Numbered from the whole stretch's first letter, positions 1-63,822 are shown. The stretch: DNA of 63,822 nucleotides, filler included, from Craspedostauros australis (GCA_030167865.1; 9 parts of 9 records of this genome joined end to end with filler, not necessarily neighbours in it), one strand, 5' to 3'. Numbers and translations: made by a program. Notes: generated by a model not told the origin, from the letters alone.

Positions 1-541
1 TGTGGTTCGAATGGTGGTGTGCGCATCGTTTTCTTGATGGCATGGAGGATTGTGATGTGATGTGTTGTGTTTGTTTGTTTTTTGTGACGGGGACCGTGAT
101 TTTTGTGTCGTGGTTGGTGCGCGTCGCCACACGATCGGTGTGTTGTGTCGCGAAGTCGTCACGTTGTGTTGTGGCACGGTCCGCGTGTGTTGCGGCGCGA
201 TTGGTGTGTGCTGCGCAGCCATCACGTTGTCTCGCGAAGCAAGGGCGACGTGCTGCGAGACGCACTCACATCTTGTGTTGTGAGTGGTTTCGCATGACGT
301 CGAATCCTTCCTGTGACGTAGAAGACGGATCAGGGAGGAACTACACGAAATAGCTCTAAATATACAATCGCCGTTGCTCCCAAAGGCAAGCAAACCAGTG
401 GCAACAAGGGGCCAAAACTCTACAACTAGTGCTATCGTGACCCCATTTTACATTCTCTGCAGCTAGTACTTGTGGCGCGTGATCAGGAAGCAGTGTTTCC
501 TCGCAAGGATAGTACGCAGTAAAGCGACGAGATGAACTTGC

Positions 542-1360
542 AATTGGTATATCTTTGGAGCAAGTGAAGGACGAAGACCAAGACTACATGGGAGGGTGCA
601 AGAGAGGATTCTGCGTCACCTGAAAGCAACGGCACGATGATCCGACATCAGCGCGATGCACAACCTTGCATCAAGTAAAGAGACTCATGCGAGCCAAACA
701 GTTCGAATCAACAACNNNNNNNNNNNNNNNNNNNNNNNNNNNNNNNNNNNNNNNNNNNNNNNNNNGAACTGTTTGAAATCGATGCGTGGGCGATGGAGAC
801 GCCAGCCATCACGTTCCTGACTGCTGGGCCAATCTGGAGCGCTGCATGGGGCGCAGCGATGAATGCGCGTTTCTTCTGGAAGCGTCGCAATGCCAACACA
901 CCCTTCCCAATGTAGCAGGTGCGGATGAGGTCGGTAATTTCCTCAGGAGGGTCATGATGGATGGGTTCATTGATCAGCTTCAACGTCGCAGCTTGGTGGT
1001 CACATACTACACCGAGCGAGGTCCAGTGGATCGCCCAGACGCGATCAGCGAGGGACTTCAGCACGACGCCGCGGAGAGGGACCTTCTCACCATGAGATCC
1101 ATGGGAGGGATGATTGAACTTGGAGAAGACGTGAGAACCNACTTTGAGAGGCATGGNGAAGAGGAATGTTGGTGGTGNGCAAGTTGGTTGTGATACTTGG
1201 AGGAGTACTGAAGTGGAGGAAAGTTGGTGTATCTTTGGAGGAAGCGACATTCGAAGACCAAGGCGAGATGGGGAGGTGCAAGAGAGGCTACTGCGTTGAT
1301 TGAAAGAAACGGCACGATGATCCGGCATCAGGGCGATGCACAACCTTGCATCAAGCAGAG
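542..1360 (+). mobile_element. Degenerate non-LTR (LINE-like) retrotransposon 3' remnant with a ~140 bp imperfect direct repeat (542-680 and 1222-1360)
   Basis: The repeat is directly visible (AACGGCACGATGATCCG-CATCAG-GCGATGCACAACCTTGCATCAAG twice). Its 'LIERNGT' segment resembles 'LIRRNGT' in the clearer LINE tail at 37.7-38.2 kb. Many frameshifts. Confidence 0.35.
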
Positions 1361-2786
1361 AGAGTCAGATGAGAAGCACAGTCCGACTCAACAACACGTA
1401 AAACACACACGATAATTTTGGGCGCGAACTTTTGTGTGTTCACGGATTGATGATTATGGCTGTCACGAGCATTAGTGACTGACTTCAAACACCCACAGCA
1501 GCACACAAACGCATTCCGGACCACTGACCAACACACCACCCAAAGCAGAATGAAGTTGCGGATTCAGCTATGCCATCCACTTGAGTAATAGACGAAACAG
1601 AATTGGATGCGGGTCTTTGGAAGACGGTTGGTCGAGATTGGACGAAGAAGCAACAAATTATTGTACCAGAACGTCGTAGACTCTACGCAGTTACCAATGG
1701 TTACCAACGACGAAATTCCGAAATCACGTCCGTACGTCGTCCGTATGAAAAAGGGCGATAAAGGGTAAAAAGAGGCATCGAGATGAACAGCAAGCGGAGA
1801 TCGTTTGCCAACAATGAACACATCAACAGAGAGCTCTCACTCTCCTCTTTCTAATAATGTAAAGATGTCAGGCAACGGCCATCAACTCATCAAATGGCAG
1901 CTTGTGCCGTCGGCGATATGCCAATGGTTACCAATATTTACCAATAATTACCAAAAAACCGGAAATTAGCCAATAGCCACTAGAGAGGTGTGCTAGTGGA
2001 TTGTTCAGCACGGCTGGTGCCCTCCGTTGAATGCCTTGGCATGCGCTATGCCATCCTATTGGTACTGGTCGACATGTCACCCCCTTCGACTTCACAGGCG
2101 GGTCACACATCATGAGGGATAACCGATTTGCCAGCAGCTTGGGAACTAAGGAGTGCAACTTCGTTCCAGCTGCGGTACGAGATATGCCTGGATCCAAGTC
2201 GGTGCATGGCTGAATGCGACAGACGATCAGCTTGTTTTTAGCGTGTCCGTGCTCGGAGAGAAACTCCTGCAATCCAAAAGCAACGGTAGCCAGGTTGAAA
2301 AAAGCAAATTTCTGTTGTCGTTCACGTTTGCAATGCTGTCGTCATCATTTGTCCTGTCCTTCAACCGTATTCGCGAACGGGAGCAGATGGAACATGTCAG
2401 ACTAGAGAGAAAGTGAGACGAACCGCTTTCGACCGTCGCCAATCGTAATGCATGGTTGATGCTGATAATGACGAGATCAAGGCTGCTCCAGTGCCATTCC
2501 TCCCTCTGAGTAGTACTGTTGCACGCATCGATGATGCTGATGCCTTGTTGAACGGTTCGCGTGATGCCACTGCAGTATTCGTGGAAGGGAGGACTGTATC
2601 CTGCATGACACTCAGCTCGTATGAGTACGCCGCAATCATGGAGTGTTGTTCCATTGCACAATGATGATGATAATGCGATATTCTATTAGAGCAGAGCAGA
2701 GTAGGGTAGTTGGTTTGGTTCAACCTTGGGAATTTCTACGGAGGATTGCGATAGGCAATAATGTATGGTACAATGGTGTAATATGT

Positions 2787-4547
2787 TCATGAACTGATGA
2801 CATCCAACGTCATGCAGAGTGGGATGTCGTCCAGCACGGCGGTTTCTTCGCTAATTCCAAGTTCCCAGTTGTTGTCGACAGGGCTCATGAACGTGCTGGA
2901 TGGACACGTTCCCTTCAGCATGTCTCTTTCGCCGTGGGTAGGAACGTCACCTCCGAGAGAAATTCGGTGTCGACTTTGATGACTGTGGCTGTGGTGGAGC
3001 TGGCATGGCTGGTGCGGTAGTGGCTCGTTGTTCCCTGCGCTGTAGGAGTTGCAACGAAACGTGAGCTTGTCGATTTTCTCGAACACCGTCGTGAAGCCAG
3101 GTGAGGCACTCGGCCTTGACGATTCAAAGGCGCACCAGGGCGCTCCAGATCTCGCTGGTGCTGACGCCTTCGAGGAGCATACTTGAAGCTGAGGGACAGT
3201 CTTGGACGACCATGCCGAGTTGCAATGTGCTTCATGACGGCGGCCAGGCAGCACCGCGCTCGCCCTTGCATCCTCTATGCTGCCAAAGCTGACTCTGGTT
3301 GGGAAGTCGCTGAAGTTGTGCTCGATCGCGATGTTGCGAGAGATGGCGAAGTCAGGCTGTTGGTAGCGATGCTGGCGACGATCGTATCCCAGTCTCCGTG
3401 AGCAGTAAGGTTTGGCATCAGCGCCGACACTAGCACTGACGTGCTTCTCTTCGCCTGCAAAGATCTCGTCCGGATCGACGGGCATATACAGTTCGTCAAG
3501 ACCGGCGTCCAGCGCTGGCATGAAGGAGGCTGGATGGGCTAGGGTGCCCGATGGCACATCGTGTGCCGTTGATGGCGCTGTGATATGGAAGCTGCCTGTT
3601 GCTGGTGGGACGTCATAGCTGTGGAGACACGCTGCATCAGAGTGCTCGTATGTGTCTTCATTGTCGACCGAAGATGACGATGACGAGGCCAACGACAAAG
3701 ACGATGATGACAAGGGTGCTACTGGCGGAAGTACAGAGGCAGCGAAGCTACCTTCGTTGTTTCCCCTGAACTGATACGATGGGGCAGAAAGAAGTGTAGT
3801 CGCGGCTGCGGCAGCTGCTGATCGAGCTTCGACTGGGGGAGGCACGCGAGGTAGGCCTGGCGCATCGCTTGGTGTTCGCGATGAGGATGGACCGCGTCTG
3901 AAGGCAAGTGCGCTGGATGGGGCGGTATCAGCCGCGTGGTCGCTTGTCTTGTGATTGTTGAGCGGTACGGGCGCCATGAGCAGCTTTTCAGCCGCCAGCC
4001 TTCCCGCTTCGACGTTCAGGACGATCCGCTCATCCTCCTTCATGGACTTGAGCGGCTTGCGGTTCTTGCGGAATATGAAGCGAGCCAGATCGGTTCTGTT
4101 CTGCACAAAGTAGCGATGCTGGTACCATCCCTTCAATGCCGCGGCCTTCTTCGAGCTCGTCCGCTTGAAGTCGTAGAGATGGAGCTGTCGCATGAATGAT
4201 TTGAACTTGCTTTGCCGGAAGAAGGTGCCCATCACCTGGTTCTCAAACTCCTCGGGCTTGTGAACCTTGAAGCTCGTCCCGTCTTGGTTCCATGAGATGA
4301 CATGGGAGAGGTCGTTCGTGCTCGAGAACGCGAGGACTTTGTGCAACTTGATCGGGAACGGCTCGGCGATGAAGACATCGTTCGTTATCAAAGCGTAGGT
4401 GCCTCCTTCTGATTTACCTTGAGTGATGCTGCCGCATTTGTCAAAGGCTGTGTCGTTTCTGTTGCTGTTGCCGTTGCCATTGCCGTTGGTATCCATTCTG
4501 CGGTGAGGCTTCGGAGCATCATTGGGGGTACCGTTCGTCGCATTCAT
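2787..4547 (-). CDS. HSF: Heat shock transcription factor (HSF-type DNA-binding domain, low-complexity C-terminus), 586 aa
   Basis: PFPIKLHKVL...VISWNQDGTSFKVHKPEEFENQVMGTFFRQSKFKSFMRQLHLYDFKR...YQHRYFVQNRTDL matches the HSF DNA-binding domain as typically seen in diatoms. Uninterrupted ATG-started ORF. Confidence 0.93.
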   Translation of the reverse strand: MNATNGTPNDAPKPHRRMDTNGNGNGNSNRNDTAFDKCGSITQGKSEGGTYALITNDVFIAEPFPIKLHKVLAFSSTNDLSHVISWNQDGTSFKVHKPEEFENQVMGTFFRQSKFKSFMRQLHLYDFKRTSSKKAAALKGWYQHRYFVQNRTDLARFIFRKNRKPLKSMKEDERIVLNVEAGRLAAEKLLMAPVPLNNHKTSDHAADTAPSSALAFRRGPSSSRTPSDAPGLPRVPPPVEARSAAAAAATTLLSAPSYQFRGNNEGSFAASVLPPVAPLSSSSLSLASSSSSSVDNEDTYEHSDAACLHSYDVPPATGSFHITAPSTAHDVPSGTLAHPASFMPALDAGLDELYMPVDPDEIFAGEEKHVSASVGADAKPYCSRRLGYDRRQHRYQQPDFAISRNIAIEHNFSDFPTRVSFGSIEDARASAVLPGRRHEAHCNSAWSSKTVPQLQVCSSKASAPARSGAPWCAFESSRPSASPGFTTVFEKIDKLTFRCNSYSAGNNEPLPHQPCQLHHSHSHQSRHRISLGGDVPTHGERDMLKGTCPSSTFMSPVDNNWELGISEETAVLDDIPLCMTLDVISS

Positions 4548-7500
4548 TTTGCTGGTGATTTTGTCGAGACGTGTACGTACGCGTAGGGTATGCGTATGTT
4601 CGTGTGTTTGTGTGCTTTATGTCGTGTATGTTGTGTATGGTCGGTCTAATGGCGTGAATAGTGTGTTTGGTGTTGTGAGTTGTGAGTTGTGAGTTGCGGC
4701 TGATGTTGTCTCTGGCTTGTTTTGGTATTATGAGCACTTCTACCGACTGATTCCCTGTTGCAGGAGGTAGCTGGTGTGGAAGTCGTATGGCTTTGGTGGT
4801 GGCGACAGAGGTGACGGAGGTGCTGAGTGTTTGTTTTCGGAGAGTGTTCAGTGCGTTCTTGTGCATGTCTGAGCGCTGAGTTTTTTCGGTTTGTTGGAGA
4901 CGCCGGGGGCGTATCGGGAAGAGGGTGAGGAACGTCTTTTGTTGCTGTGGGTGGAACACGTCGCGTCCTTGTGAGATCGTGTGCGTTGATCGGCGCACAA
5001 ATGGAAGTGGGAATTGATGCGAGTGGAGAGTAGCCTCATCTGTTTCACTCGGCTCAGAGGTATTGGTGCAAAGCTCGTCCTCCATTCTACTCAACTCTCC
5101 TCGCATCCACAGCGCACACTTCATGCAATTTCGTCTCCGTAATGACTTGTGGAACAACGAATGAGCCTCCCGAAATGCGGTCATACCTCGGTTGTGCTTT
5201 TGATTCGATGCCGATCGCACAGTCGGAACATGTACGGCGATCATCATCGTAGCGTGGAAAATACAGCGCAGCGCGCAGACGGAGCACACTGCAGCAGTGC
5301 AGAGTACCCAAGGTTCTGCCCATGAAATGCTCACAGCGTGGAATGTGGGCTTGTGTCTTGTTGCGGCATTCACAGCAACTGTCCTCTCCATTCTGTCGAG
5401 GACTATCGCGGTCCCACCACAACGTCACCACTTTCACGACTATTTGGTGGCTTGTCTACTTGTCGCGCTCTGTGGGAGCGTCGCGCAAAGCAAACAGACA
5501 AGCTGCGCGAAGCCAAGGGGGGAAGAGGTTAGGGAAAGGCGACTGCCGTGTTTAGAGAGAGTTTCTCACAACACCAACATACAACGACAGCAAAGAAGGT
5601 GAAGGTGGTGGTGGTAGCACAGATTGGTAGAGTCTGTAATAGCCTTGCGTGTGATTGTGAATTGAAATACACAGCTAGCGAACCTCACGAAGATACCCAT
5701 TGTTCGCTGAAGAGAGACGTGGTTGACTTACTTGAAAGACTATAGTACCTTGTGAAGCAATCCGCTACTCTTCGCGCTGCTATGGAACACAAAGAGTAGT
5801 TTAGGTACTATCAGCACTCCCTCTGAGACATAAATGTATGTTCTCCACGTTTGGATGTGGCGTAGATTGCGATTGCTGGCTTATCCTAAGTCGTTCGAAA
5901 GGGTATAATTGTGATTCCCGAATGCAGATCTGTCTGTGGTTGAACCGCTCATCACGCAAGCGTGAAGGACAATCACGTTCTTCAGTTGCGGTATGCATGC
6001 CTTCCTGACTCAGTCCAGTAGTTCTGGCTTGGCGGACTGCTCATCGCAACATTTAAGGCAGGATAGGAGAAATCGGATGGAACCGTTCATTGTTACTGTT
6101 GTGAACATCAAAATTGGCTCTGTTGTGGTACCATCTTGCTGTGCTGTATAGTACTTGATTTTACACGATCGCGCGGCCTGTGATCGTAGATTTAGGTTGG
6201 CACAGATGTTCCTGTTTGTGACGATGCTGCACGTCATTACATAGCCCGATTCTACGTGATGCAGAGGCCACGTACGTGCTGGGAGTTCATCCACACGTCT
6301 GGTTGCTTCGTCTTCTTGATCGGATTTGTCCGTGTTGTGGTTGGACAAATCGAACAAGTAGCATTGACGACGGCGACAGCGATCAAGCCTTCGCGTGCTC
6401 TTGCTGGGAAAGCAGCAAGAAATCGCTCGAACCCTCGCAGCTGATTTCATTCAATGAGACCTCCAAGCGCGTCGGTCCTCCCCGGTTTGGTGGTCCAAGA
6501 GGACGTTATTGTAGATTACGAGTCGGCAGAACACGAGCTGCAACTCTGTCCCATTCTGTTATAGAAGAGCACTACTATACGTCTATCTCTTGTGCACACC
6601 TCGGTAAGAACATCTATTAGGACGACCTTGCGCAATCGTACCAATCGAAATGGTAGAGGAGAGAAGAGTGACGACGGAGCAGGTTGCGAGGAATCTTTCT
6701 GTAAAAAATGGTGCTTGTAGTGGTATTGAGGTCATGCCTGCGCTGAGACGAGTCGAACCTTTTTCTTTTATTGACATGGCACGCTCGTGCACAAAGAGAT
6801 GCGAGTTCATGGAGTATTGCCGGAGGGTGCAGACGTGGTCTGATGCTGCGGTCGCAACACACATCAGGACATGGAGTTTGGTTTGCGCTGTTCTGTCGGG
6901 TCTGCAAATCCACAAGCCACATTGAACTTCGAATGCAGGATGAATTTGACAGGATTGTCGCTCGGTTCTTCGCTGTTGGCAAAGGTGACTGAATGGCTCC
7001 GAAGTCGATCCAGGAAGAGATTGGGTCTGGGCCGCACAAGGGATGAAAGGACCAAAGGAGGAAGAGAGGACGATGAAAAGGTGGAATGACAAGCATCGGC
7101 ACTTACGAATAGGTCGTGGAATCGAGCAGATTCCGAAAAAGTTGTCGCGCCCATGGTTGATGCGACTGATTTGCAGCCCACGGATGCGATCGACAGCGAA
7201 TTGCGTGATGCATGGATGATGGACCAGCACATATTTCTCCGAGTAGAATGGACGGGCATACGTGGCTGTTGCTTCATCCCGCCGCTTGCTTGGCGATTTC
7301 TCCTTCCTCCTTGCTGCTCCAGACTCATGCCAATCATATTGCCGCAGATCGACCTTCTCATCTTCCTCAAACCCTCAGATGCACATTCACAAATACCTCC
7401 TTTCATGCTCGAGGTTCCGAAAACGAAAATGCAACAACACGTTCAACATTCTGGTAGAGTACGACTAGCATTGTCTTGCAGACATAGAGTCGAGTCGAGA

Positions 7501-8196
7501 GGTACATGCACCCAAGACCATCATATATAATGTATATTGGCGCTGGCGGCACACGAAGAGAGCATCATCCGTACAAACGCAAAATAGGCCAATGCGATGG
7601 ATGAAGATTTGCCTTTCAATCAAAGTCCTCTAGATCGCAGAGTACTTGACATGAGAGCATCGTACCAAGCAATCCTCCGCTGGCATTCGAATTGATAGAG
7701 CGGTATCAAAAGCTGGTGCTTTCCTCGTCGATACCAACATGGAGTAGGATCCCAAATTTCCCGCTTGAAGCACTCTGCTCTCCTGTTGCTTGCTTCGGAT
7801 GAACCCACAAGGACTCTACTCTATTCGTACTCATACATAGAATACTTGTGCAAGTTCACACACCTGAAGTCGTGAAATTCCATTTCGATGCCACAAACTC
7901 CCTCGAAGTCTAGGATCCATTGTCGCTCCTGGGATCGCTCGCAGTCCCTGTCACGCGAAGGCGCTCGACACAAAACCAATCCATGACATGTTGGGGGATG
8001 TTGGCGGCAGACAGGGTACTGTAGAGTATGTTGTTCTTGGAACCGTGTGGAGATCCCCCAGCGCGACAGAGACGGAGAAGGCACATCTCATCACCAGTAC
8101 CAGCAGAGCCATTTTGTGAGTACTCCACCATCATTCTCTGCATTGCTGAGACAGGCGTGTCGCATTTAGTCTCGTCGCCACTTCACCACCATTCAG

Positions 8197-8782
8197 ATCC
8201 CCATCTCGTCACCACCACCATCATCAACATCACCATCCCCGCCCTGGGCGTGAAGGGATTCGTTGGCATGCGACTGAACGCTGCCGCAACAGACACCATC
8301 GCGACGATTGGTGACAACGATAACGGTTGGCAGGAGTACAGGTATGACTTCCTGTCGGGGACCAGCATGGCAGTGCCACACGTTGCGGCAGCGGCAGTTC
8401 TGGCGTGGAGTCAAAATTACGACACCTGGAGCAACCAGCAGATCCAGTACGCGCTGGCAAGGACTGCGATAGATCTGCCCATCCACATCGGACCCGACGG
8501 TAGCATCATGGATCCTCCTTGCGATGATTCTTCTCAAACCTGCGATCTGTTCCACGGGTACGGCATGGTGCGGGCGAAGTCGGCATCGACATGAACCAAC
8601 CAGATGGATTGCACCTCATGGGAGGTCGAAAGCATCATGAGGGGTGGATACTGCACCATCGAACCTGCGCGGAACAGTCCATTAGGTTTGCCAGCATACT
8701 GCTGAGCGCAGGTTGTCTGCTGGTGTTGGTGTTGGTGTTGGTGTTGGTACCATATGTACGAGCACGTACCCGCCATATTTGA
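8197..8782 (+). pseudogene. Subtilisin-like (S8) serine protease C-terminal fragment, with a frameshifted hydrophobic tail
   Basis: YDFLSGTSMAVPHVAAAA (catalytic Ser motif near 8358), then ALARTAIDL and HGYGMV. No Asp or His catalytic motifs recognisable upstream. Possible acceptor CAG at 8194-8196. Hydrophobic tail lies in the overlapping ORF 8591-8782. Confidence 0.7.
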
Positions 8783-9210
8783 TGCTCTGCCCACGTTTGC
8801 TTTCCATAACACATAGCACGTTGTCATCCATTGGGACTGTGAAAATGCATACTCTAAATAGAATATTAGAGTAGAGTAGAGTAGAGCAGAGCAGATGTAT
8901 CGACCTGCTCAAATCTCAAGTGTTCACTCGGCTTGCCTGTAGATACTTGGATGGAATCCGCACAGATGAACGGATGGACGGACGGACGGATATACATGCA
9001 AGGACGACCCATTACGAGACGTGTGTTGGGTGGATTTCCGCATTTCGCTGGTCGCAAAACGAGATGCCGTTGCTGTTGTTTGTTCTGTGGACGTGGTGGT
9101 GCCGACATCCGCTCTCCGGCAGACACATCAGCACCGATTCCATACCTGTACTCTCCCAATCCAAATAGTGCCTGCGCAAGCGCATTCAATTGAAAACGAA
9201 TCAGATCAAG

Positions 9211-11589
9211 ATGGCACGCCAGAAGCACAATGCCATGGGCGACAGCGGTCGCAACTGCTGGGGGTCCATCCGAGAGAAGGAAAAGCGCAAGGCCCGTTTG
9301 GAGATCCGTCAGCGAGTTGCCAGCGGTGCTCTGCACCTGGACATTGCCGTTGCCGTTGATGCTGCAGTTCCTTCCGCCGACAATGGTGTGGACAATAGCA
9401 TCAACACTGTTGCCAAAGCATACAAACCATCCAACAGACCAGCACCACCTTCCTTCACCACCGAAGAACTGCTGCAATGCGTCCGCAACATCCAGATCGG
9501 CCATCGCTCGAGATTCTCGATCATCTCTCTGTCCAGTCAGATCCACCTGATGAATCAACGCCATGCCATCCATTTGTTGGACCGCGCGATACCGTACGCC
9601 ATCATGATGACGCGTTCCAAGCACGGCGACGCGCAAGCCACGCTGCTTTCCAATTACATCCAATCTCTGTCGTCCTTCACCATCTTGGAATATGCCATCT
9701 GGATGGGCAAGCATTCCATCGTGGGGGCGTTCATCCTGGGTGGCATATCGGTCTGCACACGCAGTTATCATGTCGCAGATGATGATATCAGTCTTACGAC
9801 GACCATGGCAGCGATGGAACAGCGGCAACGCGAAATGGGAGTTCAAGTCATGCAACGGTTGTTCGATTGGGTTCCGCTGTCGTTGTCGTCGTACATCCTG
9901 AAGCGCGTCATGGATTTCCGGGTTGAGGCATACGCGGCGCAGGCTGTTCACCGCAACGAAGGGAGCGATGATGGAGCAGGATGCGAATGCAAAGATCTTC
10001 ATGATGACAGTGGCAACAGCCACAACTGCGTCAGCAATGCCTGTCCCATTTGCCAAACGGCGAATGTTCCAATGAGCTTCCGTCTCAAGATGTCCTGCTG
10101 TCAACACACATTTTGCGAGCCATGTTTCTGGCAACACACCTTGCGATGGATCGATGCCTGTTCGTCTCACGACGATGCTGTGACATGTCCTATTTGCACC
10201 ACTGCATCTCACTGTGATGGCGACGACAACATACGTCAGGATTCCGTGGCAGATGAAAGAACGCCCCAGGAACGATACCAACAGTCATATCGACAATACA
10301 TTGCATTGCCCGAAGATCGATTGGCGCTCAAGCATTCTTCCAAAAAGAAGAAGAAGGCTAAGGTCAACGACGACAAGTACTTGACCCCCACCTGGCACTC
10401 TGCCGTGCGTGCTTCCGTTGGTTTGACACAGGAAGTCCGCCGTGACAAATTCTTCTTCCACGCCGATCGAGTCGGACCGTCGGCAGGACGCTACGTGAGC
10501 GGCTGCTTGGATGCCGGCGTCGATGTCCAACTGCGGAATGAGTATGGACAAACGGCGCTGTACATGGCAGCATGGCGCGGTGACGTCGAGTTGATGGAGC
10601 TGCTGCTGCAGTATGGCGCCGATCCTGCAATCACGGCGAACGGTGGCCTTAGCGTGCTGGAACTTTGCCGGCGACGCGGTGACGAGCGCTCCATTGAGCT
10701 ACTACGAACAGCAATGACAGACAAGCCCCAACATGACACATGTCAAGATCCGTTGGGATCCCGCAAATGGCAGGAACGATTGAACTCAGAATCCTTGTCG
10801 CACGATTCCATGCACCTGCCGAAGGTCACGACGTTGATTTCAAGCCACAGCGAGCACCCTGGCGCCGGTTCGTACATCTGCGACGGTGGATTGCTGGAGG
10901 GTGAGATTGATGCGCTGGTGAATCTTTGGAAAGATCTGCCAGTGGAGACGGAGCGCATCAAGAAGAAGAAGGCCAAGGCATCGGTGCGGTCGCATTACTG
11001 CGATGCGGAAGGCCAAGTTCGCAATATTTTGCTGCGTGTCGTACGCGGCATGAAGCAGCAGCTATTCCACGATGATGGCGATGGTTGTGCTGCAGGAGGA
11101 AACAAGGACCATGTCACCAGTACGAACACGACCAGGAGCACGACCAGGAGCACGAACACGAGCACGAACAGTACCAACGACGAACCGGTGGTCTTTCCGC
11201 ACATGCGCATATTGAAGTACGCCGAGGCAGGCACCTTCTTGGCACCTCACATCGACTTGTGCCGCAACTGGACGGTGGATGACAACTGCGACGCAACCTC
11301 CGCAACATCTGGCGATGCCCTGCGCAGTACCCACTCCTTCTTGCTCTACCTGACCGACTGCGAAGATGGCGGCGAGACGTGCCTGCTGAATGACGTCAAT
11401 GGTGCCGGTGCAGACGAAGTGGTTGCCTCCGTCTCGCCAATTCGTGGACGTCTTCTTCTGTTCCCCCACGTATGTCCACATCGCGGCAATGTCGTCCAGG
11501 ATGTGCCCAAGGTGCTAATCCGAGGCGAGGTGTACCTACCTCTGGAAGGTAACACTCGTCATCTCGATGGAAAATCCGAGCATGAGTAG
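9211..11589 (+). CDS. RING-finger (C3HC4) + ankyrin repeats + prolyl-4-hydroxylase-like 2OG-Fe(II) oxygenase fusion protein
   Basis: RING CPIC..CQHTFCEPC..CPIC (~10042-10197); ankyrin NEYGQTALYMAAWRGDVELMELLLQYGADP (~10500-10710); oxygenase MRILKY..LAPHID..FLLYLTDCEDGGET..GRLLLFPHVCPHRG..KVLIRGEV (HxD...H triad). Single ORF, first ATG at 9211. Confidence 0.85.
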   Translation: MARQKHNAMGDSGRNCWGSIREKEKRKARLEIRQRVASGALHLDIAVAVDAAVPSADNGVDNSINTVAKAYKPSNRPAPPSFTTEELLQCVRNIQIGHRSRFSIISLSSQIHLMNQRHAIHLLDRAIPYAIMMTRSKHGDAQATLLSNYIQSLSSFTILEYAIWMGKHSIVGAFILGGISVCTRSYHVADDDISLTTTMAAMEQRQREMGVQVMQRLFDWVPLSLSSYILKRVMDFRVEAYAAQAVHRNEGSDDGAGCECKDLHDDSGNSHNCVSNACPICQTANVPMSFRLKMSCCQHTFCEPCFWQHTLRWIDACSSHDDAVTCPICTTASHCDGDDNIRQDSVADERTPQERYQQSYRQYIALPEDRLALKHSSKKKKKAKVNDDKYLTPTWHSAVRASVGLTQEVRRDKFFFHADRVGPSAGRYVSGCLDAGVDVQLRNEYGQTALYMAAWRGDVELMELLLQYGADPAITANGGLSVLELCRRRGDERSIELLRTAMTDKPQHDTCQDPLGSRKWQERLNSESLSHDSMHLPKVTTLISSHSEHPGAGSYICDGGLLEGEIDALVNLWKDLPVETERIKKKKAKASVRSHYCDAEGQVRNILLRVVRGMKQQLFHDDGDGCAAGGNKDHVTSTNTTRSTTRSTNTSTNSTNDEPVVFPHMRILKYAEAGTFLAPHIDLCRNWTVDDNCDATSATSGDALRSTHSFLLYLTDCEDGGETCLLNDVNGAGADEVVASVSPIRGRLLLFPHVCPHRGNVVQDVPKVLIRGEVYLPLEGNTRHLDGKSEHE

Positions 11590-12142
11590 AATAGAATAGA
11601 ATAGGAGGTGGTGATGTGCCATAAATACGCGTATGAGCTGCCTATTAGTTCCAGCGCAGAATGCACTCTCCTCGTACGAATTAGAGAGAGTAGAATCCTT
11701 GGAGGAGACGTTCTTGCAACTGCCTGCTCGCACTTGACACAACTAACAGTTCACAAATATCCAACAATGAGGGAGTCACGGTAATTCCGGACTATTACGT
11801 TTGAGAAACTAAGTGATCGAAGCGGTCAAATGAATAATCGAAAGAGTCGTTTCGAGCTCCTTCCTGGACCTCGATCCCACGTCATCAAGTTGAGGAAACA
11901 GAACGCAAAACAAAAAAAGAAATCGACCATGACGTTCTGCTTTGCTTTTGCGCAGCTGCAAGACAAGGTGCCAACCCCACCACACAATTTCAGACGTCGA
12001 ACCGACAACAGCCGGTTGAAGTGGAAGACAAGATCCAAGCGAAGCCAAGCAACACACACAACGACACACACTCCCCCGTTGAGCCGGTTATATTCTACTC
12101 TGCGACAGTCGACTCTATTCGATTCAGCTTGACACCATCGCC

Positions 12143-13493
12143 ATGAAGCTCTCAGCCGTTGCCGTTGCGGCCCCAGCCGTCGTCCTTGCCGCGATGATGC
12201 CTGCCATCGCGGATGGATTCAGCACAGCTCCGATTCCGCGAAGATCTCCGCAGGTGCAAGTTGCAGCATCGGCCAAGACGATCCATGGAGGAAGAAACTC
12301 GGCGTCGCCGCTGACGCAGCTGCAGCAATCGGCAGCCTCCGTGGCAGAGCTGCCAGAGGGCATGCTGAAGACCGTGTCGCAGCCAGGCGACGGCGAGGCC
12401 GTCCAGCTGGGTGACATCACCACGGTCAAATACACATGCTACCTCCCAACGGAGAGCAACGCAGACTTCCAGCCACCGTTCGCCAAATCCGACCGCCAGA
12501 AGGTGGTCATCGGCGACGGCACCATGATCCCTGGCTGGGACAAGGCCCTGCGCACCATGCGGGTCGGAGAGCGTGCCGTGATCCGCGTCACCGATCCATC
12601 GCTGGGATACGGCGACGCCGGATTCCCGCCGCTCATTCCTGCCCAATCGCAGCTGGAATTCGATGTCGAGGTTCTCGACACGCAATCCTCCGCCACGAAC
12701 ATCGATTTTGATAGCCTGGCGTCGGCCGGCAGCATTCCTGTAAGTGCTGTTGAGGCTGCTTGTGGATTTGTGATGTGAATGATGAAGTGCTCTCCCAAGT
12801 CATGCGCTCTGCTATTTTGCGTGCGTTAAGTTACTGCGCTGCTATGCGTGTTGCATACTCCAGAGTTGTCTCTTCGGAAGCGCGAAGTTGAACGTGGAGA
12901 CGAAGAACGAACAAATGTAACTACGTGGACAAGCCAACATGGATCTGTCCGACAAAGACTACGAAGACGACATCGACATGCTCACCACTTCCCTCTTTCC
13001 CTTTTCCTCATTCTCGAGCCGGCAACAACAAAAACAACACCAACCATCACCTTCGCCACTACAGACAACGGCGGCCGAAATCGCCGCCGCCTACGAAACC
13101 CGACAGGCCGAGAAGGCCAGCCTGGGACCAAAGAAGGAAGGATTGGAAGGCTTCATCGAAAAGGCCAAGAACTTCTACTTCTTCGGTCTGTTCGAGGGTG
13201 AGACTGGTCAGCAGGCGCCGTGGTTCCTGCGTCCCAGCATCACATTCCCCATCGCCTTCCTCATCGTTGGTGCGACCTTCTACGTCAGCTTCGCCACTGG
13301 ATCCATCAAGGAGCGCGGTGCGTCCGTCAAGGATGAACTCGATGAGCTCATCACCACCATCGACAGCAGTGCCAACACCAGATATCTCGCCAGCACCAGC
13401 GACGGTAGGATGATATCTTCGCAGTCTGACGTCTTTTCGCAATACATCGCAGCATCCACCGAGCAATTGCAGACCACGACGACCCTTCTGTAA
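12143..13493 (+). CDS. FKBP: Plastid-targeted FKBP-type peptidyl-prolyl isomerase with a C-terminal TM segment; join(12143..12739,13065..13493)
   Basis: Signal peptide ending ADG-FS (ASAFAP-like). FKBP core VKYTCYL..VVIGDGTMIPGWDKALRTMRVGERAVIRV..LGYGDAGFPPLIPAQSQLEFDVEVL. Phase-0 intron GTAAGT (12740) to CTACAG (13064) joins the ORFs in frame. Hydrophobic helix ITFPIAFLIVGATFYVSF. Confidence 0.88.
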
Positions 13494-14174
13494 ATGCAAT
13501 TGTTGCAGTTTGGAAGAATGCAAATGTAACGGAATACAGCGTGGGATAAATCATGAATCATGAGAGATAAGATCCTCCGTGTGCGTTCCTGCGCTGCCCA
13601 TTATGAACTGTCCCATTCCATTCTATTGTAGAATGCAATACTATACTCCAGTGAGGGAGAGACAAGGGGAGAGCATGGAAGTGACAAGTGCAAACAAACT
13701 TGTTTGCGATGAAGTAAAATGGCGGCGGAGAAAGCTGCTGGACCGAGAGGGGTTGGAGACATTTCGTGATCTGGATTCCAAATGGAAGACGTTGTTCGTG
13801 TTGTTCCGTCTGTCTGTCTGTACGGGCTATGTCCGTGGTGTGGCCAACCAACCCAAAATCGGAACAGAACACCAACATCACCACACAAATCCGGGTACGG
13901 ACGTCAAAGGACGAAGAATCTGTCGATCTTTTCGGTGTTCTCATTCATGTTCTTCCCATCACCCACCATCAAACTCATCACCAAACAGAACCACATCGCA
14001 GACAGGGCACACCAAGTGAGAGAAAGAGAGCGTGTGCGAAAGGAACGAGCCAACAGCATCACTTTTGTGAACATCACATCACAACACATCAAATCCATCA
14101 AACATCAGCAGAATAAACATCAGTGAAGGCGCAAGTCCTTTACTCTACTCTACTCTATTCTACTCTCTGAAAGG

Positions 14175-15836
14175 ATGCCACGCAAGAACAAGACGAGCAG
14201 CCGACGCAAGGGCAAGTCAAATGACAACGACGGCGATGGTGGGATGGACGCTCTGTCTGAAACTCACACGGTGGCAAGCATAATGTCCGAGTGGGATTCC
14301 AGCATGATGGCTTCCGCCGATGATGATGGCATCCACACTGGCGACGGTGCGGTGGAGAACATGGACGACCTCCAGCGTCTCAACGGCGGCGGCATGTCGG
14401 AAGATGACGCCGCCGAGCTCTACCAGGCACGCATGAATCGTCTCGTGGACGCCCTGACCCCGCTGGATGAGCTCACCACGGAGAAGCGATCGGCACGTCG
14501 CGAGGCCTCCCTCAAGCGCGCCTTCAATGCCATCTCGCAATGGGCCACGGGCGCCGCGGGTCAGTCCGTCGTGTACGAACGCTTCCTCGAATGCATCATC
14601 AGCGCCTGCAAGTACTCCCTGCGACAAGGCGCGCCGTCGGAACAGTACGCATCGTGTCGCGTTCTGGAGGTTACGGCCATTGTCATCGGCGCGGATCATC
14701 ACACGGATTACTACGATGCCATCTACACCCTCCTGTCCCGCGTTCTGCATTCCAAGCAACGTGCCGTGCCGGTCCGCATGGCGGCATTCCGAACGATGGC
14801 GATCTCCTGCTTCATCAACGCCGAGGACGATGTGGCCACGGAACAGGTAATGGATCTCGCGGAGGAGTTCGCCAAGGAGGAGCATCGCGGCGAGACCGTG
14901 CCCAAATCTCTGCGCGCCACATCGCTGCAGGTGTGGGCCTTGCTCAGCACCGCCGTGGAAGACAACTACATTGCCGGCAAGGATGATGTCTCCATCGGAC
15001 GCGGCCTCGTCCTGCTTCCGTTGCTGCAGCAATGCCTCGAAGACACGACCGACCAAGCATCATCCTCGTCGTCGGGTGGAGCATCGTCTGGTGCAACCTC
15101 GTTAAGACTGTCGCTGCGAGCTGCGGCAGGTCAATGTCTTGTCGTCATTCACGAATCGCGCATGCAGCTCGGTTTGCAGGAGGAGAATCAGATTGGCTCC
15201 CGCAACGGTGGAGACGATGACGATGGAGATGGCACTAAGCAGAATGCAGACGGATCCGACGCTGGGGGCGTCAGCATCGGCGTGAGCAACCTCAACCAGT
15301 ACGAGAATCCCAGCCACAACGATGCCAAGTTCCAGCAGGGATCCTGGGAGAGCACCGAATGGGAGATCATCATTGATGAGATGTCCGCGCGCATTGCGGA
15401 GCTCGCCGTGGAGTCTTCCCATCACATCTCCAAGAAAGCCAAGAAGGAGCTGCGTGCTATCTTTCGCGAATACCAAACCACCCTCATCGACAACGAACTT
15501 CCAACACCCGAGGTGGTGCATTTTCGTGGCGGATCGTTGGAGCTGACCACCTGGAAGGAGATCGTGCAGCTGGACTTCATCCGCCACGCTTTGCAGGGTG
15601 GATTCCAGGCCCAGCTTCTCACCAACGGCACCTTGCAGCTCATTTTTGGACTTTCGGCCAACATCGTCTCGCAGCAGGCCAACTACGGCCAGGGATACTC
15701 GCAGCTGGAGAAACGTCTCCTCCTCAGCAAGACCAGCGAAGCATCCAAGATGGCCGATCAGGAGCGCATCAAGAAGCGGAGGCAGCGTCACAACGTGAAG
15801 AATCATTTCCTCACCGTGGACGGTGAAGACATATAG
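14175..15836 (+). CDS. IFRD: Interferon-related developmental regulator (IFRD)-family protein, 553 aa
   Basis: Basic N-terminus, acidic linker, 'EKRSARREASL' start of the ARM-like body, and IFRD-like C-terminus (KKELRAIFREY...LQGGFQAQLLTNGTLQLIFGL...basic tail). Confidence 0.78.
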   Translation: MPRKNKTSSRRKGKSNDNDGDGGMDALSETHTVASIMSEWDSSMMASADDDGIHTGDGAVENMDDLQRLNGGGMSEDDAAELYQARMNRLVDALTPLDELTTEKRSARREASLKRAFNAISQWATGAAGQSVVYERFLECIISACKYSLRQGAPSEQYASCRVLEVTAIVIGADHHTDYYDAIYTLLSRVLHSKQRAVPVRMAAFRTMAISCFINAEDDVATEQVMDLAEEFAKEEHRGETVPKSLRATSLQVWALLSTAVEDNYIAGKDDVSIGRGLVLLPLLQQCLEDTTDQASSSSSGGASSGATSLRLSLRAAAGQCLVVIHESRMQLGLQEENQIGSRNGGDDDDGDGTKQNADGSDAGGVSIGVSNLNQYENPSHNDAKFQQGSWESTEWEIIIDEMSARIAELAVESSHHISKKAKKELRAIFREYQTTLIDNELPTPEVVHFRGGSLELTTWKEIVQLDFIRHALQGGFQAQLLTNGTLQLIFGLSANIVSQQANYGQGYSQLEKRLLLSKTSEASKMADQERIKKRRQRHNVKNHFLTVDGEDI

Positions 15837-16291
15837 AACTCAAATCCACTGGACTTCAACTCAATTCAACTCAATTAAATTCAAATATATTCATGTTAAG
15901 TTGTGTTGGAGGATGAATTGTAGCACAGTGAAACACGAGTAATGCGCTTGCAAGTGCGTTGATCTGGAATCATCAGATAGATCGATAGAACAACGCTCGG
16001 GCTGTGCCATACATACGACCTACACTGCCGTTGCCGTTGGATTGCTCTATTCCTTTCAGCTGCTGCTCTGACTTTGTCAGTAGTTGTAGAGCGGAGTCTA
16101 GTAGAGTCGGTGAACTCGATCTACGCCACCAATACGTTGCTTTACTCCGCTCCACTCCACTCCACTCTATGCCAGTTCAGTTCCACTCCATCCTTCCCGA
16201 TGTCACGCATTCCACTCTATTGTTATATTATGTCTTGTGTTGTGGGTATTGCGCTTGCGCTTGCACTTGCATTCACGCTCTCCAGAAAGTG

Positions 16292-17698
16292 TCACCGACC
16301 ACCAAACCTCCGCTTGCGATGACCATACCATTCCAACGCCTTGTCCCATTCCTTCTTGCCAAAATCCGGAAAGTTAGTGGGCGTGATGTACAGTTCGCTG
16401 TATGCCACGTTCCATAACAGGAAGTTGGATATTCTCGATTCTCCGCTCGTGCGAATGAACAGGTCGGGATGCGGCAGCGGATAGGTCCACAGGTGCTCTT
16501 CGATGGTATCAACAGTTATTTTCTCTGGTTGCAGGGTCCCATCTTGCACCTGCTGTGCAAGCTGTCGCACGGACTGCGCTATATCCTGCCTTCCACCGTA
16601 ATTGAATGCCAGGCACACAACCTTGGTGTGGGTAATATCATCGCTATCGTTGCCATCCTCCTCCAACCGCGTCGCCGCTTGAATCCCAACCAACGCATCG
16701 CGCAATCCTGTTGGCAACCGCGCATCGTCCAAATCTCCCAGCACTCGCACTTGCAATCCCTCTCGCACCGCACGATGCTGAAATTGCCGCACCATGTTCA
16801 GAATGATATTAAACAGATCCTGAATTTCAGTGGCAGGACGATTCCAGTTTTCGGCCGAGAAGGCGTACAGCGTCAGCACGTCGATACCATCGTGCCCCAG
16901 GATAGCAGGGATCAGGTCATTGACGAGACGCTGGGCGCCCGCGAAGTGTCCCGCGCTCGTGGGTAATTTGTGATGCTTGGCCCATCGCGAGTTGCCGTCG
17001 CAGACAATCGCGACGTGGCGGGGGATATTGTGGTTGCGTTTGCCACTGGTGGCCTGTTCCGTTTGGGTGTTGGCAATGTGAGAAGGTTCACCTCCAGTGA
17101 GTGCGTCAGTGGTCGTAGCCAAGGAATCTTCGGATTTCCTTGTTGGCTCGATCGTGGAATTGTCTATTCTTTGCGTTGTGGTGGCGATGCTGTCACCTGC
17201 ATCAAGTTTGGATTGAGGCAGAGTGCGAGTAGCTTCAGCCTTGTTCCGTTGCAGTGCAATTGATGTCATCGTGGATGTTCGATTTGCACGTTCCGAAGGA
17301 AGCTTCTGTGGCCCATTACTCCTCCTCGATTGAAACATGTTTTGTATCTGTGACAGCGATCCGTGCTGATTGACTTTCTGATGATCGAGGTCCTGGCTGA
17401 TTCTTTGTTCGAGTTGCTTCGTTGTTCGCTCTACGGAAGCCGACATCATGGACAACATGTTCATGCGGTGGACCAACCTCGTCGGCAACCTCGTGAATGC
17501 ATGCACCATGAATGGAGCGCCTCGCGCAGTCGGTGTCGATGGCATTGCTCTCTTTCTCGTTCTCGGCATTTCTGTATGTATTGATATCCCCATCATATTG
17601 ATCAGCACAGTCGCTGCCATCGCCATCGCCACTGCCACTGTTGCAAAGAGAATCACCGTCGATCTCATCGGCCGATGCTCTCCTATCGAAAGCCTCAT
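16292..17698 (-). CDS. cis-prenyltransferase (UppS/polyprenyl diphosphate synthase type) with an N-terminal hydrophobic extension
   Basis: Conserved regions IPRHVAIVCDGNSRWA, GHFAG, LTLYAFSAENWNRP, FNYGGRQDI, PDLFIRTSGESRISNFLLW and C-terminal RRFGGR. First ATG at 17698, alternative at 17668. Confidence 0.93.
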   Translation of the reverse strand: MRLSIGEHRPMRSTVILFATVAVAMAMAATVLINMMGISIHTEMPRTRKRAMPSTPTARGAPFMVHAFTRLPTRLVHRMNMLSMMSASVERTTKQLEQRISQDLDHQKVNQHGSLSQIQNMFQSRRSNGPQKLPSERANRTSTMTSIALQRNKAEATRTLPQSKLDAGDSIATTTQRIDNSTIEPTRKSEDSLATTTDALTGGEPSHIANTQTEQATSGKRNHNIPRHVAIVCDGNSRWAKHHKLPTSAGHFAGAQRLVNDLIPAILGHDGIDVLTLYAFSAENWNRPATEIQDLFNIILNMVRQFQHRAVREGLQVRVLGDLDDARLPTGLRDALVGIQAATRLEEDGNDSDDITHTKVVCLAFNYGGRQDIAQSVRQLAQQVQDGTLQPEKITVDTIEEHLWTYPLPHPDLFIRTSGESRISNFLLWNVAYSELYITPTNFPDFGKKEWDKALEWYGHRKRRFGGR

Positions 17699-18845
17699 TT
17701 TGTGAGCTTCATCCAGTTCGACACGGTAATCAAACGGATACGGCACTGTCTCTCTCTAGAGCGAGAGCGAGAGTGCTTGAGAGAGATGTAGGTGGGGTAT
17801 TCGTGGAATGCAGTATGGAATAGAATGCAGGATGGGCAGCACTTCTCTCTCTCGTTCTCTGGTCTATGGTCTCTTCTTTGAGCACTGTGGCAACCGTTCA
17901 CGTCCCGTTTCTTCTTCAATTCACGATGTGATGCTTCTTTGATCGAGTCCAAGCGAACGAGCCACGAGGTATGAGCAGCGACTGTGGATGAATGGGACCA
18001 TAGTTTTGAGTATCATGATCGTGTTGGTTGTTTCTGCTTTCGTCTCGTTGCATGTCAACGGATTTGATTGGTTTCGATGAACTTTTCTTCGTTCGTCCTT
18101 GCCAGGACTGGATTCGTCACTCAACAGCTCAATTTCAATCACGTATTGTCCCAATCACGCTTCAAGTTCGTTTCAATAGCGCCGACGGCGGATGGACGCC
18201 AAGCTTGCGATGATGACCCCAGTCAACGCTCGCGCCAAAGCGACGTAACGGTGGAGCGTTGACAACGCAGTTTACTGTAATTGTTGGTCTTTGGTTGGCC
18301 AAAATTTGGTCATCCTGATCAACCCCACAAAGTCATTTTTCCCGCCAACGGCAAACAACTTTGGCTGCTCGACGAAAGGACATGGACAGGTTGGCGATTC
18401 TCTCGGACTCATCAACATCGCGCAACTGATGGAGAAATTGTGCAACGTACAATTCCCAACAGAAAGATCTTCTTGTCGGCGCCATGGTGTCCTTCCTGTG
18501 CGCGCCGATGTACCGCAACATTAGGGATTCCCGTCACATGATCATGAATTGCTTCGCTTGCATCATTGATGCCATCACACGACGTGCAGGTGCGCATGGT
18601 GACAATCTACGCACGCGCGTGATGGCATCCACGGTGATGGTATCCACACTGCACGTGTGTTCTGCAGACCAAAGTTCTTCGTGGGCATGCGCATTGCATC
18701 GCATTGCAGGTGAAGCGGCATCGTCCAGCGTGATTTGACAGTCCGACGAGGTATTACTATTCCCTGCATACCACTCTCTCGCTCTTGAGTTGCGATCATT
18801 CGAAATCAGATCATCCCGTTCCATCCGAAAGAGGTGGATTGGACA

Positions 18846-20330
18846 ATGATGGGTGGCAGTGCGGATTCCGCTGTTCTGCAAAACGCAATAGCGATGACGA
18901 TGGCGATGTCAACGACGGCATCGGCATCGGCGTCCGATCTAGTGCCAACATCGGTTCCTGCATCAGGACAGAAGCAGGATCGTCAGTTGGCAGACTGTGA
19001 AGTCAGCAACATCATCGGCAACATCATCGAACAAGATGACAGCAGCAGCAGCAGCAGCAACAATGATGAAGATGACGATGAAAATGACGGAAGACAATCC
19101 ACGTTCTCGTCCGCGTCGACAGAGCTGCATTCGAATCGCAGATCGCTGCAGAGCAACTTGCTGGCGAATGCCTTCCTCCGAAAGCTCCACGATCGAAGTT
19201 CTGCTTTCCGGAGCGAATATCTGGAAGGGCGGAGGAGTCGTGACATGGCGGAATGTGACGTTCCTGCTGTGGCAACTGAATTTGCTGCATCGTCCACCGC
19301 AGCTGCTATTGTCGACGATGACACAGCATCGCTGCTTTGCATGGAGAACATGAGCATCCAGACGGCCGAATATGATGTGGATGGTGGCAACGACGACTAT
19401 GACGAGTACGATGGCATTTACTTTGAAGATATCCACGTTGCGAACGGTCGCAGGATCGAGCACCAACTCCATCACGACCTCGACATGTCCTACTCGCTCA
19501 CGGATGATAACGGCGATGATTGTAACATCCACCCGATGGGCATTTCACAACCACATCAAGCTTCGCACACCCCGTCGCCGTTGCTTCTGACGAATGAAAT
19601 CCAAGCTTTTCCGCCATTGGAACGGACTGAATTGGTGGATGGATTGGACCACCAAAATCGTGATGAAGCTTGCAAATTCGCCAATACTGAAGAGAATCGC
19701 ATCGGTCATCATCGTCATCATGACAAGCACCCACAAAAACCGTCCAATAAACATGGATCACAGGAGCTGGATGCACTGGTGCCCTCCTCCGTGAGAGGGC
19801 CACGGCAAACACGGTTCCAATTCTACACGGCGCCGTCTTGCTCTTCCGAAGAGACTGGCGGTGATGGAGATGCAGAGATAACCAATGAGACAAATGCTGA
19901 AGACAAGTGGCAGAGAACCCCAGGGAATCACAACATACCCGCAGTTATCAGTGCCGACAACAAAGCCTCTTTTCATCGTAACATGGTGGTCTTGAACACA
20001 CAAGACAGCCAGATTCAACACATGCGAACTCATTTTCCTCCGCCGTTGTCACCACCGTCATTATTACCACCGCCGCCGCCGTCGCCTCCGATCACCAACA
20101 GATTCAGCTTCTACCCGGCGCCCAAGTTGGACGAACAGATGGAAGAACAGGAACACCAACCATCGACGCTGCTCCTTCCAACGGAGTTCACCGCCGCAGA
20201 CTTGCATATTCCCAGGACTCCACCCGAACAACATCGAACGCGGCATGGTGACAACAAGAGAGGAGCAGTTGACCGCAAGAGCCCGACATCGATCGTGCAC
20301 TACGACTTCACACTGTCGGCTGCAAAATGA
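18846..20330 (+). CDS. Uncharacterised acidic/Pro-rich low-complexity protein (~494 aa)
   Basis: Long uninterrupted ORF with coding-like composition and a twice-occurring RFxFYxAP motif. No recognisable domain. Confidence 0.6.
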   Translation: MMGGSADSAVLQNAIAMTMAMSTTASASASDLVPTSVPASGQKQDRQLADCEVSNIIGNIIEQDDSSSSSSNNDEDDDENDGRQSTFSSASTELHSNRRSLQSNLLANAFLRKLHDRSSAFRSEYLEGRRSRDMAECDVPAVATEFAASSTAAAIVDDDTASLLCMENMSIQTAEYDVDGGNDDYDEYDGIYFEDIHVANGRRIEHQLHHDLDMSYSLTDDNGDDCNIHPMGISQPHQASHTPSPLLLTNEIQAFPPLERTELVDGLDHQNRDEACKFANTEENRIGHHRHHDKHPQKPSNKHGSQELDALVPSSVRGPRQTRFQFYTAPSCSSEETGGDGDAEITNETNAEDKWQRTPGNHNIPAVISADNKASFHRNMVVLNTQDSQIQHMRTHFPPPLSPPSLLPPPPPSPPITNRFSFYPAPKLDEQMEEQEHQPSTLLLPTEFTAADLHIPRTPPEQHRTRHGDNKRGAVDRKSPTSIVHYDFTLSAAK

Positions 20331-21860
20331 GTGCTTCGCACTCGTCCCTTCGCTGGACGATCACATGCACTCGTACTCGCACTCGCACCAACTAACGACG
20401 TGCACACAAGAGACTGGTGGCGAATTGGCACGGCACAGCCTCAAAGCGACCAGGCTCAGGTAGCATCCCACAAGGGAGCCACATCAATTCGAGTCCCCCC
20501 GTGTTGTGACTTTTGACGCAAGACAGCTGTGACAACTCTCTCTCTCTCTCTCTCTGTGGATAGGTGTGCTGTCGAGAGTTCCATAAAACAACCCTGCGAT
20601 CCATTGCGCTGTGCGACATACACGAGCCATGGTACGCTATGGGGAGCAACCGTCCTCGTAGCACTCCTCACATCAAGGCACACCGTGAACAACTAGTATA
20701 GCATACTTCTCCCTGGCATGCACCAGTAGGTAGGGTGTGAGCAACTGCAATCGTACTGCGTTGGTAGATCGTAGGTCTGACGAACCTCAACAATGACTCG
20801 CGCTCCGCTCCTTGCAGATCTACATAACTCGTATCACTATCTTCGTATTCACGGGTATGCGCAGGTCGTAGCACAAGAGTTGCAGGATCGATACGTTCAG
20901 GACATCTGTTGCGCTGCTTCGTTTGGGGCATATGTTGCAACGATGATCGCGGACGAGAAGCGAGCTCGTGCACAAGATGGCTGAACGTGGAGATGGAGAG
21001 CTACTCTACGCGTAGTCGTACGTGTATTCACGAACGGTTCATGATGAAGTGTCGCTCCTTTCGTTGGAGACATCGCCAGATGCGGGACCACTGGAACAGA
21101 ACTGTTCCTTCTGCAGGCGGTGCGCGTTTCGCTTTTGACACACCACAACAGCACATTTCGCCAACTCTCTTTGGATTCTTTCGCTCGCCTTCACCACAAG
21201 TACTCGTGCGAGGCAAACAGGTGCAAGGGTTCGCAATGGCGAGAGCGGAGGAGTCGGTCAGACAACGAATGTGTTTTCGTCACCTCGGTGGTTGATCTCG
21301 CGAGTCGGCCACATCGGCCGAGGATAGAAGCCTTTCGATGTCTTGTTCCCAGAGAATCCCCCCGGCAATCGCCACATGGATGCAAATGCAGATAGCTTGC
21401 ACCATTCTTCACCCCGGTTTGCTCCTGCGTTTCATAGCGCCGGTACTATACCTCGAATTCAAGTTCGCTGTCTGCATCATCAAGAAGCAGCGGTACCAGC
21501 TAATTGCATGGACACCATGGCGTGTCTCTGTAGCTTCACGAAGTGCCAAATCGTGCATCTCCTGTTCGGCCCAGGCTGCTCTGCCTCACACCTCCGCAGA
21601 AGAAGTCGCGGCGACCACGCAGCAGGAGTAGCAGCAACTTGCTTCATCTCCTCCTCCTGACAGGAATCCGTTTGTGGAATCTGACTCCGCCAACTTGACT
21701 GATACCACAAGAAACAGGATCAAGGGGCTGCTCCCCAACCCAGCGGTTCGATCAACACCATCACAAAAATACATCCGAGTCAAACGACGTATGGTAGAGT
21801 ACGACGCGCAGCAGCCTATCCCACCCCACCTCCACCCCACCCAGCACCAGACCTGCACAC

Positions 21861-24800
21861 ATGACAGCAACAGCGTCGATGGCTCGGCCACGCCAACCCC
21901 AGCCCATCAACAACACCTTCTTTGAAAGAGAGCAAGAGCTGCAATGTCTTCGAGATGTTCGCCATCTCATCATTGAAGGCCAACCCATCTTGCCGGCTGC
22001 CTTGGTATGGGGAACAAGCGGAAGTGGAAAGTCGACATTGGTCGACCAATTCCTGAACCATTCCTGCTGCACTTGCGGAGGCAAAGATCAGTCAAAACAG
22101 CCACTACCATCGCAATCAGCAGCAGCAGGGGCAAGGACAGAACTGCAAGGAACAATTCGGCAGTGCTCATGTTGCTACGTGCTGCGCGGCAAGTACGATG
22201 AGTACACCGGGAGCAAGGATCCATTCGCCGCCATCATCCAAGCTTTGGATACGTTCGTGACTCAGCTCCGACACGGGCCGTCGGACGAGCTGCAACGGAT
22301 CCAGCATTCCGTGCAACGAGCTTTCTACAGAGAATCTGTAATCGACGAATCTGGCAAAGATGATATCAGCAGCAGTGGTATGGCGAGCAGAACGGGGCAC
22401 AACGAAGCAAGACAGGGCCACTCTGCCATGGCTGCTTTGATCGAAGTCGTCCCATCGTTGTCATTGCTGGTTTCCGATTCCATTGCATCATCTTTCGGTG
22501 TCATGACAGACACTTCAAGACGATCTACGAGAGGCGACCCAAGGGCCACGTCCACCAACGGCATGCTTGATCGCACTAATGGTAGGTCAGACAAGCGCAC
22601 GGCGGAAGTCGACGGGCGCACAAACAACAACATTGCCGGCGAGGCTGACAGCACCGCTGCCGCAACTAGCTCGCAGAGCGCGTGGAACAGGCTATGCTAT
22701 GTCTTCATCCAATTCATGAAGGCCATATCGACTCCGCAACGACCCGTCTACCTCTTCCTCGATGACCTGCAGTGGTCTCCAGCCGCTGGGCTGGAGCTTC
22801 TGGCATCGCTGCTGACAGATCCCGACCTTCGTGATTTCATGTTGGTCGGAGCCATTCGGCAGGAGATCAACCCTCACAACCACCAAGCAATGGAGCTATC
22901 CACTGAGGCCCCCATGTACAAGTCCTTTCTGGAACGGCTATCGTGCGCAGACAAGGCGACTGGCAGTGCAAACAGCGAGGGTAAACGCCTCGAGCAGATC
23001 ACCCTCGGCGATCTGTCGTTGTCAGACTGCATTCAATGGCTGTCGCAGCTCCTCAATCGATCCCGCGACGACAGCGATCTCAAACTACTCGTGTCGAAGA
23101 TCCACAAAAAGACGCACGGAAACGTGTACTTTACGCTTCAGGCCATCGAGGCGCTCAAAAGACAGAGTATCATTATATACAACCACACGTCAAATCGATG
23201 GGAATGGACTTTGCCGAGCCGAGGCAAAGGGAAAGGAAAAAGCAAGAGCAGCAGCAACAGTAACAGTGGCGATCACAGCAGCAGCAGCATCACCAACACC
23301 AACACCGACAGCAGCGACAGCGGCAGCGGCAGCGGCAGCAGCACTGATCTTCCCATTGGCGACAGCAGCGGCAACAGCACTGATCTTCCCATTGGCGACA
23401 ACACTGTAGCTATCATCGAGCTCCAGCTCAAGGAGCTACCGCGCGACCTGCAGAATGCATTGGCGATCGCAGCGTACATCCGATCAACATTTGACTTGGA
23501 CATGCTGCAGACAGTACTGCAGTACGTCAATGACCATGGCGGACTGGTTTTGCCTCACTGGAGCGAGGGATCACCAACAGACAAGACGACGTCAGCAAAC
23601 CTACCAACGTTGGAAGAAGATGCCACAGCGTGGACAGTTGAGCGGTTGTTGACAGTACTGGAACAAGCTCTCCTGGAAGGTCTGCTCACGAACTCCATTG
23701 GCGAGAGTGAGTATCACTTCGCACATGATCGTGTCCGCCAGGCAGCTTCTGGACTGGTTCCATCCGGCCAGCTCCGCAACAAGCTTCGGCTGCAGATTGG
23801 TCACTGCATTTTGGGCATGTACCGGAGGGCCAAGACACTGCAAACGCGGGCTTCGATTGATGATCAACTGGAAGCCAACCATGCAGCTGCGGACAAGGAG
23901 GGCACGGCCCGCAATCATGACCGCCATCCCGCCACGTATGTCGACAGCCTCCTCTTCATCGCTGCTGGCCACCTCAGCAACATGCCGTCCAAGGACCATC
24001 TCTTCCTGGTCACCTTCAACCTCGAAGTTGGGCAGAGAGCGCTCCAGATGGCAGCGCTGTCGACGGCTGACATATACCTGCGAAAGTCAGCCGCGGCGCT
24101 GCAGTATGTGCACGATCCGTGGCAGCAACACTACGACACGTGTCTTGAGCTATTCCAATGTCGATCCGAAATGGAACTCTCGCTGGGAAACTTCGAAGTT
24201 GGCTACAAGCTTGCAGACGAGATTATTAAAAGAGCGCGGACGCTCAACGAGAAGCTTCCAACACATCTCATCAAGGCGGCGGCCCTCGGACGAGAGGGCA
24301 AGGTGGCGGAATCTCTTTCCCTGAGCTTGTCCATAGCTCGGGATTTGGGTGTCTTCCCAAGACGCTTCTATCTGTTCCACGTCGTGAGCGACATTCTTTG
24401 GATCAAGTCGTACCTCAAGAAGCACACCGATGAATACATCCTGAACCTGCCGAGACTGCAAGATTCTCGACTGATCATGGCTGCAAGGATCATCGGGGAG
24501 ATCGGCGCTCGCTCTTTCTTTGCTGGCGAGTCACTCCTCTGGCTTTTGCACGTGCTGAAACGAGCTCACCTGGAACTGCGATGCGGTCTCACCGACGAGT
24601 GTGCACCGCTCTTCGCAGCCCTTGGCCTCGTCTTCAGCCTTTCCAACGAGGATCGTGGGTTGGTGATACGGTGCGCAAACCTTGCGCACCAGCTGTCTCG
24701 GAAGGTTGGCAAGCCTGATCAGGCTAGCTGGGTTAATGTGATCACCGCCGGATCGATCTACCTCAGCAGCGAGCCGTTCAGCAAATGCATCGCTATGCTG

Positions 24801-25961
24801 AAGAAAGGCTATTCCCTCGCCATGGAAGCTGGGGAATTTGAGGTGGGATTGCTGAACCTCCAAACATGCAGCACACAGGCGTTCTTTTCTGGGTACAAGC
24901 TGCACCCATTGGTGGAGACCCTTGAGAATACGCTTCAGCAATACAAGATCTACAACGTGACCTTCAACAATGAGACACCTAAATCCATCTTGATGGTTAC
25001 AAAGTATTTGGCCGGCGCTCACCCGATTGATTGGAATGTCATCGAGCGCAACTTGCAGCAAGACTCCAAGAGTGATCCCAGCGAAATGACTCGACTGATG
25101 TCCACATACACTGCACTGTCGTTGATGACAGCTCTGTTTGGAAAACATGAGCTTGTGCAACGAATGACAAAACTGTACGAGGGATTACCAGATCATTCCA
25201 AGAACTATTGCTTTGAGATAACTGTCATTCTCGTGCAAGGGCTGTCTGCGTGTGCGCTGCACCGGTCCACAGGCAAGACCAAGCACAAGAAGGAGTTGAA
25301 TCGACAAATCAACCTTGCCAGACAACTTGTCACGACGAGGGGGCGCAACGCAACGAGCCTCTCACAGGTGCTCAAAGCTGAGAAGCTTTCCCTCAAGACC
25401 GCAAAGACGAACACGGGCATCATTCGAAGAACGGAAGAAGCGTACGACTTGGCCATCGTGCTGGCAGAGAAGCTATCGTTCACTCACCATTGCGCCATCG
25501 CATGCGAAAATGCCGCTGAGTACCTCATTCGAGTGCGCCAGAAGCTTCCTCGCGACACATCGGATGGGCGCATTCTAGCTCTACGAGCATCACTGCGTGA
25601 TTCGATTTGCAGGCGCATCTCAAAGGCTGTGCAATACTACGAAGAATGGGGATGTTCGGTCAAGGTCGAGGACATCAAGGAACGAAGAGCGCGTTATTTG
25701 GAGATCAGCCATGAAGCACAGATCCAACCGGACTCCTCGAAGCAAGAGCGGAGAGTCGTGGATATGAAAATACGCAGCCAGGGCGGATTCGCAGCGGGCA
25801 CACCGGTACAGGGCAGTTCAGCACCAAAATGGCATGTTGGCCTGGACACTGACGATCACATCACCGGTGCAAACGAAGAAGAAGCAGACGGCGACGGCAA
25901 GAGCCCCGGCGACGGAAATGTGAGCTGTAACGACGACGTTTCTGTGCTGACAGATGGATGA
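21861..25961 (+). CDS. STAND-class P-loop NTPase (AAA_16-like) with C-terminal TPR-like helical region, 1366 aa, intronless
   Basis: FFEREQEL pre-P-loop, Walker A GTSGSGKS, GKYDE, Walker B YLFLDDLQW, THGNVYF (GxP equivalent), YHFAHDRVRQAA, and terminal YYEEWGCSVKV. This is the central module of bacterial multi-sensor kinase/adenylate-cyclase-type STAND proteins, with no kinase or cyclase domain. Confidence 0.9.
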   Translation: MTATASMARPRQPQPINNTFFEREQELQCLRDVRHLIIEGQPILPAALVWGTSGSGKSTLVDQFLNHSCCTCGGKDQSKQPLPSQSAAAGARTELQGTIRQCSCCYVLRGKYDEYTGSKDPFAAIIQALDTFVTQLRHGPSDELQRIQHSVQRAFYRESVIDESGKDDISSSGMASRTGHNEARQGHSAMAALIEVVPSLSLLVSDSIASSFGVMTDTSRRSTRGDPRATSTNGMLDRTNGRSDKRTAEVDGRTNNNIAGEADSTAAATSSQSAWNRLCYVFIQFMKAISTPQRPVYLFLDDLQWSPAAGLELLASLLTDPDLRDFMLVGAIRQEINPHNHQAMELSTEAPMYKSFLERLSCADKATGSANSEGKRLEQITLGDLSLSDCIQWLSQLLNRSRDDSDLKLLVSKIHKKTHGNVYFTLQAIEALKRQSIIIYNHTSNRWEWTLPSRGKGKGKSKSSSNSNSGDHSSSSITNTNTDSSDSGSGSGSSTDLPIGDSSGNSTDLPIGDNTVAIIELQLKELPRDLQNALAIAAYIRSTFDLDMLQTVLQYVNDHGGLVLPHWSEGSPTDKTTSANLPTLEEDATAWTVERLLTVLEQALLEGLLTNSIGESEYHFAHDRVRQAASGLVPSGQLRNKLRLQIGHCILGMYRRAKTLQTRASIDDQLEANHAAADKEGTARNHDRHPATYVDSLLFIAAGHLSNMPSKDHLFLVTFNLEVGQRALQMAALSTADIYLRKSAAALQYVHDPWQQHYDTCLELFQCRSEMELSLGNFEVGYKLADEIIKRARTLNEKLPTHLIKAAALGREGKVAESLSLSLSIARDLGVFPRRFYLFHVVSDILWIKSYLKKHTDEYILNLPRLQDSRLIMAARIIGEIGARSFFAGESLLWLLHVLKRAHLELRCGLTDECAPLFAALGLVFSLSNEDRGLVIRCANLAHQLSRKVGKPDQASWVNVITAGSIYLSSEPFSKCIAMLKKGYSLAMEAGEFEVGLLNLQTCSTQAFFSGYKLHPLVETLENTLQQYKIYNVTFNNETPKSILMVTKYLAGAHPIDWNVIERNLQQDSKSDPSEMTRLMSTYTALSLMTALFGKHELVQRMTKLYEGLPDHSKNYCFEITVILVQGLSACALHRSTGKTKHKKELNRQINLARQLVTTRGRNATSLSQVLKAEKLSLKTAKTNTGIIRRTEEAYDLAIVLAEKLSFTHHCAIACENAAEYLIRVRQKLPRDTSDGRILALRASLRDSICRRISKAVQYYEEWGCSVKVEDIKERRARYLEISHEAQIQPDSSKQERRVVDMKIRSQGGFAAGTPVQGSSAPKWHVGLDTDDHITGANEEEADGDGKSPGDGNVSCNDDVSVLTDG

Positions 25962-26823
25962 GGCTGATTCAGTGGATGCGAGAGTCGGATCGAATGGAGA
26001 AAAGGGAACAAGCAACCCCACAGCAAATACGGGGCAGCTGTGGGACGCGACAGGGTAATACATGCACTTATACATATGTACTGCGTGTCACACGCGACTC
26101 TGCGTGAAGACAAGGAGGGGGAGGAGTCGTGGAGAAAACTAATTCATCGGCACCTCAGACAGGGAACGTGGTTCATGAGGAGGGGGCCGCTTCACAACGA
26201 TTGCACAATCAATTCTAATGGCTGACATGGAGACATTTCCTGGGCTGCATTTCGCACTCCAATTATCTGTTGTCTTCTTCGGTGCTCTGCCCGTGGCTCA
26301 CATCCTCCAAAGGGGTGTCAGCGCTTGGACTCAGACGTGAAGCTCTATTTCGTCGATTGCGACGAAAGTGGTAGAACGTCGTGGTCAGTCTGAGTTGCAC
26401 ATTTATCGCTGTTGGCATTGCATGACTTCCGCAGAACAACTGAGCAGCACAAGAACGAAAGAATGACCACGACTCCGACTAACGCGTTTGTGGATGCGTT
26501 GGCGTGAATACGTGTATGCCACACACACCGACGCTGCGTGCTCCATGTAACCACATTCATCATGACATGTACAGAGCACCCGCAAAGCAGACCCAAGAGC
26601 ATCGCAATGCCGACGCATCAATGCTCGACTCTGCGAGTATGTACGTCTGTCAAAACGTAATCGCACAGCATTGCCATAATATACGTCCACGACGTTTGGA
26701 CGATCCCTCCGCCCGAGACAAGATCCTCATCCTCCTCGGCTGAGCTCAGGGATAGCGCCCTTGCCCACTGCATTTGTGTCCATCTTTTCACTTGCGCACG
26801 AGAGCAAGAGCACAAGCAACACC

Positions 26824-28913
26824 ATGAACATCACTGGCATCATGGCAGTTGAAACTGCACATGAGATCAATGTGATGAGCAGCAACAGGCTCCAATATGA
26901 TAGTGGCTGCTCATCCGATGAGAAGAAGCTTCAATTCGATGTCTTCGTTGGATGTGAAGACAAGTTGGAATGGTTGAACTCCATCTACAAGCACATGTGC
27001 CCCAAATCATCCAACCCTTCAGCGTGGGACATCAACAGCAATGGCAACGGCAAGGATACAGTTGAGATTCAAGAAGGGACAGACTATTACCGGACACAGT
27101 ATCAACCCCAATGGGAGAAATTCTTGTTTTGGCACAAAATTGTCCGACTTGATCGACCACCAAATCTTTTTCTCCTCCTTTCTCTCCTCCATTCACAAGT
27201 CCATCATGACTCAAGCATGACTGACCTGACTCACACCTCACCTTGGGAACTATATGCTCCTCAAATCCTTTTACTACAACATACCTCAATTCCCTCCATG
27301 CTGATGACTACTGCACCACTGCTGTAGTCTTGACGTGTGTATCCAACCTGTTTCAACTTGAGCAATGGAATCCAAGAACCAGCTCCAGCCACAGCCATTG
27401 CTTCATGGCCACTTCCATTGAGTGTCATGACCTACATTACAGTGTGTCTATGTGTGTGGAGAGCAAGGAACTGTAATGATTGTCTACCCTCAAGCACTGA
27501 ACCAAGTACATCAGTGCAGGGTCTCACCAAGTTGTGTGGCATCATTTCTTCACCCTACCAACACTACAAGCTAACACATAATAACCAGACAAGGATTAGC
27601 TACAAAGCACTCTTCTACTCATCGTTACAGTAACAACTATCAAATCAGTACGCCTCTCTTGAACTGCATCACACAGCTATCCCAAAGCTGGCAGATTCAT
27701 GAGGCATCCTCCACCAATTCGCACTGACTATGCCCAAATCCTAACTGCCCCTTTGATTAAAATCTTTAGGGTGTCCCAATATTGTCTTTGCAAGGCCATT
27801 AATTCTAACTAGGCCAGCACCACCTTTATGGCTCAGGTTGAGCACTATGATATGCTCACATTGTGTGATATCTACCTACTGGTGAAGGATATGCTTGAGT
27901 ATCTGCTTGGCATCGAACCTATAGAAATACAAGACCAAACAGGAGCCCAGCACAACCAATCAAAGAATAAGTGGAAGGATGCATTCGACATCCCGCCTCC
28001 CAAAGGTATGCCACTTTGGGAGCGCACTAGATGGGGAGTTTGCCATTGGACTCACATCCAGCTCGCAACCTGCTTCGGCAAGTTGGAGGTGGGAGAAGAG
28101 CACATTCGCCCTTTGGAAGCAAGTGCAGGTCTCAGTAGTTTCCACATCAGCAAGTCTGCAAGGCTACTCCACTCTGGACTCATGATGTCCAGGCTGGCAA
28201 AGAAGGCAGCTGGCAAGAGGAAGAGGAGACACTATCATCGCAAATCCATGCGCTACGCTGAGGAACTCCGACGTACGATCGAGAGCAACGGTGGGTACAA
28301 CCTGCACTGCTGTCTGATCATGGAAGCAGACGCAATGGCGACATCCGATGACGAATCGGAGCAGAACAGTCGAGCGGCATACGACAGAGCCATCTCCTTT
28401 TGCGCCCAAGATGGGCGTCTCCAGGATGCAGCGCTAGCAAACGAACTAGCCACCGAGTACTTCTTGATGCAGCGATCGCCACCGACTACGCCAACAGTCG
28501 GCGCGTCCACAAGTCCGCAAGAGAAAGGAAGCAACAAGAACACAACATGAGGCACAATCAAGCTTGCACGTACACCCAGGGAGTCCAATACTCTTGCGAG
28601 TTCTGCTTTGATGCCTGGGGCAGTCTCGGATGATGACGACTCAAGCATTCACTGGGCACGCATATACCTGGAGAATGCCCTTGCACTGCACCATAAATGG
28701 GGAGCAAAGGGAAAGGTTGAGCAGCTGTTAGTTAAGTATCCGGACTTGGTTAACGAAAGCATGGTGGAATGTCTGAGTGATGCCATCGGAGGCGAGGTCG
28801 ACAACAACAAGCGAGAGAGCAACCAAAGCGCAGCCAGGGTCACCGCAGATACTCGAGCGTGCATGGTGGCGGCGCATGAGGTCATGGCGAAGACCGATCT
28901 CGATAATCTGTAA
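26824..28913 (+). pseudogene. Disrupted STAND ATPase paralogue: N-terminus (26824-27059), LTR insertion, central deletion, C-terminus (~27768-28913) with an in-frame stop
   Basis: QFDVFVGCEDKLEWLNSIY aligns with QFNTFVGREDELERLNSIY of the 50992 gene. 27828-28913 aligns with its last ~340 aa (AAYDRAISFCAQDGRLQDAALANELATEYFL; KWGAKGKVEQLL; TADTRACMVAAHEVMA). ORFs 27828 and 28608 share a frame, split by TGA at 28548-28550. Confidence 0.9.
27060..27746 (-). mobile_element. LTR (family A, 687 bp, AG...CT termini), probably the 3' LTR of a truncated minus-strand element
   Basis: Closely similar along its length to 56380-56472 + 58259-58849. Ends AGTTGAGATTC...AATCCTAACT. Flanks differ (GATAC / GCCCC). 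The minus strand has a purine run AAAGGGGC directly before the LTR, which is PPT-like. Confidence 0.8.
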
Positions 28914-29306
28914 CTGCTTGTACCATGCTAGGACTATCAGGAGTGGGCTCTACTCCTACCATTACTCCCTGCCAACAGTTCTGTTGCACATTTTAATCAG
29001 ATTCATACAATATCTAATTGGGCACCTTCATTGCCTTAAATCTATGAATAGGTACCATGCAGTGTTGCTTACGGGCATAATGAATTTATCTTTGTTTGCT
29101 TCGTTCTGAGATTGCGTAACACCGTAGCGCCAAGTGAACGAACTTCGTCGAGTGGCAGCGTGCCACGTGGACACTAGATGTATGGCACTATACATAATAT
29201 AATACTGTAGGCATCAATTGGTATAGGTATAATTATATTTCATTCTTTTGGTATTGCACGGCGAGATTTGATCGTGTTCCATCGTGTTGTTGTTTTCGCC
29301 AAGTGC

Positions 29307-30283
29307 TTAGGCGCTCATGACGCGGAACTGGACCATCGGGTTGCGCCAGTCGTAGTTCTGGGTGTTTGGGAGGGTGTTGGTTGGAACATCAGACTGGATG
29401 CCGCGGTGGATGTGAACGAAGCCCTCGCCGTTGCCATCAGCGTTGTTTCCGGCTGGACAGGCTGGTCCTGGGATGGAATCACACTGCTGGTTGTTGACCT
29501 CGGTACCGGAATCGTATCCAACTCCGCGGAACATGTCACCTGGCCTGATCTTGGCACCGTTCAAGGCGACGAAGCTACAATTTGCGATGGAGTTGTATTG
29601 GAGATCGCGTGAATGTATCATGTCATCGGATGCGAGAACGGAGCAATGGAAGCAGAATAGTGTGAGAGATGTGGTGCGGTGCGATGCCATACGCGGGCTC
29701 AACAGCAACAATAGCGACAATGGCGAACAAGCCGCCGGTAGTATACATGGACGCACGCGCGCGCTCATCCATTAAGAGATTCTGATCTCATGACTCACCA
29801 ATCGTTGGTGTTGACCGCCATGGTGGCGATGGTGACGTAGTAGCCAGCTGGGACGGTGACTGGGATATCGAGGCTGCCGCCTGGTCCGATTGGGCCTGGG
29901 ACGGCCATGGCGGTGGCGACGCCTGGTTTGCCATTGTATGCGGTGACCAAAGCGGAGGGGTCTCCGTTCTCGGCGAGGGTTCCCAATGCATTGCTGGCGG
30001 GCACACCCAAGGTGAAGAGAGGACCGGCGGCACGGGTGTGGACCATGACGAAGAGGCCGCTGAACGGTTGGCGGAAGGCCAGGTTGGTGACGCGGACATT
30101 GAGGAACTGTGGTCCATCCGGGCTGCTGCCGGCCTTGAGTCGGCGAGTGGCCTTGAGGATGTCAAAGTCATCGACCTTTTCGTTGTCGGAGTTGTGGGCG
30201 GCAACGAAGGTGGCATCGTTGTTGGCGAGGAGGGCCATGGCGGAGGCCACGAGGAGAGCGAGGGTGCTGGTCTTGAACATCAT
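29307..30283 (-). CDS. Secreted spondin-domain (Spondin_N, bacterial-like) protein, 250 aa; complement(join(29307..29574,29799..30283))
   Basis: Signal peptide, then RVTNLAFRQPFS..VHT..LAENGD..TMAVNTNDCFVALNG..YDSGTEVN..EGFVHIHRGI..DWRNP. Intron GTGAGT (29798) to TTGTAG (29575) restores NTNDCFVAL in frame. Confidence 0.85.
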
Positions 30284-30292
30284 GTTATTGCT

Positions 30293-30311
30293 TGATTGGC
30301 TGATTGATTGG

Positions 30312-30346
<35 letters not shown>
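30293..30346. repeat. (ATTG)n microsatellite immediately 5' of the spondin gene start
   Basis: About 13 mostly perfect TTGA/ATTG units, directly visible. Confidence 0.9.
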
Positions 30347-30349
<3 letters not shown>

Positions 30350-31303
30350 GGGTAGTTGTGCGGTTGCTGATTTTGTGAGGAGATGACGGATGGAAGTGAA
30401 TTTGGAGATGCCTTGGCGCTCGCGAAGTGATGACCATGGAGACGGCACACCGACGAAAGATCTGGACATCAAAACTGCTCGGTGCACAGCGCGCGTCGGT
30501 GGGAGCATTTCGGCTCAGTCTTCGTCACCTCATTTGTCCCCTCCCATGTCAGATGCAATGGCTCTTTTGACATCGGCGATGTTGGGACGCGTGATGTGTA
30601 CATTTATGGTACTATACCACACCATACCATACTCGTGCGCGTGCATTCTGGGAAACTATTGGTCTTGTTCTGATGTTTGGCGGGATGCCAACAGAGTAGA
30701 CCAGGGACAGCAGCACATAGCATCTTGGGAGGAATTGTTCTCTTGCGTGCGTGATATTATGCCACGGGCTTGATTCCAGCCAAGTCTGCTTGTGAAGTAT
30801 TCACAGCGTGGACGGAGTATGTGCAACACATCAACACATCTGGACGATCATGAGCACTAATAATAGTATGTACTGATATCTTCGATCTTGTGGCGTGCCA
30901 GGACCATCAGGCGACTTCAATGCCCACACCGGCGATGGCACAACAAGATCGATCGCAACGGCGGCACAATCACAACCACAAGTACAATCGCAAGTACAAG
31001 GATGTGGTTGCTCCGATCCATCCTTCTTGCGCAGTATTGTCCTTTTCGGAAGGAAGGATTGGATTCTGTGTGTGATGACATATTTTGCCGCGACTCCTAA
31101 TCCAATTCATGATTAACTGAATGTCAAAAGTTACGTCTGGCCACCACCAAAGTGCTTCTGCCTGCTTTTTGCAGGGACACGCGGCAAAATGTCTGGCACG
31201 ATAAAAAACCTCGTGCCTTAAACCAAATAAATAGCTCCGGCGTCTTTTGATATTTATTACGTCATCACAATGAAATTGATAAACTCATGCTGTCATGTGT
31301 CAT

Positions 31304-31420
31304 TGTCGGGAATGTCGGGAATGTCGGGCGCTTTGTCGGGAATGTCGGGTGTGTTGTCGGGAATGTCGGGTGTGTTGTCGGGAATGTCGGGCGTGTTGTG
31401 GTGATTGTCGAGAATGTCGG
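31304..31420. repeat. Imperfect tandem minisatellite built on TGTCGGG (unit about 21 bp, TGTCGGGAATGTCGGGTGTGT)
   Basis: Directly visible near a scaffold end. May be a TE subterminal repeat. Confidence 0.8.
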
Positions 31421-31568
31421 GAGTCTCGGCACCAGACATCCGCACCTGGATGGGCAGAGTTCACGGGAAACGGACAGACGAAACAATCGAAGAACGAAAA
31501 ACGCGTGGTGGCACACTGGACGAANNNNNNNNNNNNNNNNNNNNNNNNNNNNNNNNNNNNNNNNNNNN

Positions 31569-31580
31569 TTAATTAATTAA
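31569..31580. other. Artificial scaffold linker TTAATTAATTAA (also 36011-36022, 38563-38574, 41543-41554, 44333-44344, 47639-47650, 49992-50003, 62123-62134)
   Basis: The same 12-mer, with stops in all six frames, is embedded in N runs eight times. Confidence 0.97.
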
Positions 31581-31994
31581 NNNNNNNNNNNNNNNNNNNN
31601 NNNNNNNNNNNNNNNNNNNNNNNNTTCACCCTGCTTATTCTCATCCCATTTCATTCAGATGCTCATCAAGTAGTCATAAAACGCACAAAGCAATAGCCCA
31701 AAAGCCTATAGCCTTAACACACTACAAAGCAAGCACATTTTCCTTTCAGCCAACGTTTTCCTTGTCAACCCCGACTCTAAACGGCCTCTTCTTGAAGTCG
31801 GTCCGGGTGGCAACATTGAACCCCTGTACAACAAGACAGGCAGAATCCACATCACACGAATCCATCACAAAACACAAGTCCAACACAGAACACTTTNGTC
31901 CGTCTACTTCGATCGCGTAAGTCCGCGGGCTTGACCCAAAACTCACACAACACTTCGCTTGGACTTCTGGGATCCGCGTGAAACTACCCAAACT

Positions 31995-32828
31995 TTATCT
32001 AGACTTGATCAGTCCGGACATTGGGCAGCGCTTCATGACGACGGTTCCACTCAGGAAGCACTTGGGTGAGAATGGGCCGCGGAATGTCAAGTCCTCCTCG
32101 AAGCGGAAGGTCACTTTGTGCTTGGTCACCGACAGGGTGTCCTCGATGAGTCGCGACTCGCATTCATCTGCGTCAAAGAGCATGCGGCAGCCGCGGACCC
32201 ATTGCTCGCGGTAGTACTTGCCGTCGAGGTCGGATCCGTCCTTGAAGGTGGCCTGCTCGTCGTAGATGGATCTGGTGACATCGGCGGTGACGAGTGACTT
32301 CTTGTTGACGATGTCGCTGATGATGATCTGTGCCAGTTGCTCGTCTGGCAGGTTAAGCTGCTTCTGTTCTGTTGTGTAGGTGGTGGCGACGGCCAGGGCG
32401 ACCATGGAATGCATCCATGCACGCCGGGATGTCGACTTTGGTGGCAGTGATGGTGCGGCGTCGGTATTGGTGTTCGCCGTGGTGCTCCAGAAAGGATTGG
32501 CAGGTGTGGCTGGATCCATTGCGTGCTGTGGTGCGTTGGATGAGATGGCTTGTCTGGCGTTCTGAAGGAATGCGAAACGTGATGCCGATGGTTTCTCTGG
32601 CTCGAACATGGTAGCGAAGAGCTGGGTGTTAGTTGCGGTTGCGGTTGCGAGTTCGGCTGGCTGTCTCGTGATGAATGCATGTGCTTGGTTGTTGGCGCAT
32701 GGTGCTGCGAGGATAACGATTCCAAGGAGGAGGGAGATCTTCACATTGAACGAGGTTGGCTTGATGCTACTGCTGCTGCTGCTGCTGCTGCTAGCGGTGG
32801 TATTGTTCATAGTCATGTTGGTGTTCAT
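31995..32828 (-). CDS. Plastid-targeted (possibly thylakoid-lumen) NTF2/SnoaL/DUF2358-like protein; C-terminus possibly truncated
   Basis: Hydrophobic signal ending AHA-F, transit-like region, twin-Arg SRRAW plus hydrophobic stretch, then LVTADVTRSIYDEQATFKD...FRFEEDLTF...SGTVVMKR..GLIKSR resembling algal DUF2358-like proteins. Confidence 0.65.
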   Translation of the reverse strand: MNTNMTMNNTTASSSSSSSSSIKPTSFNVKISLLLGIVILAAPCANNQAHAFITRQPAELATATATNTQLFATMFEPEKPSASRFAFLQNARQAISSNAPQHAMDPATPANPFWSTTANTNTDAAPSLPPKSTSRRAWMHSMVALAVATTYTTEQKQLNLPDEQLAQIIISDIVNKKSLVTADVTRSIYDEQATFKDGSDLDGKYYREQWVRGCRMLFDADECESRLIEDTLSVTKHKVTFRFEEDLTFRGPFSPKCFLSGTVVMKRCPMSGLIKSR

Positions 32829-33282
32829 TTTTGCCCTTGCTTTGTTTGTTGGTGTTTGGTGAAGTTCGATGTTTTGTGAGTTGCGAATTGTGAGTTCGGA
32901 GATGTTGATTTTATGACACAGGGTTGTGATAGGTTGGCAACGGATTTCCATGGACGGCATTGTGTCATAGGTCGTACCATACTATACTCGTACATCGTCC
33001 GCTACCTCGGACCCATGATGCCACTGTCGTTGTTACTGTAGTAGGAGTAATTGCAGTTGTCTTCGTCGCCAATACTCTGGCGGTTGTTGGTGTGGATTGG
33101 CAACGAGTTGGTGATTATCCGATGGCCCGAAAGGTATGCGTCAAACATGATCGACAGGGACAAGGAAGACTGCATGGATGAGAAAAAGCTCTGGACGAGA
33201 CCACCCCTCAGCATCCCATCATTGGGCCGATGTCACGATTTGCATCTCATGTGCATCCTTCAGCGTCTGCTTCCCAATCCGA

Positions 33283-35966
33283 CTGAAACAGACATAGACT
33301 TCGGAAGAATTGATGGGCACAAGTTAATAGAGCCCAAACGTAATGGCTGTTGTCTTGTTGGCTGTTCTTTAGCTGTAGGCAGAGGCTTGACTGGCAAGCG
33401 ATCCGGACNNNNNNNNNNNNNNNNNNNNNNNNNNNNNNNAGAATACTGGTAGATGGTGAAGAAACGTGCGGATTATGAGATTAGTGCTATGGTTCTTCTC
33501 TTCGAGGGGAATCTCCTGTGGTGTCCTGTTTGACAATGCGTGAGGGTTGTGTAGCCCGAGTACTGTGGGTCGAGATCCGTCGTCTGAGTTCTGTGAGAGA
33601 CAATGGGCGATGATGCCCGTTGTTGTGGCTTTGGTTCCGTGCGTCGGCNNNNNNNNNNNNNNNNNNNNNNNNNNNNNNNNNNNNNNNNNNNNNNNNNNNN
33701 NNNNNNNNNNNNNNNNNNNNNNNNNNNNNNNNNNNNNNNNNNNNNNNNNNNNNNNNNNNNNNNNNNNNNNNNNNNNNNNNNNNNNNNNNNNNNNNNNNNN
33801 NNNNNNNNNNNNNNNNNNNNNNNNNNNNNNNNNNNNNNNNNNNNNNNNNNNNNNNNNNNNNNNNNNNNNNNNNNNNNNNNNNNNNTCATCTCACGTCGAA
33901 ACGTGAGTTGACTGAAAGCAAGAAAGCTAATCATAGTGTGGTTTGTTCCGCCGCCCAAGATGGCGGCGAACGGTCTTCATTCGGGCTGTTCGTTGTTGTC
34001 GTAGTAGCCGTGGCGTTGTTGGCGGTTGGCGAGCATGGTTTCCAATGCCTTGTTCAACGAGGAGGTGATGCTGACCTGCTGAACTTGGTTGATATGGTCG
34101 AGCCCTCCGCAGAAGAGGATATCGGCGAGGGTTTGGATGACCATAGGTGTCCTCTCGTCGTTTTGGAGGACGGCCTTGATCTGAGCTGTGGGGTCGGGAG
34201 GCATCTGGAAGATGGATGGTTGCATCATCGTTGGTCCTTGGTTGCTGGACATGATGTATCCGGACCGAAGGCGTCGGGGTGACAGGTATGCTATCGCTGG
34301 TCGGGCCTCCGTTCGGGCTCTCTTGTTAGCATTGCTGATCTCCGGAGTGTCGGGGGTCGATGGTAGGGGATGCTTCGAGGCACGGGGTTGTCGGGTATTG
34401 GCGTTCGCGTACTCATTGTAATTCACGGGTGCCGGGTACGCGGTCGCTATTGGCACGTCATCATCGGTTGGTTCCTCCGGTGGTGTAGGGACCTCTGGTT
34501 GCTCATCCTGGGTTGTGGGGGGCACTGGTTCTGCCGTCTCAGTAGGATCTTCCACGGTCGTGATGGGAGCTCTCTTCGCATTGATGGTCCCACTCGTGGT
34601 TTTCTTGGCGGACCTGGCCTGTATGATCGTCTTGATTCTTGACATTCCCGAGGAAACGGTTGAATCCTCAGATTCATCGAAGAGCCCCTTTCTCTTGGGG
34701 CGGTTGCTTTGCTTGCTGCTGGCTCCAGAGATGGGTCGTCGCGATGCCTGGTTCCGGTTGATTGAGTTATCTTCTGGTCGGAAGATGGACCCAGAATCGT
34801 CACTGTCACCGGGCTCTGGGGCGGACGCGCTATCCACGGAATGGTCGGTTGGGATCACGGGCTTTGGTCGCACCTTGTCGGTGTACCCTTGTCCGTCTCG
34901 CGTGGCCGTCAAAGATCTTGGACGCCGGTGATGGTCGTGAGGATCGCCTGACGGGAGGTCTGGGGTGGCTGATTACCGCTCCACTTGCGATCTCTGCTTC
35001 TACGTCGATCACGCTTCCTGGGTCTTGCGATTCTTGGTCCTCGTCGCGATGCGCCTCTGATTCAGATTCCAGATGGCTGGTTTCTTCTGCGGACATCTTT
35101 TCGTCGAAGTATCCGTCAGGGATCTCGTCCAGGAACCTTCCTTCTGGTGTCTCTCCCTCTTCGAGACTGGGACGGTTGTCTTCGAGGGATGGTATTCCAT
35201 TGACCAACTCGTCATCGTCGGTGGGAGGAAGAGGTTCGTTCGCGAGTGCTTTCTTCTCTCGTGCGAGGTTGATGGCGAGGGTGTTGCTTTGTTTTCGGAC
35301 CATTCGTGCCTTCCTTGCGCGTGCGAGGATGATCGGGATCCGGTTCTTCCTCACCTTGAAAAAGTGGCANNNNNNNNNNNNNNNNNNNNNNNNNNNNNNN
35401 NNNNNNNNNNNNNNNNNNNNNNNNNNNNNNNNNNNNNNNNNNNNNNNNNNNNNNNNNNNNNNNNNNNNNNNNNNNNNNNNNNNNNNNNNNNNNNNNNNNN
35501 NNNNNNCAGGTATTCGGAGAGGGTGAGAGGGTAGATGGATTGTTTCTCCACGTGGGAAACACGGCCGGCTGGTGTGTTATCGTTTCCCTTTGTGCAGAAG
35601 ATTCGGACTCTGCGGCCACTGTATCCGACGACGATTCCTTGGAAGGGTCCCTTCTTTCCTGCGGGATATAGCACCCTGGATCCGGGGACGGGGCATTGAA
35701 TGTCATCGTAGAACGGGGTGTACTTTGGGAATGTCATCTTGCGTGTCCTCGTCTGGAATGGGGAGAGGTTGTATCCGGGGTCCTGGTTGTGGCGGCTCCG
35801 TTTTTGTGGTGAGAGCATGTTCATGTCGCGGAATGCGATAGAGGGTGCGGTTGCGTTTCGTGCCAGGTCTTCTTGGAGGTCAGCAATCAACATGTCACAC
35901 CTGTACGTTTCGTGCTCAGGTGTGACGAAAACCCGAGGTGTCAGGCCCGTGTGGAAGGAAGTTTCA
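33283..35966 (-). mobile_element. Partial retroelement: family-B LTR-like end (33283-~33600) downstream of long low-complexity ORFs (35893-33977)
   Basis: The reverse complement of 33283-33600 matches ~55480-55777 (CCCACAGTACTC-GGCTA, CACAGGAGAT, GAGAAGAACCATAGCA, CTCATAATC) and ends in CA at the equivalent position. The ORFs show no gag or pol motifs. Confidence 0.5.
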
Positions 35967-36265
35967 NNNNNNNNNNNNNNNNNNNNNNNNNNNNNNNNNN
36001 NNNNNNNNNNTTAATTAATTAANNNNNNNNNNNNNNNNNNNNNNNNNNNNNNNNNNNNNNNNNNNNAACGTCGCCTCTCAGTTCACCCACAAACACCAGC
36101 CGGAGGGAACGCCCACACCAAGCCTGGCTGAGTCGAGTTGAGCTGACGGAAAGGTGTCGGAAGATCACCAACTGCCACTGTCATTGCCGTCGTTGTCGCC
36201 ATTGCCGTCAGTAATCCATATAGTACACGTGATACCTGGACTACTACATCCACGAAGGCACAGAG

Positions 36266-37450
36266 ATGAAGCAGAAGCAGAAGCAGCGGGCATCAACGAG
36301 AAGATATTCCTGCGGGAGGGTTATTCTGGCGATCGGGGTCGTGCTATCCGTCGCCCAGCTCTTGGCCCACATCAAAACCACCCCGGTGAGTTTCGTCGGA
36401 TATGACATATCCGCTGCAAGCAATACGGAGAGCGAGCCCAAGGATGACCTTGAGCAGTATTTCAAGTTGGCGTACGATGAGTCCTACGGCGTGCTGGATG
36501 GCATCCCCAATGACAAATGGAAACAAGCACAGTCCTGGGCTCGAAGCTTTGGCTTCCACAAGTACGCGCACGATCCAGCTCACTTGCTCACCAAAGGACT
36601 GGGCTTCTGGTTCTTCGTCAACTACGACCCCTACTTCGCATGCCCGTACAGCAAACGAATCGGCGGGTTGGGAGATGGCCCCAAATGGACTTGCAACCTG
36701 GATCGTCTCAAGGACATCGGTNNNNNNNNNNNNNNNNNNNNNNNNNNNNNNNNNNNNNNNNNNNNNNNNNNNNNNNNNNNNNNNNNNNNNNNNNNNNNNN
36801 NNNNNNNCACAGCTGAGTACGATGCATCGAAGTACGGCTGCCTCGTCTACTCCATCGGAAGCGAAGGGAACTACCTCTTCGAGGATGCCATTCAAGCACA
36901 GCTTGGCAGGGAGGCGTGCGAAATCCACGTGTTCGATTATTCAGGTAACTTCGAGCGCAAGGTGAATGCTAAGATGAACATCCACTTCCATCAGTGGGGA
37001 TACAAGGGATCCAAGACCCAAGACGCCGACCTCCCAGCCGGCAAGGCTCACATGTTCACCGATCTGTTCGAGATCATCAAACGGTTGGGACACCAGGACC
37101 GAGTCATCGATCTCTTCAAGATCGACTGCGAGGGTTGCGAGTACGTCTCGTACGAAGACTTCACCAAGTACGAGAAGATTAGGCAGATTCTGATCGAGGT
37201 CCATGCCCCGCCAGGCTTCGACAATGGAAAAGAGGGTGAAGTTGTCAAGGACATCAAGGACAGCGAGGTCCTGAAGGCGCAAACAGAATCGCCCACGAGA
37301 AGAGAAACCAAGGTGCTGGTCAACTTCTTTGATTCTTTTGCTCAGAATAATCTCATCATGTTCTCGAAGGAACCCAATCCATGGTGCAGAGGATCATGCC
37401 TGGAGTACTCCTTCATCCGTCTCAAACCATCGTTCCTCAATCCCAACTGA
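36266..37450 (+). CDS. Methyltransf_22 / METTL24-like SAM-dependent methyltransferase, type II membrane anchor (contains an N gap)
   Basis: RIGGLGDGPKWTC, CLVYSIGSEGNYLFE, CEIHVFD, IDLFKIDCEGCEY, RQILIEVH and MFSKEPN motifs, plus an N-terminal TM helix. Confidence 0.85.
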   Translation: MKQKQKQRASTRRYSCGRVILAIGVVLSVAQLLAHIKTTPVSFVGYDISAASNTESEPKDDLEQYFKLAYDESYGVLDGIPNDKWKQAQSWARSFGFHKYAHDPAHLLTKGLGFWFFVNYDPYFACPYSKRIGGLGDGPKWTCNLDRLKDIGXXXXXXXXXXXXXXXXXXXXXXXXXXXXXTAEYDASKYGCLVYSIGSEGNYLFEDAIQAQLGREACEIHVFDYSGNFERKVNAKMNIHFHQWGYKGSKTQDADLPAGKAHMFTDLFEIIKRLGHQDRVIDLFKIDCEGCEYVSYEDFTKYEKIRQILIEVHAPPGFDNGKEGEVVKDIKDSEVLKAQTESPTRRETKVLVNFFDSFAQNNLIMFSKEPNPWCRGSCLEYSFIRLKPSFLNPN

Positions 37451-37599
37451 ACCATCCACAGCAGCCATGGACCTCAGGTCGATAATATCTTTGTGACTAT
37501 AGTCAATACTTTGTATAATATTCTATATATAAATAAATAGCTCAAGGATTAAACCCTCTTATGAGGCTGCGCCGGTGGCGCTTTTCTCCGCCTCCTTTA

Positions 37600-38195
37600 A
37601 ACTTCGTGCGTGGCACGAAGGGAGCACGGAATCTATGGATTCGTCATATATTGTTTGTGTATATCTCGTTCTTGATGCTGCAGCTGTCTGTGTCTTTGCA
37701 CTGGTTATGCAGGTGCTGGGCGGTCGCGTCGCCGACACTGAAGCCACTTGAACAGGGCGCCAGAGGCGGCCGGTTCTTGCAGCACTCTTGCGGCTTGCTC
37801 CACCGACACTGCTACCTGCGCAGTGAACGCATCCGGGGCCGGAGCCGTTCGTAGTATGCGTCCATGCGTGGCGCTATCTTGCTCGAGGCGAAAACGGAGT
37901 GACTCTGCTCTATTTCGAAGATCTTGAATCATCCCGGTTTCGGCCGAGTCTTGACTGTTGAACATATCGTCGTTGCGTGCTGCCCACTGATCCCATGCGA
38001 TGTGCCATTGCGCCGTATCAGTTGTCTGGTCCACTTCGCAGCGGACTTCCGAGACCGTGCCTGCCGCAAATACTCCCCTTGCATCCGCTCCCAATTTCCA
38101 ACAACGAGGCCTTTCCGGAGAGCTTGCGCCCCGGCGGCCAGCTGCTGTTGCATTGCTTCATGAAGCTCTCTGTTGGCAAGTTCCGCTCACGGTAA
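37600..38195 (-). mobile_element. 5'-truncated non-LTR (LINE-like) retrotransposon 3' end, frameshifted
   Basis: GLVVGNWERMQGEYLRQARSRKSAAKWTRQLI continues after a frameshift into WHIAWDQWAARN, the Trp-rich W..Q..Y...W...LI...W...W..RN tail of diatom non-LTR ORFs. Confidence 0.6.
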
Positions 38196-38618
38196 CCTAC
38201 GATCGTGGAAGATGGTGTTGGTTGATAGTCGTTCGTTTGCTATTTCATTACTTGGCTACTCCGATCCTCTTGGTGTACGCCCGTTCTCTTGCCCGATGCT
38301 CTCGGCACTTCAATCTGTTTTGTAGATTCGGTCTCCGACTATGAGTCGGTACGTGAGATGCTCTCTCGCTCCTCTCTGTATTCTCTCTCTCTCTCTCAAC
38401 ATCGTGTGCTCATGCTACACGATACTCCGTGTTTGATGCGTACTCCGCATTCGACACTCCATTCGTTCAGTACTGGCTCCTACTCCATGAGTACTTACCA
38501 TTTGAAGTTCACCTTCAGNNNNNNNNNNNNNNNNNNNNNNNNNNNNNNNNNNNNNNNNNNNNTTAATTAATTAANNNNNNNNNNNNNNNNNNNNNNNNNN
38601 NNNNNNNNNNNNNNNNNN

Positions 38619-39714
38619 TCAGGCATTTATGTTGGCGTTGAATAAACCATTCGTGGAGTTTTGGATTCTGTGCCTGGACTTGGCTCAACTTCTGATCTGC
38701 ATAATTCTCATTGCAGGCATACACAGCTGACTTGAGGAGCTTGTGCTGTCTTGAGGTCATTGTCAGCTGCTTGTTGGATGAAACATTCTTNNNNNNNNNN
38801 NNNNNNNNNNNNNNNNNNNNNNNNNNNNNNNNNNNNNNNNNNNNNNNNNNNNNNNNNNNNNNNNNNNNNNNNNNNNNNNNNNNNNNNNNNNNNNNNNNNN
38901 NNNNNNNNNNNNNNNNCCTCACATGATCGAGGAACCATTTCCAGTTGCTTGCTGTTTCAACAGGGAGAATGCCAAATGCAAGAATGACGAGTTGGCGTGA
39001 AGCATCATAAGCGGTCAGGAGGCACATGTAACCCTTCACTGCAGATCAAAGGTGAGTGGCATCCACACACACCATACCATCAAAATGAGAGAATGTCTTG
39101 ATGCTTCCACCAGGTGCACAAAAGATGCGGCGCAATTGCATTCCATCATCACCATTGATGTCACCTTGGACTGGACCAATGTCAACTTTGTATGCTCCTC
39201 CACTGTCTTTCTCAGCCACAGCACCGATGTAGGACCGAATCAACTTGCACTCAGCCAAGTGCTTCTCAATTGTAACTCCTTTGTCCCTGATGATTTTGTA
39301 GAGCTGCCCCTTTTTGACCGTGATGGACAATTCGTTCTTGATCATGTTGCCCAGTTGCTGACATCCACCTGCAGCAGGAACTTGATACTTCCCAATGATG
39401 TCAGTCATCTCGTCCAAGACGGCAGTTTTGTAGCTTTTCTTGCGGGTGCATGTGCCCTGACAAGCATGGCCAACGAAGTGCGTGATGCGGACNCCTTTGC
39501 CATTCNNCAAGAGACGAGCACGGCAGTCGAAGGGACAGTCAGTAGAAACAGAGCACANGAGCTTGATTGCATCGCCTGACCTCTTCTTTTGAATGTATCC
39601 GGCACCAACAGACAAGCTGTGCGACAACACAGCCGCACAAACATGAATGAAGTCCACTCCTTCCTTTTCCGCTCCCTTTGCAAGGGTAATGAATGATTTG
39701 CTGTTGCTGGACAT
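38619..39714 (-). mobile_element. Mutator-like (MULE) transposase pseudogene, partial
   Basis: N-terminal Zn-finger-like CSVSTDCPFDCRAR..HAC, then CVDATHL*SAVKGYMCLLTAYDASRQLVILAFGILPVETASNWKWFL (MULE DDE core). In-frame TGA at 39046-39048. Confidence 0.85.
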
Positions 39715-41598
39715 GCTGGTTGAACAGTTTGATGCGATTGTTGTGTTTGCTACGTTGAATGTGATTTATGTTATGGCTCGGCAGCCTGTTGTTTTGCATG
39801 CTCAGATGAATGCAGTACATTTGTATGGAGCCACTCGATGATACATTTGGTCAGCACAGGATCCACGACGCAAAGAATCGGAGCAAACGGATGGATGATG
39901 CGCATATCTACGACTAAAGTAGGCATTAATTCCCTTCATTGCATGTCACATATTTGGATGGACTATTTACTTGCATTCTATGATGAGTGTGTCATATTTA
40001 TGAGATGTGGTTTGTCTTTTTCGTGCATGTTACAGGTAGTCTACATTTATGCGCTAACCTTGGAAGTCGATGCGAAACCTCTCTGTCGATAGGATGTCGC
40101 ATCGACATTTGGACGTTTTGATACTTTAAGTCACAAAAAACAGGCTGGTTGATGCAAATCGGCACTTCAAAAGGGCTGGTTAATGAATTTCCTCGTTTTT
40201 TTGTGTCGTGAATGGTGTGCGTCGTGGAGCCATCGCGTTGTGGAGCCGTCACATTGTGTCGTGCTGCTCTGGTCCAAAAAATTCCAGCCGAACCACACAC
40301 AAAAGACGCTCCAAGGCCTCAACTGCGTCGATCGGAGCGCCAGCACAATCGGTGTGTGTTGCACAAACCAATCGAATGGCAAAGGCTCCTCTTTGTTGGT
40401 ACCGCACTCGTACATCTGTACTACATCATACCATGCCAGTACTCCACTTCCTTTTCATCACACATGTGCAACCCTCGCGATCTTTGCTGCCATCAAGTCC
40501 ACGCGTCTGCAATCGTCACTGGAGCACCAACGATGCATCCTCTGCATTCATCTCTGCTCGTGTTGGAACATGACGAATATTCAGATTCGTGTATGACCCG
40601 GTAGGGGTCACAGTTGCGCAAATGACTGCTCACACATATTTGTTTGTCCAGAACTCCTTCTCACGATCAAATGTTCCAAACCCGAAAACGGAAATTTACA
40701 GCAGAATCCTCGAGAGCGAGTTTTAGGGTCAAACGAGTCGCGTAGCTCGTATTGGTCAAAGATTCTGTGACCGTACAGTCATAAGCAACCAAGGTAGAGT
40801 GTTTGTGGCTGAAACAACACAAAGGGAAAAAACGAACAGAGCATGTGTCTTTGTTGGATTCATGGCATGCGGTCACAATCTGGTTCACAACAAGGAGTGT
40901 ATCAGCAATACACCAACANNNNNNNNNNNNNNNNNNNNNNNNNNNNNNNNNNNNNNNNNNNNNNNNNNNNNNNNNNNNNNNNNNNNNNNNNNNNNNNNNN
41001 NNNNNNNNNNNNNNNNNNNNNNNNNNNNNATTTGGAACCAGTGACGGCAGGAGCGACGGCTCGCAGAAGTCAGGTCACTTGGGAGCTCAACGGACTCACG
41101 GATTGATCATCCAAGTGAGGGTGTCCAGCAGCGGCAGTACCGACTGACCACCACACAGCATGGCGATCACACTGACCCAGATCTTCACCTGGTTGGGGTT
41201 TGACTCGATTCCCCACCGCAACATCGTNNNNNNNNNNNNNNNNNNNNNNNNNNNNNNNNNNNNNNNNNNNNNNNNNNGAATACACACCATACAATGCTCG
41301 TATGCTATACTATGCTATGTTGTGATGTGCTAGTGCAGCTCCTATAATACGTTACATGCGACTATGTATTGTGCCCATTGCACCTGCTGTACCTTTCTTG
41401 TGTAATCTATCTATTCCACCACAGTTCGGAGGCATCCAGATGATGAACGTTGGTGATCTTCTTCAGGCAAATCATGTTGTTGCGCTTGGTATCGTACGNN
41501 NNNNNNNNNNNNNNNNNNNNNNNNNNNNNNNNNNNNNNNNNNTTAATTAATTAANNNNNNNNNNNNNNNNNNNNNNNNNNNNNNNNNNNNNNNNNNNN

Positions 41599-44288
41599 CT
41601 CCCATTGTACCTTCACGTTGTAGGAGGAGCCGTTGTACTTGCTGTGACTGGAGTGGAATGGACCTTCATGACCGGTGATGGCCTTGAAAACGCACATCTC
41701 CCCGTCGCCAATCTCCTGTTCGTGCTGTTACTCAATGATGTCGGCCAGATCCGTGTACGCAATGAGCTCTTCGGTGTCGTCGTCGCCGTATGCGATGAGC
41801 ATCTTGATATTGTCATGGTTGGCTGCGTCTCCGTCCTTGATCTTGCGGATCACTCGAGCTCTCCACTTGAGTCCATCCTGTTGGTGGAGGAAGGTCAATC
41901 CGAGCANCTCATCAGGACTGAANTTGGGGACTTTGACTACACCTGGATCTGATTCTCCATGTGATGTGGCTACCAGGTCAGATAGTGCATGCACAACGGG
42001 TTGTCTAGCTTTAGGTGTGCTGTCACTGTCGAAATCTTCTGGATTTTTGGTTTCGCTAGCTTCGTCACCCATGTCACCATCCTCCCCAGAATCAGGCAGG
42101 GGGTAGTCTGCCCGTAGGTTTTGCGCGTCATCAGACACACGTCGGATGCTCGAGCGTGGCAACAGCCGTTGCGTTGCGTCATCTAGAACCCAGAACGTCA
42201 GTTCATCACCCTTGTGCTCGCATGGTCCAGCCCAGCGTCCACGCCGTTCCTGCGTGGTGCCTGGGAAGGCAGCGTTCCCAACCTTGTAGTACACTGGCTC
42301 CCACCAATGGAAGCTGAGGTACTTGCTCACGTCGGGACGTTGGCCTGTGGCGGCTTGGATGGGCGTGATGTGACCGGCCGTGGACTGTGACAGATGGTTG
42401 AACAGTCCCACGACGTACAAGGTGCAGATGAGCCAGAACCTGGCAGGAGTGCCAGTTCTGTCCATGATGCCGTTGGTGGTGCGCTTCACATCCTGGATGC
42501 GTCGCTCGACAGGATTCTGATGTTGGTGATGTGGTTCGGACTGGTGGTCTGCGACGCAGTACTGCCGGAGGATGTCCTTCATCTTGCCTCCGATCTGTGC
42601 CGTGGCGTTGTCGGACATCAACACGTCCATGGCACCATGCTCCCGAATGAAGTCCTGCACAACATGGGGAACATGGGGTTCGCTTGCCAGAGGGTACGCC
42701 GCTGTGAGGCGCGTGTTGGATCCTACAAACACCTGCACCATGGTACATCCACCGTGTCCGGGGACTCCATCATGATGAGCAGGCGTGTCAGAGAACAACG
42801 TGTCCATGGAAACAACATCGTGNNNNNNNNNNNNNNNNNNNNNNNNNNNNNNNNNNNNNNNNNNNNNNNNNNNNNNNNNNNNNNNNNNNNNNNNNNNNNN
42901 NTGGGTAGTACATGCAAGAGTGTCACGCACGCGGTCTGCTGGAATCCACCCGAAGTACGGCCGTAGCGCATGGAAGTTGGGCGCTTTACCCACGATGTTG
43001 CGTGGCCCAGCCTTGATTGCCTTCTCCCCATCCCCGATCGTTGCAGCGGATTGAACGTACTGAACGCACTTGGAGATGGTGATGTCGATGTCGNNNNNNN
43101 NNNNNNNNNNNNNNNNNNNNNNNNNNNNNNNNNNNNNNNNNNNNNNNNNNNNNNNNNNNNNNNNNNNNNNNNNNNNNNNNNNNNNNNNNNNNNNNNNNNN
43201 NNNNNNNNNNNNNNNNNNNNNNNNNNNNNNNNNNNNNNNNNNNNNNNNNNNNNNNNNNNNNNNNNNNNNNTGGCAGATCGTCTAGCTCTGCTTGAGTTGG
43301 CTTGTGCATGTCCATGTATGCGAGGCCTTGACGCACGGTGAGCGGGATGATGAACCCGTCTGGCGTGACGATGGTCTGCCGACCGCCAGGGAGACCCTTG
43401 GGTCTATCGTTGACATCCAATCCAAACGCCGCGAGTTGATTGGCAGAATGGATGGTGCGTCCTCTCCCGTAGTTGGCGTATTGATGGAACCAACCGATCA
43501 CCGGTCCTGAGGTGGTCTGGATGACAGCGGTGGCCGTGACCAGCGCCAGATCCTTGATCTCTGCGTCACCNNNNNNNNNNNNNNNNNNNNNNNNNNNNNN
43601 NNNNNNNNNNNNNNNNNNNNNNNNNNNNNNNNNNNNNNNNNNNNNNNNNNNNNNNNNNNNNNNNNNNNNNNNNNNNNNNNNNNNNNNNNNNNNNNNNNNN
43701 NNNNNNNNNNNNNNNNNNNNNNNNNNNNNNNNNNNNNNNNNNNNGAGGGTAGTCGGCGGGCTCCCGGACGCGCTAGACATGGCACTGGAAAGCATACGGT
43801 TGATTGCTGTTCCAGCGGTAGAACTAGATTTGTTATTGTTACTACCTTTGTCGTTGGTCTGGGTGTCCTGTTGGCCGTTCTGGTTGGATGTGGATCCACT
43901 ACGGTTGGTGTTGTTGGCAGAACGCCTAGGCTTGTCCTTCTTACCACGTCCAGACTTGGCTCGCCGGGCTTGGAGGAAGTCGCTGCGTTGCTTGTCAGTC
44001 AGCTTNNNNNNNNNNNNNNNNNNNNNNNNNNNNNNNNNNNNNNNNNNNNNNNNNNNNNNNNNNNNNNNNNNNNNNNNNNNNNNNNNNNNNNNNNNNNNNN
44101 NNNNNNNNNNNNNNNNNNNNNNNNNNNCTTGCCGTGGCGTCTTTGGCTTGTTGGCGTCGTGGCCATCGAGTTGGACAGCGTACGATCGAACGAGCTCAAC
44201 GAGAGTATCGAACTCCATGGTGGTTGCGGTCTTGCCGGGTGAGTAGGCCAGAATTGCGGTCTGCAGGTAGTCAGTCTGGAAGATAGAC
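41599..44288 (-). mobile_element. Ty1/copia (diatom CoDi-like) gag-pol fragment: Gag C-terminus, protease region, integrase
   Basis: Integrase VSMDTLFSDTPA...LMSDNA...SEPHHQHQNPVERRIQDVK, and GRWAGPCEHKGDELTFWVL. Upstream TAVIQTTSGPVIGWFHQYA..GRTIHS and LTVRQGLAYMDMHKPT are typical CoDi-type motifs. Confidence 0.88.
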
Positions 44289-44388
44289 NNNNNNNNNNNN
44301 NNNNNNNNNNNNNNNNNNNNNNNNNNNNNNNNTTAATTAATTAANNNNNNNNNNNNNNNNNNNNNNNNNNNNNNNNNNNNNNNNNNNN

Positions 44389-47300
44389 TTCTCAACACCC
44401 TTGAACTGCCCATACGACTGGTTCATCCATGTCACGTCTCGTGTGATTAGGATCCTTGCCGTTGCGAGGTTCATCATTCGGTATACACCGCTCGCGTGTG
44501 ACTGTCCGTATCCGACGAACATGGCAGGCTTGGACCGATCGTCCAGTTTCGCCTTGATCACTCGGCCTCCGATGAACACCATGCCAATCTCGCCGAACAA
44601 ACGCAGTCCGTCCACGTATGTGGGAGTCTGCCCATTGAATAGTACGCAAGCCGGTTCTCTCGACTTCGTTCCAATGATGTTCTCGAGTTGCGTTGCTGTT
44701 CTCGCTGCTTCAGCCCATAGCTTCCCTCGTAGGTGCTTTGGTAGGTGGGTTTGGTTGAGCATCGCCCTGACCTTTCCGTATAGTACAGCGAACTTTCGTT
44801 CCACGCGACCATTCTGCTGTGGAGTTGAAGCTGCCGTGTATTCGAATATCGGGCCGAATCCCACCTTGAGTAGCTGCGCCTCTGCGCTGTAGTTCTCGCC
44901 TGCGTTGTCACATCTGATATTCTCGACAGTCACGTTCTGATTCGCCTTGAGCCATCTCAAGAGCGACATCATCTTCGATCCCACTTCGCTCTTCTCTTTG
45001 ATGAAGTAGCTCCAGCAGTAGTCGCTGTAGTCGTCAATGATCAGGAGCCAGAATTTTCCGCGACCAAAACTGTACGTCTGGACACTGGAGGTATCCATGA
45101 ACAGCCGTTCGCCAACTCTGTTCGCCTTCGGCTGTGACATTTTCGACAAACACTTTTGTCGAGATTTGCCGATGGCGCAGTCCTCACATGGATTCATTCG
45201 TCCTATGACATTCCATCCGTACCGCGCAGCAGTGCGCGAGATAGTGTAAGTGTCAACGTGGCCTAACATTTTATGGATTTGATTGATGTCGACCGCCTTG
45301 CCGGTGGACACACCAATGTTTGCCATCTCATGTTCNNNNNNNNNCGCCACCATGTTCACGCCGGAAACGAATCCACTGTGAGTCGCCATGATGCGGTCGA
45401 AACGGATACGCAATCCGTTCTTCTCGAGAGCCATCACCACACCCTTGTTGCTGATATCGAATCCGCTTTCGAGTGCCTTCGTGATACTCAGGAGGTTGAC
45501 CCAAAGCTTGGGAACGAACTTCACCGCCTTGAGGATGATGATGACCTCGGAGCCATCCTTCTGCATCACCTTCATGCGTTTGTCGCCCACCTTCGTTGCT
45601 TTGAGGTAGCGCCCGCTTCCCACCTTGACTGCAAAGCTCGCGAGGCGCACATTCGTCATACCCTCGTCGCAGTTAGTGAGGTGGCAGGATGCCCCCGAGT
45701 CGCCAAGCCAGGTGTTTGCCTCGTGGCGATCTGGCGCGATGGTCTTCTTGCGTTCGCCGGCGTCGTACATGTCGCCGATCACCATGGCTAGCTCATGCGC
45801 ATGGTTGTACCCGTAGATGGGCAACTCGTCGAACATGTGCCCGTCGCGCACGCCGTTGTCCGATGGATGGTGAATCCAGAGCAGGCGATCCGCGGCCATG
45901 GCGCTCATACGCGAGATCAGGTTCTTCGGGAGTGGCGGGAGACGATTCTCCTCAAGCAAATCGTTGATGTCGATTGCCTTGCTCGCCACATCGTATGCTC
46001 CGATCACGCCAATGGTCATCAGCATGAAGTACACACTCCGCACTTCCATGCGGTTCTCGTCGATGCCTTGGTATGCCTCCATCGCGTCATAGCAGNNNNN
46101 NNNNNNNNNNNNNNNNNNNNNNNNNNNNNNNNNNNNNNNNNNNNNCACACCCTTGTTGCTGATGTCGAATCCGCTTTCGAGTGCCTTCGTGATGCTCAGG
46201 AGGTTGACCCAAAGCTTGGGGACGAACTTGACCGCCTTGAGGATGATGATGACCTCCGAGCCATCCTTCTGCATCACCTTCATGCGTTTGTCGCCCANNN
46301 NNNNNNNNNNNNNNNNNNNNNNNNNNNNNNNNNNNNNNNNNNNNNNNNNNNNNNNNNNNNNNNNNNNNNNNNNNNNNNNNNNNNNNNNNNNNNNNNNNNN
46401 NNNNNNNNNNNNNNNNNNNNNNNNNNNNNNNNNNNNNNNNNNNNNNNNNNNNNNNNNNNNNNNNCCGGCGTCGTACATGTCGCCGATCACCATGGCTAGC
46501 TCATGCGCATGGTTGTACCCGTAGATGGGCAACTCGTCGAACATGTGCCCGTCCCGCACACCGTTGTTGGAAGGATGATGGATCCAGAGCAGGCGATCTG
46601 CGGCCATGGCGCTCATACGCGAGATCAGGTTCTTCGGGAGTGGCGGGAGACGATTCTCCTCAAGCAAATCGTTGATGTCGATTGCCTTGCTCGCCACNNN
46701 NNNNNNNNNNNNNNNNNNNNNNNNNNNNNNNNNNNNNNNNNNNNNNNNNNNNNNNNNNNNNNNNNNNNNNNNNNNNNNNNNNNNNNNNNNNNNNNNNNNN
46801 NNNNNNNNNNNNNNNNNNNNNNNNNNNNNNTTCGCAGGCATCACGTTGGACAGCGAGCATCTCACCGCATAGGGAGGGTTGTCGCTTCCAAGGATTTGGC
46901 GGCGTTGGAGCTTCTCGGCTGGTGTCACAGGCACGTCTCCCTTTGGTCCTCCTGGGATGAGGATCAAGAATGGGCAGAACGGACAGTCAACACACCACGA
47001 GAACAAAGGCCCTTTGGTCAGGCACAGTGGGCACCATGCGTTGTCGTTGTCGCGCCGAGACGCAGTCTCGATCAATCCGTCCAAGTAGGAGCGGATGGGG
47101 CGCACGTTGTAGACCGGCTCTGGTCGCCTTGCTGAGGCCGTCGCGTGGAGGTCGATGCCGGGCATCGCGATCTCGTTGCTTTCGGTTTTGTCAGCTTCGC
47201 TCTCATCAGACGAGAACAAGTTGTCGCTCATCATGCGATCCGCGTCGACTTGCGGTCCGTAGTAACCGTAGTCGTTCGGGCTGCGGATCCCAACCACTTC

Positions 47301-47594
47301 GATCGATCCCTCGTCGTTGTCGTTGTTGGTTCCGTTGTAGAACCCTGCAGCCAAGTCTCCGTCGACGACCATGAGAGCCATGTCCTCCATGAGGTTTTCG
47401 ATGTTGCTCTCCGTGTCGTGGATGCGTGTTGTCACGATTTCGTGGTCGGTGAGAATTTGTTTTTCGCTCACATTTTTGGTGTTGCGCGCGATTTCTCCGT
47501 CCTCCGCGATTTCGTGACACAACATCACATCATCGACGCTGACCAGCGCGACGTCGTCCATGCCGTCCATCCCGTCGGTAGCCACATTGGCTGA
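44389..47594 (-). mobile_element. Ty1/copia pol fragment: protease, pre-integrase HHCC, integrase, with a long unusual region upstream of the protease
   Basis: WLGDSGASCHLT, VKFVPKLWVNLLSI, HKMLGH..CEDCAIGK, IIDDYSDYCWSYFIKEKS, IRCDNAGEN, TPQQNGRVERK, LWAEAARTA and KLDDRSKPAMFVGY. Confidence 0.92.
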
Positions 47595-47694
47595 NNNNNN
47601 NNNNNNNNNNNNNNNNNNNNNNNNNNNNNNNNNNNNNNTTAATTAATTAANNNNNNNNNNNNNNNNNNNNNNNNNNNNNNNNNNNNNNNNNNNN

Positions 47695-49946
47695 TGCTCT
47701 GGAATGCATGTTGCTGTGTCCAGGATGGACGATGGGTCAACTTCAAGTGTCGATCCGATTTTGTCGGAGACGCGCGTTACTGGAGCCACCTTGAGAGGTG
47801 CCGTGTTGGTCTCGATCATCCCTTGGACAAACTTCTCGACTTCGAATGCACTTGGCTGTGGCCATGGCCCTGGACGGATGGTCGTGACTTGACGACGGAG
47901 CAGTTCGAATGCGAGACGATAGTGATGATTCTCAGAGATGGCGTTCCACACGGAGCGAGTCCTTTTGAAGAAAGTGTTTCCACTGATTCTGGATTCGGGA
48001 GGAAGAAAACCCTTCATCATCAAGTATTCCGGATCCTGGTACGACCATGGCTCTGGTTTGGCCGATGACATGTAGTCAAAGGCACCGAAGCTGGGGTTCA
48101 TGATGCCGGTTCGAATGAAAGTGCTCAGTCTGTTGACGAATTGGCCGATAGCGTAGTCAGTTGCTTGTCTCCTGAGGTCGTCGCAACGAATCTCGCAGTG
48201 AAGGTCGACTTCGAAGTGTCTCTCCATGTCCGAGTAGAAGTCTTCGTAGACGTCTTGGAATGGCGTTGGTCCCTCTTCGACCATGTCGTCTGGATCCGGC
48301 TGCCACCAATCGGCCATGTTGATGCTTGCTTCTTCTGCTTTAGCCGGTTTTGGAGCGAACGTTGGAAGGACGATGTTGGTTGGTTGTGGATTCAATGTAT
48401 TGAATCGACCTCGAAGTCTGCGCAACAAGTAGTGAGCGTCTACCTTGAATTGGTGTAGGTCGATGGAGAGAGAGTCGCTGCCCTCGCGTTGGAGAGGTTC
48501 GATTGTATGTAGGCAATCGACGACAGCTTGTGAGAATGTTATGATCGATGACGAGTCGGGGTGCAATTCCCTGGGTGTTGTGGCTTGTTCAATCTCTTCC
48601 AAAGTAACTACTGCGGGGCAGAAGTAGTAGTCATCGGTATCTTCGTTGTCTAACCATGCGGCTTTGCCTCCCATGCGCGCATACGTGAATCGCTTTGGTT
48701 GTTTGCGATTTCTCGTGCTTCGAGGTCTTACTGGCGTTGGTTCAAGCTTAGGCATGATTGGTGTCGTGGAACCGGTTTCAGTTAGTGTCGGATCTGAAGG
48801 TGGTAATGGAGTTGCCGGTTCCGAGATTGGTGACTCTCGGAGAGGTGAGTCCAATTGCGGTTGAAGTGTTCGCTGGTCCGGTGACTCTATAGTAGGGTCA
48901 GGTANNNNNNNNNNNNNNNNNNNNNNNNNNNNNNNNNNNNNNNNNNNNNNNNNNTCCAATTGCGGTTGAAGTGTTCGCTGGTCCGGTGACTCTATAGTAG
49001 GGTCAGGTACCGGGGACTCATCGGGAGCTCCCTCTGTCAAAGACATTTGCTTGTTGGCTCCCTCTGAAGCTGGCATCGGAGGGGCGAGAGTTTCACTCAT
49101 GAGATCCGGGATCTGTTGTGTCGTTGGTTGCGACTCTTTCGCCAATACCTGTGGCGCTCTTTCACGGATGGTTCGTTGGTTTCGCGTCTCAGTTATCGGT
49201 GGTGGAGTATTATTGTCGTTGCGTTGTAACCGGTTGTGGTCTCGCGTGTCTGATGCAAAGATGTCGTCCTGCTCCATTGATTCCACATCGTCGTCATCGA
49301 ATGGATATTGAAAGGTGGTGTCACCGAACATGCAAGTCCATTCTTCCGATTGATAGCTTGGAAGTTGCTTCAAGTCGGTAGCAATTGTTGCGAACCAGTC
49401 GTCGAACACAACATGGAACTGTGGTGTGATCGAACCTGTCCGTGGTGATAGGACCAGGGGTACGGTTGAAGCATGCTTCGTGGAGAGACCCATGTTCACG
49501 TACCTCTCTCCTCTTGGTTCCCATCGGGGTATCTTGCGCCCGTCGGCCAATGCTTTGTTAAGGACATAGACTGGACTGCCCCATACGTGCAGGTTATGAA
49601 GTTGCTTGAGGGGAAGACGGATGCGTGACAGAACATCNNNNNNNNNNNNNNNNNNNNNNNNNNNNNNNNNNNNNNNNNNNNNNNNNNNNNNNNNNNNNNN
49701 NNNNNNNNNNNNNAGTTGAGCGTCAAACATCGTTGGCCAGTGGATGCTTTGATGCATCATCATGGTTCGGGCCATTGAGACAATCGTTCGAATGCTTCGC
49801 TCGGCGATTCCATTGTGGTGATGTGCGCCAACACCTGCGAATCGATGGACTTGATGGAATATCTCAAGGTGTTTGGAGTATTCGGGTGAGGTGAAGGTGG
49901 TGGCGTTATCTGATAGATACGATCGTACGGGGACTCCAACATCACG
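47695..49946 (-). mobile_element. Ty1/copia (CoDi-like) integrase C-terminal half followed by a long non-RT region
   Basis: GVGAHHHNGIAERSIRTIVSMARTMMMH..HWP, LHVWGSPVYVL..KIPRWEPR, HASTVPLVLSPRTGSITPQFHVVFDDWF. Confidence 0.88.
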
Positions 49947-50991
49947 ANNNNNNNNNNNNNNNNNNNNNNNNNNNNNNNNNNNNNNNNNNNNTTAATTAAT
50001 TAANNNNNNNNNNNNNNNNNNNNNNNNNNNNNNNNNNNNNNNNNNNNGTCTGTCCGTTTTGTCCGGTCATTTTGTCCGGTCTGTCCGGTCTGACCTAGTT
50101 TCTCCGGTTTTGTCCGGTCTCTCTTGATGGGTGTGAACGAACCACAATTGAAGTAAAATAGCGTAACCCTAATTATGCTTTTTGGGATTTCGGCTGATTC
50201 ACTTTTCTGTCTCAACGCAGTGTATTAAGTCCCGTTAAAGTAAGTCACGAGCTAGAAAAGTGAAAATCGGACAAAATGTTGGGTGTTCCTGAACTTCGCT
50301 TGTGTCCATTCATCGTCCATTCTCTGTCAAGGGCACCAACGAAGAACACTGCGACATTCATTACCGTTTCCAAGTGTTTCTCTCTCATCTCCTTCACTGT
50401 CCATCTGGAGCCATTTCGAGCTGTCGGCACAACAGCGTCCAATCCTGTGCGGTGCTACCGCGATGTCTCAAACGCCGCGACCGGAAACGAGACAGCGCTT
50501 GCGAGTGTCCCTGCCAACAGTCTGTTGTCATGAAGGAGAGCACCAGCACTCACATCGCATTCCTCCGCTCTCGATCCTTGGAGCTGAACGTGCCTGCGTC
50601 CTCGCTTCAGAGAAGCAGAGAGGCAGAGAGAGACAGAGAGAGCATTGCCACTTCATTCATAATACACAAACACATCCACGTGCCAACACCAACACCGAAT
50701 CTGCTGTGTTGGTCTTCCTGCAGCTGCTCGTTGACTTTTGCACTGACTGGTGATACTTTTATAATAAACAACTTGGCGACTGCACCAACATCGAACCCAA
50801 AACACTTGATCGTCCATCACAAGTGGGGAGATATAATACCATCTCTCTGTCTCTCTTCATCAGCGCTGCCATCGTGATCAGCAGCCACTCTTTCAAGACA
50901 GTGTCGGTATAGCCCGACGGGTCTCGCAACATCGGACCCCGCAATACTTCGCACCATTCGAAACCATCGATCGACGAAGGCATCAAACACC

Positions 50992-53900
50992 ATGGCAGAC
51001 AAAACAACTCCCTGTGAGCAGACGGATGATCAAACGTACGCTTCATCACATCCAGGGACAGACACTCCCGATGATCCCAAGCACAGTATCTACGACGACG
51101 ATGGCAACGATGACGATGACGAACAGTGGGATCAATTCCAGTTCAACACCTTCGTGGGACGCGAAGATGAGCTGGAACGATTGAACTCGATCTACGGCCG
51201 CATATGTCGCAAACCACTGACGAAGCACACTCGTGATGACAGCAGCAGTGCCGATAGCAACAAGGATGCACAGATCGTCCTCATCCACGGCTATTCTGGG
51301 ACGGGCAAATCAGCATTGGTGGACCGTTTCTTGCATAGATTGAATGATGGCGCAACCAAGTCACCATCGCCGCCCCCATCGTCTCCACCATCTCAAACTG
51401 CAACATCCGCAATTGCTCACTCTGTACAGAATGAAGCACCCGCACCATCAAACAAGCGACGAACTGACTCGCATCCATGTCACTACGGAAAGGGAAAGTA
51501 CGACCAATTCAATGCAGGTGGCAATCTTTCGGCTATTGTGGATGCGCTGTCACATTTCTTTCGGAGCCTTGTTGCATCTGGCGACACCGAAGAATGCGAC
51601 CGGATCAGGATGGGACTCAATCAGAGGATGGATGCCACACGCCGCATGTTTGTGTGTCGAGCAATTCCGGGACTCACATCTTTATTGACAGAGAACGAAA
51701 CTAACCCTGTCGACAACTGTGGAAGCGTGGCCGGGATCGTTAGCTCACATGGTGTTGTGCGCGGCAACGCAAACGAGTTGCTTCGCGAAGACCAGGCGTC
51801 GGTTTCTTCGGGCTCGATAGCTTCGGGGAGCATGATGAACACAGGCACGTTCTCCCATGCGGGATCCAAAACGAATGAGTGGGTTCAGCTGGTGTACAGC
51901 TTCAAGGTCGTTCTGAAGGCCATCTGCACGGACGGCCGTCCTCTCGTGCTCTATCTGGATGGTGAGTGATAGCAATGGGATTGTCTGTTTCATGTGTGCG
52001 ATGTTCCTCCACGGCCTCGGCGCGGCATCGACACTTGCATACTTGCATGGAGTACCAGTGCGTATGTGAACCGCCCATTCCTTCCAGCTCATGTGTACGA
52101 GTACAACGTCACAACGCACCACTCTGAACCACCGTCGTATCTTTCACATTCCCAATCTCTCACATTTGCACACCTGTACTCGCACGATCAGACCTTCAAT
52201 GGGTTGACGAACGATCTCTCAAGCTCACTACGGAGATCTTGATCGACCAATCCATCCGCAACCTTCTCATCATCGGATCATACCGATCCAACGAGGTGCA
52301 CAACGATCCTCAGCATCAACTCACCACAGCTGTCTCACAATGGAAAAACAACGGGAAGACCATCCATGACATTCCCCTCAATGATCTCACAGTCACCCAC
52401 ACTGCGGAGCTCCTCGCATCGTCACTTCGGTTGGACACCATGAAAACAACGCCGCTCGCCAAGCTGCTCCACGACAAGACCAAAGGCAACGTTCTCTACA
52501 CCATGCAAGCGTTGGAGGGACTGCGCCGTCGCAAGGTTCTGACTCGCAACATCCACACAATGCAATGGGAATGGGATGAGCAACGAGCAGCCGATGAAAT
52601 TGATCTATCAGCGAATGTAGTCGACCTGATCACATCGAAGCTGCAGTCACTGCCTGAGGATCTTCGGAGGTGCTTGCAGATGGCTTCATTTCTGCGATCG
52701 ACATTCCGCCGGTCGTTGTTGGAGACGCTGATGGACATGGAGATTGAACACCAGCAGCAGAAGGCAGATGGTGGAGGCACCATGCGTATCTTGGCAGTGG
52801 CCGAGATGAGCGTAGGTGACGCACTGAATCTAGCAGTGAAGGAAGAACTGCTGGAGAGACTCGATGTCGACACAGCAGCCGCCACAGAGATAGCTGAAGG
52901 CACAGTCACCTCAGGTGCGACGTTCCGCTTCGTCCACGACCGAATCCAACAGGCGGCCTTTTCGTTGACTCCTCCGGGTGACGAACTAGACCAAATGAAG
53001 TATCAGGTTGGTAAACACCTCATGGAGATCGCGTCTGATCCCATGCTGGGTGAAGATTGGATGTGGTTTGTGGCCGCGGATCATCTGGAGAATGCATCTT
53101 CACTCACAACCACCAACACTCTCATCCCTGAGCTTGATCTGATCAAGCTGAACCTCAAGGTTGGGCAGCTCGCCGTTGGCGTGGCTGCGTTTCTCCCAGC
53201 AATGAAATACTTGAACCGGGCATTGACGAATCTGGAAGTCAAGATAGCTGACCCTTGGAGGACGCAGCATGAGCTGTGTTTGGAGATCCACCATAGATTA
53301 TCTGAGGTTGAGCTGACCCTCGGCAACTACGAGAAGGGGTCGATCCTGTGCCAGGCCATCATCGACAACTGCGACAACTCCATTGAAGACATCGTCAAGG
53401 CGAACATATCGCTCGCCGTGGCTCTCGAACGGATGGAGAGATACGAGGAGGCGTGTAACTTGCACCTTCGGTCGCTCAAGTTGCTGGGGACATTCCCAAT
53501 GAGAAACCATCTATTCCTGGCACTGAGAGACTTCAGAAAGCTCAAGAAGTACTTCGCGAAGCACACGGATGAGGAGGTGCTGAACCTTCCCGTCATGACC
53601 GATCCCAACATGTTGATGACAGTGAAGATCTTACAGTACCTCGGATCTGTTGCCTACATGGTTGGCAGGGATGCGACATTGCTGCTTACAGGATTTCGCC
53701 AGGTGACGTTGATGCTGAAGCATGGGCTAAGTGGCGAAGGTGCCTATGGCTCTTATGTGACGCGCTCGGTCGCATTACATGTCATGAAGGATGTGAAATT
53801 CGCAAAACGGTTGCAAACGCTCCCGGCAAGGATTCTCGCTACGACGGACTCCAAATACATGATGTGCCAGTTCTTCATGGCAGATACAGCATTCCTGGCT

Positions 53901-55091
53901 ACATGGTCTGAGCCTGTACATGTATGTTTCGCGGCCTTTCAAAAAGGCCATCGAGCTGGGATGGAGGCAGGTGACTTAACTCGTGCATACCGATGCTGGG
54001 GGATGTGCATAACGCATGGCTTCTTGTGCGGGGTCCCGCTTGTGTCCTTGCACCGCACTGTGAAGATGCTCCTGGTGCAAGCCGAGCATTACAACCTGAC
54101 AGAGATATCCAACTCGTATGGACAAGTCCAACGTTTCTTCGAGATCTTGCTGGGCATGTCGTCTTCTCGACTTCAAGGCGAAGTGATTCGGGAGCAATCA
54201 GGTGAACAATCAATCGGGCATTGGAAGGATCAGTCTGATGTCCCATCAGTCAAAGACATGGATCGTGAGCAACGCATTCATTGGGGTGTATGGTACTGGT
54301 GCTACGAGCAATTAACGATGTACTTCGGTGAATTGGAGCTGGGGAAGATCTGCATGGGGCCATCAAAAGCTAGCGCTGGGCTCGACCATACCTTTGCTCG
54401 GCAGACCGGGAGAATGTTTCAAGGTGGGCTCACCATGTCCAGGATGGCGCAAAAGACGGACTGCAAGAGTAAGCGGAGGAAGTATCACCGCAAGGCGGCA
54501 AACTACACGGCAGAACTTCGTCTTCTGGTCGAGAGGAATGGCGGCAACAACCTCCATCGGTACCTCATCATGGAGGCAGACACGATGGCAGCAAGAAGGA
54601 AGCAACCCGAACAGAAGGTGAAGGCAGCGTACGACAAGGCCATTTCCTATTGCGCCAGATCGGGACATGTCAATGACGCGGCGCTGGCAAATGAGCTTGC
54701 CGCTGAGTACTTTCTGAACAAGCACACAGGCACACTGGCACTGTCTGGGCCTTTGCCAAGCACAACTTTGAGCGGTCCCTTACGAAGCTCCGATGTTGAG
54801 AGCACAGGTGTCCTGGATGACGATAAAGACTTCTACTGGCCGCAGCAGTATCTGGGAAATGCCATCTCGTTGTACAACGAATGGGGAGCAAGGGCAAAGG
54901 TAGAGCAGCTGTTGGAGAAGCATCCGAATCTTGTAGATCGAAGCATGCTGGAGGGTGGTGTTGGTGGGGACAACGGGGAAGGTGGCGAGCGGCGACGGAA
55001 ACGAAGAACCGCCAAGCACACGGCAGACACGCGGATGTGCGTTGCCGCAGCCCACAAGATCATGGCAGAGGTGAACTTTGATGCACTGTAA
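50992..55091 (+). CDS. STAND-class P-loop NTPase with TPR-like C-terminus, 1289 aa; join(50992..51961,52192..55091)
   Basis: FVGREDEL, Walker A GYSGTGKS, GKGKYDQ. Intron GTGAGT (51962) to CAG (52191) restores Walker B LYLDDLQWVD in frame. Then IIGSYRSNEV, KTKGNVLY, FRFVHDRIQQAA and LYNEWGARAKV. Confidence 0.92.
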
Positions 55092-55160
55092 CTGATCCTA
55101 CCATTTCAGATGCGTAACTTTACAAGCAGACTGGCTCGGAGGAGAACTCCGACTAATCTC

Positions 55161-55777
55161 TGTCAGCGATTGTGGAATCGCGATGATAATATAGCTAAAC
55201 TAGCAGTTAGGCCAAGGAAGGATTTCTTGGCACACATGACTCGTTTTCCCACGAATTGGCCCAAACCACGTTTCGGACATAACCACGTTTGGAGCAGGCA
55301 CAAGTCATTAACGGAGATCTTTGAAACCCAGGATGCATGGAAAAAAGGATTCCAATGACTGGGTCATCGGAACCCCTCCCCACCAAAAACTTGATGCTGG
55401 TACAAGACTGCCGGATCAAAGGATCGGTACCGCACAGGAACGCACACCAAAAACCTTCACCTCACAAGCCAATCAACAAAAGGATCCTCTCCCACAGTAC
55501 TCAGGCTATGCGACCCACATGTCCAGTCATTTAGAGCAACACAGGAGATCCTCCCTGATGAGAAGAACCATAGCAATAACACTCATAATCTGCATGTTTC
55601 TCCACCCATCATCAGTATTCTCAATCAACTACTTGTGATCAGAACACTCTCATCCGGACCACTTGACCATCAAGCCTTTGCCAACAGCTATACAACAGCC
55701 AGCAAAGACCACAGCCAGAATGCTTAGGCTCTATTAGTCTGTCTTGGCATTCATCTTGGTGTCTGGTGGAACTGACA
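55161..55777. mobile_element. LTR-like element, family B (TGTCAG...CTGACA)
   Basis: 6-bp terminal inverted repeat, and its right half is homologous to 33283-33600. No TSD found, so the left boundary is uncertain. Confidence 0.5.
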
Positions 55778-56472
55778 TGGATATATTAATGGTGGAGGCC
55801 AGCAATCTGGACCATTCATTTGGTGTTGCTGCACTGACAACTATTGGTGCTGTTTGTTGGAAATCTGGGGCTAATGTTAGTAGGAACTAATCCATTGTTA
55901 GATCGTACTGTCTTAGAACTGTGAGCTCAATCTCTTCAGCTCTTTCGACGTTTGTTTCACATGTAGCATCTTCTGCAGCAGCAGCATGTTATACTGTTGC
56001 ACTCATGCTATCTTCATCATGCACTCTCGCTTGCATTCATCAATCCTTTCCTCAGCCATCATTGTCATGCATTTCATCATGCATATCATCATCTACATTC
56101 ACTGCAGTACGATTCCACAGTCATGTATTTCTCTTTTGATCTCCTGACACCAAACTTTACGATTGGTGTCATGCTTGATGCCCTTTCTGAATTGTTCTAC
56201 TCTGCAAGTGGCACATGTCTTGATCTCCAGATGGGGTGATCACCAATCTGTTGGTCATCGATCTTCTCTCATGACGTCGATGTTTGCCTTGTCGTGATTC
56301 CGTGTTTGATGCTGGGACATCCTGTTTTTCCGATGTCGTGGCTTTTCTTGATTCGCAGAGGACAGGCTGATTTACTTGGAGTTGAGATTCAATGAGGGAC
56401 AGACTATTACCGGACACGGTATCAACCCGATGGGAGAAATTCTTGTTTTGGCGCGAAATCTTCCACTTGATT

Positions 56473-57681
56473 AGAGGGATATCGCATTTCACATTCACAC
56501 CCCTCCATTCATGTCACATGTGGCACTCACGTTCGGATTTCACATTGGTACTCGTGACTCGTTCGTGACCTACACAGAAAGACGACCAATGTGACTGAAT
56601 CGGCTTCTCTTCTGTAGAATAGAGCTCTAGTTTAGACTGATATGATCTGAATGCTTCGTTGCATGTTATCGCATCACTTGTTGAGACCAAAGGTTGATAG
56701 GATCATTAATGGGTGTGCTCTGAGTTNNNNNNNNNNNNNNNNNNNNNNNNNNNNNNNNNNNNNNNNNNNNNNNNNNCAAAGGTTGATAGGATCATTAATG
56801 GGTGTGCTCTGAGTTGCACGCAACGCACATCCCTCTTTCTCCTCTTAGGAGCTTCGTGTTCTGAGAGTTTCGCTGCCATCTCTTCTGTCTCAACTTTGCC
56901 ACTACCAGAGGTCCGGTAACATATGCGCAAGCACTTTGTCCCTGCTGATTCATAGCTTGTTCAAGGCTCTGTTGCCAATATCGATGACAGANACCTCTTG
57001 ATCACTGTATCATGGAGATGGATCAGCAGTTTGTTGTCCAATAGAAGGTCTCCACGCAGTCTACACAGAACTATTGCGATTGCACGTTGGGTTGGTTGGA
57101 GACCAACAACGACTTCCGATATGGCAGTCAGGATCTCCAAAAGATGCAAAATCCGCGTTGGTCGAAGTCCCTGGTCGTATCTGACTACACTAGTCCTCAG
57201 AGCATCAGGAACACGCCGCGGATGTTGTATCGAGTGAAATAGGATATGAGCAAAGATTACTCAGCTGGATCATGAAGGGGTCCTTTTATAATTGCGCGCA
57301 GATATCATATGTGAAGCTTACAGGCATATTCGACATCGTAANNNNNNNNNNNNNNNNNNNNNNNNNNNNNNNNNNNNNNNNNNNNNNNNNNCGGAATGCT
57401 AGTTTCATCATCACTAGCATCTCAAAAAATATCATTGTCACGACAAGGACGACTCAACATTTCTGCAAATGAAGAAAAATGATTGGCCATTGGTTTCGTT
57501 CCAACACGTGGAAGGTTGGATTGCCGGGACTGCAATGTGAAACTCAATTGTGTTTTTGGCTCCTAAAACGCAATCGAGTTTCACTTTCCGAGGGGGAAGT
57601 TCGCATGTTGCCCCTCTAAAAATGTCATTATCAGGTTATTTTGTACCGTGGGACTCCCAATGTGAAATGCGATAGGCCTCT
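56473..57681. mobile_element. Non-autonomous TIR DNA transposon 1 (23-bp TIR, ATT TSD; PIF/Harbinger-like)
   Basis: Left end AGAGGGATATCGCATTTCACATT versus right-end reverse complement AGAGGCCTATCGCATTTCACATT (21/23). ATT on both sides. Confidence 0.85.
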
Positions 57682-57684
57682 ATT

Positions 57685-58255
57685 AGAGAGGTTTTGCATT
57701 CCACTCAGCCATTCCCGCGAGGGAGTCATAACCTGATAGAGACATGTTTCCGGGGGTGGCGAGAAATCACCCCCTCGCTCAGTGGAATTGATTTCCATTT
57801 CTGCACCAGAAATGGAAATCATTTCCACTCAGAGAGTCCCGGCAAAAGTGTCACTTCCACGCGGAGATGTATGTTTATCCAATCAGGGAACTTCTATCGA
57901 TGTCTACAATAGATTTTATTTCTAGTTGAGTTCTTGCTTCGAAATGATGCTAGTACTAGGATTATCGTTGCTCACAACAGACTCAATAAACATATCCATA
58001 ATGTACTCCAATTAGAGTATAGCCTTCACCATTGTAGTATTTTTTGTCAAAATCTCCATTGATCTCCACTGATCGTCCGCCAAAGACTTCTAGGTCTAAA
58101 AGATCTAGATTCTAATCAAAGCGGACTTTCATGAATGACTAGATGGACTAACTTCAGTCCTTCCACGAACCAGCAATTCTTGAGAACTCTTGTTGGCACC
58201 ATGTCGTATGTGACATGGCGCCTGGGGGCCTCTGAGTGGAATGCAAAACCTCTCT
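57685..58255. mobile_element. MITE 2 (571 bp, perfect 24-bp TIR, ATT TSD; PIF/Harbinger-like)
   Basis: AGAGAGGTTTTGCATTCCACTCAG ... CTGAGTGGAATGCAAAACCTCTCT, with ATT at 57682-57684 and 58256-58258. Confidence 0.9.
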
Positions 58256-59034
58256 ATTGACCACCAAATCTTTTCTCCTCCTTTCTCTCCTCCATTCACG
58301 AATCCATCATGACTCAAGCATGACCGACCTGACTCACACCCCACCTTGGGAACTATATGCTCCCCAGATCCTTTTACTACAACATACCTCGATTCCCTCC
58401 ATGCTAACGACTACCGCACCACTGCCGTAGTCTTGACGTGTGTATCCAACCTGCTTCAACTCGAGCAATGGAATCCGAGGGTCAGCTCCAACCACAGCCA
58501 CTGCTTTATGACCGTCACTAACATGCGTCATGATCTACACTGCAGTGTATCTACATGTATGGAGAGCAAGGCTCTGTTATGATCATCTACCCTCAAGCAC
58601 TGAACCAAGTACATCAGCGCAGGGTCTCGCCAAGTTGTGTGGCATCGTTTCTTCACCCTACTAACACTACAAGCTAACTCATAATAAACAGACAAGGATG
58701 AGCTACAAAGCACTCTTCTACTCATCGTTACAGTAACAACTCTTCAATCAGTACACCTCTCTTGATCTGCATCACATGGCTATCCCGAAGCCGGCAGATC
58801 CAAGAGGCATCCTCCACCGATTCGCGCCGTCTACGCCCGAATCCTAACTCTTGGTAAAACTGAGATCAGTCACACGCAATTTGGTTCACGGGTGGAATGA
58901 ATTACATTCAAAGGTGTGACGAATATCGTTGGGAGTTGCGGCAATCATGGGTATCTTCGACAGAGTCGTACCCTCGATTCCTAACAGCTGTTGGCAGATG
59001 AGAGTCTGCATGTTGGTAGGTGTTCGAGTATGGA

Positions 59035-59077
59035 TCAGCAATTGACAGCAATTGACAGCAATTGACAGCAATTGATA
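59035..59077. repeat. Tandem repeat (CAGCAATTGA)x4
   Basis: Directly visible 10-bp unit containing the palindrome CAATTG. Confidence 0.9.
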
Positions 59078-60096
59078 GTGACTGACATCCTGCAGCGATA
59101 TTGACCTTGATCATGATCATTCTGGTGGTGGTTGCTGGCAAGGGCAGCCATGGTTGTTGCTTGTGTCACAGAAGCGACACTCACTGGGAATGTCAAACAT
59201 GTACAAGTAACTACAGTAGACGTATTGGCCCATTGTTGTGTGCCCTGGTCGGAGCTCTTGTTGCTTTATTGTGAGTTTTCTGAAGACAATCTCTGACCAG
59301 TATGTTGGATTAATACGATTCGTAAAGAAGTAAGAAGTTTGTAGCTCAAACTAGTATTCCCATTAGTCGTGTTAAGATTTAGTCTAGTTAGTCAACTGTC
59401 CGACTGCTCAGAATGTTTGAGCGGGATTGAAGAGTGACTCGATATCGGTGGGATGGGGTCCCACAGGGTCCCACCCCACGAATCATGCTCGACTTAGGAC
59501 GAAATCGTTCGTCTGACCAATTTGGGGATTGAGCGATCGTGCCATCCCACACCACTTATGGGTGTGACATGGATTGTCCTGGATGGACAAACGGACCAAA
59601 CCGTTGAATGAACATCAATCCCCAAAAGCGATCGGAAGAGTGAACAACAAACTCTCTCTCCGGCCATCATGAAATTGATGTCTCCTCTCTCGAATGGCAA
59701 CATCGGAACCGTGATGAATGCACGTGGGAGACTCGATGCTCCGCTATACCACTACTAATAGAGATGATGCAGATCCAACTACAATGGATGCTGCTCATCA
59801 ACTGCTCACAATCCTTTTGAAAGTCTCATTTGGATTCGTATCAGCTTTTAAGACTAAGACACACACTCACACACAAACTCACCAACCTACTGCACTACCA
59901 TGGATTGATCACCCTTCGGCGTACAGTAAGTTACCCTCATTTTCAATATTGTTCTATCAGAAGTAAAGAATTCTGTGAGAATTGTCAGGGAAGGCAAGGG
60001 CATGCCTCCCAAGATCCATGCTCCTCAGTTTTGGATGGCAGCCACTTCGATCCTGTTTCCTTCTCCTGTTTAATACATCATCCATAGTTGTGCTCA

Positions 60097-60913
60097 TGTT
60101 GGAAATCCGGGGTGGTGTGATAGTAGAAAGCTAATCATTTGTTAGAATCTACTTCTCTGAACTGTGAGCTCTTCATTGCTCTCAATCTCAAAGTTCGATC
60201 TCCTTCTGAGATCACCATGAGTCCCTCTGTTGGTCTAGCAGGCATTCATCTTGCATTCATTGCAAATTCATCATGGACATGCGTGCACCACCAAGTACCC
60301 CATGTTCGTGCACAAAAGCACGTTGTCCTCCACTGATAGTTTCAATGTCTTAGACATCGCCAAGTCGTAGGCATCACTCAGGTTGGTCCATTCAACCAGA
60401 TCACGGTCTCCCATTCGTCACGGGAACACCTTGGTTGGGAGCTCATTCAGCTCCTCGACCATCACACATCTCCAATCATCTCCGATGGTTTGCTTGTTGT
60501 TTCTCCGCTTACTTCGCCGATCACTTCACCGGCTTCCTGGAGGTTCCTCATCTCAGGTTTGTTCACAGGCCATCTCACTCTTCGTGACATCGGCCTTCCT
60601 CCAGTACTCTTTTCTCATTGGTTGCGACATGGGGGCCGTAGTTGCTTGTATCGTGATGTTGGTCACGATTCCAACATCCCTGCCCCCTGCGACATTCATG
60701 TGTGATTGGCATTCCTGCATTGAGGTCACGAACGCCAAGGTACGGTTCGCATTCGGCACGTGTCGTTCTCCATCACCAAAACACGTGCAGCTCACATTTT
60801 TGTCACAAAGATCCAAGGGTGAGAGTTGCGGTAATGTATCATATCATGACATTCGGATCCTTACCCCTTGGAGGTGCGGCAATTCGGTGTTTCAGAACAT
60901 CCGATTCCTGACA
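60097..60913. mobile_element. Solo LTR, family C (817 bp, TG...CA); 6-bp TSD TGCTCA
   Basis: TGCTCA at 60091-60096 and 60914-60919. Start TGTTGGAAATCCGGGG and end CGATTCCTGACA match the termini of 55855-58986. Confidence 0.85.
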
Positions 60914-62959
60914 TGCTCATGTCCACATGAGTCCTTGTTCAACCTATTTATGACCTTTGTATGTATCTGTGTGAGCATCATGTAGAGTGAAGAAAGATCA
61001 GGACAACATGTCGACTCTCATACCATCAATGCATGGAGTAATGGAGTAGCAGTAGGTGAGGAGGGGTGAGTATGAGCATCTGCATGAGCATCTGCATGAG
61101 CACCTGCATGATTTGAGGGTCCTTGCCATTCGTCTCTCAATCCACAACCTCAGCAACAAACATGAGAGACGAAGATGAAGAGGTTTGTGCTTGGGATGTT
61201 CTTCGTTCATGTAGCATGCCCTTTTAGAAACACGTCACTCGAATTCATGGAAGGATTGTTTGCCGAGCGTGTTGGCCAATGCACTTGTCAAGTGTGTGGG
61301 TATTATTGAAGACATTCCAGCACGTGTACGAAAATTCACACATGCTCTACAGAATGTACGGAGGCACGCATGACCTTTTAGGCCAATGGCGACACTCAAC
61401 GACCATTTCGGACCACTTGTGTGTCGCGATCAATGATCTCTCGCATTCGTTGTGCTTTGACAGATGTCCACACACACACCTCGATCTTCTCCAATGGTTT
61501 TACTCGTACCAGTCGAAGATTCTCGTTTTCAACGATGTCACACAACAGAACTGTGCTGTTGTGGGAACGTGTCTCCTTCCTTCTTTCCTTCTTTCTTCTT
61601 GTTGTCCACGTGCATTTTCGTGATGGATGGGAACAGGGACACCCGGCAAATCCAGAAAATTGGTCGATGTCCGACTAATTCGACCTCTATTTCGTTGACC
61701 AGTGCGAAACACTTCGTTGGGCCTAATTGAAACTGTGACAATGACCATCCATCCTGGTCTCCAGAATCAGTGACTATTGCCGCATCTCTCTATGACCAAT
61801 ATACTTTTTTAGTACACAAACAAAATATCAAATGTCATTGCGACTGTCTTTGTGACCTCATTCACGAATTCGATTTCCACGCCTCAAGAAATGGGCTAGT
61901 CGTGATTATTTCCATTAATGGATTTCTCATTTCAATTATTGTTCTATAGAAGTGCGCTGGTCGCGACTGTTTCCATTAATGCATTTCTCGTTTCCATTTT
62001 TTCCATGGAAGTGCGCTGGGCCCAATATGGTCTCATTTTTTGGTTTCATGGCATCGGTCACGGGACTCGTCATCCGCCNNNNNNNNNNNNNNNNNNNNNN
62101 NNNNNNNNNNNNNNNNNNNNNNTTAATTAATTAANNNNNNNNNNNNNNNNNNNNNNNNNNNNNNNNNNNNNNNNNNNNGGACGACGCCCCTCAATCTCCA
62201 AGGCCCCCATACAAGATGCGTGCGGCATCAATTGAAGATGCACGTCGTGAAGTATGCTCTGCTGAAGTTGTCTGAAAGAGGCTGCAGCCGACCATATCTG
62301 CAGAATGGTCATGTTTGGTTGGAGCAAAAAATGCACCACCACATCATCATCTGGAGGTGTATCACGTCATCCATGCACTCCCAGCCCATTCTGGATGCAT
62401 CCGCGTGTTGCCATGGAGTGTGGGAATGCACGAGGAGTGCTTGGAGGGGCTGAAAGGATCGTATGGATGAGGTATGGATCCGTATCCATACTGCATCCGG
62501 ATTGAAAACGTTTTTGGCAATCGCTCTGTTTCAGTGTGTGGCTGCATTGCTGCATGCAGAGCCAATGTCTGTGGCCAGCCTTCATGGAGTGGGTAGCTGG
62601 GGGGTATGCAGAGCGAATGGTATGCACAGTTTGCTGAAATACAAGGATGATGATGATGATCATGTGTGCTCATTGGAGGGCAACATTGTGGCATCAGCAT
62701 TTTTTTCCGAATCCACCACACAAACACAGCAAACCAACATGATTTCCAAAATATTTTCTATACTCATTTAACTTTGATATTCTGATTAAAAGATAGCCAG
62801 GCATCTGAGCGCAATGTTTAGATTTAATTTTAAACGATGTGGTGTTGAGATATAGCATGACAAGCAGATATTGGATGTGCTTTTTGGATGGCCTCTAGAC
62901 TCGTTTTAGTAGCCTGACCGGGCACCCACAAATCTCCACAACTAGTGTTATCGCGGCGA

Positions 62960-63822
62960 CGCACAACCATCACNNNNNNNNNNNNNNNNNNNNNNNNNNN
63001 NNNNNNNNNNNNNNNNNNNNNNNCCAACACAGCCTCACTTTCTGTGTTGGCCTTCAGTGTGTCAGCATCACACCACATCTGATGATCCAGCTCCTCTTCT
63101 TCTCTCCGCAACGCTTCTTCTCTTCGTTCCTCCTGTGTTTCAGCTGGCGCATCGCGGGTCGCCACAATTGCAGATGCTGTTGCTGTTGCTGTTGTGTTGC
63201 CTGTTGGGTTGGTGGTGGTTTCTGTCTTGATGAGGGCAGCCTCCTTCTTTTCCTTGCGTTGTTTGGCGTTGTACGCTGCAGACAGCGACGCTTTCACGCG
63301 CATGGGATTTGCGTGCAGTTGTACGTACCAGTCAGTTTTGGTCCTGTTGTCGTCCATCAATTGCTCGTGTGCTTCGTGTTCGGACGGTCTGTTTTTCGGG
63401 TCCTTCGCGGACGCTTCACTGATGTCCTTCAATTTGTCCGCGATGTATTCTGGTAGTTCCGCTGGTTTGCGCATTGTTTTGCTCGTCCAGCCTGGCACTG
63501 CAAGTGGTGGATGTTCTGTTTCTGCGGTCCGGTCTTGTAGCGCTGTGGTGTGATCGGATGGTAGATGTTGTTGTCCGTCTGCGATGGCTTTGCCGAACGC
63601 CAGCGCCTTGCTCTCTGCTGCTGTGCGCCCGAGTTTTCGCGTCTTGTCCGTCTTCCTGAACGATTCGGACGTTATCGGCAGCTTCTCGGACATGTGCGAA
63701 TCGTCCTCGATGACACCCAACTCGTTGATGATCCACCATTCCCATTCAGCGCTCTTGACCACGACGTCTTCTGTGATACCAGATGCAGCCACCAACCGCG
63801 CCTGGTCATCATCATACTTCAC
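62960..63822 (-). CDS. 5'-partial ORF of unknown function, possibly a DNA-transposon protein C-terminus
   Basis: Open for more than 260 codons from the window edge. The PGWTSKTMRK...KLKDISE...EAHEQLM..VKASLS segment is reminiscent of helical tails of unclassified transposases. Runs into an N gap. Confidence 0.4.

What the first reader, a model, noticed from the sequence alone, without database searches (positions are those of the whole stretch)
21861..55091. Effector-less STAND/TPR ATPase family: candidate diatom NLR-like receptors
Seen: three members, two intact (21861-25961, 50992-55091) and one pseudogene (26824-28913) tandem to the first. NTPase motifs are conserved, helical C-termini are very divergent, N-termini are short, and there is no kinase, cyclase or TIR domain. 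Two of the three lie in or beside LTR insertions. Established: STAND NTPase plus superhelical repeats is the architecture of NLRs and bacterial Avs receptors, which show birth-and-death evolution; here the module resembles the core of bacterial multi-sensor kinases. Inference: an expanded, rapidly turning-over sensor family signalling in trans. The 50992 gene is on a different scaffold piece, so linkage is unproven.
Basis: partly seen in the sequence, partly recalled or inferred. Interest (0 to 1): 0.7.

Follow-up and report, generated by a model that had tools for sequence, protein, structure and literature searches.

The report
Diatom effector-less STAND ATPase family
The window holds two intact genes and one gutted copy of a diatom family of ATP-driven switch proteins with a long repeat "sensor" arm but no built-in output domain; the family is real and apparently undescribed, but nothing here shows that it works in immunity.

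Summary
The observation largely holds. Gene 1 (21861-25961) is one 1366-codon ORF. Gene 2 (50992-55091) is intact once a 230-nt GT-AG intron inside the Walker B codons is removed. A third copy (26824-28913) keeps only its first ~75 and last ~360 codons, with a young repeat in between.

Both intact proteins are AAA_16 STAND NTPases. Predicted folds show a MalT-like NOD plus arm, followed by ~600 residues of TPR-like superhelix. No kinase, cyclase, GAF, TIR or other output domain was found in the genes, upstream of them, or in 17 of 17 standalone relatives checked.

They belong to a well-supported clade in which every member carrying an organism name is a diatom. Its nearest other relatives are the central module of bacterial kinase-STAND-GAF-histidine kinase/cyclase proteins.

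The "rapid turnover" and "very divergent C-termini" claims are not supported. Genes 1 and 2 are old paralogues, each with a closer relative elsewhere (for gene 2, in Stauroneis), and the sensor arm is almost as conserved as the NOD. The LTR claim holds only in part, because the window is nine concatenated pieces.

An immune role remains untested. A clade-specific N-terminal motif, GR[DE]FYDDGY, is a new lead for output through a partner protein.

The parts
21861..25961 (+). Gene 1: intact single-exon gene, 1366 aa. Contains an AAA_16 STAND NOD (aa ~20-630), then an all-helical TPR-like arm and sensor (aa ~637 onwards), then a low-complexity tail.
22011..22034 (+). Gene 1 Walker A (P-loop), GTSGSGKS, aa 51-58.
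   Evidence: family-invariant G51/G54/G56/K57
22752..22775 (+). Gene 1 Walker B and the family motif LFLDDLQW, aa 298-305.
23769..25760 (+). Gene 1 helical repeat (TPR-like) arm and sensor, aa ~637-1300.
   Evidence: Model (helices 637-1199, pLDDT mostly above 88). Z about 20 to Rap/NprR/LGN TPR domains. The part beyond aa 1200 is inferred from alignment and from the gene 2 model.
26824..27060 (+). Pseudogene, N-terminal remnant (~79 codons). It ends just before where the P-loop should be.
27060..27746 (.). Young repeat of undetermined class that fills the deleted middle of the pseudogene.
27813..28913 (+). Pseudogene, C-terminal remnant. It is in another frame than the N-terminal piece, has an in-frame stop at 28548-28550, and is 41% identical to the last 340 aa of gene 2.
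50992..51961 (+). Gene 2 exon 1. Holds an acidic N-terminus with a degenerate IYDDDG motif, the FVGREDELERL helix, Walker A (GYSGTGKS), and the first half of Walker B.
51962..52191 (+). Gene 2 intron: 230 nt, GT...AG, phase 1, inside the second Asp codon of Walker B.
   Evidence: Inferred from homology; there is no RNA evidence.
52192..55091 (+). Gene 2 exon 2. Holds the rest of the NBD, the HD, the WHD, and ~650 aa of helical repeats running to the conserved C-terminal end.
56380..58849 (.). Second copy of the repeat found in the pseudogene (56380-56471 and 58256-58849). Here it is split by ~1.8 kb that includes two N gaps.
49948..50047 (.). Artificial linker (N44-TTAATTAATTAA-N44) marking the start of the piece that carries gene 2. 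Seven more linkers start at 31525, 35967, 38519, 41499, 44289, 47595 and 62079.

Best explanation
The three loci belong to a multigene family of stand-alone MalT/PknK-type STAND NTPases, widespread among the diatoms that carry an organism name in these searches. Each protein has an AAA_16 NOD (NBD, helical domain, winged helix), an arm, and a TPR-like superhelical sensor of about 600 residues. The family shares ancestry with the central module of bacterial Ser/Thr-kinase-STAND-GAF-(histidine kinase / cyclase / PP2C) proteins, but carries none of their output domains.

Shown here: the architecture, intact Walker A and B motifs, conservation of the family-invariant residues, old paralogy of genes 1 and 2, and loss of one copy by deletion plus repeat insertion.

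Inferred: as in other STANDs, the protein rests as an ADP-bound monomer autoinhibited by its arm and sensor. A ligand bound by the TPR arm permits ADP/ATP exchange and head-to-tail oligomerisation. Because there is no enzymatic domain, the oligomer would act as a scaffold and signal through a partner protein. The best candidate docking site is the clade-specific N-terminal motif GR[DE]FYDDGY, which is degenerate in gene 2 and absent from gene 1, or else the conserved C-terminal end.

The ligand is unknown. So is whether the pathway is immune, metabolic or environmental.
For: - Pfam AAA_16 is above cut-off in both genes.
- The AlphaFold model of gene 1 aa 1-1200 (pLDDT 78.5, pTM 0.75) has a five-stranded NBD, a helical domain, a winged helix, and then helical repeats.
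- Its top Foldseek PDB hit is the STAND-with-TPR-sensor protein PH0952 (6mfv_A, E 3.9e-5), followed by Avs3.
- The NOD plus arm aligns to MalT (8bob_C: Z 14.6, 369 of 412 residues, rmsd 5.3). The sensor aligns to Rap/NprR/LGN TPR domains (Z about 20, rmsd 5.3-6.2, ~340 aligned).
- The gene 2 exon 2 model (pLDDT 85.3) gives 6mfv_A at rank 2.
- Bacterial kinase-fused proteins match at E down to 5e-33 for gene 1 and 7e-47 for gene 2, but only over this module.
- In the tree, a 40-row stand-alone clade (SH-aLRT 100) holds all three window copies and the named diatoms. A 32-row clade made up of the kinase- and/or GAF-fused forms is also supported at 100.
- No effector domain was found in 17 of 17 stand-alone relatives scanned. 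All 7 of 7 relatives with ~230-400-residue N-termini carry a kinase domain.
- The first 60 of 120 listed profile hits carry only P-loop or TPR families.
- MMETSP transcripts of Stauroneis (P0123, P0187, P0193; 1288-1673 aa) have AAA_16 only.
- The strict motif occurs in 17 of the 37 non-window rows of the clade, and in none of the other proteins among the 320 held at that point.
Against: - Nothing biochemical was tested. ATP binding, oligomerisation and partner binding are all inferred from family knowledge (STAND mechanism as summarised in the introduction and results passages of PMC6468293 seen).
- The structural matches have modest E-values. The Z of 14.6 to MalT is close to what helical models can reach by common arrangement (note).
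- Gene 1 lacks the N-terminal motif, so the motif cannot be the universal output site.
- The 5' ends of both genes are unverified, because no RNA run was listed. Only 0.94 kb upstream of gene 2 lies on its piece.
- The tree is unrooted and was built with the quick method under LG+G4, so the direction of any bacteria-diatom transfer is not shown.
Confidence: 0.6

Rival explanations
1. One reading: these are NLR-like intracellular immune receptors of diatoms. On this reading the family is expanded and evolves by birth and death, it detects viral, bacterial or oomycete molecules with its TPR arm, and it triggers defence in trans.
For: - The architecture is that of STAND receptors, and Avs3 is the second Foldseek hit.
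- One of the three copies is a pseudogene disrupted by a repeat.
- All three copies lie on unplaced, concatenated pieces together with repeats.
- At least three paralogues are expressed in one diatom, Stauroneis.
- In the gene 1 lineage, the last part of the sensor is about half as conserved as the rest (26% against 42-48%).
Against: - No PADLOC defence model matches any of the 6 proteins scanned. NACHT is below cut-off and NB-ARC gives no hit.
- Genes 1 and 2 are old paralogues, each with a closer relative from elsewhere (Stauroneis P0123 for gene 2, the unnamed P0003 for gene 1); the window's copies as one clade is rejected.
- Conservation in the gene 2 lineage is even across domains (42/38/37%).
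- Every nearly invariant family residue is kept in both intact genes.
- The bacterial relatives look like housekeeping signal-transduction proteins (kinase, GAF, histidine kinase, cyclase) rather than known defence genes.
Confidence: 0.15
2. The gene models are incomplete: unrecognised exons, or sequence lost at piece boundaries, add an output domain, so the proteins are ordinary multi-domain kinases or cyclases like their bacterial relatives.
For: - The 5' ends are unverified. Only 944 bp lie between the linker and the gene 2 start.
- Some relatives outside the clade carry partial kinase domains on ~230-400-residue N-termini.
- NCBI names one Nitzschia inconspicua member 'multi-sensor signal transduction multi-kinase'.
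Against: - No kinase, GAF, histidine kinase or cyclase match anywhere in the window by tblastn with three bacterial relatives.
- No Pfam hit in any of the 17 upstream ORFs scanned.
- The 513-codon ORF upstream of gene 1 is low-complexity and ends in a stop 1.5 kb before the gene.
- Both genes end at stops after the family's conserved C-terminal motif.
- Three Stauroneis MMETSP transcripts scanned, one of them (P0187) marked complete by its source, and the first 60 listed profile hits carry no output domain.
Confidence: 0.05
3. The family is a relic of bacterial gene transfer with no present function, and the intact ORFs are decaying slowly.
For: - One copy in the window is already destroyed.
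- The nearest non-diatom relatives are bacterial.
Against: - Frames of 1366 codons (open) and about 1290 codons (spliced) are kept, along with all nearly invariant residues.
- Full-length transcripts exist in other diatoms.
- Paralogue lineages are retained across genera.
Confidence: 0.05

Closest known systems
Bacterial 'trifunctional Ser/Thr kinase / ATP-binding protein / sensor histidine kinase' and related kinase-AAA_16-GAF-cyclase/PP2C proteins, and PknK-like kinase-AAA_16-TPR proteins (names as given by NCBI/UniRef)
   Same: The whole AAA_16 NOD plus helical arm and sensor is homologous. Identity is 22-27% over up to 100% of gene 2 exon 2. The alignment includes the C-terminal ~300 residues that precede the GAF domain in the bacterial forms.
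   Different: The window genes have no kinase, GAF, histidine kinase, cyclase, PP2C or receiver domain. They are eukaryotic genes, one with a spliceosomal-type intron. They form a separate clade in the tree, and many of its members carry an N-terminal GR[DE]FYDDGY motif.
MalT of E. coli and the archaeal PH0952 protein (STAND ATPases with a TPR sensor; PDB 8bob, 1hz4, 6mfv; PMC6468293)
   Same: The predicted NBD-HD-WHD-arm-TPR order matches. 6mfv_A is the best or second-best Foldseek hit for the two models. The MalT NOD plus arm aligns at Z 14.6 over 369 residues.
   Different: There is no DNA-binding effector domain (LuxR/GerE or ArsR type). The sensor is about twice as long. Sequence identity is only 10-14%, and there was no sequence-level PDB hit.
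NLRs (NACHT / NB-ARC) and bacterial Avs antiviral STANDs
   Same: They belong to the same STAND class and have the same logic of a NOD followed by a repeat sensor. Avs3 (8dgc) is Foldseek hit 2-3.
   Different: The NOD is of the AAA_16 type, not NACHT or NB-ARC. No PADLOC Avs or bNACHT model matches. There is no N-terminal death-fold, TIR, nuclease or protease domain. No sign of lineage-specific rapid diversification was found in what could be tested.
Fungal group X hybrid histidine kinases (for example C. albicans CHK1, with S_TKc and GAF domains; abstract of PMC9069115 seen in the listing; the presence of an AAA_16 module in them is recalled, not tested here)
   Same: They are a eukaryotic descendant of the same bacterial kinase-ATPase-GAF-histidine kinase architecture (recalled).
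   Different: The fungal proteins keep the kinase, GAF and histidine kinase domains, whereas the diatom proteins keep only the ATPase-helical core.

Membership tests
STAND NTPases (definition as in the introduction of PMC6468293) | P-loop NBD with Walker A and Walker B | tested here: met
   GTSGSGKS and LFLDDLQW in gene 1. GYSGTGKS and LYLDD|LQW (across the intron) in gene 2. AAA_16 is above cut-off in both.
STAND NTPases | NOD made of NBD + helical domain + STAND-specific winged-helix domain | tested here: met
   Prediction only. The model shows five strands, then helices 387-434, then a beta-hairpin at 438-449 and further helices. It aligns to the MalT NOD plus arm at Z 14.6 (369 residues) and has 6mfv_A as top Foldseek hit.
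STAND NTPases | Arm followed by a repeat sensor domain | tested here: met
   Helical repeats span aa 637-1199 of gene 1 and 263-909 of gene 2 exon 2. Z about 20 to Rap/NprR/LGN TPR domains. Weak Pfam TPR_12 hit (E 0.005, below cut-off).
STAND NTPases | At least one effector domain at either end ('generally', so not strictly required) | tested here: not met
   No Pfam family other than P-loop or TPR ones in either gene. No domain in upstream ORFs. The same holds in 17 of 17 stand-alone relatives.
STAND NTPases | Nucleotide-dependent switch and oligomerisation | not testable with these tools
   Needs biochemistry. No complex prediction was run.
Pfam AAA_16 (PF13191) | Score above the gathering cut-off of 32.6 bits | tested here: met
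   Gene 1 scores 73.1 bits and gene 2 exon 1 scores 40.2 bits.
NLR in the strict sense (NACHT or NB-ARC NOD) | NACHT (PF05729) or NB-ARC (PF00931) domain | tested here: not met
   NACHT scores 13.2 bits against a cut-off of 26.7 in gene 2 exon 1. There is no NB-ARC hit at E <= 0.1.
Bacterial Avs / bNACHT antiviral STANDs (PADLOC-DB models) | Match to a PADLOC defence-protein model | tested here: not met
   0 families for gene 1 and for both exons of gene 2 at E <= 0.01. The only hit among the 6 proteins was a chance-level mad8 hit (E 0.0026) in P0006.
Bacterial kinase-AAA_16-GAF-histidine kinase/cyclase multi-domain proteins | Homologous AAA_16 plus helical central module | tested here: met
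   E values of 5e-33 to 1e-17 for gene 1 among the listed hits. 7e-47 and weaker for gene 2 exon 2, with up to 100% coverage.
Bacterial kinase-AAA_16-GAF-histidine kinase/cyclase multi-domain proteins | Ser/Thr kinase domain and GAF plus histidine kinase/cyclase/PP2C output | tested here: not met
   tblastn of P0009, P0021 and P0051 matches the window only with their residues 421-1340. There are no such Pfam hits.
MalT / LAL-type transcription regulators | C-terminal LuxR/GerE DNA-binding domain | tested here: not met
   No GerE or other HTH family in the Pfam scans.

The most novel reading that the evidence does not exclude
The diatom clade is a eukaryotic receptor system derived from a bacterial kinase-STAND sensor. 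It has shed all enzymatic domains and signals instead by recruiting a separate effector to the oligomerised NOD through the clade-specific N-terminal GR[DE]FYDDGY peptide. That would make it functionally analogous to NLRs that signal through short N-terminal motifs, and a first candidate for intracellular pathogen or danger sensing in diatoms.
Probability: 0.12. Interest if true: 0.8.

Novelty: new variant of a known kind. Interest (0 to 1): 0.4.

Why it matters
Diatoms carry out a large share of ocean photosynthesis (about 20% of the global total, as stated in abstracts listed). They are attacked by viruses, bacteria and parasites, yet I found no description of an intracellular receptor family for them in my searches (passages).

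A conserved, multi-copy STAND family with an intact ATPase switch, a very long TPR sensor and no output domain poses a clear question: how does a STAND signal without an effector? It also gives a concrete handle, the N-terminal motif.

The family is also a clean example of one signalling module occurring in two forms, embedded in giant bacterial kinases and free-standing in a eukaryote.

If the family is merely a housekeeping regulator, the finding is an ordinary uncharacterised gene family.

Tried and rejected
- Whole-genome copy count: no genome is held for this window.
- Expression: no RNA holder was listed for 20300-29300.
- Earlier notes of this scan: nothing on this genome or this sequence. 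A word search gave only bacterial and archaeal STAND findings.
- PDB by sequence: no meaningful hit (best E 0.22).
- NCBIfam: only a weak sub-threshold match to the central part of TOMM_kin_cyc (24.3 bits against a cut-off of 705.75).
- PADLOC: nothing for the window's proteins.
- Metagenome loci: 79 were fetched. The four diatom-like ones (L001, L002, L008, L035) are contigs of only 3.7-5 kb, so they give no gene neighbourhood. The rest look bacterial and were not analysed further.
- First tree attempt: MAFFT on 87 full-length rows timed out. It was replaced by alignment to a family HMM.
- LTR identity of the 27060-27746 repeat: no TG...CA ends or retroelement protein domains were recognised. 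The class is left open.
- Search for the motif elsewhere in the window, as a possible partner in trans: the only six-frame match is the N-terminus of gene 2 itself.
- Literature: two diatom genome/HGT papers had no mention of AAA, TPR or P-loop terms in their main text. Their supplements were not read and could list the family.
- Not attempted: complex prediction, and dN/dS analysis. The available pairs are 25-46% identical and so saturated.
Full report
**What the window is**

The window is eukaryotic. Large ORFs encode an HSF-type DNA-binding protein, an ankyrin plus 2OG-Fe(II) oxygenase, an FKBP, an IFRD homologue, a cis-prenyltransferase, a Methyltransf_22 protein and copia-like Pol fragments.

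It is not one contiguous stretch. Eight identical linkers of 44 N, TTAATTAATTAA and 44 N divide it into nine pieces. They start at 31525, 35967, 38519, 41499, 44289, 47595, 49948 and 62079. I read the linkers as artificial six-frame stop spacers joining unplaced contigs; that reading is an inference.

Gene 1 and the pseudogene lie on piece 1-31524. Gene 2 lies on piece 50048-62078. No whole genome is held for the window.

**The three loci**

- **Gene 1 (21861-25961, +)** is a single open frame of 1366 codons.
- **Gene 2 (50992-55091, +)** hits stops after codon 325 if read straight through. A second frame is open from 52239 to 55091. The DNA shows GT at 51962 and AG at 52190-52191. Removing these 230 nt joins LYLDD to LQWVDER. 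This recreates the family's most conserved motif, LFLDDLQW (Walker B plus QW). The splice is inferred from homology only.
- **The third locus** keeps two remnants.
  - The N-terminal remnant (26824-27060) is 18/41 identical to the gene 2 N-terminus, including the FVGxEDxLExLNSIY helix (E 2e-8).
  - The C-terminal remnant (27813-28913) is 41% identical to the last 340 residues of gene 2. It has one in-frame stop at 28548-28550 and lies in a different frame from the N-terminal piece.
  - The roughly 900 codons from the P-loop to two thirds of the helical arm are gone.
  - In their place lies a 690-bp repeat (27060-27746). It is 89% identical to 56380-56471 plus 58256-58849, downstream of gene 2. 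The repeat is far younger than the gene duplication. Its class is undetermined.

tblastn with 14 family members found no other copy in the window.

**Domain content**

Pfam finds AAA_16 above cut-off in both intact genes and otherwise only overlapping P-loop families. There is a weak sub-threshold TPR_12 hit in gene 2.

Three bacterial relatives that carry kinase, GAF and histidine kinase or cyclase domains match the window only through their residues 421-1340, which is the ATPase-helical core.

Seventeen ORFs of at least 70 codons in the 3.9 kb upstream of gene 1 and the 0.94 kb upstream of gene 2 (16 on the + strand, one on the - strand) have no Pfam hit at E <= 0.01. Nor do 25 further ORFs around the pseudogene and downstream of gene 2. 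The 513-codon ORF upstream of gene 1 is acidic and proline-rich low-complexity sequence, and it ends in a stop 1.5 kb before gene 1.

PADLOC gives nothing for the window's proteins. A PDB sequence search gives nothing. NCBIfam gives only a far sub-threshold hit to the middle of TOMM_kin_cyc.

**Fold**

An AlphaFold model of gene 1 residues 1-1200 was built on a 47-row family alignment. It has mean pLDDT 78.5 and pTM 0.75. It shows:
- a five-stranded P-loop domain interrupted by disordered low-complexity inserts;
- a helical domain;
- a winged-helix hairpin;
- continuous helical hairpins from residue 637 to the end of the model.

Foldseek against the PDB ranks first the STAND protein with a TPR sensor, PH0952 (6mfv_A, E 3.9e-5). 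Avs3 follows (8dgc, 4.4e-5). Below them come TPR proteins, Orc/Cdc6 and MalT domain III.

A second look with VIA-align gives two results:
- Residues 17-746 align to the MalT NOD plus arm (8bob_C: Z 14.6, 369 of 412 residues, rmsd 5.3).
- Residues 713-1112 align to Rap, NprR and LGN TPR domains (Z about 20).

The tool warns that Z values under about 13 are common for helical repeats, so the MalT match is supportive rather than decisive.

The model of gene 2 exon 2 (pLDDT 85.3) shows the same helical arm running to residue ~909, plus a terminal helix. It again has 6mfv_A at rank 2.

By the definition quoted in PMC6468293 (introduction passage), these are STAND proteins with a NOD, an arm and a TPR sensor, but without the usual effector domain.

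**Relatives**

- The best hit of gene 1 is an unnamed 1400-residue protein, P0003 (38% identity, 91% coverage). A few more AAA_16-only proteins follow. After them come bacterial 'trifunctional Ser/Thr kinase / ATP-binding / sensor histidine kinase' proteins at 22-25% identity.
- The best hit of gene 2 is a Stauroneis MMETSP transcript, P0123 (37%, 100% coverage).
- The ESM Atlas places gene 1 nearest a 122-member cluster that is 80% Eukaryota, most commonly Bacillariophyta.
- A profile of 13 stand-alone members finds 15,341 representative proteins at E <= 1e-30 in 1.84 billion. There is no sharp score gap between stand-alone and fused forms.
- In the 90%-cluster database, 794 proteins pass E <= 1e-100. 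The first 60 of the 120 listed carry only P-loop or TPR families. Fused bacterial forms begin at rank 61.

Every stand-alone relative that carries an organism name is a diatom:
- Stauroneis constricta: P0123, P0187, P0193
- Nitzschia sp. Nitz4: P0195
- Nitzschia inconspicua: P0340, annotated 'multi-sensor signal transduction multi-kinase'
- Cylindrotheca closterium: P0206, P0346
- a Bacillariaceae MAG: P0339
- a protein labelled Psemu1: P0348
- MMETSP1423 'Pseud...': P0349
- MMETSP0015 'Odont...': P0140

Pfam on 24 relatives found only P-loop families in 17 of 17 stand-alone proteins, including the longest at 1673 residues. It found a kinase domain, often partial, in 7 of 7 proteins with ~230-400-residue N-termini.

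**Tree**

The tree has 87 rows aligned to the family HMM, with 999 columns kept. It was built with IQ-TREE quick search under LG+G4 and is unrooted.

- A 40-row stand-alone clade (SH-aLRT 100) holds all three window copies, the three Stauroneis sequences, Nitzschia Nitz4 and one Cylindrotheca sequence.
- Gene 2 and the pseudogene are sisters (support 99), and Stauroneis P0123 is next (100).
- Gene 1 pairs with P0003 (100) in another subclade. That subclade also contains Stauroneis P0193.
- The bacterial proteins fused to kinase and/or GAF-output domains form their own 32-row clade (100). Other stand-alone rows, including the Odontella sequence, and the kinase-only forms lie between the two clades.
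- Forcing the window's three copies into one clade costs 209.8 lnL units (p-AU 2.8e-6). The caveat is that this group was named after I had seen the tree.

So genes 1 and 2 diverged before the window's organism separated from the Stauroneis lineage. Only the split between gene 2 and the pseudogene is younger, and even that pair is just 46% identical over 243 aligned columns.

**Conservation by domain**

| Pair | NOD | Arm / WHD | First half of TPR | Last part |
|---|---|---|---|---|
| Gene 1 vs P0003 | 48% | 42% | 43% | 26% (residues 1051-1200) |
| Gene 2 vs P0123 | 42% (with HD and WHD) | counted with NOD | 38% | 37% (last third) |

Both intact genes keep every nearly invariant residue of the family. 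The far C-terminal part of the gene 1 lineage does evolve faster.

**A new detail: the N-terminal motif**

A short motif, GR[DE]FYDDGY, lies 25-40 residues before the GRxxEL helix that opens the NOD.
- In strict form it occurs in 17 of the 37 non-window rows of the stand-alone clade.
- It occurs in none of the other proteins among the 320 held at that point.
- Gene 2 has a degenerate form (SIYDDDG at 51088).
- Gene 1 has none, and no other frame of the window encodes one.

**Mechanism**

- *Shown:* the architecture and the intact nucleotide-binding motifs.
- *Inferred from the STAND literature (passages of PMC6468293):* an ADP-bound, autoinhibited monomer; ligand binding by the TPR arm; nucleotide exchange; head-to-tail oligomerisation.
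- *My own inference:* with no enzymatic domain, output must go through a partner recruited to the oligomer. The N-terminal motif or the conserved C-terminal end (YDxAI...ALAxELAxEY...WGAxAKV) are candidate docking sites.

**Immune role**

This is untested. The points in favour are the receptor-like architecture, one repeat-disrupted pseudogene, and the location on unplaced repeat-rich pieces. The points against are the old, retained paralogue lineages, the even conservation, the absence of any match to known defence models, and relatives that look like general signal-transduction proteins.

**Novelty**

The proteins are members of a family already present in public databases under automatic names. 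I found no paper describing it. I also read passages of a brown-algal receptor paper, a diatom HGT preprint and the Seminavis genome paper. Supplements were not read.

I rate it a new variant of a known kind: a eukaryotic, effector-less branch of the MalT/PknK-type STANDs with its own N-terminal motif. Interest is moderate.

Noticed in passing
window 31525-31624, 35967-36066, 38519-38618, 41499-41598, 44289-44388, 47595-47694, 49948-50047, 62079-62178: Eight identical linkers (44 N, TTAATTAATTAA, 44 N) divide the window into nine pieces. Order and adjacency between pieces therefore mean nothing.
   Followed up: yes
window 41728-49991 (- strand ORFs): Copia-like retroelement fragments (Pol_BBD and SH3_retrovirus domains), with many internal N runs, are spread over three separate pieces. 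There is an internal 97% duplication: 45438-45989 against 46146-46697.
   Followed up: partly
P0003, P0005-7, P0125, P0173-176, P0178-182, P0184, P0187, P0206; window 51088: A conserved N-terminal peptide, GR[DE]FYDDGY, is restricted to the diatom stand-alone clade. It is degenerate in gene 2 and absent from gene 1.
   Followed up: partly
window 27828-28550 (+): The pseudogene's C-terminal remnant still has a 240-codon ATG-initiated ORF covering part of the helical arm. Whether a truncated TPR-only protein is made is unknown.
   Followed up: no
window 18789-20330 (+): A 513-codon acidic and proline-rich low-complexity ORF with no Pfam family lies 1.5 kb upstream of gene 1 on the same strand. 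It ends in a stop and looks like a separate gene.
   Followed up: partly
P0220, P0240, P0259, P0263, P0277 (tree): Relatives of about 1270-1430 residues, with a partial or degenerate protein-kinase domain in front of the AAA_16-helical core, sit in the tree between the diatom-like groups and the clade of bacterial kinase- and/or GAF-fused forms. Their organisms are unnamed.
   Followed up: no
window 2787-4616 (-), 9169-11589 (+), 12083-12778 (+), 14127-15836 (+), 16292-17755 (-), 36233-37450 (+): Ordinary eukaryotic genes: an HSF-type DNA-binding protein, an ankyrin plus 2OG-Fe(II) oxygenase, an FKBP, an IFRD-like protein, a cis-prenyltransferase and a Methyltransf_22 protein.
   Followed up: no
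window 55491-55736 versus 33569-33325: There is a 68% identical inverted match between the region just downstream of gene 2 and another piece. It may be another dispersed repeat.
   Followed up: no
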